Below, piece after piece: positions 1 to 64,000 of a stretch of 64,000 nucleotides of DNA; position 1 is the stretch's first letter; each line of letters starts with the position of its first letter. Source of the stretch: Narcine bancroftii (lineage: Eukaryota). Where the stretch lies: contig NC_091473.1 in the NCBI RefSeq assembly GCF_036971445.1, positions 185,194,001 through 185,258,000 of the forward strand, given 5' to 3'. The position numbers and the translations under genes are program-made. The notes under the pieces were generated by a model, which worked only from the letters and a program-made list of their open reading frames with translations, was not told the origin of the DNA and did not search any database.

Positions 1-103
1 GTCACCCATTTGATTGTTTCAGGAATCATGTTATTCTCCCACATTCTCAATAGCCCTCAGATTTTACTATTCGACAGCACACTAGCAACATTTGACAAAT
101 CCT

Positions 104-345
104 CTAGAGAGAAATATTATTTATTGAATATTTTATTTCTCATTTGTTCATGCTTCTGGAAAGAGTTTATCCAAAACTATTATTAAACATTTATTTTAAT
201 AAGAAAAAGTTTAACATTACATATGTTGAAAGAAGAGAAAACATGCAGATGTTGTTGAAAATTTTCAATAAATATTTAGTTCGGCCCTCGACTTAGTCCA
301 AGTTTTTAATTTTGGCCCTCCGTGAATTTGAGTTTGACACCCCTG
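104..345. mobile_element. Terminal fragment of a hAT (Charlie-like) DNA transposon
   Basis: Ends in GGCCCTC...TTTGAGTTTGACACCCCTG, the reverse complement of a CAGGGGTGTCAAACTC-type Charlie TIR (330-345), followed by CTCTATTC resembling a Charlie target site. Left boundary approximate. Confidence 0.7.
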
Positions 346-3300
346 CTCTATTCCCACACTCTGTTTCCACCACTCAGTTTCCGCACGTTTGGTCCCCACC
401 TCCGTTTTCCCACCTCTTTCTCTACACCTCTGATTCCCCTCATCTCTTTCCAGACCTCTGCTTCTACCCCTCTGATTCCACCACTTTAAATCCAACCTTC
501 TGTTTCCACACCTCTCTTTCCCCTGCAGTTTCTCCCCCTCAGTATCCACTGCGCTCTTTCCATCCCTGTGTTAACACACGTCTGTTTCCGCACTTCTGTT
601 TCCCCACCTTTGGTCCTCACCTCTCTTTCCAATTATCTCCTTTTCTACACTTCAGTTTCTACCCCTCTGTTTTCAACTCTCTATTTCCCCACTTACGTTG
701 ATAGCCTTCTGTTTCAACACCTTTTACCTCCTCTCTTTTTATAACCCTTTGTTTCCACACCTCTGTTTACAATCCTCTGTATCCCACATCTCTTTCTACC
801 CATCTCTTTCCACCCCTCAGTTTCCAATTCTCTGTCACGTTTGATTCTCCACCTGTTTTTAACCCCTCTGTTTCTATCCCTATGTTTCCAGTCACCTATT
901 TCCAATCCTCTGTTTTTACCTCTTTGTATCCCCACCTCTGTTTCCCCTCAACTGCTCCCCCCTCTGTTTCTCCACCTCTGTTCCCCCCCACTCTGATTCC
1001 ACCCATCTGTGTCCCGACCTGGGTTTATACCCCTCTGTTTCAGCCACCCTGTTACGCCCCTTCCAATACCATTCCACTGTTTCCAACCCTGTGTTAACAC
1101 ACCTCTGTTTCCCGACCTATGTTTCTACCCCACTGTTTCCCCTCCACTGTTTCTACCACTCTGTTTACAAACCCCACTATTTCCCCACCTCTGTTTCTCC
1201 TCCACTGTTTCTACCCCTCTGTTTCCACACCACTTTTCCACACCACTGTTTCCATTGTCTATTTCCACATCTCTGTTTCGATCCCTCCATGTCTACCCCC
1301 CTGTTATTACCCCCATTTTTCCACACCTCAGGTTCCACCCCTCTGTTTCCACCCCTCTGTTTCTGCTCATCTGTTGCTACCCCTCGGTTTCATTACTCTT
1401 TTTGCAGTCCTGTAATTCAACGCAGATATTTCCCAACATTGGATTCTACCCCTCTCTTTCTTCTGTTTCCCAACTTATGATTTTACCCTTCTGTTTCTAC
1501 ACCTCAGGTTCCTCCTCTCTTCTTATATCCATTTTCTTCCACACCTGTTTGCAATGCTCTTTTTATTCACCTCTGTTTCTACCCTTCTGTTTCTTTCCAC
1601 CCCACTGTTTTAACTCCTCTGTTTCCCCACTTTTGCTTCCGCTCCATTATTTCTATCCCTCAGTTTCCACACGTGTGATTCCACCCATCTGTTTATTGAA
1701 CTTTGTTTCCACTCCTCTGTTTCCACCCCTTTGTTTTCACACCTGTTTCCCCTCCACTGTTTCCCCCACTCATTTTTCACAACTCCGTTTCTGCCCTTCT
1801 ATTGTTACCCCTGTTGTTCTCCACCTCTGCTTCCCCTCCACTTTTCTACACCTCGGTTTCCACCACTCTTTTTCTACCCCTCGGTTACTACCCCTCTGTT
1901 TCTACACTGCCGATTCAATCTTGATTCCACCCCTCTGTTTCCTACCTTTTTTTCCCACCCATCTCTTTCTACCACTCTGTATACACAACTCTCTTTCTAT
2001 CCCTCTGTCTCCACCCCTCTGTTACCACTTCTCTGTTTTCACCCCTCTGTTTCCACCCCTCTTTTTCCACAGGTCTGTTTCCAATCACCTGTTTCCCCAC
2101 CTGTTGATACTCCTCTAATTCCACCCCTCTATTTACACTACTCTGTTTACACCCCTTTGTTTCTGAACCTCTGTTTCCCCATCTCTTTCTTCACCCCACT
2201 GATTCCACCCATCTGTTTTTACCCCCCTGATTCCACCACTTTGATTCCAACCCTCTGTTTTCACACTACCCTTTCCCCAGCTCTGTTTCCCCTGCAGTTT
2301 CCACCCCGCTGTTTCCACCCCTGTATTAACACACCTCTGTTTCCACACCTTTGGTTCTCACCTGTGTTTACACTAATCTCTTTTTCTACCCTTCAATTTC
2401 TACCCCTCTGTTTCCAACTCTCTGTTTCCCCACTTATGTTTATCTGCTTCGGTTTCTACACCTGTTTCCTCCTATCTTTTTAACCCCCTTTGTTTCCACA
2501 CCTCTGTTTCCACCTCTCAGTCTCCATTCCCCTCTTACTACCCCTCTGCTTCTCTCCCTTAGTTTCCAACCGTCTGTTTCCACCCCTGTGTTTTCACACC
2601 TGTTTCCCCACCTTAGTTTCTCCACCTCTGTTTCTCCCCCTATATGTTTACCCCTCTATTTGTGGACCCCTGATTCCAAATCGCTTTTTCCCTCCTCTGT
2701 TTCCCCTGCACTGTTTATACTCCTCTGTTTCAACACATATTTTTCCACACCTCTGTTTCCAATGTCTGTTTCCACAATTCTGTTTCGATCGCTCTATTTC
2801 TACTCCTCTGTTTTATCCCTCTGCTTCCACACCTCCGTTTCCACCACTCTGAATTTACTCCTCTGTTTCTACCTCTCTGTTTCCACCCCTCTTTCTCCAC
2901 AACTCTGTCTCCAATCGCCTGTTTCCCCACCTGTTTATACTCCTCTGATTCCACCCCTCTATATACACCCCTCTATTTACACCCCTTTGTTTCTGAACCT
3001 CTGTTTCCCCACCTCTTTCTTCACCCCACTGATTTCACCCATCTGTTTCTACCCCTATAATTACATCACTTTGATTCCAACCCTTTGTTTCCACACCTCT
3101 CTTTCCCTACCGTTGTTTCCCCACCTCGTTTTCCCCTGCAGTTTCTCACCCCTCTTTTTCCATTGCCATTTTCCACACCTCTGTGTGATCCCTTTATTTC
3201 TACCACTCTGTTCCTATACGTGTGCTTCCACACCTCCGTTTCAACCACTCTTAATTGACACCTATGTTTCTACACCTCTGTTCCCACCCCTCTTTTTCCA

Positions 3301-6300
3301 CAACTCTGTTCCCAATCGCCTGTTTCCCCACCTCTTTCTACTCCTCTGATTCTACCCCTCTGTGTACACTCCTCTGTTTCCACCCCTCTGTTTCCCCACC
3401 TATTTTCACAACCTCTTCTTTCACCCCACTGATTCCACACATCAGTCACCCGATCTCTCCTTCTACCACTCTGATTCCACCACTTTGATGCCAACCCTCT
3501 GTTTCCACACCTCAGATTCCCCAGCTCTGTTTCCCGTCAGATTCTACCCCTTAATTACGACCCCGCTGTTTCCACCCCTATATTAACACACCTCTATTTC
3601 CACACCTCCATTTCCCCGCCTTTGGTTCCCACCTCTGTTTACTCTAATCTCTGTTTACTCTAATCTTTTTTTCTACCTTTCAATTTCTACCCCTCTGTTT
3701 CCAACGTTCTGTTTCCCCACTTATGTTTATATGCTTCTGTTTCGACACCTGTTTCCTCCTCTCTTTTTATACCCCTTTCTTTCCACACCTCTGTTTCCAC
3801 CACTCAGTCTCCATTCCCCTCTTTCTACCCCTCTGCTTCTCTCCCTCAGTTTCCAACCCTCTGTTTCCACCCCTGTGTTTCCACACCTCTGTTTCGCCAC
3901 CTTAGGTCCTCCACTTCTGTTTCTCCACCTCTATGTTTACCCCTCTATTTGTAGACCCCTGATTCCAATCCACATTTTCCCTCCTCTGTTTCCCCTGCAC
4001 TGTTTCTTCTCCTCTGTTTCAACACATCTTTTACCACATCTGTTTCCATTGTCTGTTTCCACAACTCTGTTTCGATCGCTCTATTTCTACCACTCTGATT
4101 TATCCCTCTGCTTCCACACCTCCGTTTCCACCCATCTGGATTTACTCCACTGTTTCTACATCTCTGTTTCCACCCCTCTCTTTCCACAACTCTGTCTCCA
4201 ATCTCCTGTTTCCCCACCTGTGTATACTCTTCTGATTCTACCCCACTGTTTACACCCTTCTCTTTCCACCACTCTGTTTCTGCACCTCTGTTTCCCCACC
4301 TCTTTTCCCCACCTCTATTTGCACCCCACTAATTACACCCATCTGTTTCCACCCGCCTGATTCCATCACTTTGATTCCAACCCTCTGTTTCCACACCTCT
4401 CTATCCCCACCTCTGTTTCCCCTCAACTGCTTCCCCCTCTGTTCCACCACCTCTGTTTCCACCCATTTGTTTCCCGACCTGCGTTTGTTTCCTCGGTTTC
4501 AACCACCCTATTTCGCCCCTTCAGTTTCCAACCCCCTGTTTCCAACCCTCTGTTTACACACCTCTGTTTCCACCCCTCTGTTTCTGCACCTCTGTTTCCC
4601 AACCTGAGTTTATATCCCTCTGTTTCAACCACCCTATTTCGACCCCTCAGTTTCCATCCCGCTGTTTCCACCTCTGCATTAACACACCTCTGCTTCCCGA
4701 ACTCTGTTTCCCCTCACTGTTTTTACCTCACTGTTTCCATCCCTCTGATTCAACCCCTCTGTTTCCACTGCTCTGTTTTAATTCCTCTGCTTCCATGCTT
4801 CCGTTTCCACCACTCTGAAATTACTCCTCTGTTTCTACCTCACTGTTTCCATCCATCTATTTCCACAACTTTGTTTCCAATCGCTTGTTTTCCCACCTGT
4901 TTGTACTCTACTGATTCTACCCCTCTGTTTACGCTCCTCTGTTTCCACCACTCTGATTCCCCACCTCTTTTCACCACCTCTTCTTTCACCCAACTGATTC
5001 AACCCATCTGTCTCCTGACCTCTGTTTCTACCACTCTCATTCCACCACTTTGATTCCAACCCTCTGTTTCCACACCTCAGATTCCCCAGCTCTGTTTCCC
5101 GTCAGATTCTATCCCTTAATTACCACCCCGCTGTTTCCACCCCTATATTAACACACCTCTATTTCCACACCTCCGTTTCCCCACCTTTGGTTCTCACCTC
5201 TGTTTGCACTAATCTCTTTTTCTACCCTTCAATTTCTACCCCTCTGTTTCCAACCCTCTGTTTCCCCACTTCTGCTTCTGTTTCTATACCTGTTTCCTCC
5301 TCTCTTTTTATACCCCTTTGTTTCCACACTTCTCTTTCCACCTCAGTCTCCATACCCCTCTCTCTACCCCTCTGCATCTCTCCCTTAGTTTCTCCACCTC
5401 TGTTTCTCCACCTCTATGTTTACCCCTCTATTTGTAGACACCTGATTCCAATCCGCTTTTTCCCTCCTCTGTTACCCCTGCACTCTTTCTACTCCTCTGT
5501 TTCCACCCCTCTCTTTCCACAACTCTGTTTCCAATCGCCTGTTTCCCCACCTCTTTATACTCTTCTGATTCTACCCCTCTGTTTACACCCTTCTCTTTCC
5601 ACCACTCTGTTTCTGCACCTCTGTTTCACCACCTCTTTTCCCCACCTCTATTTGCACCCCACTAATTACACCCATCTGCTTCCACCCGCCTGATTCCATC
5701 ACTTTGATTAAAACCTTCTGTTTCCACACCTCTCTATCCCCACCTCTGTTTCCCCTCAACTGCTTCCCCCTCTGTTCCTCCACCTCTGTTTCCACCCCTC
5801 TGATTCCACCCATTTGTTTCCCGACCTGCGTTTGTTTCCTCGGTTTCAACCACCCTATTTCGCCCCCTCAGTTTCCAACCCCCTGTTTCCAACCCTGTGT
5901 TAACACCCCTCTGTTTCCAACTCCCTATTTCTGCACTTCTGTTTCCCCACCTCATTTCCCCACCTCTATTTGCACCCCATTGATTCCACCCATCTATTTC
6001 CCGACCTCTGTTTCTACCCCTCTGATTCCATCACTTTGATTCCAACCTTCTGTTTCCATACCTATCTATCCCCACATCAGTTTCCCCTCAACTGCTTCCC
6101 CCTCTGATCCTCAACCTCTGTTTCTACTCCTCTGATTCCATCCATTTGATTCCAGACCTTCGTTTGTACCCTCGGTTTCAACCATCCTCTTTCGCCCCCT
6201 CAGTTTCCAATTTCTTGTTTCCAACCCTGTGTTAACACACCTCTGTTTCCACACTTCTATTTCCCCAACTTTAGTTCTCACCTCTGTTTCCTCTCCTCTC

Positions 6301-9300
6301 TTTTTCTATCCTTCAGTTTCTACCCCACTGTTTCCAACCCTCTGTTTCCCTACTTATGTTTATACGCTTTTGTTTCAACACCTTTTACCTCCACTCTTTT
6401 TATAACCCTTTGTTTCCACATTTGTTTCCAATCCTCTGTTTACCCTCCTTTATTTCTACCCTTTTGTTTCTACCCTTCTCTTACCACCTTTGTTTCAACA
6501 CGTGTTTCACTCCAGTTTCTAGCCCTCTGTTTCCACCTCTCAGTTTCCATTCCTCTGTTTCTACCCCTCTGCTACTCTCCCTCAGTTTTCAACCCTTTTT
6601 CCACCCCTGTGTTTCCACACATCTGTTTCCCCACCTTACTTTCTCTTCTGTTTCTCCACCTCTATTTTTACCCCTCTGATTGTATCCCCCATTTTCCAAT
6701 CCTGTTTCCCACCTCTGTTTCACCTGCACTATTTCTACTCCCCTGTTTCCACACCTTTTGCCACACTGCTGTTTCCATTGCCTGTTTCCGCATCTCTGTT
6801 TCAATCCCTCTATTTCTACCCCTCAGTTACTACCCCTCTGTTTCCACACCTCAGTTTCCACCCCTCTGTTTCCACTCATCTACCCTTCTGTTTCACTCCT
6901 CTTTTTGCAGCCCTCTAATTCCACTCAGATATTTCGCAACATTGGATTCTCCAACTCTCGTTCTTCTCTGTCCCCACTTCTGATGTTACTCTTCTGTTTC
7001 TACGCCTCAGATTCCTCCTCTCTTCTCATTTCACTTTGTTTCCACACCTCTGTCTCCAATCCTCTATTTATTTACTTCTGTTTCTACCCTTCTGTTTCTA
7101 CACTTCCACCCCTTTGTTTTCCCACCTCTGTTTCCCCTCCACTATTTATACCGTTCATTTGACCCAACTTTGTTTCTGCCCCTCTGTTACCACCCCTTTG
7201 ACCCCACCCAATTTCCACCACTCTGTTTCTTCCCCTCAGTTTCCATCTCTCATTTCCACCTCTGTGTTGCCAAAACTCTATTTCCCCACCTCTGTTTCTC
7301 CATCTCTGTTTTTCCACCTCTCTTTCTAGCCCTGTTTCCAGCCCCTGTTTCCAATCTTATGTTTCAGTGCCTCTGTTTTTACTTCTCTCTTTCCACCCTT
7401 CTGATTCCACCCATCTCTTTTCCGACCTTTCTTTCCACCCTCTGTTCCTTACCCACTGATTCCACCCTTCCCTAAGTAATGCTGTATCCCCACCTCTGTT
7501 TTTCCTCCATGTTTCCACTTCTCTGTTTCCACTTCTTTGTTTCCACCCTTTTGTTCTCCCACCTCTGCTTCCGCTCCACTGTTTCTACCGATCGTTTCAC
7601 ACGACTGTTTCTGCACCTCTGTTTCAACCCCTCTGTTTCTCCCCCTTAGTTTCCACCCCTCTGTTTCCTCCCCTCTGTTCCACACCCCTGTTTCAACCCC
7701 TACGTTTCCAGACGTCCGTTTCCACTCCTCTTTTTCCAGTCCTATGTTTCCAGACCCCTCTGTTACCACACCTTTGTATCCACCCCTCTGTTCCTACCCC
7801 TCAGTTTCCAACCCTCTGTTTCCACCCCACTGATTCCACCCCTCTGTTTCAAACCCTCTGTTTCTTCCACTCAAGTTTCCAACTCTCCGGTTCCATCTCT
7901 GTATTTCCACACTGGTTTCCCCACCTCAGCTTCTGCATCTCTGTTTTTACCCCTCTGTTTCAAGACCTATGATTCCAGACCCTGTTTCCAATCCTCTGTT
8001 TCAGCCCCTCTGTTTCTACCTCTCAGTTTCAATCCCTCTGATTTCATCCATCTGTTTCCCGACCTTTATTTCCACCCCATTACCTGTTTCCACGTCTCTG
8101 TTACCACCCCTTTGTTATCCCACCTCAGTTTACCATCCACTGTTTCCACCGCTCTTTTTACACAACTCTGTTTCTGCATCTTTGTTTCCACCCCTCCGTT
8201 TCCACCCCTATGTTTCCCGACATCTGTTTCTGCCCCTCCGTTACCACCCCTCTGACTCCACCCCTCTGTTCCCACTCCAGAGTTTCCACACCTCTGTTTA
8301 CGCTCCACTGTTTCTTCCCCTCTGCTTCCAGCCCTCTGTTTCTACACCTCTGATGCCAGCCCCTGTTTTCAATCCTCTTTTTCAGCCCCTCTGTTTATAC
8401 CTCTCTGTTTCTGCACCTCTTTCTTCACACCCCTGTATCCCTTCCTCTGTTTCCCCTCAACTGTTTCCCTTTCTGTTTTTCTACCTCTGTTTCCATGCCT
8501 CTGATTCAACCCATCTGTTTCCCGACCTCTATATCGACCCCTCTGTTTAATCTCTTCTATTTCTACCCCTCTGTTACTATCCCTCTCTTTCCACAACTCA
8601 GTTTCCACCCCTCTGTTTCCTCACCTCAGTTTCCACCCCTCTGTTTCCACACCTCAATTTCCACCCCCTCTGATTCCACACCTCTGCTTCAAATCGACTG
8701 ATTCCCCACCTCAGTTTCTCCTCCACTGTTTCTACCTCTCTGTTTCTATCCCTCGGATTCCAATCCTCTGTTTCCACACCACTGTTTCCACCCATCTGTT
8801 TCTAAAACTCTGTTTCTACACATCTGTTTCCAATCCTCTGTTACAGCCCCTCTGTTTCTACCTCTCTGCATTCTCACATCTGTTTCCCCAGAACCGATTC
8901 CCCTTTCTGTTTCTCCACTTTTGTTTCCACCCCTCTAATTCCACAGCACTGTTTCTAATCATGTTTTCACACCTGTTTCCACCCCTCTGTTTCCACTCCT
9001 GTGTTTCCATCCCTCTGTTTCCACACCTCTGTTTACCCTCCACTGTTTCTACCCATATGTTATCACCCATCCGACACCACCCCTCAGTTTCCAACACTAT
9101 GTTTCCGCACCTTTTATCCATATTCTGTATCTCCACATCTGTTTCTCAACCTCTGTTTTAACCCTCTGATGAAAGACCTCATTTTCCAATCCTTTGTTTC
9201 AGTCCCTCTGCTTTTCTACCTCTCTGTTACCACAGCCCTTTGTTCACACTTCAGTATCCCCACCTCCGTTTCCCCCCAGCTCTTCCCCCCTCTCTTTCTC

Positions 9301-11932
9301 CACATCTGTTTCTACCACTCTGACTCCACCCATTTTTTTCACGACCTTTGTTTCAACCCCATTGTTTCTATCCATTGTTTCCACCCTTGTTTACAATGCT
9401 CTATTTCACCACCTCTGTTTCAACTCATTTATTACTACCCCTCGGTCTCTAATCTTCAGTTTCCCCACCAATGTTACTACCCCTCTGTTTCTAATCCTGT
9501 TTCCTCCACTCTATTCCCACTCCTCTGTTTCAACCCATTTGTTTTCCCACCTCCGTTTCTACCTCTTTTATTACACAACTCTGTTTCTCCCCCTCTGTTA
9601 TCACCCCTCTGACTCCTCCCCTCTGTTTCTACTCCACTGTTTCAACTCCTCTGTTTCTACCCCTATGCTTCCACACCTCCGTTTCACATCAGTTTCCATC
9701 CCTCTGAATTTACTGCTCTGTTTCTACCTCTCTATATCCAAACTCTTTTTTCCACCCCTCTGTTTCCAATCGCTTGTTTTCCCACCTCTGTTTCTAACCC
9801 CATGGTCCTACCCCTCTAATTTCACTCCGCTGATTGCTCACCTCTGTAACCCCACCTGGGTTTCCCCCGCTCTGTTCCTCCACCTCTGTTTCGATATCTC
9901 TGATACCACTCATCTGTTTCCCGACCATTGTTTCTACCCCTCTGTTTCTACCCCTCTCTTTCCACTCCTCTGTTTCCAGTGCTCTTTTTCCCAACCCTTG
10001 TTTCTTCCCCTCTGTTTGACTATTATGTTTCTATTCCACTGTTCCCCCCTTCTGTTTCACCACCTCTGTTTCCCATCCACTCTTTCTTCCTCTCCTTTTC
10101 CAAACCTTTATTTAAAATCGCCTATTTCCCCACCTCTATTTCGCCACCTCTGATTCCAGGACTCTGTTTGCACCATTATATTTCCACCCCTCTGTTTCTA
10201 CCCCACTGTTTCCATCCTTCTCTCCCAATCCTCTGTTTCTCCACCTTTCTTTCAACCCATCCGTTTCCAGCCCTCTGTTTCCCCACTTATATATTTACTC
10301 TTCTGTTTCTGCACCTCTGTTTCTTCCTCTCTTTTAATTCCACTTTGTTTCCACACTAATGTTTCCAATCCTCTTTTCTCGACCTCTGGTTCTAGCCTCT
10401 GTTTCTAACCTTCCCTTTCAACCCTTCAGTTTCAACACATGTTTCCCCACCGTTGATACCGCTCCACTTTTTCTACCCCTCTGTTTCCACCCCACAATTT
10501 CCATCGCACTGTGACCCGACCTCAGATTCCCCTGCAGTGTTTCTACCCCTGTGTTTCCCCACCTATGTGTTCACGACTCAATTTCTGCACCTCTGTTCCC
10601 TCCACTCATTTTCTACCCTCTCTTTCCACCCATCGGTTTCCACCCCTCGGATTTCCCACCTCTGATTCTAGTCCTCTCTTTAAACGTCACAGCTTCCACC
10701 CCTCTGTGTTTCCACACCTCTGTTTATCGTCCTTTGAATCTCCACCTCTGTTTTAACCTCTCTGTTTCCACCCCTCAGTTTCCACCCCTATGATTGAACC
10801 CCGCTATTTCCATTGCTCTGTGACCCTACCTCTGTTTCTCCTGCACTGTTTCTATCCCTCTGTTTCAACCCCTCACTTAGTATAAATCTCTTTCCACGCC
10901 TCTGTTTCCCCACCTATGTTTTCATCCATCTATTCCTACACCTCTGTTTCCCCTCCACAGTTTCAACCTCTCTGTTTCTACCCCTTTTTTCAACATCTCA
11001 GTTAATACCAATCAGTTTCCACTTCTCTATTTCCACACCTATGCTTCCACCCCTCTATTTCTACACCTGTTTCCTTCACTCATTTTCTACCCTATCTTTT
11101 CACCCGTCTGTTTCCACCCTTCTGTTTCCACACCTCCGATTCTAGTCCTCCCTTCCCCTACACTGCTTCCACCAATCTGTTCCTACCCTTCTGTTTCCAG
11201 CCCACTGTTCCACCCCTTTGTTTACTCATCTCTGTTTCCACACATTTGTGTACACACCTCTGGTTCTACTCCTCGTTTCCACTCCTCTGTTTCCCCACCT
11301 TCCTTTCTTAACATTTGTTTCCATCCTTTTGTTTCCACACCTCTGTTTCCACACCTCTGTTTCCTCAACTTTGTTTCTATTCCCCGGTTTCGAATCCTGT
11401 TTCCCCACCTCTGTTTCTAAACCTTTGTTTCCACCACTCTGTTTCCACACCTCTGTTTACTCGACCTCTGCTTCCATCCCTCGGTTTCTACCCCTCTGAT
11501 TCCACCCATCTCTTTCCGGCCCTCTGTTTCCCATCTCTATTTCCCCTCCGCCATTTCTACCACTCCGTTTACATAACTCTGTTTCTACCCATCTGTTACC
11601 ACCCTCCTGACACATCCCTCTGTTTCCACCACTCTTTTTCTCCCCTTCAGTCTCCAAACCTCTCTTACCACCCCGGTGCTTTCACACCTCTGTTTATCGT
11701 CCTAGTCTCCCAACCTCTCTTTCAATCCCTCTGTTTCCACCCGTCTATTTCCACCCCTCTGATTTCACCAACCTGATTCCCCACCTCTGTTCCAACCTCT
11801 CTATTTCTACCTCTCTTTTTCCAGATATCTTTTTCACACCTGTTTCCATCGCCTGTTTCCCAACCTCTGTTTCTCTCCCTCTGATTCTACACATCTGTTT
11901 CCATCTCTCTGATTCCACGCCTCTTTATCCTC
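346..11932. repeat. Degenerate pyrimidine-rich satellite, ~14-bp monomer (CTGTTTCCACCCCT), with higher-order block duplications
   Basis: Hundreds of variants of CTGTTTCCACCCCT with strong C/T strand skew. Diagnostic blocks recur, e.g. TATTAACACACCTCT...TTTGGTT near 2325, 3581 and 5146, and CTAATTACACCCATCTG near 4329 and 5662. Confidence 0.97.
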
Positions 11933-12041
11933 GTAACGTGGGTGTGGAGCCGTGACCCGAGTTACACTCAGATTGGACAGAATTGTCACAGGGCGCTGTG
12001 TTCGAAACATGGGATTTCCCCCCAACGTGGGCAGAGTGTCA

Positions 12042-12262
12042 GTAACACACTGCCCTGGTAACCGGTCATTTCGGCCCACGAGTCGGTGCCGCCCAATTAA
12101 CCTACGCACCCGCTATGTTGCGAACGGTGGGCGGAAACTGGTGTCACCGTGGAAAATAAAAGGAGACATCGGGAGAACGTCCGAATCCTTTCATACACGA
12201 CGAGATTCGAAATCTGGTCACGATCATTGGCGCTGTATAATCTCGTTGCCCTAACTGCTGTA
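12042..12262 (-). mobile_element. tRNA-derived V-SINE (HE1-like), upstream of GPCR copy 1
   Basis: Reverse complement of the V-domain (GGTGGGCGGAAACTGG...GGGAGAACGT) and of the B box (GATTCGAA). Homologues lie upstream of every GPCR copy. Confidence 0.75.
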
Positions 12263-12757
12263 TCAAAGCAGCCGCCTTTGTGTATCACTCCTGTTTCCTG
12301 CATAAATGGTTTTGAATTATATTTATTTATCCCTTTGGACTCATAGGGGTTTTCAGTGACGACCAACAAGCTCATCTACTTCGCGTCTCCGTTTTCCGGG
12401 ACTGGTTATTCACCCAAGCAGCTACCGCTTCGAACTGGTGTACGTGCTGTCGTTTACCCAGGGGCCTTGTCTGGAGTAGATATCATGAAAGGTTAGAAAT
12501 GACCAGCATGAAAACGTTAAACCTGAATATCGAAATCAACCGAACCAGCTTTCTTATTAGTGCCTCTGAACGCATGCCACACAAGGATAATTTTCATAAT
12601 TCCCTTCAAAGAACATTACAAACATTAATATATATTCCCCTGATGTGCAAAATCAGTTACACAGCTGCACTCGGATTAAACAAAATCTCTGAAATTGTTG
12701 TTCAGTGGGTTGTTTCTTGCAACACAGACTCCTGGTCTCAGCAGACTTGGCTTCACT

Positions 12758-12765
12758 TATATAAG
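12758..12765 (+). promoter_or_regulatory. TATA box of GPCR copy 1
   Basis: TATATAAG 58 bp upstream of the ATG. The same position reads TGTATAAAA in copy 2, TGTATAAA in copy 5 and TGTCCAAG in dead copy 3. Confidence 0.5.
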
Positions 12766-12815
12766 AGTGGGTGAAATACCTCAGCAGTACCGCCGATCGC
12801 TGCTTCACAAGGGTC

Positions 12816-12885
12816 ATGGGCTATCCAGCCATTTACCATATAACCAGGATTTACTACCCGCTACTTGTCGCGGTTGGAATCCCTG
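12816..12885 (+). CDS. GPR139-like class A GPCR copy 1, coding exon 1 (MGYPAIYHITRIYYPLLVAVGIP + 1 nt)
   Basis: ATG at 12816, 70 nt, phase-1 donor G|GTAAG. The YYP..GIP TM1 motif and intron position match the GPR139 gene structure (YYS..GLP|ANIL). Confidence 0.88.
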
Positions 12886-13270
12886 GTAAGATACTGGGGT
12901 TGGATCCGTGTGGTTCGGTTTAAGTTACTCTTGCCCTTGTCCACATCTCGCCAGGACACCCAGCACAGATGCTGCCTCGTGGGTTCTGACTTTATTCCAT
13001 GATGGTTGAGTTTCTTCTGCAGGTTTACGCATTGTCCAATTTCTCTTAATTTTAATTGTATTTTATTCGGTTTGGGTCCTGTTCATATTTACAATCACAG
13101 TGGTAAAATTGGTGTACATATTAACATCGTTCCCACATTTACTTTGATGCAGTTTCCATCGCATTACTGACAATTTATTTTTATATCCAGGTGCCCTTTG
13201 ATAACGATCAAATATTTAACAACAGCAAGACGATATTTACTGCCTAATTTCCGCCCATCAGAGCGATATA

Positions 13271-13480
13271 GGGCGGATCGGTCCGCGCACTGCTTTTACA
13301 GAGCCAGCGATAGCGGCCGGGGGGTTCGAATCCCGCGCTGTCTGTATGTTCTCCCCGTGTCTGGGCGGGTTTTTCCCGGGGCTCAGGTTTCTTTCGACTG
13401 TTCAGAACGCATCGGGGTTGTAAGTTAATTGCCCGTAAATTCAGCGGCACGGCCTGCAGGACAAAATGGCCACTTGCAGC
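13271..13480 (+). mobile_element. V-SINE (HE1-like) in the intron of copy 1
   Basis: B box GGTTCGAATCC and V-domain TGTATGTTCTCCCCGTGTCTG...GGTTTC. Homologues at about 19803-19990, 24516-24725 and 30326-30535. Confidence 0.8.
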
Positions 13481-13861
13481 AATTATGTTTATTTGCTTTT
13501 AAAATTACATAAAACTCTCATGTATCCGTATTAGCACCTCTATAATTCGAAGATGAACCTGAGATCTCACCTCCAATTCCGTTCTTCGACCTTTATGCAG
13601 CTTCGTGTATCTTTGTTTCCATTTGGTAAATTCGTTGTTCCCAAAGGAACAGACGCACTGAGAACACGTTTTGTCTCACCATTCAGCCTCCCCTCAGCAC
13701 TTTCGGTGAGTGTGGGGTGTGTTGCAGTCCATTACTCTGATCCTCAACCATCCTCGTCCGACGGGATGTCGGAGAAATGACAACGTTTTCGGGCACACAA
13801 ATAAAGTGAAAAGGATCCGGGTTCGCACGGTTGAACTAACTAGTTTTTTGTGCATTTACAG

Positions 13862-14739
13862 TTAATTTAATTGCGATTGTGATTCTGTGGCGGAGGAATT
13901 GTGGTCTGTCACGGTGCATAACTCACTACCTCATCGGAATGGCGATCGCTGATTTAATGTGTGTGGTCACCGGGGTTTTGCTGGAGCAATCTAATAACAT
14001 ATACATTTTTGCTCCGTATTTGCTCTTCACTCCAATCTGCACGCTGACCCTTGTCCTGAGGTTTGTAGCAATGGACTGTTCTGTCTGGTTGACGGTGGCT
14101 TTCACGTTCGATCGCTACGTCGCAATTTGTGGTGTGAGATTTCGGGAACGGTATTGCACCAAGCGAACGGCCACGGTTGTGATGGTAATTGTGACAATAT
14201 GGGGTTGTATGAGGTACGTTCCCTACGCCTTCGCAATAAAACCTTTGGTCCTCATTGACAACTTGCCGTGGCGCTGCGTTACCAAAGCTGAATATTCGAC
14301 CTCATCCTTCTGGAGAATATATACAGTCTTCATCAGCGTCACAACACCTTTAGTGCCAATTGGCCTCATTGTATTGTTCAACGCTTTAACCGTCCGTCAT
14401 GTCGTCGCGGCAAATGAAATACGTCGGGGTATCCGGAAAAGCATTGTGAAGGAGACGGATTTGGAGGCGGTAAACCGCAGAAAGTCAATGAATTTGTTGT
14501 ACTTTCTCTCCGCCAATTTTATTTTGTTGTGGATCCCCTATGTCGTGTTTCAGTCAAAATGGCAAACTCAAAATTATTTTTACACTGACAGATATCTAAA
14601 TAACCCGACGTATATTCTGCAGCAATGTGCATTCATGTTGCAATTTCTCAGTACCTGCACCAACACCTGTATCTACACCTTGTCCCAAAGGAGATTCAGG
14701 GAGGAGCTGAAGATGGTGGTGAAACATCTCTTTACATGA
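13862..14739 (+). CDS. GPR139-like class A GPCR copy 1, coding exon 2 (intact; spliced product 315 aa)
   Basis: Acceptor TTTACAG|TT. The open frame has MAIAD (TM2), DRY, WIP (TM6), NTCIY (NPxxY equivalent), helix 8 RRFREEL and the TM3/ECL2 cysteines. 70+878 nt = 316 codons including the stop. Confidence 0.93.
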
Positions 14740-15217
14740 AGGGGATGGCGTTGTATGTCAATCCTCCATTTAGTGCTCAAATAAATCTTACAATTGATCT
14801 GTAGATTTTGAAGGAATATAAGCCGATGTTGTCATGTGGGACACATACATAAATATTTCAAGCTCATTTAGTCACGTTATTGGACTTAAGTTTGCAACCG
14901 AAGTTCCGTTGGTGTGTATGTATGTATTTTTTATCTCTCTATCTTTTTCGAACCCTCCCTTCCTCCCTTCCTTCTTCAGTCGAACGTGATTGACCATGGG
15001 TACTACGCCATTGGTAGACACTGGAGTGTTGAACAAGGACGACTGTGACNNNNNNNNNNNNNNNNNNNNNNNNNNNNNNNNNNNNNNNNNNNNNNNNNNN
15101 NNNNNNNNNNNNNNNNNNNNNNNNNNNNNNNNNNNNNNNNNNNNNNNNNNNNNNNNNNNNNNNNNNNNNNNNNNNNNNNNNNNNNNNNNNNNNNNNNNNN
15201 NNNNNNNNNNNNNNNNN

Positions 15218-15878
15218 ATCAAACAGCAACCACAAAGAAGCCATATCACACAGGGGTAAAGATTAATAATTATTTAATTAATAAGAAATTCAACTTGAAA
15301 CTTTTATTCAAAATCCCCTCTTTTATATCAATGCCCACTGGGTACTATGCAAATTTTTATAACGGTGTAAAAACTAATAAATATCCCAGCCTAAATATAA
15401 CATATGGTATTAAAGTCTAGGTTATATTTCCAACCAGCCCACAGAAATACATAGACACAAAATAAACACAAAACACACAGGATTCACAAAACTTTCATCT
15501 CAACTGAAGCAAATATCATTTACTAAATTCAGTTTGTTTGGTAAACTGAAGCCGAATGTTCTTTGAGAGAGAGAGCACAACATTCGAAGTTGTCTTGTGT
15601 TGCTTGCAGAGAGAGGAATCGATGATCTGGTCCGGATCCTTCTAGCTGCCTTCGGAACGTTCATTTCCTTATGAAATGCCTCCTTCCACTCCACATCGCA
15701 CAAGTCGTGTTTTATCGTCCAAGTCCAGAAATGTTTAGATCATTTTCTGCACATGCTCAGTCCGTCACCCACACTCTCAACAGTTCATCTTCACCTTGGC
15801 TCTCTCAGGAAAACTGTCAATTTTTAACATAAAACCACACCACACATAGGCCAATACACAACTCAGAATTCTCTATCA
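15218..15878 (-). mobile_element. Probable LTR-like insertion (one end hidden in N run)
   Basis: Absent from the equivalent spacer after copy 3. The remnant at 35551-35579 ends TGTTACA (TGTAACA on the minus strand), a typical LTR terminus. Confidence 0.4.
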
Positions 15879-15892
15879 ATATACATGCATTA

Positions 15893-15896
<4 letters not shown>

Positions 15897-15932
<36 letters not shown>
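15897..15932. repeat. (TA)18 microsatellite
   Basis: Read directly from the sequence. Confidence 0.95.
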
Positions 15933-15934
<2 letters not shown>

Positions 15935-15989
15935 TGCATCAAATCATTACATTGTTGGTATTCGGATCATATGTGTGGGCAATGAGCCA

Positions 15990-16230
15990 TAACATTACAG
16001 CACAGAAACAGGCCGTTCGGCGCTTCTAGACTGTGCTGAATTATTATTCTGCCTAGTCCCACTGAACTGCACACAGTCCATAGCCCTCCATAGCCCTCCC
16101 ATACATGTACCTGTCAAAAGTCTGTCCAAATTTTAAAACGGACTCTTCATTTTCCACTACAGCTGGAAGCTAGTCCCACACTCCCACTAGACTCTGTGTG
16201 AAGAAGTTCCCCCTCATGTTTTTTCTTTCA
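15990..16230 (-). mobile_element. CR1-type LINE 3' fragment, part of each repeat unit (also about 21950-22200, 27480-27700, 35660-35900)
   Basis: ACAGCACAGAAACAGGCC...CCATAGCCCTCC...CTCTGTGTGAAGAAGTTCCCCCTCATG is the reverse complement of a CR1 ORF2 end (FFTQ.VV..W..L) plus its 3' UTR. Confidence 0.7.
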
Positions 16231-16356
16231 CCCTGTCACACGTGTCCTCTGCCCTGAATCTCATATATAGTGAAACTGGGAAAACTAAAGCGGAAAGTGA
16301 GAAACTGCTGTTAAAGAGAGTGATTTCCACAGACTAATGTCATAAATTGAGTATTT

Positions 16357-17653
16357 ATTTTGAAATTTTTATTTAAATGTTTTACAAAATCTTACTTCCC
16401 TCCTTCCCTCCCCCACCGACCTATCCCACCCTCTACAACCATCCCCCACCTCGGTGCATTTTTAAAGAAAAACACAATAATATCATGTTATAACAGGTTG
16501 TTGTACGGTGTGCCATCCATTTACATCTCTCATCACTTATAAAACTTTTACCTAACATTGAAACCCATACATTTCAAATATAAACCCCACATTTTAACAA
16601 AAAAGGTTAATTATTCCGTAAATTATACGTTATATTTCCAAATAAATACATGACTGAGTTTCATTATGCCAACTTTATATACTCAATTCAACATCATTGT
16701 TGCAAGTTTCAACTAAACATCTTCTCGCCCACGCCAATCCTAGGCGTATAAATGCAATTTGGTATATTTGTCGTAATTGTGTTCATATATCCCACTCAAC
16801 ATACCCATGGATCAACATATAAATCTACTTTGAATAAATCTCGCAAAAATGTAATTACTTTTCCCCAAAAAAGGCTTCACCTTTGTATATTCCCACACTG
16901 AATGTAAAAAAGTACCTGTCTGATCACCCCACCGAAAACATAAATCTGACACTCTAAATCCATATTTTTTCAATTTTACAGGAGTAAAATATAACTTATG
17001 AAAAAATATAATTAACTAACTATATTGTCGACTAATTAATTTTGGAACGCTATTCAGGCACATATCTTACCACTTGTCCACAGAGATAGGAATAGATAGG
17101 TCCTTTTCTCATTTATCCTTTATTTTATATATATCTAACTTTTCATCTTTTCCTGTAATAACAAGTACATTTCTGAAATAAATCCCTTTTTACCCTTATC
17201 AACAATTAATCTCTCAATTTTCTTTTGACCAGGTAATATTAACTCTCCACGGTAGCTTTCCAATAACCGATTTCGTACTTAATAATAAGTGAATAAAGTG
17301 TTTTGTAATATACCAAATTTCTCTCTGTCAATTAAACGATAGAAACAAACATACTTCAAAGCAATCCTCCACTAATATTTTTACTTTTGATTCCCAAACT
17401 TTCAAATAAGGATTATTCAAAGAAAATGAAATGGTCTGATTCTGATATATCGGTGTCTGAACTGTAATTTTACCTCTCTATCCTATCAGTTGATTCCAGT
17501 TCTCCCATAGCCCCATCAACTATTTCAACACTGGCAGTTTATACTGTTGTAAAAGCTATGGATTCCATTTATATATAAAATGATGTACAGTTATTTCTTC
17601 TATTTGATCCATCTCCACCTTCGCCCATAGCCGAAGTTCATCAATATCAAACA
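16357..17653 (-). mobile_element. 5'-truncated L1-clade LINE fragment
   Basis: Minus-strand CFRWGDQTGTFLHSVWE (CCHC region) and a T-rich 3' end. Degenerate ~18-bp TSD: GTCATAAATTGAGTATTT (16339-16356) and GTCATAAATGCCGTCTTT (17654-17671). Empty site at 22298-22315. Confidence 0.85.
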
Positions 17654-17671
17654 GTCATAAATGCCGTCTTT

Positions 17672-17870
17672 AACAAGCGTTCAGGCACAATCGCCTCGTC
17701 TCTCCCGTTTCGACGTGTTTGTTGCACGTACCGTGTAGAGTCCACTCCTCCACTCGCTCTACATCCATGACTTGTGACCAGGTGCGATTCAAATGCAAGC
17801 TGCAAATTTGCCGACGACGCCACGGTTGTCTGCAGGATCATAAACAGCGACGAAGAAACCAAGAAGACTA
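17672..17870 (+). mobile_element. Rex1-clade LINE RT fragment (also about 27830-28040 and 37470-37690)
   Basis: PLL.S.YTHD...KFADDATVV.RI.NS.EE motif typical of Rex1/Babar reverse transcriptase. Confidence 0.7.
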
Positions 17871-18689
17871 TGGTGAAAACATACAGAGATGCTGGAGGAA
17901 CCCAGCCGGTCTCGCAGCGACCATTTGTGTTTCTATATATATTGCGAATGTTTCCTGAGACCTTCCTCCAGCATTTATGTGTTTTGGAAAAGGCTCGATG
18001 AACCAGATGTCCCACTCATGCTTTTATTTTCTATGTGTTTGTAATTTCATGAAGGCTGGAACACATTGATAAAATATTGCATGTTCTTTGATCTTGTTTG
18101 GGATAGGGGACGGAAGGTAAGTGGAGACAAACTGCAGTCAACAAGAATAAGCAAATACCCCAAATTGGATGCGGCCCACATTTCACCAAGGAAACTCCTG
18201 ACAAAGGCCTTGGTGGGACTGAAAACAAAGTGCTCAGTATTCGGAATGAGCATCGGTTACTCCACTGTTTGGGCGGGGGACATTAGAGCTGGCGGCCAGT
18301 CAAAGGCACCTGCAGTTACGGTGCAGAGCGGGGTGGACAGCTCCCGACCGCAGAGTTTAAAATGTCCCTCGCAGCAGCTCCTCGAGGATTCGTGGATTGA
18401 ACCAGGTGTAAGTGTAGGAGCAGCGGCGAGGAAATGTCGCCGAAAGCATCTGATGAAGTCGGGAAGTCACTGAGAACTAAACCAGAGGTGGGATTTCTTA
18501 TATAATAGGTGAATAGATATATGAGAAGTTAGGGAAAGTGGACAAGGCGTGAATGCGGTGAGACTTAATGAGAAGTGACGTGAATGTGGATCAGTGACCC
18601 GAGTAAACCACAGATTGGTCAGAATTGTTACAGGGAGCTGAGTTCAAGACATGGGATTTCCCACCAACGTGGGCGAAGCGTCAGTGACA

Positions 18690-18865
18690 CATTGCCCCGG
18701 TAACCGGCCATTTCGGCCCACGATTCCGTGGTGACTAATTAACGTATGTCCCCGCTATTTTGCGAACGGTGGGAGGAAATCAGAGTCCCCGGGGAAAACC
18801 AACGTAAACACGGGAAGAACGTACAAATCCTGACAGACAGCGCGAGTTTCGAATCCTGGTCCCGT
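18690..18865 (-). mobile_element. V-SINE upstream of copy 2 (homologues about 23110-23302, 28840-29022, 38665-38861)
   Basis: GGTGGGAGGAAA..GAGTCCCCGGGGAAAACC...GAACGTACAAA...TTCGAATCC. Confidence 0.75.
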
Positions 18866-19343
18866 TTCGAATCATGAATTCAAGCTCATCTACTCCGCGA
18901 CCCCGTTTTCCGGGACAGGTTATTCACCAAAGCATCTGCTGCTTCGAACTATTGTTCATGCTGTCGTTTACCCAGTGGCCCAGTCCGTAGTAGAAATTAT
19001 GAAAGGTTAGAAATGGCCGGAATCTAAAGGGTTAAACCTGATTGTCGTAATCGAGGATAAAGTTGAACCGAACCAACTTTCTTATTGGTTCCACTGAACG
19101 CTCGCCACACCAGCAGATTTTTTATAATTCCCTTCGAGGAACATTACAAGCATTTCTATTTATTTCCCTGTTGCGCGAATTCAGCTACATGGCTGTAGTC
19201 GGATTAAAAATAAATCTCTCAAATTGTTGTTCAGTCAGTGTTTCTGTCGTGACGAACTCCTGGTCAAGGCGGACTTTACGTGTTTTGTATAAAAGTAGGT
19301 TAAACGCCTCATCGTTACCGCCGATCGCTGCTTCACCAGGATC

Positions 19344-21432
19344 ATGGGCTATCCAGCCATTGGCCATATCGCCAGGATTTACCACCGTGTACATCTCGCG
19401 GTTGGAATCCCTTGTAAGACACTGGTGTTGTCTCGGAGGGGTTCGGTTCTAAGTTGCTTTTGTTCTTGTCCACAACTCGCCTGGACACCCCGCACAGATG
19501 CTGCCTCGCGGGCTGAGACTTTAATCCCCAATAATTCCGTTTCCTCTGCACTTTTATGCATTGTTTGATTTCTCTTAAGTGTGACTGTATTTAATCTGTT
19601 TTGGGGACCTGTTCATTTTTATAATCACATCGGTCAAATCGGTGCCCATATTAAAATCTTTCCCACATTTACTTTCATGCAGTTTCCATCGCATTACTGA
19701 CTCCTTTGTTTATATACAGGAGCTCTTTGATACGATCAATATCAATATTTTAAACGACTTGACAATCTTTACTGCCCAGTTTCCGCCCCACTGAAAGATA
19801 TTGGGCGGCCCGCGACGCGCACCGCCTTTACAATGCTAGCGATAGGGGGACGGGGGTTCGTACCCCGCGCTGTCTGGGCGGGTTTTTCACGGAGACTCCG
19901 GTTGCTTTCCACTGTTCAAACCGAACAGGGATGTAGGTTAATTGCCCATACATTGGGCGGCACGGACTGGAGGACAGAATGAGATGTTAGAGCAAGTATG
20001 TCTAAATATTTTTTTAAAAAATAAATCACTCTTGTATCCGTATAAACGCCCCAGCAATTGGAAGGAGATCCTGAGTTCCCACCTCCAATCGACATTGATG
20101 CAGGTTTGTGTATTTTTGTTTCCATTTGATAAATACCTTCTTCCCAAAGAAACAGACGCTGTCGGAGCACATTTTAGTCTCCCCATTCATACTCCCCAAG
20201 CACTTTCCGTTCCAGTCACACACCTGGTCTCGATGACTGAGGTGATCCGCCCTTCACCGACAAGGAATCCAGAGTCTCCGATCTAAACCGCTCTCAGATC
20301 GAATTCCGGTCCGCGGTTGTCATCCATCGGGGCTTTTGGGTGAAGTGGTGGGGGGTGGTAGGGGAAAAGGGAAAGAGAAAGGGTTGGAGAGGCCGGATCT
20401 GCTGCGTTCCCACTCTATGATGTCATCCATCCTCGTCCGACAGAGGGACGGAGAACTGACAACTCTTTTGGGCACAAATATCAGATGAAAATGATCCGTG
20501 TTGGCGCGGTTGAACTGACAATTATTTTCAATCTTTACAGTTAATTTAATTGCGATTGTGATTGCGATTGCAAATTGCGCAGGAATTGTGGCCTGTCACG
20601 GTGCCTCACTCGCTACCTCGTCGGAATGGCGATGGCTGATTTCATGTGTATAGTAATAGGGGTGTTGCTGGACAAGGTGAATAACGTCTAAATTTATGCT
20701 CCGTATTTGCTCTACACTCCAATCTGCACGCTGACCCTGTCCTGAGGTTTGGATCCATGGACTGTTCCGTCTTGTTGACAGTGGCGTTCACGTTCGATCG
20801 CTAAGTCGCAGTTTGTGGGGTGAGGCCGCGGGAATGTTATTGCACCGACCGAACAGCCACATTTGTGATGGTAATTGTGACATGTGGGGCTGTGTGAGGT
20901 ATATTCCCTTCGCCTTCGCCAGAAAACCTCTGGTCCCCATTGTGCACTTGCCATGGCGCTGCGAGTCCAAAGCTGAATATTCGACCTCATCCTTCTGGAG
21001 AATATACACGGTCTTCATCAGCGTCACCACATCGTTATTGTCAATCGGCCTCATTGTATTGTTTACTGCTTTAAACCGTCCCTCATCTTGTCGCGACAAA
21101 TAAAATAAGTCGGGGTCTCCGAAAAAAAAAATGGGAAGGAGAAGGATCCTGAGGCGGGAAACTGCAGAAAGTAAATGGTTTTGATGTTTTCTCTCTCTCT
21201 CCCCCCGCCAATTTTACTTTGTTTCGATCCACTATATCGTGCTTCACTCAAAATGGCAAACTCATGATTACTTTTACACGGATAGATATCGAAATAACCC
21301 GACATATATTCTGCAGCAATGTTCATACATGTTTCAATTTCTCAGTACATGTACTAACACGTGTATCTACACGTGTCCCAGAGAGGATTCAGGGTGGAGC
21401 TGAATGTTGCAGTGAAATATTTCTTTACATGA
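19344..21432 (+). pseudogene. GPR139-like GPCR copy 2 pseudogene (exons 19344-19413 and 20541-21432)
   Basis: Homologous two-exon structure with a frameshifting replacement at about 20564-20580, TAA at 20689, DRY changed to DR* (TAA 20802) and further indels. Confidence 0.93.
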
Positions 21433-23302
21433 AGGGGATGGCGTTGTATGTGAATCTTCTGTTTACTGCTCAAATAAATCTTCCAAATGATCTACAGATT
21501 TTGAAGGAATATAAACCGTTGTTGCCACCTGTGACTCAGACGTCATTATTCCAACCGCATTTATCACTTTACTGCAGTTAAATTTAGAAACGAAGTTTAA
21601 GTGATGTGTATGTATGTATTTTTCTCTCTCTCTCTCCAGCCCTCCCTCCCTCCCTCAGCCGGTCGTGATTAACCATGGGGACTACGCCGCTGGAAGTCAC
21701 TGGATTATTGAACAAGGGAGAATGTGGCNNNNNNNNNNNNNNNNNNNNNNNNNNNNNNNNNNNNNNNNNNNNNNNNNNNNNNNNNNNNNNNNNNNNNNNN
21801 NNNNNNNNNNNNNNNNNNNNNNNNNNNNNNNNNNNNNNNNNNNNNNNNNNNNNNNNNNNNNNNNNNNNNNNNNNNNNNNNNNNNNNNNNNNTATGTAAGT
21901 ATGCACCAAATCATTGCATTGTTGAAACATACGTGTAGGCAAAGGACCACAACATTACAGCACAGAAAGAGACCCTTCGACCTTTCTAGTATGTGCTGCA
22001 CAATTATTCTGCCTAGTCCCACTGCCATACACCCAGTCTATAGCCCTCCATACACCTCCCATGCATGTACAGGTCTAAAGTCTATCTAACAGTTAAAACT
22101 GACTCAGCATTTTCACTACAACTGGCAGCTCGTTCCCCAATCCCACTACACTTTTTGTGAAGTGGTTCCCTCTCAGTTTGCTTCTTTCACCATTTCACCC
22201 GTTATCTCTGCTCTGAATCTCATATTGTGTGCAGCTGGGAAAACCAAAGCGGGTACTGAGAAACTGCTGTCAAAGAGTGTGATTCCCACAATCTAATGTC
22301 CTAAATCGCGTCTTTACCAAGAGTTTGGGGCACAATCACCTGGTCGCTCATGCTTCGCAGTGTTTGTTGCACCTACAGTGTAGAGCCAACTATCCAGCAT
22401 TTATGTGGTATGGAGCAGGCTCGATGAACCAGATGTCCCACTTATGCTCTTATTTCGTATGTGTGTGTGATTTCATGAAGGCTGGAACACATTGATAAAT
22501 TATTCCACATTACTTGGCCTTGTTTTGGATGGGGAACGGAAGGAAATTGGAGGCAACTTGCATTCAGCAGGAATGACCAAATAACCCAAATTGAGTGCAT
22601 CGCAAATTTCACCAAGGAAACTCCCGACAAAGGTCTTGGCGGGACAGGAGACATCGTGCTCAGGCTTCGGAATGAGCATCAGAGTTTCCCCAATTTGGAC
22701 GGGGGTCATTACACCAGGCGGCCAGTCAAAGGCACCTGCAGATACGGGGCAGAGCGGGGAGGAGAGCGCACCTCCACAGAGTTCCAAATGTCTCTCGCAC
22801 CAGATCCTCGAGGATTCATGGATGGAAGCAGGTGAAAGTGTGGGAGCAGCGGCGAGGAAATATCACCGAAAGCATATGAAGCAGAAGGGGAGTCACTGCG
22901 AACTAAACCAGAGTTGGGATTTGTATGTAACAAGTGAATATATATATAAGAATTAGGGGCAAGTAGACGAGTCGTGAAGTGCGTGAGACTCAGTGAGAAG
23001 TGACGTGAGTGTGGAGCCATCACCCTAGTAACCCACAGATTCGTCAGAATTGTTACATGGAGCTGTGTTCTAGACGGGATTTCCCTCCAACAAGGGCAGA
23101 CCGTCAGTAACATATTTCGTCGTAACCGGCCATTTCGGCCCACGAGTTAGTGTCGCCCAATTAACATACGCCACCGAATATGTTGCCAACTGTGAGAGGA
23201 AACCGGAGACCCCGGGGTAAACCCTCATAGACAAGGAGAGAATGTACGAACCCTAACAGACAACGCGAGATGCGAAACAGTTCCTGAACACTGGCGCTGT
23301 AT

Positions 23303-23530
23303 AAAGTCGCTCCTCTGGTCACCCTATTTGGAATTTATGGGATTAGAAATATTTTAACATTTTTATTATAATTTAAAACATCACACAGTAAATTAACTAA
23401 TTAACTAATATATGATTTTTGTGCTCCGCTTGTGGGGTCTGTGGGATCCCCCGGGAGGGCGTGGGAAGTTCCTTTGTCTTGTTATTTGTTTTTATACATG
23501 TTCTAAAATTATATTTTTTTTAAATCAATT
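23303..23530 (+). mobile_element. Short L1 3'-end stub inserted in the upstream SINE (also about 29022-29270 and 38861-39110)
   Basis: Encodes WSPYLEFMGL (resembles an L1 ORF2 C-terminus). The paralogues have AATAAA and AAGTC(G/A)T-like TSDs. Absent from the copy 1 SINE at about 12240. Confidence 0.6.
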
Positions 23531-24055
23531 CCTGACGCTAACTGTTACAACAACCCAGCCGCCCTTGTTTATCACTCCAGTTTCCTGCCTAAATGGTTTT
23601 GAATTATATTTATTTATCCCTTTGAAATCCATGTTTCTCTTTTCAAGGACGACCAACAAGTTCATCAACTCCGTGTACCCGTTTCCCGGGAATGGTTATT
23701 CACCAAAGGTTAGAAATGGGCGGAATCCAAAGTGTTATATCTGATTCTCGAAATCTTGAACAGAACCAGCTTTCTTATTTGTGCCACTGAACGCAGCCAC
23801 ACAAGTAACATTTTCATAATTTCCTTCGAAAAATTTGACAAACATGACTATTTCATAATTACTATTCATGCTCTCCCCTGACGGGCCAAATCAGTTACAC
23901 GGTGGCACTCGGATTAAAAATAACTCTCTCAAATTGTTTGCTATGTGGGTTGTTTCTGGCGTTACCGACTCCATTTCTCAGCGGACTGTGATTCTCTTGT
24001 CCAAGAGTGGGTTAAAGGCCACAGCGGTACCGCCGATCGCTGCTTCACAAGGATC

Positions 24056-27052
24056 ATGGGCTATACAGCCATTTACCACATCGCCAGGATTTACTACCCG
24101 GTACCTGTCACGGTTGGAATCCCTGGTAAGACACTGGTGTTGGCTCCGAGGGGTTCAGTTCTATGTTGCTCTTGTCCTTCTCCATATCTCGCCTCGACTC
24201 TCCGCACAGATGCTGCCTCTCCGATTGAGATTTTAGTCCCCGATGGTTGAATTTCTTCTGCACTTTTACGCATTGTTTAATTTCACTTTATTTTCACTGT
24301 ATTTTAATCCGTTTGAGTCCTGTTCAATTTATAATCCCATTTGTAAAATCGGTGTCCATATTAACATCGTCCCTGCATTTACTTTGATGCAGTTTCCATC
24401 GCATTACTGACAAAAAAAAATATTTTTTTAAATCAGGAGCCCTTTAATACGATGAAATATTGATCAACAACGAGACATTCTTTACTGCCCAATTTCTTCC
24501 CAACTGAGCGATGTTGGGCAGCCCGGTCCGCAAACCGCCTTTACAGCGCCAGCGATAAGGGGACGGGGGTTCGAATCCCGCAGCGGTCTGTACGTTCTGC
24601 CAGTATCTGGGCGGGTAATTCCCGGGGGCTGCGGTTTCTTCCCACTGTTCACAAGGGACCGGGGTTGTAGCTTAATTGCCCGTAACTTGGGCGGCACGGT
24701 CTGGAGGACAGAATGGGCTGTTACAGAAAGTATGTCAAAGTTTTATATATATATATAAAACTCTTTTGTATCCGTATAAACGCCTCTGCAATTCGAATGA
24801 AAACCTGAGATCTCACCTCCAAACCCGTTCTTCGACCTTTATGCACCCTCGTGTATTTTTGTTTACATTTGGTAAATTAGTTCTTCCCAAAGAAACAGAC
24901 GCTGTCGAACACATTTTGTCTAACCATTCATGCTCCCCCACAGCACTTTCCGTTCCAGGCACTGACCTGGTCTCGGTGTAATGAAAGAATTACACTGTGT
25001 TTTTACTTCTGCAGCTGCAATGCTGAGAACCTGTTTGGAATCAGCAGACATAATCTAAATTCCACCACGAGCCCAGGATGCATATTTAGTAAACACCCAC
25101 CATGGGGCCCAGGATGCAGTTGAATAGGAAGACATTATCTAATTTACATTTATGAGGCCCAGAGCAGCTTACATTTGTTGGTCGCAGACTGTTAGGAGAC
25201 CTTGAAGATAATTAAACCATTTGTTCAAAGATATGGGATTTGAAGTAAACAACTTTTGGGGTGATATGAGCCATGCTCCCACTGCTGAAGTGAGAGACTC
25301 TCCAAGAGGTGGCAACATCTCTCAGCAAGAGGAAGATAATAAACTATTTGTTCAAAGAGATAGGATCTGAGGTAAACAACTTTTGGGGTGATATGAGCCA
25401 TGGCCCCATTCTGAAGTGAGAGACTCTCCAAGAGGTGGCAACATCTATCAGCAAGAGGAAGATAATAAACCATTTGTTCAAAAAGATAAGATCTGAAGTA
25501 AACAAGTTTTGGGTAATATAAGCCCTGGTCCCACTGCTAAAGAGAGAGTCTCTGGAAGAGGTGGATACATCTCTCAGCAAGAAGAAGAACTTCAAGAGTC
25601 CAGATGATGTCCGGTCGAGGGAGGTAGAGAAGCTGGTACCTGCGCCCCAGCAACCAACTACAAATGTGCCTCGCTTCGGCAGTTGGGACCAGTCCAGGCG
25701 TTGATAAGTATAATGGGAAAGGGCTTGCATATTGTAGTGTGAATTCAGCTTTAGATTTAGTAATAATTACTTGTATAAACTGAACTGCTCTCGGTGTGTG
25801 TGTCTATTTTCGTTCGGTAGTTCGAACACTGTGCCCAATCTAAAACGAACAAAGTGAGAGGTACAAGCTTACCCAAGACACTCGGTATCTGATGTGATCG
25901 GCCTTTCACCGACCTGGAGTCCAGAGTCCCCGATCTAAACAGCTCTCAGATCGCATCCAGTCCGCTGTTGTCATCCACCTGGGGTTGGGGGAAAGGGGGA
26001 TAGTGAGAGAGACAGAGAGAGAGAGCGCGCGATCGAGAGATAGCCCGGGTCTGCTGCCTTCCCACTCTATGATCCTCAGCCACCCTCGTCCGAGAGAGGA
26101 ACGGAAAAATTACATCGTTTTCGGGCACAAATATCAAGTGAAAAGAATCCGGGTTGGCGCGGTTGAACTTAGTTTTTTGTGTCTTTACAGTAAATTTAAT
26201 TGCAATTATGATTCTGTGGCGGAGGAATTATGGTATCTCACGGTGAATCAATGGCGATGGCTGATTTAAAGTGTGTGGTCTTCGGTATGTTGCTGGAGCA
26301 GATTAATAACATTTAAATTTATTCTCCGCATTTGCTCTTCACTTCAATCTGCACTCTGACCTTTCTCCTGTGGTTTGGAGCCATGGACTGTTCTGTTTGG
26401 TTGACGGTGGCTTTCACGTTCGATCGTTACATAGCAATTTGTTGTGTTAACCTGCGGGAACGGTATTGCACCGATCGAAAAGCCACGGTTGTGATGGTAA
26501 TTGTTACAATTTAGACCTGAGTGAGGTGCGTTCCATTCGCCTTCGTAATTAAACCTTTGGTCCTCATTGACCACTTGCCATGGCGCTGCGTGGCCAAAGC
26601 TGAATATTCAACCTTATCTTTCTGGAGAATATATGCCGTCTTCCTTTGCGTCACTGCACCGTTATTGCCAATAGGCCTCATTGTATTGTTCAACGTTTTA
26701 ACCGTCCGTCATGTCATTGCGGCAAATAAAATACGTAGGAGTCTCTGGAGAAACATTGTGAAGTAGACAGATCCGGAGGAGTAAAACCGCAGAAAGTCAA
26801 TGGATTTGTTGTTTTCTCTCTCCGCCAATTTTATTTTTTTGTGGATCCCCTATGGCGTGTTTCAATCAAAATGACAAACTCAAAATTATATTTACACGGA
26901 CAGATATCTAAATAACCCGACATATATTCTGCAGAAATGTGCATTAATGTTTGAATATCTCAGTACCTTCACCGACACGTGTATCTACAACTTATCCCAG
27001 AGGAGACTCAGGAAGGAGCTGAAAATTTTGTGGAAATAGCTCTTTACATTAA
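24056..27052 (+). pseudogene. GPR139-like GPCR copy 3 pseudogene (exons 24056-24125 and 26191-27052)
   Basis: In-frame TGA at about 26244, a deletion in ICL1/TM2, and several further stops (26511, 26764, 26872). Confidence 0.93.
24977..25880. mobile_element. Solo LTR (904 bp) in the intron of copy 3
   Basis: TGT...ACA termini with a perfect 5-bp TSD CTCGG (24972-24976 and 25881-25885). Absent from paralogous introns. Contains three ~127-bp tandem repeats (about 25204-25585). Confidence 0.9.
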
Positions 27053-29872
27053 CGTGATGGCGTAGTACGTGAATCTTCCGATTCGTGTTCAAATAAATCT
27101 TCCAAATGATCTGCAGATTGGGAAGGGATATAAATCGATGTCGCTACGTGTGACTCGGAGATGACTATTTCAAGATTACTGGAATTAAGTTTGCAACTCT
27201 TGTGCATAAACGAGGTTCCTGTGATGTGTATGTATGTTTAATTTGTTTCTGTCCCACCATTTCCCCCTCCCTCTTTCAGTAAGTCGTGATTGGCAATGGG
27301 AACTACGCCGCTTGTAGTCACTGGATTGTTGAACAAGGACGACTTTGACAATTGAGGTCACAGATAATTAATGTGTTTGTGTTTGTGTGTTTGTATACAT
27401 ATTCATAAATAGAGATATATGCACCAAATTATTGTATTGTTGATGTTCGAAACATGTGTGTTCAAATAACCATAGTAACATGCTCTTCAGCCCTTCTAGT
27501 CTGTGCTGAACTATTATTCTGCCTAGTCCCACTGACCTGCACCCAGAACATAGCTCTCTATAGGCCTCCCATTCATGTACCGAAAAGGCATAGAAGGTAG
27601 AATGGACGCAGCATTTCTCACTACAACTGGCAGCTCTTTCCACACTCCTTCCACAATTTGTGTGAAGAAGTTCCCCCTCATGTTTCTCCCTTCATCCTTT
27701 CACCGGTGTCCTCTGGTCAGTATCCAATAGATTGTGCAGCTGGACAATCCAAAGCGGAAAGTGAGAAACTGCTGTCAAGCCGTGATTTCAACAGACTAAT
27801 ATACTAAATCGTGTCTTTAACAAGGGTTTAGGGAATAGTCGCCTGCTCTCTCACGTTTCGCAGTGTTTGCTACACCTACCATGCAGAGCCCACTGCTCCA
27901 CTCGTTCTACACCCATGTCATTATGTCCAGGCACAATTCAAATGCAAGCTACCAATTTTCTGACGACGCCACGGTTGTCTGCAGAATCTCAAACAGCAAC
28001 GAGGAAACCAATAAGAGGGAAATAGATCAGCTGGTTGACTGTAGTGAAAACACACAGAGATGCTGGAGGAACACGGCCAGTCTCGCAAGCTCCATAGTAG
28101 GTTCAAAGATATATATTTCCGATGTTTCCTGAGCCCTTCCTCCTGCATTTATGTGTTTTAGTGCAGGCTCCATAAGCCAGGTCCCACTCATGCTCCTATT
28201 TCGTTTGTGCTTGTGCTTTCATGAAGTTTGGAACACATTAATGAAACCTTCCACATTATTTGGCCTTCTTTTGGAATGGATAACGGAACGAAAGTTGAGG
28301 CAACTTGCATTAAGCAAGTATTGAGCAAATTCCCAAAATTGGGTGCGGGCCAATTTCACCAAGGAAACTCCTGACAAAGGGATTTGGGGGACAGGAGAAA
28401 AAGTGCTCAGTATTCGAAAGAATCATCGGGGTTACCCCAGTTTTGAATTGGGTCGACACAGTAGGCGGACAGTCAATGGAACCTGCAGATACGGTGAAGA
28501 GTGGGGTGGACAGCGCAGAGTTTAAAATGTCCCTAGCAGCAGCTCCTCGAGGATTCGTGGATGGAAGCATGTAAAAGTATGGGAGCAGCTGCGAGACCCT
28601 AAAAGCATCTGAAGCAGACGGGGAGACACTGTGAACTAAACAAGAGGTGGGATTTCTTTTATAACAGGTGAATAGATATATTTCAATTAGGGGCAACAGG
28701 ACGAGGCGTGGTGCATGAGACTCATTGAGAACTGTCGTGACTCTGGAGCCATGATCCGTGTAACCAACAGATTAGTCAGAATTGTAACAGGGCGCTTTGT
28801 TCGAGACATAGAATTTCCCGCCAACAAGGGTACAGCGTCAGTAACACATTGCCTTGGTAACCGGCCATTTCGACCCAAGAGTCCGTGTCGACAACGCTAT
28901 GTTGCCAACGGTGCGAGGAACCCGGAGCCCCAGGAGTAAACCCATGCAGACAAGGTGAGAACATACGAATGCTTACAGGCAGTGCAAGATTCAAATCCTA
29001 GTCCCAATCATTCGCGCTGTATAAAGTCATTCCTCTGGTCACCCTTTTTATAATTTATGAGATTGGAAATATGCTAATATTTTTAATTGTTATTTGAAAC
29101 ATCACACAGCGTATGTAAGTAATTAACTGATATATGTTTTTTGTGCTCCGCTTGTGGGGTATCGTGGGTGGAGGTTGGGAGGGGGAGGATAGTTCTGTTT
29201 ATTTTAGTTTGTCTTGTTTTTTTTATATGTATTTAAAATTATAAATAAAATTTCCAAGAAATTCAAGTCGTGGCGCTTAGTGCTGCACCAGTCAAGCTGC
29301 CCTTGTTTATCACTCCTGTTTCCTTCATGAATGGTTCTGAGTTAATTTTTTTATCCCTTTGAAATCCATGTTTCTGTTTTCAGTGACGACCAACAAGCTC
29401 ATCTACTCCGCGTTCCCATTTTCCGGGACTTCTTATTCACCCAAGCAGCAGCTGCTTCTAACTGATATTCGTACTGTCGTTTACCCAGGGGCCCAGTCGG
29501 GAGTAGATATTATGAAAGGTTAGAAATGGCCGATATCCAAAGGGTTAACCCCGATTTTCGAAATCTTGAACTGAACCAGCTTTCTTATTTGTGCCGCTGA
29601 ACGCAGCCACACAAGCAGCATTTTCATAATTGTCTTCGAAGAATTTTAGGAACATGACTATTGATACATTCATAATTACTATTCATGCTCTCCCCTGACG
29701 GGCCAAATCAGATACACGGTAGCACTCGGATTAAAAATAACTCTCTCAAATTGTTTGCTCAGTGGGTTGTTTCTGGCGTGACGGACTCATGATCTCAGCG
29801 GACTTTGCTTCTCTTGTATATGAGTGGGTTAAACGCCTCAGCGGTACCGCCGATCGCTGCTTCACCAGATTC

Positions 29873-32800
29873 GTGGACTATCCAGCCATTTACCACATCG
29901 CCAGGATTTACTATCCGATAGTGATCGCCGTTGGAATCCCTGGTCAAACACTGGTATTGGCAACGAGGGTCTCGGTTCTAAGTTGCTCTTGTCCTTGACC
30001 ACATCTAGCCTGGACAACCCGCACAGATGCTGCCTTTCGGGTTGAGATATTATTCCCCGATGGTTGAATTTCTTCTGCACTTTTGTGCATTGTTTAATTT
30101 TTCTTAATTTAGACTGCATTTTAATCTGTTTGTGTCCTGTTCATTTTTACAATCCCATCCGTAAAATCGGTGTCCATATTAACATCATTCCCGCATTTAC
30201 GTTGATGCAGTTTCCATCGCATTATTGACAATTTTTAAAAATCTTCTCGGGGCCCCTCGATGCGATGAAATATTCACAACCAAGACAATCTTCACTGCCC
30301 AATTTCCGCCCAACAGAGCGATGTAGGGCGGCCCGGTCCGAGCACCGCCTTTCTGGTGCCAGCGATCAGGGGACATGGATTCGAATCCCGCGTTGCCTGT
30401 ACGTTCTCCCCGTGTCCGAGCGGGTTTTTCCTTGGGGCTCCGGTTTCTTTCAACTGTTCAAAACGGACCGGAGATGCAGGTTAATTGCCTGTAAGGTGGG
30501 CGGCACAGACTGGAGGGAAAAATGGGGTGTTACAGTAAGTATGTCTAAATTTTTAAAATAATCCACTTAATCGCCCCTGAAATTCGAAGAAGAACCTGAG
30601 TTCTCACCTCCAAACTCATTTTTCGACCTGTATGTAGTTCCGTGTATTTTTATTTCCATTTGGCGAATACGTTATTCCCAAAGAAACAAACGCTGTCAGA
30701 TCGCATTTTAGTCTAACGATTCATGCTTCCCCAACACTTTCCGTTTAAGCCACTTATCTAGTCGTGGATTCACGTGATGGAGTAGTGGCCGGTAAGGAAA
30801 AAACAGCCCTCTTCACAAAAGAAAAAAGTTAGGAAGAGACAAAAAATTCATGTAGACGTTAAAGATACTCTCGGATTGATATGTTTTTGTTGTCGACCCA
30901 CATTCAAGGGAGAGTTCGGAAAACTGAATACAAAGCTAGATTACTATCTGATCATTCACCCCTTTTATTATCAACAGAACTGGAGGACATCCCACCAAGA
31001 ACATATAGGTGGAGGTTAAACTCCATGCTAATTAAAGGACAAGAATTTAGAGAGATTATTGAATGCCAAATTAAAACATATTTTGAAATAAATACGGAAT
31101 CAGTGAAAGACAAATTTATATTATGGGACGCAATGAAAGTCTTCATTAGAGGGCAGATAATACGTTATATTACTCAGCTGCAAAAGGACTTCAATCGGGA
31201 AATAGAGCATTTGGAAAGTGAGATAGTAACTACAGAAAGGAACTAGTAAAAAGGGATGATATAACGAAAGGGAAAGAATTGGTGGGCAATACAATAAAGT
31301 ACAAAACATTACAAATGAATAAGGTGGAGAAGAAGATAATGAAAATAAAGCAAATGTATTACGAACTGGGAGAACGAAAACATAAAAAATTAGCCTGGCA
31401 ACTTTAAATTGAACTAACTAAAAGAAATGTATTGGCACCAAGGAAAAATGACAAACAAATTACATATAACCTAATAGAGATTAATGATGTTTAAGGACTT
31501 CTATGAACAATTATAACAAACTGGGAACGATGGGAAAAATTAGAAAATAGAAGAGTTTTTAGCTAAAATTGAACTGCCGAAATTGCAAGAAGAGGAACAA
31601 AACAGTCTGATAAAACCATTTGAAATAGAGGAAGTACAGAAGATATTTTAAAAATCTGCTGAACAAAAAAAAAACGCCTGGAGAGGATGGATTCACAATA
31701 GCATTCTATCAAACATTTAAAGAGTTATTAATTCTTCTTCTCCTGGAAATAATGAACCAGATAGAAGAAACACAAAACTTGCCAGATTCATGTTAGACAG
31801 CAATAATTACAGTAATACCAAAGAAGGAAAGGATCCACTAACACCAGCGTCATATAGACCAATATCTCTACTTAATTCAGATTATAAGATAACAGCGAAA
31901 TTATTACCAAACAGATTGGCACATTGTGTACCAAACAAGCTCAAACTGGATTTATGAAGAAAAGACGAACAGTGATTAATGTCTTTAAATTTATTAATCT
32001 AATTCATGCAGTTCAAGGACACAAGAAACCAACAGTGGCTGTTGCATTAGACGGAGAGAATGCCTTTGAGAGAGTAGATTGGAATTATTGATTTAAAGTA
32101 TTACAGAGGTTCAATCAACCAGAACAATATATTATTTGATTAAAGCATTATATAATGGAGGAATGGTGAAATTAACAGTTAATGGATATGTATCAAACCA
32201 ATTAAATTAAGTAGGTCAACTAGACAGGAATGTCAATTATCCCACTCACAGTTCACTTCAGCAACTGGCAGAACTGATAAGAACAGAAAATAAAAGAAGA
32301 GGGATAAAAATAAAGGAGAAGGAATATAAAATCAGTTTATTTGCAGATGACATCATAGTATAAATAATAGAACCAGAAATATTAATAAAAGAAGTACGTA
32401 AGAAATTGAACGAGTATGGAGAAATATCGGGGATAAAGATCAACGAAAATAAAAGGGAAGTGATGCCAATTCTGGATTACACAGAATTTAAAAAAAGAAT
32501 CACCATGAATTGGCAAACAAAAACAATCTGATACCGAGGTACAAGGTTAGATAATAACAAGCCACCTGTACAAATTAAATTATCAGGCACTAATAAGTAA
32601 ATTGCATAAAGACATAGAATATTGTAATGAATTACCGCTAACGTTGATAGAGTGGTTAAATTGAATTAAAATGAATCTCTTCCCAAGGATAAAATAGTTA
32701 TTTGAATCGTTACCAATTTCCTTAACACAGAAATTCTTTACTGAACTAAAGAGAATAATAAGGACATTCCTGTGGAAAGGGGGAAACCGAGGACAACATT

Positions 32801-35548
32801 TGATAAATTAACAGAGAGGTACAACTAAGATGGTTTGCAGTTACCAAACTTTAAAAATTATTATAGAGCAGCACAATTAAGGTATTTATCAGATTTATAC
32901 CAGACAAGGGAAAAACCAGACTGAAGTAATATAGAACTAGATAAAAGAGGGAGAAGGTAGCCGAAAATAATTTATAACTGGGATGAAAAGCTGGTACAAT
33001 ATAAATGCTCACTGGTATTGCATCATTTATTCAATATATGGAAGAAGATCCACTTAGAAAGGAAAAAAATAAAAACAAATTACCAATTATCAAAATTAAT
33101 ATTGATGCAAAATCCGCTAATCCATTTTACTATAGATAAACTTTCTTTTAGAGAATGCGAGAGAAATGGAATCAAAATAATATAAAATTGTTTTTTTGGG
33201 AAATAATTTATCAACATTTATACAGTTGACGTACAAATATGAAATAACTGATGGTAAAATTTTTGCATATCATCAGTTCAAAGATTATTTAAATGATTAA
33301 ATTGGGCAACAGACTCAGATTACCAGAACAAAGCAGCTTTTAATATGTGATTTCAGACACAATGAGAATTAAAAGATTTATAACGAACATGTATATTAAG
33401 CAGCAATATAAGAAAAACGATGAAATAAGCTATAAACCCAAACAAAACTGGGAAAAGGATTTCAACATAAAGATAAAAAATGAAACATGGGAGAAGTTAT
33501 ATTCTAGAACGATGAAGAATATAATAAACACAAGGTTAGGCATGATACAGTATAATTCGTTACACAGGTTATATAGCACGCCCCAAAATTTAAGAAAATG
33601 GATTCCAACATTATCAGATAGATTTCTTCGCTGTAAGGAAATGGGAAGAACAGTACATGCAATTTTGGCATGTGAGAACGTGAAAATGTTTTGGGAAGAT
33701 CTAAATCGGATATTAAATAAAATCACGAAAACTCACATACCAAAAATCCAGAGATCTTTCTTCTAAGCTTGATAAGAATTAAGGAATTAGGCCTCAACTG
33801 GAATAAAACGGAAAAAATATTTTTATGATAGCCTTTGCAGAAGCAAAAAAAAAATGTATAATGTTAAATTGGAAAAAGGAAGAGGGCCTTACAATACAGC
33901 AATGGTACAGGGAAATACTTAAATGTATTCCATTGGAAAAATTAAAATATAATTTAAAAAATAAAGTCCCATTATTTGAACATATTTGTGAACCATGCAT
34001 GGAATATAGCAGAGAGGGTTTGCCTCGGACCTCCACGCCCGAAAATGATAAGAAGACAAAACGACTTGATCCAGTGTGGAAAAGTAGATGACACATTTTT
34101 CGTGTTTATTTTTCATTGTGGGATAACATTGTTTAATGGCTTTATTGTATTGTATATGTTGATTATTTATTGGTTTTGGAGGGCGTTGGAAGGTATGGGG
34201 AGAAGGTAGAAAATCCCACTGTGTATATTTAATGTATATATTTTGCTTGATATGGTTCATAGTGGGAAACATAAAAGAAAAATCTGGGGTCAGGGGGGAA
34301 AGTGGGCGGAGGCAGAGGGAAAGACTAACGTCCTAAATCGCGTCTTTTTAATTATCATTTTATTTAAATGTTTTATAAAATTCTACTACCCTCCTTCCCT
34401 CCCCCACTGACCTATCCCACCCTCTACAACCATCCCCACACCTCGGTGCATTATTAAAGAAAAACACAATAATATCATGTTATAACCGGTTGTTGTACGG
34501 TGTGCCGACCATTTACATATTTCATCACTTATAAAACTTTTACTTAAAATGGAAACCAATACAACTACATTTTTCGTGTTTATTTTTCATTGTGGGATAA
34601 CATTGTTTAATGGCTTTATTGTATTGTATATGTTGATTATTTATTGGATTTGGAGGGAGTTGGAAGGTATGGGGCGAAGGTAGAAAATGCCACTGTGTAT
34701 ATTTAATGTATATATTTTGTTTGATATGGTTCATAGTGGGAAAAATAAAAGAAAACTATTTTAAAAAGTCACTGATCTCGTCTCGGTGACTGCGCAGATC
34801 GTCCCTTCACCGACCAGGTGTTCAGAGTCACCAATCTAAACCACTCTCCGATCACACTCCGGTCCGCTGCTTTCGTCGATCTGGGGTCGGGGGGGAAAGT
34901 GGGGGGAGGCAGAGGGAAAGAATGAGTGAGAGAGAAAGAGACCGGACCCGCTCCGTTCCCACTCTCTGATCCTCAGCCATCCTTTTCGACATAGGGTCGG
35001 AGAAATGACAACGTTTTCGGGCACAAATATAACCTGAAAAGGATACGGATTGGCGCGGTTGAACTGACTTTTTTCTGTCTTTACAATTAATTTAATTGCG
35101 ATTGTGATCAAGTGGCGGAGGAATTGTGGTCTGTCACGGTGCATAACATCTACATTTATGCTCCGAATTTGCTCTTCACTCCAATCAGCACGCTGACACT
35201 TGTCCTTCGGTTGGGAGCCACGGACTGTTCGGTTAGGCTGATAGTGGCTTTTACGTTCGATCGCGACGTCGCAATTTGTGGTGTGAGGCTGTGGGGAAGG
35301 TATTGCAACGATGGAAAGGCTATGGTTGTGAAGAAAATTGTGACAATATGGAGCTGTGTGAGGTATATTCCCTACGTCTTCGCAATAAAACCTTTGGTCC
35401 TCATTGACCACTTGCCATGGCGCTGCGTTCCTAAAGCTAAATATTAGACCTCATCCTTATGAAGAATATACACGATCTTCATCAGTGTCACCACAACTTT
35501 AGTGCCAATCGGCCTCATTGTATTCTTCAACGGTTTAACCATCCCATA
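29873..35548 (+). pseudogene. GPR139-like GPCR copy 4 pseudogene (exons 29873-29942 and 35087-~35548)
   Basis: ATG changed to GTG, donor GTAAG to GTCAA, acceptor AG to AA. TM2 deleted, DRY changed to DRD, stop at 35445, truncated after TM5. Confidence 0.92.
30764..34765 (+). mobile_element. L1-clade LINE (decayed ORF2, ORF1 region deleted) in the intron of copy 4
   Basis: Motifs YSRIDMFL, SDHSP, WDAMK, KTPGEDGF, YRPISLLNSDYK, LFADD and the C-terminal Cys-rich region. Degenerate 17-bp TSD: AAGCCACTTATCTAGTC (30747-30763) and AAGTCACTGATCTCGTC (34766-34782). Confidence 0.92.
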
Positions 35549-36026
35549 TTGCCAATACACAACACAGAACTCTGTTACAATATACATACATTGATTATAT
35601 ATATAGGCACCAAATCATTGCATTTTTGATATTCGGATCATATGTGTAGGCAAGGAATCATACCATTACAGCACAGAAACAGGCCCTTCTGCCCTTCTAG
35701 TCTGTTATGAACTATTATTCTGCCGAGACCCACTGAACTGCACCCAGCTCATAGCCTTCCATACCCACCCATGCATGTACCTGTCCAAAGTCTGCCTAAA
35801 TATTAAAACGGACCCTTCATTTTCCACCACAACTGGCAGCTCGTCCCACATTCCCACTACACTCTTTGTGAAGAAGCTCCACCTCATATTTCTCCTTTCA
35901 CCCTTTCTCCAGTGTCCTTTAGTCAGTATCCCATAGATTGTGAAGCTGGATAATCCAAACCGGAAAGTGAGAAACTGCTGTTAAAGAGCGTGAGTTCCAC
36001 AGACTAACGTCCTAAATCGCGTCTTT

Positions 36027-37448
36027 TTAATTGTCATTTTATTTAAATGCTTTATAAAATTCTAGTACCCTCCTTCCCTCCCCCACTGACCTATCCCACC
36101 CTCTACAACCATCCCCACACCTCGGTGCATTATTAAAGAAAAACACAATAATATCATGTTATGACCGGTTGTTGTACGGTGTGCCGACCATTTACATCTT
36201 TCATCACTTATAAAACTTTTACTTAAAATGGAAACCAATACATTTCCAATACAAACTCCACATTTTAACAAAAAAATTAATATTCCGAAAATTATACGTT
36301 TTCTTCTCCATATAAATACATGATTCAATTTCATTATGCCATTGTTGTATACTCAATTCAACCTCATTTTTCCAAGTAACATCTACACATTTTCTCGCCA
36401 ACGCCAGTCCAAGACGTATAAATGAAATTTGACGTTTCTCCATTCGTACATTTGCCGTAATTGTATTCATATATCGCAATCAACATACCCATGGATCAAC
36501 ATATAAATATATTTTTAAGAAACCTCGTAAATTAATTTTCCCCAAAATGTCTAAAGCTTTGTACGTTCCCACACTGATGTAAAAAATTACCTGTCTGATC
36601 AACACACCTAAAACATAAATCTGGCCCTCCAAATCGATATTTTTTCAATTTTTCAGGAGTTAATATAACTGATGCAATAAATTATAATTAACTAACTATA
36701 ACGTACATTAATGAATTTTGTAACACTATCCAGTCATCTGACCATTCGTCCACAGAGGTAGGAATAGATAGGACTTTTTCCCATTTATCCTTTNNNNNNN
36801 NNNNNNNNNNNNNNNNNNNNNNNNNNNNNNNNNNNNNNNNNNNNNNNNNNNNNNNNNNNNNNNNNNNNNNNNNNNNNNNNNNNNNNNNNNNNNNNNNNNN
36901 NNNNNNNNNNNNNNNNNNNNNNNNNNNNNNNNNNNNNNNNNNNNTTTCCTTTAATAACAGGAACATTTATGAAATAAATCCCTTTCTACCCTTATCAACA
37001 ATTAATGTCTCAAATTTCGTATGACCAGGTAATTTAAACTCAATATCGTTGGTTTCAAATACAAATCTCGTACTTAAAAAGAAGCAAGTGATGTGTTTTG
37101 TTATATTCCAAATTTCTCTCTTAGTCTATTAAACGAAAGAAAAAATATGCTTTAAAGCAATCCTCCACTAATATTATTCCTTCTGATTACCAATCATTCA
37201 AAAAAGGATTATTCAAAGAAAATGAAATGGTCTGTTTCTGATATAACGGTGCCTTAACTAAAGTTTTACCATTCGATCATATCAGTTGATTCCATTTCTA
37301 CTGTACCCCATCAAATGTTTCAAAACTGGCAGTTTATACTGTTGTAAAAACTACGGATTCAATTTACATATAGAATGATGTACAGTTATTTCTTCTATTT
37401 GATCCATCGCCACTGTCTCGCATAGTGGAAGTTGATCAATATCAAACA
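36027..37448 (-). mobile_element. L1 fragment, duplicate of 16357-17653 at the same unit position
   Basis: Colinear homology with the same flanking TSD-like sequences (36009-36026 and 37449-37466). Confidence 0.85.
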
Positions 37449-39709
37449 GGCATAAATGGCGTCTGAAACAAGAGTTTACAGCACAATCGCGTGATCTGTC
37501 CAGTTTCGCAGTGTTTGCTGCACCTACAGTGTAGAGCAAACTCCTCTACTCGCTCTATACACATGACTTTGTGTCCAGGCGAAATTCAAATTCAAGCTGA
37601 AAATTTGCCGACGGCGACACGTTGTCTGCAGCATTACAAACAGTGACGAGGAAGCCAATCAGAGGGAAATAGGTCAGCTAGGTGACTGTAGTGAAAACAC
37701 ATAGAGTTGCTGGAGGAACACGGCCATTCTCTCAGCGTCCATAGCAGNNNNNNNNNNNNNNNNNNNNNNNNNNNNNNNNNNNNNNNNNNNNNNNNNNNNN
37801 NNNNNNNNNNNNNNNNNNNNNNNNNNNNNNNNNNNNNNNNNNNNNNNNNNNNNNNNNNNNNNNNNNNNNNNNNNNNNNNNNNNNNNNNNNNNNNNNNNNN
37901 NNNNNNNNNNNNNNNNNNNNNNNNNNNNNNNNNNNNNNNNCCCTTCCTCCAGCATTTGTGTGTTTTACAGCAGGCTCGAAGTACCAAGTCCCACTCATGC
38001 TCTTATTTCGGATGTGCTTGTGATTTCATGGAAGGGTAGAATACATTGATACAATGTTCCACATTATTTGGCCTTGTTTGGGATGGGGAACGGAAGGAAA
38101 GTGGAGACAAACTGCAGTCAGCAAAATTGAGTCAAATCCCCAAATTGGGTGCGTCAATATTTCACCAAGGAAACTCCTTACATAGGCCTTGGCGGGACAG
38201 GAGATAAAGTGCTCAGTATTCTAAATGAGCATCGGGGTTTCCCCAGTTTGGGCGGGGGCTATTACAGTAGGCGGCCAGTCAAAGGCACCTGCAGATACGG
38301 TGAAGAGCGGGGTGGACAGCCCCCCTCCGCAGAGTTCAAAATATCCCTCGCAGCAGCTCCTCGAGGATTCGTGGATGGAAGCAGGTCAAAATGTGTGGGC
38401 AGCGGCGAGGAACCGTCACCGAAAGCATCTGAAGCAGACGGGGAGTCACCGTGAAAAGAACTCAGAGCTGGTATTTCTTATACAAAAGGTGAATAGATAT
38501 ATGAGAAGTCAGGGAAAGATGACGAAGCGTGAATGGGGAGAGACATAGTGACAATTGACGTGAGTGTGGAGCCGTGACCCGAGTAACCAATGGATTGGTC
38601 AGAATTGTTACATTGACCTGTGTTGCAGACATGGGATTTCCCACCATTGTGGGCAGAGCGTCAGGAACACATTGCCCCGATAAGCGGACATTTCGGCCCA
38701 CGAGTCCGTGCTGCCCAATTAACCTACGCCCCCGCTATGTTACGAACGGTGGGAGGAAACCGGAATCCCCAGTAAAAACCAACACAGACATGGGGTAAAT
38801 GTAGAAATAGTTACATACAACGTGATTTCGAATCCTGGTCCCGATCATTCGCGCTGTATAAAGTCATTGCTCTGATCACGCTATTTGGAATTTATGGGGT
38901 TAAAAATATCTTAAATTCTTTTTACAGTAATTTGAAATATCACACAGCATTTGTAATTGATTAACTGATAGATGATTTTTGCGCCCCTTGTGGGGTCTGT
39001 TGTGTGTGGGGGTTGGGATGGTGAAGGTAGTTCTGTTTAGTTTGTCTTCTTATTTGTTTTTATATGTATTTTAAATTATAAATAAAGTTTCCCAATAAAA
39101 TCGAGTCCTGGCGCTAACTGCTACACTAACCCATCCGCCCTTGTTTATCACTCCTGTTTCCTGCATAAATGCATTGGGATTATATTTTTTATTCCTTTGG
39201 ACTAAATGTTTCTGTTTTCAGTGACGACCAACTGGCTGATCAACTCCGCGTCCCCGTTTTCTGGGTTGGTTATACACCCAAGCAGCTGCTGCTTCGAACT
39301 GGTGACCGTGCTGTCGTTTTCCCAGTGGCCCAGTCCGGAGTAGATATTATGAAAGGTTAGAAATGGCCGGAATCCAAAAGGTTAAACTCGATTGTTTAAA
39401 TCTTGAACCAAACGAGCTTTATTATTTGTGGAGTTGAACGCGGACACACAAGAAATATTTTCATAATTCCCTTATAAGAATTTTACAAACATGACTATTG
39501 ATGCATTCATAATTACTATTCATGCTCTCCCATGACGGGCCAAATCAGTTATACGGTGGCACACAGATTAAAAATAACTCTCTCAAATTATTTGCTCAGC
39601 GTGTTGTTTCTCGCGTGACGGACTCCTGGTCTCAGTGGACTTTGCTTCTCTTGTATAAATGTGGGTTAAACGCCTCAGCGGTACCGCCTATCGCTGCTTC
39701 ACAAGGATC

Positions 39710-39779
39710 ATGGACTATCCAGCCATTTACCACATCGCAAGGATTTATTACCCGGTACTTGTCGCGGTTGGAATCCCTG
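39710..39779 (+). CDS. GPR139-like GPCR copy 5, coding exon 1 (MDYPAIYHIARIYYPVLVAVGIP + 1 nt)
   Basis: ATG at 39710, 70 nt, intact G|GTAAG donor, TATA-like TGTATAAA at 39652. Confidence 0.87.
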
Positions 39780-39804
39780 GTAAGACCCTTGTGTTGGCTA
39801 CGAT

Positions 39805-42800
39805 AAATACGGAATTTCTCAATATATATGCACCTAATGAGGAGGAACAAAATTTAAGGCAAGTAGTTTTTGATGATTGTTCATACACAAGGAAATATAT
39901 TCCTAGGAAGGGATTTTAACCTTAACTTGGATCCAATGTTGGGTAAAACTGGACAAAAGACTAGCAAAAACAATAAAGCAGCCAGATGTATGGTTAAATC
40001 AATGCAGAAAATGAAACTTATGGATATATGGAGGAGACGGCACGCAAGAGAGAAGGAACACTCATTTTATTTAAAAAGGCATAAAACATACTCTAGGATC
40101 GTTATGTTTTTGTTGTCAGCCCATATTAAAGGAAGAATTAGGAAAGCTGAATATAAAGCTAGATCATTCACCCCTGTTATTAGCAATAGAACTGGAGGAA
40201 ATCTCACCTTGAACATATAGATGGAGGTTAAACTCCATGCCACTTAAAAGGCAGGAATTTAAAGAGTTTATTGAATGACGAATTAAAACATATTTTGAAA
40301 TAAATACGGAATCAGTGAAAGAATAATTTATATTATGAGACGCAATAAAAGCCTTCGTAAGAAGGCAGATAATAAGGTACGTAACTAAGATTTTAAAAAA
40401 AGGACTACAATTGGGAAATAGAGCAGTTGAAAAGGGAGATAGTAACTACAGAAAAGAAACTGGTAAAAAGCGATGATGTCACAAAAGGGAGAGAATTGGG
40501 GACAAAAAAATGTACGAAACATTACAAATGTATAAGGTGGAGAAGAACATAATGAAAATAAACAAAAGTATTATGAACTAGGAGAAAAAAATCTCATAAA
40601 ATATTAGCTTGGCAGCTTAGAACAAGATTAAAATAAAACTCTATTGGCTTCAAGGAAAAAGGACAAACAAATTACATATAACCTAATAGACACTGATGAG
40701 AAATTTAATGAATTTTATGAATGAATATAACAAACTGAGAATGAGGGGAAAGATAATAGAGTAGAGGAGTTTTTATCAAAAATTTAACTGCCGAAATTGC
40801 AAGAAGAGAAACAAGACAAACTGAGAAAACCATTCGAAATAGAGAAAGTACAGGATATATTAAAATAGCTGCCGAACAACAAAACGCCTGGAGAGGATGG
40901 ATTCGCAATAGAATTCAATAAAACATTTAAAGAATTATTAATTCCTCCTCTCCTGGAAGTAATGAACCAGATGGAAGAAACACAAAACTTGTCAGATTCA
41001 TGTAAGACCGCAATAATTACAGTAATACCAAAGACGGGAAAGGATCCACTAACATCGGCATCATATAGACCAATATCTCTATTTAATTCAGATTATAAGA
41101 TAATTGCGAAATTTTTAGCAGACAGATTGGCCGATTGTGTAACAAAAATATTAAAAGAAGATCAAACTGTACTTATTAAGAAAAGATGAACAGCGGATAA
41201 TACCTGTAAATTTATTAATCTAATTCATGCTGTTCAAGGAAACAAGAAGCCAACAGTGGATGCAGAGAATGCCTTTGAGAGAGTAGAATGGAATTATTGA
41301 TTTAAAGTATTACAGAAGTTCAATGTACCAGAAAAAATATATTAATTGGATTAAACCATAATGGAACATTATGGAACATTGTCGAAGTTCACATTAAATG
41401 GATATGTATCAAACCAATTTAAATTAAGTAGGTCAACTAGACAGGGATATCCATTATCCCCTTCACTGTTCGCTTGAGCAATAGAACAATTGGCAGAACT
41501 GATAAGAACAGAAAATAGAAGAAAAGGGATTAAAATAAAGGAGAAAGAGTATAAAATCAGTTTATTTGCAGATCACATCATAGTATACTGAACAGAACCA
41601 GAAATATCAATAAAAGAATTACATAAGAAAGTGAACGAGTATGGAGAAATATTGTGGGACAAGATCAACGCAAATCAGAGTGAAGTGATGCCAATGAGAA
41701 ATACAGATTATACAGAATTTAAAAAAAGAATCACCATTTAAATGGCAAACACAAGCAATCCGATACCGAGGTATTAGGTTAGATCATAATGTAAGCCATC
41801 TGTACAAATTAAATTAGCAGCCAAAAATAAAGAAATTGCTGGAAGACTTAGAACATTGGAAAGAATTGCCGCTAAGGTTGATAGGGATGGTAAATTGCAT
41901 TAAAATGAATGTCGTAGCAAGGATAAAATACTTATTTCAATCATTACCATTTCCCTTAACAGAGATATTCTTTAATGAACTAAAGAGAATTATTTGGAAA
42001 TTCTTGTGGAAAGGAGGAAACGAGGATAGCATTGGATAAATTAACAGTGAGGTACAACAAAATTGGTTTGCAGTAACCAAACTTTAAAATTCATTATAGA
42101 GCAGCACAATTAAGGTATTTATGAGATTTTTACCAGGATGGACTAAGAGAGAGCTAGATAAATTGGGGGAGAATGTACCAGAACATATTCTTTATAAGTG
42201 AGATGAAAAGCTGGTACAATATATAAGCACGCCAGTACTGTATCATTTATTGAATATATGGAAGAAGATCCACTTAGAAAGGAAAAAAAAACAAACTACC
42301 AATTATCAAAATTAATATTGATGCAAAAGCAGCTAATCGCTTTTTCAATGGATAACATTTCCTTAAGAGAATTGGAGAGAAAATGAATCAAAAGAATAGA
42401 AATTTTGTTTTTGGGGAATAATTTATTAAAATTTGAACAGTTGAAGTGCAAATATGGAATAACACATGGTAACAGGTTTCCATATCATCGATTCAAAACT
42501 TATTTAAAAGATAAATTGGGCCACAGGCTCAGATTACCAGAAGAAAGTAGCTCTAAATATGTGATTTCAGGCACAATGATAATTAAAAGATTTATAAAGT
42601 GCATGTACATTAAGCTAGAATATAATGAAAATGATATAATGGATGCAGTGGATAGAGGGGAACAGGTTGATGTTGTATATTGGATTTACAGAAAGCATTT
42701 GATTAGGTGCAACACAAGAGGCTTATCAGTAAGTTACAGGAAAGTGGAGTCCGGGGAAGTATATTGGCCTGGATTGAAAATTGGTTGTCTGACAGGAGGC

Positions 42801-44717
42801 AGAGAGTCGGGATAAATGGGAGTTTTTCAGGTTGGCAGAGAGTGGTAAGTGGGGTGCCACAGGGGTCAGTGTTAGGCCCACAACTGTTCATCATTTACAT
42901 TGATGACTTGGAGGAGGGGACAAAATGTGGTGTAGCCAAGTTTGCGGATGACACCAAATTGAATGGAATAGCAAATTGTAATGAGGATGTGAAGAGTCTG
43001 CAGAGGGATATAGTTAAGCTGGATGAGTGAGCAAAGGTCTGACAGATGGAGTACACTGTTAGAAAGTGTGAGGTTATCCACTTTGGCAAGAAAAATAAAA
43101 GAGCTGAATATTATTTAAAGTGTGAAAAACTACTGCATGCTGTTGTGCAGAGGGACTTGGGAGTGCTTGTGCATGAATCGCAAAAAGTTAGGTTGCAGGT
43201 GCAGCAGGTTATTAAGAAGGCAAATGGAATGTTGTCCTTCATCGCTAGAGGAATTGAATTCAGGAGTAGGGAGGTAATGTTGCAACTGTATAAGGTACTG
43301 GTGAGACCACACCTGGAGTACTGTGTCCAGTTCTGTTCTCCATATTTGAGGAAGGATATACTGGCTTTAGAGACGGTCCAGAGGAGGTTTATTAGGTTGA
43401 TCCCTGGGATGAAGGGGTTGATTTATGATGAAAGATTAAATCATCTAATATTGTAATTGTTCGAGTTCAGAAGAATGAGAGGAGATCTCATAGAAACATA
43501 CAGGATTATGAAGGGTAAGGATAGGATAGATGTAGGAAGGTTTTTTGAGCTGGCCGGGGAAACTAAAACGAGAGGACACAGACTCAAGATTCGGGGGACT
43601 TTAGGACAGAAATGAGGAAAAATAATTTTTCCCAGAGAGTAGTTTGGAATTCTCTAACCAGGGAAGTGGTTGAGGCTGCCTCATTAAACATACTTAAAAT
43701 TCGGTTAGATAAATTTTTACATGATAGAGGAATTAGGGGATATGGGGAGAAGGCAGGTAGGTGGAGTTAGGTCATAAATTAGATCAGCCATGATCGTATT
43801 GAATGGTGGAGCAGGCTCGATGGGCCATTTTTTGGCCTACTCCTGTTCCTACTTTCTATGTTCCTATGTTCCTATACAAAAAATGAAACATGGAAAACGT
43901 TATGTTCTGGAACTATGAAACGTATAATAAACACAAGATTATGCATGAACGAGTCCAACTGGTTGCACAAGTTATAGAGCACGCCCCAAACGTTAGGGAA
44001 ATGGGATCCAACATTTTCAAATAGATGTTATCACTGAAAGAAGGAAATGGGAACAACAGTACATGCTATCTGGGCATGTGAGAAAGTGAAAATGTTTTGG
44101 GACGATCTAAATCAGATATTCAATAGAATCACACAATATAACATACCAAAAAATCCAGAGATCTTTCTTCTAAGTAATATAAGAATTAAAGAATTAGACC
44201 TCAAATTGAATAAAATGCAAAAAGATTCTATATGATAGCCTTAGCAGTAGCAAAAAAAAGTACAATGCCAACATGGAAAATGGAAGTCAGCCTGAAAGTA
44301 CAGCAATGGTACATGGAAATGAAAAAATGTATTCCATTGAATAAAAATAACATTATAATTTAAAAATTAAAGTCACATTATTTGAACAGATTTGGGAACC
44401 ATACATGGAATTTAACAGCGAGGGCTTACCTCGAACCTCACCCCCGAAAATGATAAGAAGACAAAACGACTTGATCCAGTGTGGAAAAGTAGATGACACA
44501 TTTTTCGTGTTTATTTTTCATTGTGGGATAACATTGTTTAATGGTTTTATTGTATGGAATACGTTGATTATTTATTGGTTTTGGAGGGTGTGGGAAGGGG
44601 GAAGGGAAGGTATGGGGCGAAGGTAGAAAATGCCACAGTGTATATTTAATGAGAAACGTTTGTATATATTTTGTTTGATATGGTTGACATTTTGAAAAAT
44701 AAAATAAAATACTTAAA
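39805..44717 (+). mobile_element. L1-clade LINE (decayed) in the intron of copy 5, interrupted by CR1
   Basis: LNIYAPN, RDFN, YSRI, KTPGEDGF and YRPISLFNSDYK motifs. Colinear with 30860-34280 and has the same 3' junction (..AGCCACAAATCTGGTCTCGG). Confidence 0.92.
42639..43875 (+). mobile_element. 5'-truncated CR1 (HER1-like) LINE nested in L1
   Basis: GVPQGSVLGPQLFIIYIDDL, KFADDTK and LYKVLVRPHLEYC. 3' UTR GATCAGCCATGATCGTATTGAATGGTGGAGCAGGCTCG and a TTCCTATG-repeat tail. Confidence 0.95.
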
Positions 44718-45047
44718 CAGCCACAAATCTGGTCTCGGTGACTGAGCTGATCAGTCCTTCACCGATCAGGTGTTCAGAGTCACCGATCTAAACTGCTCTC
44801 AGATCGCACTGCGATCCGCTGTTTTCATGCATCTGGGGTTTGAGGGAAATTGGGGGGGGGGGGGGAAAGCAGAGGGAAAGAATGAGTGAGAGAGAAAGTG
44901 CGCGGGTCCACTGCGTTCCCACTCTCTGATCCTCAGCCATCCTCGTCCTAAAGGGGGTCAGAGAAATTAAAATGATTTTGTGCACAAATATAAATTGAAA
45001 AGGAGCCGGGTTGGCGCGGTTTAACTGACTTTTTTGTGTCTTTACAG

Positions 45048-45925
45048 TTAATTTAATGGCGATTTTGATTCTATGGCGGAGGAATTGTGGTTTGTCACGG
45101 TGCATCACTCGCTACCTCGTCGGAATGGCGATGGCTGATTTAATGTGTGTGGTCATCGGGGTATTGCTGGAGCAGGTTAATAACATCTACATTTTTGCTC
45201 CGTATTTGCTCTTCACTCCAATCTGCACGCTGACCCTTGTCCTAAGGTTTGTAGCAATGGACTGTTCTGTCTGGTTGACGGTGGCTTTCACGTTCGATCG
45301 CTACGTCGCAATTTGTGGTGTGAGGCTGCGGGAGCGGTATTGCACCGAGCGAACGGCCACGGTTGTGATGGTAATTGTGACAATATGGGGTTGTGTGAGA
45401 TACGTTCCCTACGCCCTCGTAATAAAACCTTGGGTCGTCATTGACCACTTGCCGTGGCGCTGCGTTCCCAAAGCTGAATATTCGTCCTCAACCTTCTGGA
45501 GAATATACACGGTCTTCATCAGCGTCACTACACCTTTAGTGCCAATCGGCCTCATTGTATTGTTCAACGGTTTAACCGTCCGTCATATTGTTGCGGCAAA
45601 TGAAATACGTCGCATTCTCCGGAAAAACATTGTGAAGGAGACGGATCCGGAGGCGGGAAAACGCAGAAAGTCAATGGTTCTGTTGTTCTCTCTCTCTGCC
45701 AATTTTATTTTGTTGTGGATCCCCTATGTCGTGTTTCACTCAAAATGGCAAACTCAAAATTATTTTTACACAGACAGATATCGAAGTAACCCGACATATA
45801 TTCTGCAGCAATTTGCATACATGTTTCTATTTCTCAGTACCTGCACCAACACGTGCATCTACACTTTGTCCCAGAGGAGATTCAGGGAGGAACTGAAGAT
45901 TGCGGTGAAATATCTCTTTACGTGA
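45048..45925 (+). CDS. GPR139-like GPCR copy 5, coding exon 2 (intact; spliced product 315 aa)
   Basis: Acceptor TTTACAG|TT and an 878-nt open frame with DRY, WIP, NTCIY and RRFREEL. About 87% aa identity to copy 1 (38 differences in 286 aa, counted by eye). Confidence 0.93.
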
Positions 45926-46073
45926 AGGGGATCGCGTTGTATGTGAATATTCCGTTTAGTGCTCAAATAAATCTTACAAGTGATCTGCAGATTTGGAAGG
46001 AATGACCATTTCAAGCGCACATATTCACGTTATTGGACTTAAGATTCGAAACGAACTTCCGTTGATGTGTATG

Positions 46074-46173
46074 NNNNNNNNNNNNNNNNNNNNNNNNNNN
46101 NNNNNNNNNNNNNNNNNNNNNNNNNNNNNNNNNNNNNNNNNNNNNNNNNNNNNNNNNNNNNNNNNNNNNNNNN
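46074..46173. other. 100-N gap (likely scaffolding gap of unknown size)
   Basis: Exactly 100 N. The sequence after it is not homologous to the GPCR repeat unit. Confidence 0.75.
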
Positions 46174-46559
46174 TAAGGACAACATCTCCGCAGTCCTGCA
46201 CTGTGTGGCGGGGGTATGCTGGGGAACAGCCTCTTTTATATAGGGGCCTGTGTGGAGGGGGGTGGGGGCATAGGTACAGTCGGCCCAACCAGACAGTGCA
46301 TTTTATCTGTGGCATTTGTAGCCAAGAAAAGCACCTGTCCCTTGTGTGTCGTTATTTGTAGGCGCTGCTCTAAATTCGACTTGCCGTCATTTTCCATATG
46401 GGTGGAACAATGGTGCCCTCCACAAAGAGCTTCAAAACAGCTTATCCCTTCTTTCACAAACGTACACCCTTCTGTGACTGCATCACAAAATTTACACCTC
46501 GGTTTTGCAATTTAGCAAGACACAAAAGAAAAATATTTTACCTGATTAGTTTTTGGCAA

Positions 46560-47150
46560 AAAAAATCAAGCTGGATCACTTCACATTCCCGGGCATGAAC
46601 ATCTCCGATGATCTGTCCCGGAGCCTCCACGTCAATGCATATCACCAAGAAGGCCCGCCCAGCCGGTGCACCACGCATAGGCGCCTGAGGAAATTCGGTA
46701 GGTCTTGGGAAAACTTCTCCAGGCGCACCGCGGAGAGCTGGTGGCATCACCGTCTGGTGCGGAGGCCACAAGACTCATGAATTGGGCAAGTGCTGTTCAC
46801 CCAGCCTGCAATATCACGGGCAGCAGGCTCCACTCTGCCGGGGATGTCGGTGTCTTATAAAAGCAGCCTCGATCCTCAAGGACACCCCCCCCCCCCCCCA
46901 CTGCCCAGGCCATGCCCTCTCCCCTTTGCTCCCATCGTGGGGAAAGGCCCAGGAGCCTGAAGTTGGGCACAAGGACGGCTTCTTCCCCTCTGCCCTCAGA
47001 TTTAGGAATAAGCAATGACATGGCCTCACTTCTCATGCGCTATTATGTTTAAAATTTGTTTATTGTAATGCTGTAAGATGGTTATAATATGAATGTTTGG
47101 ACCATGATGCTGCCACAAAACTCCAAATTTCACGACAATAGATTCTGACA
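46560..47150 (+). mobile_element. Decayed Rex1-clade LINE 3' fragment
   Basis: F.F.G.NISDDLS.S.HV...TKKARQ-like and A.SILKD..HPGHAL...LPSG-like remnants, plus tail AATTTCACGACAATAGATTCTGA. Confidence 0.65.
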
Positions 47151-47572
47151 TGTCACTAATGCTAATGGGCCGGCTGGTGACGGCCAGTGGCCGCAGCCAA
47201 CGAATGCAGACATGGCACGTGTCCATTTCATTGGCCGCAGTTTCATTCCTTGTCACTAATAACTTACTGTCTTAGTGTGACTTTGTCCTTCAACATAATA
47301 GTAAGATTATTTTACCATTTTAGTTTTAATGGAGGGAAAATTCAAGTCGTACAAGTTATTGAAGATCCCACATTGAAGATTCTGAATAGGCTTTGAACCA
47401 TGGACACTTTCTCTTCTTTTTGCATTTATTTTTAAATGTAAATCTTAGCGATACCTGCACCATTACGCTGCCGCGAGACAATGGATTTCATGGCAATAAA
47501 TTCTGATTCTTCCAAAACTGGGAAGAAAATGGACAGCAGTACATTAACAAGAACATTTTTTTACAAATATAT

Positions 47573-49715
47573 TGATAGGCTCCATCAATGACCATGAAGT
47601 TGAGAGCTGGGGAACGATAGGTTTTAATAAACACGAGACTTTGGCCGGCCCGGATCCAGGTACAGGAATGCCCGGAAGTGGAGAGGGAGGTCGGCCTTTA
47701 TGGCCAGGTCATAAGGAAGGGGAGATGAGTGGGTGGGCCAGCCTCATACATACAACAGCACGCAGGTAGGGAATAATGTATCACTATATTCACCCCTTCT
47801 TTAAAAATAGAACACCCCCCACCCCCCACCGTCTTTGAATCATCTAATTCCTGGAGGTTTATCCGCACTGGCATCTTCCTCCACCTATGGACTGGCGTGG
47901 AGTTTGATTGCTCTGGAGGTGGGTGGGGCCACCGGCTATAATGTTTGGGAGCAGGACTGGGGGGAGGCAAAGGAAAGAAATGTGTGGGGGGGCTGGTGCT
48001 GGTGCCACGATGGGGGCCGGTGCCGCTGGAGTGTTCCGGGAGGTGTGTCCTGGATGCCTTGGTTCCTGGCAATGAATCCCATCCGGGGAGGGGTGATGTG
48101 AAAGGTGGGTGGTCGGGGGTGGATTCGGGTTCTCCAGCCCGTGCCAGATCCTGGACCGGGACTGTGTCCTCCTGGCTGTTGGGATAAGCATGCTGGGGTT
48201 GGCATGTAATGTTGCACCTCTTCGATCAGCAGGTCTGTCTTATGACCCCTTACATGCTTTTGGAGAAGGACTGAGCCCGGAGTTGCCAGACAGGAGGGGG
48301 AGGGTGGTGGTATCGAGGTCCCGTTCACCAACTTTCTCTATTTCCATCACAGAGTGGGTGAGCGGGTGAGGGAGTGGAGCGTCATCTTCGTCGCTGGTGG
48401 AGAGGAGGTCCGATGGACAAGGTGGGAGCCTCTGTGTTGACCACATGGTCGTCGCTGTCGGGGCTGTGGAAGTGATGTCAAGGAGCTGGCAGGATCCATG
48501 AAGACAGCGGAAGTGGAGTCATGGTGCCAGCCAGAAGTTATGTCAGCGTGGAGGACGGTGGCGGCACTGTCCATGTGGAGGGCTGGAGTGACGGTAGGTA
48601 AGATGGCATCTCCCTCATAGCGTACGCGGCCGGTACCGGAAGTGAAGTCGGGATCCCCCCTCCCCGTCGTCGGTCGTGCATGCCTCGTTGGTTGGTCTCG
48701 GCCTTGCGAACCTGCTGATAATGCCCCTTCTCGCTGCAGCCAGAGCAGGTAGTGCCTTTTGTGGTGCAGAGTCATTACAGGTGCTTCATTTGTTCACAGA
48801 AGTGGCACTTCGGGCCCTCAGTTGCCATGTCTGCAGCGGTGGGGTTGGCTGTCCCGGACGCCATCTCTCAAGATGGTGGAGCCCACATGGAGGGCCCGTT
48901 CTTGCCAGTGATTGATTTGACGTGGTGCCGGGCGAGTCAAGTGGCCTCGCCAACTGCATAGCCCGTTTTAATGGTAGCTGGTCCTCTTCAAGCAGACGTT
49001 GCCTGATGTAATCGGACTTCAACCCCGACACACAGGCGTCCCGGACCAAGTCTTTTACACACTGGGCAACCACAGGGGTCATGGAGCTACCCCAATAGTC
49101 TTGTTCCAGCATGAACAGGGCTCGAAGGAACTCTTCTAATGACTCACCGGGCTGCTGTTTCTGGGATGCAAGGAGGTAGCATGAGTGCACCTCCTTGAGC
49201 TTGGGCTTGTAGAGAGCACAGAGTTCCGCCATCGCCTCCACGTAATTATTGCAGCCTCTTATTGCCTGGAAGGCTCTCGGATCGACCCTTGCTTGCAAGA
49301 CTTTCAGCCTTTCAGTTGTCAGAGTCCACCAGGCCGGCAGTGGCCTCTATGAAGTTGTTGAAGCAGCCGATCCACTGTTTGTAGGACTCGGAAGCCCCTG
49401 GTAGTTTGGGGGTCCACTTCTAAGCAATTGGGGCACCGTGGTTTCTCCATTACCGGAGAGACGCTCGTGTTTATTAAATTGACGGGCTCTATCAATGACA
49501 ACGAAGTCGAGAGCCAGGGAATGATAGGCCTTAATAAACACGAGACTTTGGCTGGCCTGGATCCAAGTACAGGAATGCCCGGAAGGGGGGAGGGAGGTCA
49601 ACCTTTATGGCCAGGACATAAGGAGAAAAGACATAGATGAGTGGACGGGCCAGCCTCATACAGACAACAGCACACAGGTAGGGCATAATGTACAAGGAGA
49701 AAACATATCACTACA
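47573..49715 (-). mobile_element. Internally deleted Gypsy (Mag-like) LTR retrotransposon, 2143 bp
   Basis: LTRs at 47573-47788 and 49480-49715, 5-bp TSD TATAT, PPT AAAGAAGGGGTGAA (47789-47802, minus). Gag remnant QQPGESLEEFL...VRDACVSGLKSDYIRQRLLE (48786-49450) and an integrase C-terminal remnant at about 48160-48290. Confidence 0.9.
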
Positions 49716-49878
49716 TATATGTTTTAAATTGGGCAGGGCAATTAATAGTGTATTCCAGGTTTGGGCCATCCTAGGAGTTTGGTTTCATTTGCTTTTCTTG
49801 AACTAATTCCGTGCCTGGGTTGCAATGAACCCCTCTAGGCCCTGGAGTGGGACGGGAGGCTGGCTGCGCAGGGCGCGC

Positions 49879-49947
49879 TGGGAAATGTAGTTTCACGAGT
49901 CTACGCTCGGACTGCGGCTCCCAGGGTGCAAGCTGCCGACTTCCGGT
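49879..49947 (+). promoter_or_regulatory. Housekeeping CpG-rich promoter of DPM3: ZNF143/THAP11 (ACTACAnnTCCCA) motif and ETS/GABPA site
   Basis: TGGGAAATGTAGT (49879-49891) is the reverse complement of ACTACATTTCCCA. ACTTCCGGT at 49939-49947. Local CpG enrichment. Confidence 0.75.
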
Positions 49948-49970
49948 ATCCGGCCACAGAGGAACTTCAG
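49930..49970 (+). other. DPM3: Probable non-coding first exon of DPM3 (start approximate)
   Basis: CAG|GTGAG donor at 49970/49971. A matching acceptor CTTCCTTCCTCCCACGCAG ends at 50499, 11 nt before the GCC-ATG. Confidence 0.65.
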
Positions 49971-49974
49971 GTGA

Positions 49975-50320
49975 GGGAGATACGGAGCAAGAGAGAGAGA
50001 AGATGGAGGGAGGGAGAAGGGTCGGAAGGGAGAGATGGGGAGATGGAGTTGGGAGAAGAGAGGGGAGGGTAGGAAGGAGAGAGGGTGAGAGGGGGGATGG
50101 GAGAGGGAGGAGAGAGGAGGAGGGTGGGAAGGGGGAGGGGGGATGGGAGAGGGAGGGGAGAGGGAGGAGAGAGGGGGAGGGTGGGAAGGGGAGGGGGGAG
50201 GGGGGATGAGAGAGGGGGGTGAGGGAGGAATGGGAGGGAGTGAGGGGTGAGAGAGGGTTAGGGGAAAGGGAGGTGTGAAGGAGGGAAGGAATGAGGAGAA
50301 GGGAGGAGATGGGAAGGGTC
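49975..50320. repeat. Polypurine (G/A) low-complexity tract in the DPM3 intron
   Basis: Almost entirely G/A with many GGG runs. Confidence 0.9.
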
Positions 50321-50510
50321 TCTGAATGACCCATGTGATCTACTCTGGGCCCCTGGGATCAGTGTCATGTTCCGGGATCAGTTCTGCCCCTGGATCAGTG
50401 ACATGTCCCCCGGGATCAGTGCCAGCTCTGTGCCACACCTGTCTGAATGAGTATCAATGGCAGCCCCCCATCTCTGATCTCTTCCTTCCTCCCACGCAGC
50501 GCCCGTTGCC

Positions 50511-50817
50511 ATGACGAAGCTGATGGAGTGGTCACTCGGCCTCGGCCTGCTGGCAGTGGCCTGGTCAGGCCTGGTCTTCAACCCGCTGGGCCTGCGACTG
50601 CCCGAGCCTTGCCCAACAGCTGCTGTGGACCCTGCCAGCCTACCTGGTGGTGGGGCTGGGCTGCTACGCACTGGCTACAGTGGGCTTCCGGGTGGCCACC
50701 TTCAATGACTGCCGGGCAGCTGCCCAAGAGCTGCAGGAGCAGGTGCGGGAGGCAAGGAGGGAGCTTGCTGCACTGGGATTCCGCTTCCCGGAGGCTGCGG
50801 GTGAGACTGAAGGCTAG
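50511..50817 (+). CDS. DPM3: Dolichol-phosphate mannosyltransferase subunit 3 (DPM3), with a +1 frameshift in the C run at 50612-50614
   Basis: MTKLMEWSLGLGLLAVAW...LGLRLPEPC, then after removing one C: QQLLWTLPAYLVVGLGCYALATVGFRVATFNDCRAAAQELQEQVREARRELAALGFRF-PEAAGETEG*. This matches DPM3 motifs (LPAYLLV..GCYAL.TVG.RVATF.DC..AA.ELQ). Confidence 0.93.
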
Positions 50818-50889
50818 CCAGGGTGGTCTGGTGACAGGAGCACTGTCTAGCACCCGGGGGATCTGGCTAGAACGCAGCATTTATCCCAG

Positions 50890-51550
50890 GGGATCAACTA
50901 AGACCTTCCCTCCTCTACCAGGACCTACCGTCCTAAGCCATGACCTCCCTTCTTTAACTGGGACCTTCCCTCCTCAATCGGGACTTCTCAGGGATCAACC
51001 AGAACCTCCCATCATCAACAAGACCTTCCCAACTCTACCAGGACCTTCTGTCATCAACCAAGACCTTCCATTCCTCTACCAGGACCTTTCCTTCCTCAAC
51101 CGGGACCTTCCCTCCTCAACCAGGGCCTCCCATCATCAAACAACACCTTTCTTCCTCTACCAGGACCTTTCCTTCCTCAACCAGGACTTTCCCTCCTCAA
51201 CCGCGACCTCCCGTCATCAACCAAAACCCTCCCTCCTCACCCAGGACCCTCTCTCAAGTGGATCCCTTGCTCCTTGCTCCTCAACCAGGATCTTCTCAAC
51301 CAGGACCCTCCTTCCTCAATTGGTACCTTCCCTTTACTAGGACCTTCCTTCCTCAAATGAGACCCCCTCCTCAACCAAGACCCTCCCCCTCAACTGGGCC
51401 ATTCCTCAATTGGGTCCTTCCCTCAGTTGCTCCCTTCCCTCCACTTGGACCCTCCCTCTTGAACTGAGACCCTTCCTCCTCGACCCTCCTCCATCCAGAT
51501 GACCCCTCCACCACCCTGAGGATCCCTGCCTCCTGAACCTGGACCCTCCC
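50890..51550. repeat. Degenerate ~20-bp minisatellite (GGACCTTCCCTCCTCAACCA)
   Basis: Repeated GGACCTTCC...CTCAACCA units. Confidence 0.85.
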
Positions 51551-52519
51551 TCAAGGGATATGTAGTGATGGGGTTAGTGGGGGGGGGGGAGGAGAAACCA
51601 GAGTTCTTTGGTCATGGTCACCCCCTTCCAACACCCTCACCCTCAGGAATTTGGAGCTCCCTACCCCCTCCCCACAATCAGCGGGACGTGGAGCCGTGGG
51701 AACAGCGGGGGATTTGCTGAGACCTTGCGGGAGGAGCCCCGAATTGTGCCCGGTGGAGTCTAGTCTTCGGGAGAGAGAGAGAGAAAGAGACACCTTGGAC
51801 CACCCTCCCCTCTCATTGGACGAGCACAGAGTCTACCACCACCCCCGGCAAGAGCCTGTGAAGATCGTGGACAGAACAGGGGTACGCATACTCTCAGACA
51901 CATAATGTTGGACACGCGCACGCTCTTGGAGATGGGCACTCTCGGGGCCGTGTTCTCTTTTGCGCAGGCACATACGAGCTCTCTCATCCTCACTTGGTGA
52001 GACAACTCTTGGGTACAGGCACATTCAGAGAGAGAGACACACAATCACTCAGAAACATGCATGGACACTCACACTCGGGGACTCACACCTGGGACTGTAC
52101 TGAGACACACACTCACTCTCAGTCCCTCACTCTGGGACACACACACACTCTCAACCCCTTACTGGGACACACACTCAGTCTTGGAGACACACATCCCCTT
52201 TAAATCCAGCTGCTATCACCCCCCCCCCCCCCCCCGCACAAAACACCTCTTCACAGCTCAGCTATTTTTCACCAACACCTGATGCCTCATTGTTAGTCAC
52301 AGTTATTGTTTGTAGTGGCTTCCATACAAAACACTACACATAACAGAGAGCAGTTTCCAGGCCAGCTGCACACATCTGCCCTCAGGTTCCAGGGGGAGGG
52401 GGGAGAGGAAGTTTTCACTGCCATCTTCAACAATGGAATTCTGACTTCCTGACCTCAGAAGCCAGACTGTTAGCGATAGACATCCTGAACGGAAACGAAC
52501 CCGTGAGAAGCTAAACATG

Positions 52520-53245
52520 TCAATTTGGGAAATAATGTTGAGACACAGATGCGCCTGGATAGAAAAATATCGGCGGCGTTGCCCTGGATCCGCGGAGACC
52601 AGGGAGGGGAGACGCAGAGCTCCCCTGCAGGGTCCTACTGCCCAGTCCTGATGCCGACGGCTTCAAGGATTTGACAATGGTTTATTTTAAAATCCTGTGA
52701 CCTCTGGGTCTGGGCCCAAGATGGCGGCGCCTACATTGGACAGCGGCTGCGAGGGGTTGCAGACTGGGGAAGCGGAGGACCCGTGCAGGGTAGCAGGAAA
52801 TGGAGAGACCAACCCACCGCACCCCATTTGAGAAGGAGAGGTGGAGATGACTCTATGGCGCCAGACCAGCGAGAGGCTCTGCGGCTGAAGGACGCACAGG
52901 CTGGCGGAGACTCGAGGCAGGGAACCCGCGCCGGCGGCCAAGGGACTCGCGTTAGGTTGTGGGGATGGCAGGAGCTCGACTTGAAGGAACCGGGATGCGA
53001 GAGGGAGCTGGAGTCTTCCTGACCGTGTTGGATGTTCAGATCTGGAGGCCAGGTCGCTGATGAACTCTGCGAAGCTGCAGGAGGCGAATCCATGGACACA
53101 TAGTGACTCGGTGGGGGAGGGGTAGGGGTCTCTTGCTTCTCTTTCTGTGACTGGGGGAATTTTTGCTCTATGTTTTAACAGAGACTAAAGGACAATTTGT
53201 GTCATATTGCATTTTCTGTTCGATTACGTAGCAATAAAATAATCG
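52520..53245 (+). mobile_element. Unclassified GC-rich interspersed repeat / retro-element
   Basis: CpG-rich body containing CAAGATGGCGGC and an AT-rich 3' end with CAATAAA. No coding motif recognised. Confidence 0.3.
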
Positions 53246-53264
53246 AATATGGAATTATAGTTCC

Positions 53265-53550
53265 CCGGCTGGGATCTGATCCAGGGGTTCGCGGGGGGGG
53301 GGGGGTTATATATAGAATAACATATCCCTGGGAGTGGTTTACAGGCTGGGTGGGGTCTGATCCAGGGGTTCGGGAGGTTTATATATAGAATAACAAATCC
53401 CCAGGAGTGGGTTACAGGCTGGGATCTGATCCAGGGTTTATATATAGAATAACAAATCCCCAGGAGTGGGATACAGGCTGGGATCTGATCCAGGGTTTAT
53501 ATATAGAATAACAGATCCCTAGGGGTAGGTTACAGGCTGGGATCTGATCG
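53265..53550. repeat. ~59-bp VNTR (GCTGGGATCTGATCCAGGGTTTATATATAGAATAACAAATCCCCAGGAGTGGGTTACAG), 4-5 copies
   Basis: Direct tandem repeats. Confidence 0.9.
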
Positions 53551-54304
53551 GGAACAGAATTCAATCCCAACGAGACTGCGTGTCGAAGCGGGTGGTGCGT
53601 TGAGGAATATGTATATTCCCCACTGCGCATCTACACAACCACACACCTCGCCTGTCTGGAGTTCTTGCCCATCAGGCATGTGATCCCGACGGGACTGCAA
53701 ATCCAGACATTGCAGCTGTTTTGACAAACATTGCAAGGTCGGCAGTCTTGCCCTTGACCCTCATGCCTCATCAGCAGTCTGCTCCCATGTTATGCGGCGA
53801 GTTTATAACGAGTGGTGCCTGCGCTGGCTTGTTTGAAAGATACCAGTTGAATCAGTGTTATGAATCTGTGTGTGTGAGAGAGTCATTGTGTTCTGGAGAA
53901 TGAGTATGTGAGAGAGACAGTGTGTCTTTGTTCTGGAGAGAGTGTGAGAGTATGTGTGTGAGAGTGCGTGTGTCTGTCCTTGAGAATGAGAGTGTGTAAT
54001 AGACAGTGTGTCTGTGTGTGTGAGAGAGTGTCTATTCTGGAGTGAGAGAGTGTGTGTGTGAGAGAGAAAAGATACGTCGGTCTGTGTGTATGATCTCCGT
54101 ACACGGGTCTTTGTGGAGGTGTGTCTGTGTGACCACTGGGTGTATGTGCTGTGTGTCCATGTGTTCTCCTCTCCAAACTTCAGCGTCTGTTTCTCTTGGC
54201 TGGGTCCTGGAGGTCAGCATTTAGGGGGCATCCACAAAGGAGAGAAGGGGGTGCCACCATCTTGAAAAACTACAGTTTGTGTGCTGAAGGGACTGTGGGG
54301 ACTT

Positions 54305-57300
54305 GATACCCAGTGAGGGTCCATTTGTGGGAGCCATCCCCCATTGATGGACAGTGTGTGTAGGACCCATTCCCCAGTGAGAGTCAGTGTTTGGGACCTA
54401 TCCCCCAGAGAAGAACTATGTGCGTGGGATCCATCCCCCAGTGAGGGTCCGTGTGTGGAACTTATCCCCCAGTGAGGGTCAGTGTGTGTTGGTCCCATCC
54501 CCCATGAGGGACAATGTGCGTGGGTCCCATCCCCCATTGAGGGACAATGTGCATGGGACCCATCACCCTGTCAGGGTCACTGAGTGCTGATCACATCCCG
54601 CAGTGAGGATCTGTGTGTGGTACTCATCCCCCAGTGAGGGACAGTGTGTGTGGGACCCATCCCCCAGTGAGGGCGTGTGTGCGTGGGACCCATCCTCCTG
54701 TGAGGATACACGTGTGGGTCTCATCCCCCAGTGAGGGCCAGTGTGTGTGCGACCCATCCCCCAGTGAGGGTCCTTGTGTGGGACCAGTTCTCCAGTGAGG
54801 GTCGGTGTATGTGGATCTGTTCCCTCATTGAGGATGAGTGTGTGAGGGACACGTCCCACATTGAGGGTCAGTGTGTGGGACCTATCCCCCATTGAGGGTG
54901 AGTGTGTGCGACTCATCGTCCAGTGAGGGTCATTGTGTGCTGGTCATATCCCCAAATGAGGGTCCGTGTCTGGGACCCATCCCCCAGAGATGGTCAGAGT
55001 CTGTGGGACCCATCGCCCAGTGAGGGACAGTGTGCATGGGACACATCCCCAAATGAGGGTCAGTGTGTGCTTGACACATCCCCCAATAATGAACTGTGTG
55101 TTGGACCCATACCCCAGTGTGCATGGGACCCATTCCCCTGTGAGGTTCCATGTGTGGGACTCATCTCCCAGTGTAGATCAGTGTCTGCGGGTCACATCCA
55201 CCAGTGAGGGACAGTGTGCGTGGGACCAAACCCCCAGTGAGTGTCCGTGTATGTCACATCCCCCAGTGAGGACAGTGTGTGTGGGACCCATCCACAAGTG
55301 AAGGTTCTTGTGTTGGTCTCGTCCTCCAATGAGTGTCAGTGTGTGCTGGTGACATCAACTAATGAGGGTCCGCATGTGGGACCCATACCCCATGACGGAC
55401 AAAGGGTGTGGGTCCCATCCCCCATTGAGGGATAGTGTGCATGCGACCCATCCCCCAGTGAGCCACTGTGTGCGTGGGACCCATCCATTGTGAGGGTCCA
55501 CGAGTGGGACTCATGCCCCAGTGTGGATCAGTGTGTGTGGGAACCATCCCCAATGAGGGTCCGTGTGTGTGGGACCTATCCCCATGAGGGACAGTGTGCG
55601 TGGGTCCCATCCCCCATTGAGGGACAGTGTGCATGGGACCCATCCCCCAGTGAGGGTCAGTGTGTGCTGCTCACAACCCCCAATGAGGGTCCGTGTGTGG
55701 TACTCATCCCCCAGTGAGGGACAATGTGCGTGAGTCCCATGCCCCATTGAGTACAGTGTGTGTGTGGGAGCCATCCACAACTGAGGATCCTTGTGTTGGT
55801 CTCGTCATCCATTGAGGGTTATTGTGTGCTGGTCACATCCCCCAATGAGGGTCTGATGGTGGGACCCATCCACCAGTGAGAGCCTTTGTGCGTGGGACTC
55901 ATCCCCCTGTGAGGGTCCGATTGTAGGACTTATCCCACAGTGAGGGTCCCTGTGTGTGGGTCCCATCCCCCATTGAGGACAGTGTTTGTGGGATCTATCC
56001 CCAAGTGAGGGTCCTTGTGTTGGTCTCGTCCTCCAGTGAGGGTCAGAGTGTGCTGGTCACATCCCACAATGAGGGTCCATGTGTGGGACGCATACCCGAG
56101 TGAGTGACAATGTGTGTGGGACACATCCCCCAGTGAGGGACAGTGTTTGTGGGACCCTTCCCCCACTGAGGGTCCTTGTGTGTGACCCGTCCTCCAGTGA
56201 GGGTCCATGTGTGGGACACATCCCCCAGTGAGGGTCAGTTAGTGTGGACCTGTTCCCTCATTGAGGATCATTGTGTGACGGACCCGTCCTACAGTGAGGG
56301 TCAGTGTGGGAGACCTATCCCCCAGTGAGGGTGAGTGTGTGTGACTCATCGCCCAGTGAGGGTCATTGTGTGCTGGTCACATCCCCAAATGAGGGTCCGT
56401 GTGTGGGATCCATCCCCAAGTGAGGGTCCTTGTGTTGGTCTCGTCCTCCAGTGAGGGTCAGAGTGTGCTGGTCACGTCCCCCAATGAGGGTCCGTGTGTG
56501 GGACCCATACACCAATGAGGGAATGTGTGTGTGGGACCCATCCATCAGTGAGAGATTGTGTGCGTGGAACTCATCCCCCTGGAGGGTCCGCGTGTGGGAC
56601 TAATCCCCCGATGAGGTTTCGTTTGTGGGACCCATCCCCCAGTGAGGGTCAGTGTGTGGGTCTTATCCCCCAGTGAGGGTAAGTGTGTGGGATTAATAGC
56701 CCAGTGAGGGTCATTGTGTGCTCTTCAAAACCCACAATGAGGGTCAGTGGGTGCTGGTGACATCCCCTAATGAGGGTCCGTGTGTGGGACACATACACCA
56801 TGAGGGACAATGTGTGTGGGTCCCATCACCATTGAGGGTCAGTGTGCATGGGAACCATCCCCCAGTGAGGGACAGTGTGCGTGGAACCCATCGCCCAGTG
56901 AGGGACAGTGTTCCCACTTTGTGGATGCCCCCATTGAAGATCAGTGTGTGTGGGACCTGTCCGCCCATCAGTGTCCATGTGTGGGATGCATCCCCCAGTG
57001 AGGGATAGTGTGCGTGGGGCCCATCCCCCAGTGAGGGTCCGTGTGTGGGACACATCTCCCAGTGAGGAAGTGTGTGTGGGACCTATCCCCCAGTAAGGGT
57101 CAATGTGTGGGGCCTATACACCAGTGAGGGACAGTATGCGTGGGACCCATCTCCCATTGAGGGACAGTGTGTGTGGGACCCATCCCCCAGTGAGGGTCAG
57201 TGTGTGGGACCTATCCCCCAGTGAGGAAGTGTGTGCGTGGGACCCATCCCCCATAGAGGGACAGTATGCATGGGACCCATCCCCCATTGAGGGACAGTGT

Positions 57301-60300
57301 GCGCTGGACCCATCCCACAGTGAGGGTCAGTGTTTGTGGAACCTGTTCCTCCATTGAGGATCAGTGTGTGGGGGACACAACCCCAGTGAGAGTCAGTGTG
57401 TGGGACCTATTCCACAGAGGGAGAGTGTGTGTGGGAACGACCCCCCCCCCACTGAGGGACCGTCTGTTGGACCCATCCCCCATTGAGGGACAGTGTGCCT
57501 GGGACCCATCCCTCAGTGAGGGATAGTGTGCGTGGAACCCATCGCCCAGTGAGGGACAGTGTTTGTGGAACCCGTTCCCCCATTGAGGATCAGTGTGTGT
57601 GGGACCTGTCCGCCCGTCAGTGTCCATGTGTGGGATGCATCCCCCAGTGAGGGATAGTGTGCGTGGGGCCCATCCCCCAGTGAGGTCCATGTGTGGGACT
57701 CATCCCCCAGTAAGGGATAGTGTGTGTGGGACCCATCCCCTAGTGAGGGTCCGTGTGTGGGACACATCTCCCAGTGAGGGACAGTATGTGTGACCTATCC
57801 CCCAGTAAGGGTCAATGTGAGGGACCTATACACCAGTGAGAGACAGTGTGCGTGGGACCTGTCCTCCCATTGAGGGTCCGTGTGTGTGGGACCCGACCCT
57901 CAGTCAGGCTCCGTGTGTGGGATGCAACCTCTAGTGAGCGACAGTGTGCATGGGACCCATCCCCCAATGAGAGTCCATGTGTGGGATCCATATTCCAGTG
58001 AGGGTCAGTATGTGGGACCTATCCCCCAGTGAGGGTCAATGTGTGGGACCTATCACCCAGTGAGGGTCAGTGTGTGGGATTCACCGACCAGTAAGGGTCA
58101 TTGTGTGCTGTTCACATCCCGCAATGAGGGTCAGTGTGTGGGATCCATCCCCCAGTGAGGGACGGTGTGCGTGGGACACATCCCCCAGTGAGGGTCAGTG
58201 TGTGGGACTCATCCCCAATTGAGAGTCAGTTGGTGTGGGACCCATCCCACATGAGGGACAGTGTACATGTGTCCCATACCCCAATGAGGTTCTGCGTGTG
58301 GGACTCATCCCCCTATGTGGGGGTTACATCCCCCAGTGAGGGACAGTTTTGGTGGGACCAAAGCTCCAGTGAGTGTCCGTGTATGTCAGATCCCCCATTG
58401 AGGACAGGGTGTGTCGGACCCATCCCGCTGGAGGGTCTGCATGTGGGACACATACCCATGTGAGGTCCTTGTTTTGGTCTTGTCCTCCAGTGAGGGTCAG
58501 TGTGTGCTGGTCACATCCCCTAATGAATGTCCGTGTGTGGGATCCATACCCCATTAGAAACAATGTGCGTTTGTCCCATCCCCCATTGAGGGACGGTGTG
58601 CATGGGACCCATCCCCCAGTGAGGGTCAGTGTGTGCTGGTCACATCCCCCAATGAGGTTTCGTTAGTGGGACCCATCCCCCAGTGTGGATCACTGTGTGC
58701 AGGTTACATCCCCCAGTGAGGGACAATTTTGGTGGGACCAAACCCCCAGTGAATGTCTGTGTGTGTCACATACCCCAGTGAGGTCAGTATGTGTGGGACC
58801 CATCCCCAAGTGAGGGTCTTTGTGTTGATCTCGTCCTCCAGTGAGGGACCGTGTGTGGGACCTATCCCCCCCACTGAGGGTCAGTATGTGTGGAACATAT
58901 CGCCCAGTGGGTGTCCGTTTGTGGGACACATCTCCCATTGAGGATCCGTGTGTGCTGGTCACATCCCCCAATGAAGTTTCGTTTGTGGGACCCATCCCCC
59001 AGTGAGGGACAGTGTGTGTGGGACGTATTCCCCAGTGAGGGTCCGTGTGTGGAACTTATCCCCCATTGAGGGTCAGTGTGTGTTGGTCCCATCCCCCAGT
59101 GAGGGCCAGTGTGTGTTGGACCCATACCCCAGTGTGCATGGGACCCATTCCCCTGTGAGGTTCCATGTGTGGGACTCATCTCCCAGTGTAGATCAGTGTC
59201 TGCGGGTCACATCCACCAGTGAGGGACAGTGTGCGTGGGACCAAACCCCCAGTGAGTGTCCGTGTATGTCACATCCCCCAGTGAGGACAGTGTGTGTGGG
59301 ACCCATCCACAAGTGAAGGTTCTTGTGTTGGTCTCGTCCTCCAATGAGTGTCAGTGTGTGCTGGTGACATCAACTAATGAGGGTCCGCGTGTGGGACCCA
59401 TACCCCATGACGGACAGTGTGCATGGGACCCATCCCCCAGTGAGGGTCAGTGTGTGCTGCTCACAACCCCCAATGAGGGTCCGTGTGTGGTACTCATCCC
59501 CCAGTGAGGGACAATGTGCGTGGGTCCCATGCCCCATTGAGTACAGTGTGTGTGTGTGGGAGCCATCCCCAACTGAGGGTCCTTGTGTTGGTCTCGTCAT
59601 CCATTGAGGGTTATTGTGTGCTGGTCACATCCCCCAATGAGGGTCTGTTGGTGGGACCCATCCACCAGTGAGAGCCTTTGTGCGTGGGACTCATCCCCCT
59701 GTGAGGGTCCGCGTGTGGGACTTATCCCCCAGTGAGGGTCCCTGTGTGTGGGTCCCATCCCCCATTGATGGACAGTGTGCGTGGGTCCCATCCCCCATTG
59801 AGGACAGTGTTTGTGGGATCCATCCCCAAGTGAGGGTCCTTGTGTTGGTCTCGTCCTCCAGTGAGGGTCAGAGTGTGCTGGTCACATCACACAATGAGGG
59901 TTCATGTGTGGGACGCATCCCCGAGTGAGTGACAATGTGTGTGGGACACATCCCCCAGTGAGGGACAGTGTTTGTGGGACCCTTCCCCCACTGAAGGTCC
60001 TTGTGTGTGACCCGTCCTCCAGTGAGGGTGCATGTGTGGGACACATCCCCCAGTGAGGGTCAGTTAGTGTGGACCTGTTCCCTCATTGAGGATCATTGTG
60101 TGACGGACTCGTCCTACAGTGAGGGTCAGTGTGTGGGACCTATCCCCCAGTGAGGGTGAGTGTGTGTGACTCATCGCCCAGTGAGGGTCATTGTGTGCTG
60201 GTCACATCCCCAAATGAGGGTCCGTGTGTGAGACCCATCCCCAAGTGAGGGTCCTTGTGTTGGTCTCGTCCTCCAGTGAGGGTCAGAGTGTGCTGGTCAC

Positions 60301-63300
60301 ATCCCCCAATGAGGGTCCGTGTGTGGGACCCATACACCAATGAGGGAATGTGTGTGTGGGACCCATCCATCAGTGAGAGACTGTGTGCGTGGAACTCATC
60401 CCCCTGGAGGGTCCGCGTGTGGGACTAATCCCCCGGTGAGGTTTCGTTTGTGGGACCCATCCCCCAGTGAGGGTCATTGTGTGCTCTTCAAAACCCACAA
60501 TGAGGGTCAGTGTGTGCTGGTGACATCCCCTAATGAGGGTCCGTGTGTGGGACACATACACCATGAGGGACAATGTGTGTGGGTCCCATCACCATTGAGG
60601 GTCAGTGTGCATGGGACACATCCCCCAGTGAGGGTCAGTGTGTGCTGGTCACATCCCCCATTGAGGGTCCGTGTGTGGGACTCATCCCCCAGTTTGGATC
60701 AATGTCTGTGGCTCCCATCCTTCAGTGAGGGACAGTGTTGGTGGGACCAAACCCCCAGTGAGTGTCCGTGTGTGTCACATCCCCTGATGAGGACAATATG
60801 TGTGGGACACATTCCCATTTGAGGGTCCTTGTCTTGATCTCGTACTCCAGTGAGGGTCCATGTGTGGGACCCATCCCCTCACTGATGGTCAGTGTGTGTG
60901 GGACCTATCACCCAGAGAGTGTCCGTTTGTGGGATAAATCTCCCATTGAAGATCCGTATATGCTGGTCACATCCCCAAATGAGGTTTCGTTTGTGGGTCC
61001 CATCCCCCTGTGAGGGTCCACCTGTGGGACTCATTCCCCAGTTTGGATCAGTGTGTGTGGGTTACATCCCCCAGTGAGGGACAGTTTTGGTGGGACCAAA
61101 CCCCCAGTGAGTGTCCGTGTGTGTCACAACCCCCAGTGAGGACAGTGTGTATGGGACACATCCTCAAGTGAGGGTCTTTGTGTTGATCTCGTCTTCCAGT
61201 GAGGGTCCATGTGTTGGACGTATCCCCCATTGAGGTTCAGTGTGTGTGGGACCCATCCCCCATGAGGGACAGTGTGCGATGGTGCCATCCCCCATTGACG
61301 GACAGTGTGCATGAGACACATCTCACAGTGAGGTTCCATGTGTGGGACTTATCCTACATTGAGAACAGTGTGTGTGGGACCCATCCCCAAGTGAGGGTCC
61401 TTGTGTTGGTCTCGTCCACCAGTGAGGGTCAGTGTGTGCTGGTCACATCCACTAATGAGGGTCCGTGCGTGGGACCCATACCGCATGAGGGACAATGTGC
61501 GTGTGTCCCATCCCCCATTGAGGGTCGGCGTGTGGGACTCATCCTCCAGTGAGGGACTGAGTTTTGGTCCCATCCCCCAGTGAGGGTCCTTGTGTGGCAC
61601 CCGTCCTCCAGTGAGGGTCCGTGTGTTGGTCCCATACCCCAGTGAGGGAAAGTGTGCATTGGACCCATCCCTCTGTGAAGGTGCGCATGTGGGACTCATC
61701 CCCCAGTGTGGATCATTGTGTGCGGGTCACAACCACCAATGAGGGAGAGTGTGCTTGAGACTAAACCTCCAGTGAGTGTCCGTTGTATGTCACGTCCGCC
61801 AGTGAGGACAGTGTGTGTGGGACCCATCCCCAAGTGAGGGTCCTTGTGTTGGTCTCATCCTCCAGTGAGGGTCAGTGTGTGCTGGTCACATCCACTAATG
61901 AGGGTCCGTGTGTGGGACCATACCCCATGAGGAACTATGTGCGTGGGTCCCATCCCACATTGAGGGACAGTGTGCATCGGACCAATCCCCAAGTTAGGGT
62001 CAGTGTGTGCTGGTCACATCCCCCAATGAGGGTCCGTTAGTGGGACCCATCCCCAAGAAAGGGTCTGTGTGCGTGGGACCTATCCCCCTGTGAGGGTCCA
62101 TGTGTGGGAATCATACCCCAGTGTGGAACAGTGTGTGCGTGTCACATCCCCCATTGAGGGACAGTGTTGGTGGGCCCAAACTATCAGTGTGTGTCCGAGT
62201 GTGTCACGTCCTCTAGTAAGGACAGTGTGTGTGGGACCCATCCCCAAGTGAGCGTTCTTGTGTTGGTCTCGTCCTCCAGTGAGGGTCCGTGTGTGGGACC
62301 CATCCCCAGTGAGGGACAGTGTGCGTGGGACCCATCCCCAAGTGAGGGTCCGTGTGTGGGACACACCCCAGTGAGGGACAGTGTGTGCGGGACACATACC
62401 CCATCAGGGTCCATGTTTGAGACACAGTGTGCATCGGACCCATCCTCCAGTGAGTGTCAGTGTGTGCTGGTCTCATCCCCCAATGAGGGTCCGTTTGTGG
62501 GACCCATCCCCCAGTGAGGCACCTTGTGTGGGACCGTCCAGTGAGGGTCGATGTGTGGGACCCATCCCCCAGTGAGGGTCCTTGTGTGTCACATCTCCCA
62601 GTGAGGACAGTGTGCGTGAGACCCATCCCCAAGTGAGGGTCCTTGTGTTGGTCTCGTCCACCAGTGAGGGTCAGTGTGTGCTGGTCACATCCCCCAATGA
62701 AGGTCCGTGTGTGGGACACATACCCCAGTGAGGGACAGTGTGTGTGGGACACATACCCCATCAGGGTCCATGTTTGAGACACAGTGTGCATCGGACCCAT
62801 CCTCCAGTGAAGGTCAGTGTGTGCTGGTCTCATCCCCCAATGAGGGTCCGTTTGTGGGACCCATCCCCCAGTGAGGGACCTTGTGTGGGACCGTCCAGTG
62901 AGGGTCGATGTGTGGGACCCATCCCCCAGTGAGTGTCCTTGTGTGTCACATCTCCCAGTGAGGACAGTGTGCGTGAGACCCATCCCCAAGTGAGGGTCCT
63001 TGTGTTGGTCTCGTCCTTCATTGAGGGTCCGTGTGTGGGATACCTCCCAAAGTGAGGGCCAGTTAGTGTGGGACCTATCACTCAGTGAGTGTCCGTTTGT
63101 GGGACACATCTCTCATTGAGGATCCGTGTGTGCTGGTCACATCCCCCAATGAGGTTTCGTTTGTGGGACCCATCCCCCAGTGAAGGACAGTGTGTGTGGG
63201 ACACATCCCCCAGTGATGGTCCGTGTGTGGTACTCATCGCCCAGTGAGGGACAGTGTGTGTGGGTCCCATTACCCAGCGAGGGACTGTGTGTGAAGAGAC

Positions 63301-64000
63301 CCATCCCTCTGTGACAGTTTGCGTGTGGGACTCATACCCCAGTGAGGGTCAGTATGCATGGGACACATCCCCCAGTGAGAGTCACTATGTGCTGGTCACA
63401 TCTCCTAATGAGGGTCCGTGTGTGGGACCCATACCCCATGAGGGACAATGTGCGTGGGTCCCATTCCCCATTGAGGGACAGTGTGCATGGGACCCGTCCC
63501 CCAGTGAGGACAGTGTGTGTGGGACCCAACCCCAAGTGAGGGTCCTTGTGTGGGTCTCGTCCTCCAGTGAGGTCCGTTTGTAGGACCCATCCCCCCCACT
63601 GAGGGTCAGTGTGTGTGGGACCTATCACCCAGTGAGTTTTCCGTTTGTGAGACCCATCCTGCAGTGAGGGACTGTGTGCGTGGGACCCATCCCCAAATGT
63701 GGGTCCTTGTGTTGGTCTCGTCCTCCAGTGAGAGTCCGTGTGTGGGACCCATCCCCAAGTGAAGGTCTGTGTGTGTAGGACCTATCACCCAGTGAGTGTC
63801 CGTTTGTGGGACACATCTCCCATTGATGGTTCGTGTGTGCTGGTCATATACCCCAATGAGGTTTCGTTTGTGGGACCCATCCCCCAGTGAAGGACAGTGT
63901 GTGTGGGACACATCCCCAAGTGACGGTCCGTGTGTGGTCCTCATCCCCCAGTGAGGGACAGTTTGTGTGCGACCCATCCCCCAGTGAGGGACTCTGTGTG
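54305..64000. repeat. Degenerate 31-33-bp satellite (GACCCATCCCCCAGTGAGGGACAGTGTGTGTGG) with higher-order duplications; runs off the window
   Basis: Roughly 300 monomers. Duplicated blocks at about 55620-56860 and 59410-60620, about 55100-55390 and 59110-59410, and a 357-bp tandem at 62370-63000. Confidence 0.97.

Follow-up and report, generated by a model that had tools for sequence, protein, structure and literature searches.

A tandem receptor cluster in the electric ray Narcine bancroftii belongs to an expanded elasmobranch GPCR family labeled 'probable GPR139' and possibly chemosensory

The window considered here, a stretch of 64,000 nucleotides from Narcine bancroftii, contains a cluster of five two-exon class A GPCR genes (c1 to c5), all on the + strand and arranged head-to-tail. 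Exon 1 is 70 nt long in every copy and ends in phase 1 within TM1. A preliminary description of the sequence had reported five such genes, two of them intact (315 aa), and the exon coordinates and reading frames bear this out. A tblastn search with seven family proteins revealed no sixth copy, and Rfam gave no matches in 11900-54300. The features of the cluster are:

11933..12815, + strand: upstream flank copied along in every unit, its homologues lying near 18575, 23000, 28736 and 38558
12758..12815, + strand: putative compact promoter and 5' UTR of c1, with TATATAA about 58 nt before the ATG
12816..14739, + strand: c1, intact, 315 aa; exon 1 12816-12885, intron 976 nt, exon 2 13862-14739; Pfam 7tm_1
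19344..21432, + strand: c2, pseudogene; exon 1 19344-19413, exon 2 20541-21432
24056..27051, + strand: c3, pseudogene; exon 1 24056-24125, exon 2 26191-27051
25204-25588: tandem repeat of 126 bp, three units, in the c3 intron
29873..35546, + strand: c4, pseudogene; exon 1 29873-29942, exon 2 35087 to about 35546
30861..34281, + strand: LINE-like insertion within the intron of c4; identity to the c5 insertion (40084-42635, 43878-44709) 82%
39710..45925, + strand: c5, intact, 315 aa; exon 1 39710-39779, intron 5268 nt, exon 2 45048-45925
42636..43877, + strand: another retroelement remnant, lying within the insertion of the c5 intron; missing from c4

The two intact copies have open frames of 948 nt (315 aa) with 42 differences between them; their introns are GT-AG, a TATA-like box lies about 58 nt ahead of the ATG, and AATAAA follows 41 nt past the stop. 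(The c1 promoter region has homologues in c2, c4 and c5.) Both match Pfam 7tm_1 (E 2e-21) and nothing else at E<=0.01. The predicted 7TM model of c5 (pLDDT 87.7) aligns to class A receptors with Z scores of 24-27, and the class A motifs are present: N1x50, D2x50, DRY, WxP, N7x49-Y7x53 and the C3x25-ECL2 disulfide. NPxxY here reads NTCIY, and W4x50 is absent. The predicted fold is of the peptide-receptor type: ECL2 forms a hairpin, and C3x25/C45x50 are invariant. By profile, motif and model, the window copies are assigned to the class A (rhodopsin-like) GPCRs.

The other three copies are broken. Eight indels disrupt c2, together with two clear in-frame stops (codons 71 and 109); c3 carries eight stops, lacks 17 nt through a deletion and has lost its TATA-like box; c4 has a GTG start, an acceptor changed from AG to AA, a 76-nt deletion and two stops, and the 3' third of its exon 2 is gone, so that the last 342 coding nt are absent. 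The TAA at codon 71 is common to c2 and c3, but one stop common to two copies has a probability of 0.14-0.24 by chance, every other lesion is private to one copy, and the promoter separates c2 from c3, grouping (c1,c2) against (c3,c4,c5). For these reasons the three copies, previously described as independently disabled, were likely indeed lost separately, the shared TAA being the one qualification; a joint death of c2 and c3 is not needed to explain it. The neighboring DPM3 gene (50511-50817) has a 1-nt frameshift, and assembly error was hence considered for the pseudogenes as well; it is ruled out by substitution stops in each of them and by large deletions in c3 and c4.

The cluster has grown by tandem duplication of a unit of 5-10 kb. 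The duplicated units include their flanks, and non-coding divergence is roughly 11-25%, mostly 18-22%. The introns of c4 and c5 are of common descent, marked as such by the matching LINE-like insertion, which reads as L1-type (in c5, an RVT_1 match at 40869-41186 with E 7e-6, below the curated cut-off). The nested remnant in c5 reads as CR1-like, with an RVT_1 match at 42707-43027 (E 1.6e-9). The evidence of patchwork exchange between copies consists only of discordant segment groupings and discordant residues (3 of 13 informative residues in four paralogues). A c1-c5 gene-conversion tract in TM2-TM3 was rejected: the longest run without third-position differences is 35 codons (p=0.37).

Are these genes GPR139? 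The nearest named proteins to the window copies come from Narcine bancroftii, c5 scores only 27.9 bits against GPR139, and the identity to GPR139 is 23%, the highest among the best 50 structural matches listed. Fold searches do not single it out either: GPR139 is absent among the best 49 Foldseek matches listed and tied at rank 6 in VIA-align. The intron falls inside the codon whose residue aligns with GPR139 residue 43, and the human GPR139 intron presumably lies at the matching TM1 position, in phase 1. The same break point is present in a different subfamily, the P0230 group, and therefore is not diagnostic of GPR139. GPR139, too, is a two-exon gene, according to the available part of PMC7318219. 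The same part of that source describes binding of Trp and Phe through E108, F109, H187, W241, R244 and N271; when mapped onto c1 and c5 by alignment and motifs, two of the six (F and W) are kept. Thus F3x33 and W6x48 are present in both, whereas at the GPR139 positions E3x32, H5x43, R6x51 and N7x38 they carry R, I, Y and F/Y. Conversely, C3x25 is a feature of the family for which the human GPR139 sequence offers no Cys. In contrast to the expanded elasmobranch family, GPR139 exists as a single copy, with 70% identity between human and zebrafish (PMC7318219, same portion), and the little skate carries a separate gpr139 orthologue (PMC9605692 supplement). Because of the low identity, the altered pocket and this separate skate gene, the window genes are, by sequence, not GPR139 orthologues but a distinct chordate subfamily, and should not be counted as GPR139/GPR142 copies.

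This subfamily is large. At E<=1e-10, 1,349 of 2,271 candidate 90%-clusters match it; of the best 120 matches, 114 are named, and all of these are elasmobranch (16 species). Copies are not few genome-wide: Narcine alone has at least 25 clusters (37 members) on 12 contigs. All 51 near-full-length 50%-identity representatives fall inside the expanded clade, giving at least 51 subfamilies below 50% identity. The family tree has genus-specific clades, with 34 genus changes observed versus 74.7 when shuffled (minimum 67 of 500) and 30 of 39 cherries of the same genus. Together with the three dead copies of five in the window, this upholds the suggestion of a birth-and-death family hidden under the 'probable GPR139' label, which, judging from the sequences, covers at least three distinct subfamilies. 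No published description of the family was found in a literature search that left most subscription papers outside, nor any match to it in 12 of the 24 files of the PMC8455134 supplement or in 7 of the 10 of PMC5278576.

Where did the family come from? In the careful IQ-TREE tree (50 of 78 rows, 28 near-redundant rows having been dropped), its sister is a gene of amphibians and sturgeon (support 100/98), a relation that must be called borderline, as the alternative, in which the family joins the P0230 group, is not rejected by AU tests (p=0.08). The trees contain no GPR139 or GPR142 sequence, and kinship to these was judged by similarity. The nearest relatives are GPR139-labeled and FMRFamide-receptor-like proteins, best explained by descent from a GPR139/142-related (FMRFamide/MIP-receptor-like) class A lineage. 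Since the nearest relative is a single-copy amphibian/sturgeon gene, only the expansion of the proposed receptor system is lineage-specific, not its origin.

Each of 20 amphibian species has a single cluster of this sister gene (the P0228 group), which also occurs in sturgeon, with no teleost and no amniote among the 25 matches found. Like the expanded family, it has a short N-terminus and the TM3 motif WxTVAFTFDR, and it is likewise uncharacterized and labeled 'probable GPR139'; it has remained single-copy, whereas the elasmobranch family has multiplied. Its members are 66-74% identical, with an almost invariant pocket. The P0230 group belongs to the same chordate clade as the expanded family (100/99). 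It is a species-tree-like single gene in fishes (sharks included), amphibians, turtles and squamates, with no mammal or bird name among the best 120 matches listed; it retains R6x51 and D7x36 and is also labeled 'probable GPR139'. Another reading is that the paralogues serve internally, as gut or endocrine nutrient sensors or as gonad or sperm receptors derived from a GPR142-like amino-acid sensor. F3x33, W6x48, N7x39 and a basic 6x51 are invariant in the amphibian orthologue, as would fit a fixed endogenous ligand, and GPR139, the Trp/Phe binder of PMC7318219 (as far as that text is available), is the best match of the family profile among solved structures (60.4 bits; CCR5 47.3). (GPR139 is also the top PDB match for every chordate-clade relative tested, namely P0228, P0230 and P0260, but not for the invertebrate-like P0263.) However, the basic 6x51 and N7x39 are lost in the elasmobranch paralogues, and receptors for endogenous ligands seldom need dozens of fast-turning copies; an internal role is thus given only an outside chance.

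The pocket was examined by comparing rates at 28 pocket sites with those at 156 other TM sites, using a site list and generic residue numbering that were mapped from motifs. The pocket/other TM ratio is 1.64 in 121 paralogues (p=0.002), versus 0.27 in 20 amphibian orthologues and 0.73 in 75 P0230-group orthologues; the shift between paralogues and orthologues is significant (p<=0.0001), and pocket variability among paralogues is thereby supported. Among the paralogues, pocket sites evolve no faster than other extracellular-half helix sites (1.07 vs 0.92, p=0.51), and therefore it is a loss of pocket constraint that is seen, diversifying selection not being proven. Rates below the average are found in ICL1 (0.41), ICL2 (0.78) and helix 8 (0.66): across the family's sequences, the extracellular half is variable and the intracellular side conserved. 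Within the window, omega between c1 and c5, the only two intact coding sequences, is 0.49, below 1 at p=0.004 (extracellular half 0.51, intracellular half 0.46), and their differences fall on 3 of 28 pocket sites and 17 of 156 other TM sites. Positive selection on this pair was not found. The many amino-acid changes noted earlier are real and fit relaxed purifying selection. (Between c5 and its near-twin P0003, six of nine differences lie in residues 254-284, from the top of TM6 to the top of TM7, a pattern noticed post hoc.)

Could the proliferation be largely non-adaptive, with unequal crossing-over in a repeat-rich region generating redundant, decaying copies under weak selection for retention? 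The cluster is flanked by two large satellites, retroelement remnants are abundant, most of the five copies are dead, and allowing separate ratios for intact (0.43) and pseudogene (0.68) branches improves the fit only marginally over a single ratio (p=0.098), with no positive selection found. Against this stand the constraint on c1 and c5, structural motifs that are nearly invariant across the 121 paralogues while pocket sites vary, and the persistence of so many divergent subfamilies, which neutral decay would not keep; we consider it improbable. Birth-and-death and ligand diversification of the family are instead supported, at the level of sequence, by the expansion, the pocket rate contrast and the relaxed purifying selection.

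What, then, would the paralogues detect? The family has the features of a receptor repertoire: many clustered paralogues, lineage-specific expansion, pseudogenes, and a pocket conserved in orthologues and variable in paralogues. A chemosensory role is a serious candidate, somewhat short of an even call. The ancestor would have been a single-copy receptor with one fixed ligand, a state still seen in amphibians; in sharks and rays the receptor would have been freed to diversify, so that every paralogue would recognize a small water-borne ligand of its own, presumably an external amino-acid derivative or short peptide, and all would signal through one shared G protein. Candidate sites are taste buds, solitary chemosensory cells in the gill and skin, and the microvillous neurons of the olfactory organ. 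On the other hand, the paralogues could act in immune or barrier sensing, detecting microbial or damage peptides on granulocytes, mast-like or epithelial cells, for which FPR or MRGPR clusters are the model. The birth-and-death and pocket variability signature fits this equally well, and so does the peptide-receptor fold. Counted against the chemosensory reading were this equal evolutionary pattern of immune families, the pocket sites evolving no faster than other extracellular-half sites, the like omega of the two halves and the few pocket differences between c1 and c5, the gene models without exon 1 described below, the robust nasal expression given by V2R probes in catshark (PMC10116579, available part), and the expression of catshark OR genes mostly outside the nose, highest in spleen and further organs (PMC11979771, available part), which also favors an immune role. 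According to PMC8455134 (in the portion available), cartilaginous fishes lack MAS1-related receptors, leaving room for a substitute. Immune sensing is nevertheless rather unlikely, given descent from the GPR139/FMRFamide-receptor lineage and not from the chemokine or FPR group. In addition, of 106 anchored models in the database 67 are without the true exon 1 (in Narcine, 18 of 20), although spleen and blood are often sequenced for genome annotation. Such models hint at weak transcript support; none of five unnamed short-contig matches contains the spliced exon 1-2 junction. Because most models omit this 70-nt exon, receptors cloned from them would be without half of TM1.

If the chemosensory reading is right, how does the family relate to known chemoreceptors? 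Membership of OR, TAAR, V1R, V2R, T1R or T2R was not found, 7tm_1 being the only Pfam match (E<=0.01). Those families (V1R/ORA included) are likewise clustered, with birth-and-death turnover, many pseudogenes and a variable pocket; they differ in ancestry and in having sensory expression, the present family being known here from sequences. Most OR, TAAR and V1R coding regions lack introns. We tentatively suggest that sharks and rays may have a further chemoreceptor family beyond these six, derived from the GPR139/FMRFamide-receptor lineage and at least as large as their whole known olfactory repertoire (about 44 genes). Cartilaginous fishes average 43.8 olfactory and 4.1 taste genes, regarded as the smallest vertebrate chemoreceptor repertoire (PMC10869828), and show a paucity of GPCRs (PMC8455134; both sources as available in part), counts that cover known families only. 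If true, the proposal predicts sparse expression in nose, taste or gill cells, would help explain huge olfactory organs with so few known receptors, and would make the single-copy amphibian/sturgeon gene a bony-vertebrate relic of a chemoreceptor family. With dozens of diversified members in each genome, the overlooked family makes the repertoire puzzle testable with existing RNA-seq; should it turn out to serve immunity or an internal function, it still amounts to a large undescribed repertoire whose conserved single-copy Xenopus orthologue (P0393) suits deorphanization.

A comparable case is that of the nematode srw genes, a fast-turnover expansion weakly related to FMRFamide/myosuppressin receptors, for which the sensing of environmental peptides is offered as speculation (PMC2576165, available part). 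The two expansions are independent and in different phyla; PF10324 is precomputed on a few members of the elasmobranch family.

Five head-to-tail receptor units (c1 to c5) of 5-10 kb each lie on the + strand with the DPM3 gene after them, and gene cluster and DPM3 are bracketed by two large satellites:

359-11924: degenerate satellite, 14-bp unit, 836 copies (repeat analysis)
12816-14739, + strand: c1, intact, encoding 315 aa
25204-25588: 126-bp unit, three times, in the c3 intron and absent from the other copies
39710-45925, + strand: c5, intact, encoding 315 aa
47568-49692: direct repeat pair, 218 nt, 85%, flanking a - strand ORF
48789-49346, - strand: ORF of 186 aa between the 218-nt repeats
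50511-50817, + strand: DPM3, apparently frameshifted by 1 nt close to codon 34, within a short C run
54309-63990: degenerate satellite, 33/64-bp unit, about 300 copies (repeat analysis)

In every unit a phase-1 intron separates a 70-nt exon 1 from a long exon 2. The preliminary description had the coordinates and copy counts right: of the five copies, c1 and c5 are intact (their proteins differ at 42 positions), and c2, c3 and c4 are lesioned. Five short N runs all fall outside the coding exons.

How did the cluster form? The non-coding parts of the units are mostly 18-22% divergent in a near-star pattern, and the duplications are therefore of similar age. Copy groupings change by segment: the promoter segment, with a 25-bp indel, sets (c1, c2) against (c3, c4, c5), an intronic LINE insertion is common to c4 and c5, and exon 2 unites c1 with c5. 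This discordance fits unequal crossing-over and exchange between copies; a test for a single conversion tract among them was not significant. LINE 3' fragments within c4 and beyond it (34093-34755 and 36001-36242) are recent local duplications, 97-98% identical. Each pseudogene carries several lesions, and the three were likely disabled independently; c2 and c3 have one stop codon in common (chance probability 0.14-0.24). Selection on the cluster copies is purifying but relaxed. In the codon model, omega between c1 and c5 was 0.49, lower than 1 (p=0.004). Intact branches had 0.43 and pseudogene branches 0.68 (p=0.098 for the difference); the latter value is still below 1 (p=0.011), and the pseudogenes were therefore functional for part of their history. 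No positive selection was detected by this model of the cluster copies. Mostly non-adaptive copying is an improbable account of the family.

The wider family is undergoing birth-and-death evolution across elasmobranchs, in agreement with what clustered duplication had suggested. With the c5 exon-2 protein as query, 1,349 of 2,271 candidate clusters matched at E<=1e-10. The best 120 of these comprised 114 named, five unnamed and the window's own c1; all 114 named entries belonged to sharks or rays, 16 species in all, and were called probable or putative GPR139, so that the family is indeed hidden under a generic label. The closest among the matches listed were from Narcine bancroftii itself, an electric ray, which has at least 25 clusters on 12 contigs in the nearest part of the family alone. 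Two of these Narcine entries, P0003, a near-twin of c5 (97%), and P0004, a relative of c1, lie outside the window. Clustering at 50% gave 95 representatives at E<=1e-30, and all 51 near-full-length ones placed, which are without names, fell within the expanded clade. On the tree, genus labels showed strong clustering, with 34 changes versus 74.7 when shuffled.

Judged by sequence, the family is not GPR139, and "GPR139-like" cannot be taken to mean GPR139 proper. This is because the match of c5 to human GPR139 reaches 27.9 bits, lower than that to a CXCR2 chimera; because structural alignment with c5 gives 23% identity; because c1 and c5 keep only two of six pocket residues, F3x33 and W6x48, in the list excerpted from PMC7318219; and because little skate possesses a gpr139 orthologue of its own, according to supplementary material of PMC9605692. 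None of 16 distant matches inspected by eye resembled GPR139. The best solved-structure match for the family profile and three relatives is GPR139, and reviews, in the sections consulted (PMC8514136, PMC12208981), group GPR139/142 with the protostome receptors for MIP, FMRFamide, proctolin and myosuppressin.

The family has closer relatives in two unnamed vertebrate genes; the trees that place them were built without GPR139 and GPR142 themselves. The first (P0228 group) occurs as a single copy in each of 20 amphibian species and is also found in sturgeon, which together make up 21 of 25 matches, the other four being elasmobranch; it forms a joint clade with the expanded family (support 100/98), although an AU test did not reject an alternative pairing (p=0.08). 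The second (P0230 group) is a species-tree-like gene of fishes, sharks included, amphibians and reptiles; turtles and squamates, and no mammal or bird name, appear among the 120 matches listed. Both searches depend on 5-residue words in common, which makes any absence from teleosts, amniotes, mammals or birds provisional. In the expanded family and the P0230 group alike, mispredicted N-termini break off at one and the same residue; the TM1 intron is thus a feature of the clade, not the GPR139 signature it had been taken for. Two P0230-group models are named as TMEM183A isoforms, suggesting that this gene adjoins TMEM183A. More unnamed GPR139-related groups (P0252, P0259, P0260, P0268) fall inside the same chordate clade.

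For c5 exon 2, the predicted structure shows a seven-helix bundle at good confidence, including a hairpin in ECL2; it comes nearest to peptide receptors, with no clear winner. The ligand pocket, which we take to comprise 28 class A positions, was mapped via conserved motifs and compared with 156 other helix sites. Its numbering agrees with the portion of PMC12775434 consulted. Relative to those sites, the pocket evolves at a rate ratio of 1.64 in 121 paralogues, 0.27 in 20 amphibian orthologues of the P0228 group and 0.73 in 75 P0230-group orthologues. The amphibian pocket is nearly invariant, keeping a GPR139-like F3x33, a basic 6x51 and N7x39, and this uncharacterised orphan is a good target for deorphanisation in Xenopus. 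The paralogues vary at 2x61, 3x28-3x33, 6x51 and 7x39, and their intracellular side is conserved. Most of them have acids at 3x37, 5x39 and 5x42, with R/K at 3x32, which would suit zwitterionic ligands. Two results advise caution: in the paralogues the remaining extracellular-half helix sites are about as variable as the pocket (p=0.51), and c1 and c5 differ at only three of the 28 sites (6x55, 7x39, 7x42).

What might such receptors sense? The simplest functional reading would be many ligands and a single transduction route. External chemosensation is our tentative choice, somewhat short of probable; immune or barrier sensing is unlikely, and internal or reproductive sensing more doubtful again. 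If the receptors are olfactory, their host cells would be Go/TRPC2-positive microvillous neurons, the detectable catshark population in the extract of PMC10116579 used here. Of 119 database models, 106 could be anchored and 13 could not; 39 of the 106 contain the true 70-nt exon 1 and 67 lack it: P0003 and P0005 are among those with unrelated or retroelement sequence in its place, the c1 model begins in TM2, and a c5-like model takes a LINE end as exon 1. This hints at low or tissue-restricted transcription and favours none of the functional readings over another. Those parts of the catshark atlas text available (PMC11979771) never mention the family and have no GPCRs in the top-50 olfactory list. 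The family is an expanded class A receptor repertoire, and it would count as a new family of vertebrate chemoreceptors only given proof of sensory expression.

A literature search, with most subscription papers beyond its reach, found the expansion nowhere described, including the accessible portions of a 2025 GPR139 review, a chemoreceptor review (PMC12294341), PMC13113109, the whale shark paper (PMC8455134) and a vertebrate-wide receptor census (PMC10869828). The sequences are already in databases under the generic name, and the family, its amphibian sister and their dynamics appear undescribed.

Downstream of c5, 47568-49692 is probably a decayed LTR retroelement; its 186-aa ORF, which had no Pfam matches, is presumably gag-like. 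DPM3 has a likely non-coding first exon ending near 49971. Since DPM3 is normally needed for glycosylation, its frameshift is more likely an assembly error than a loss.
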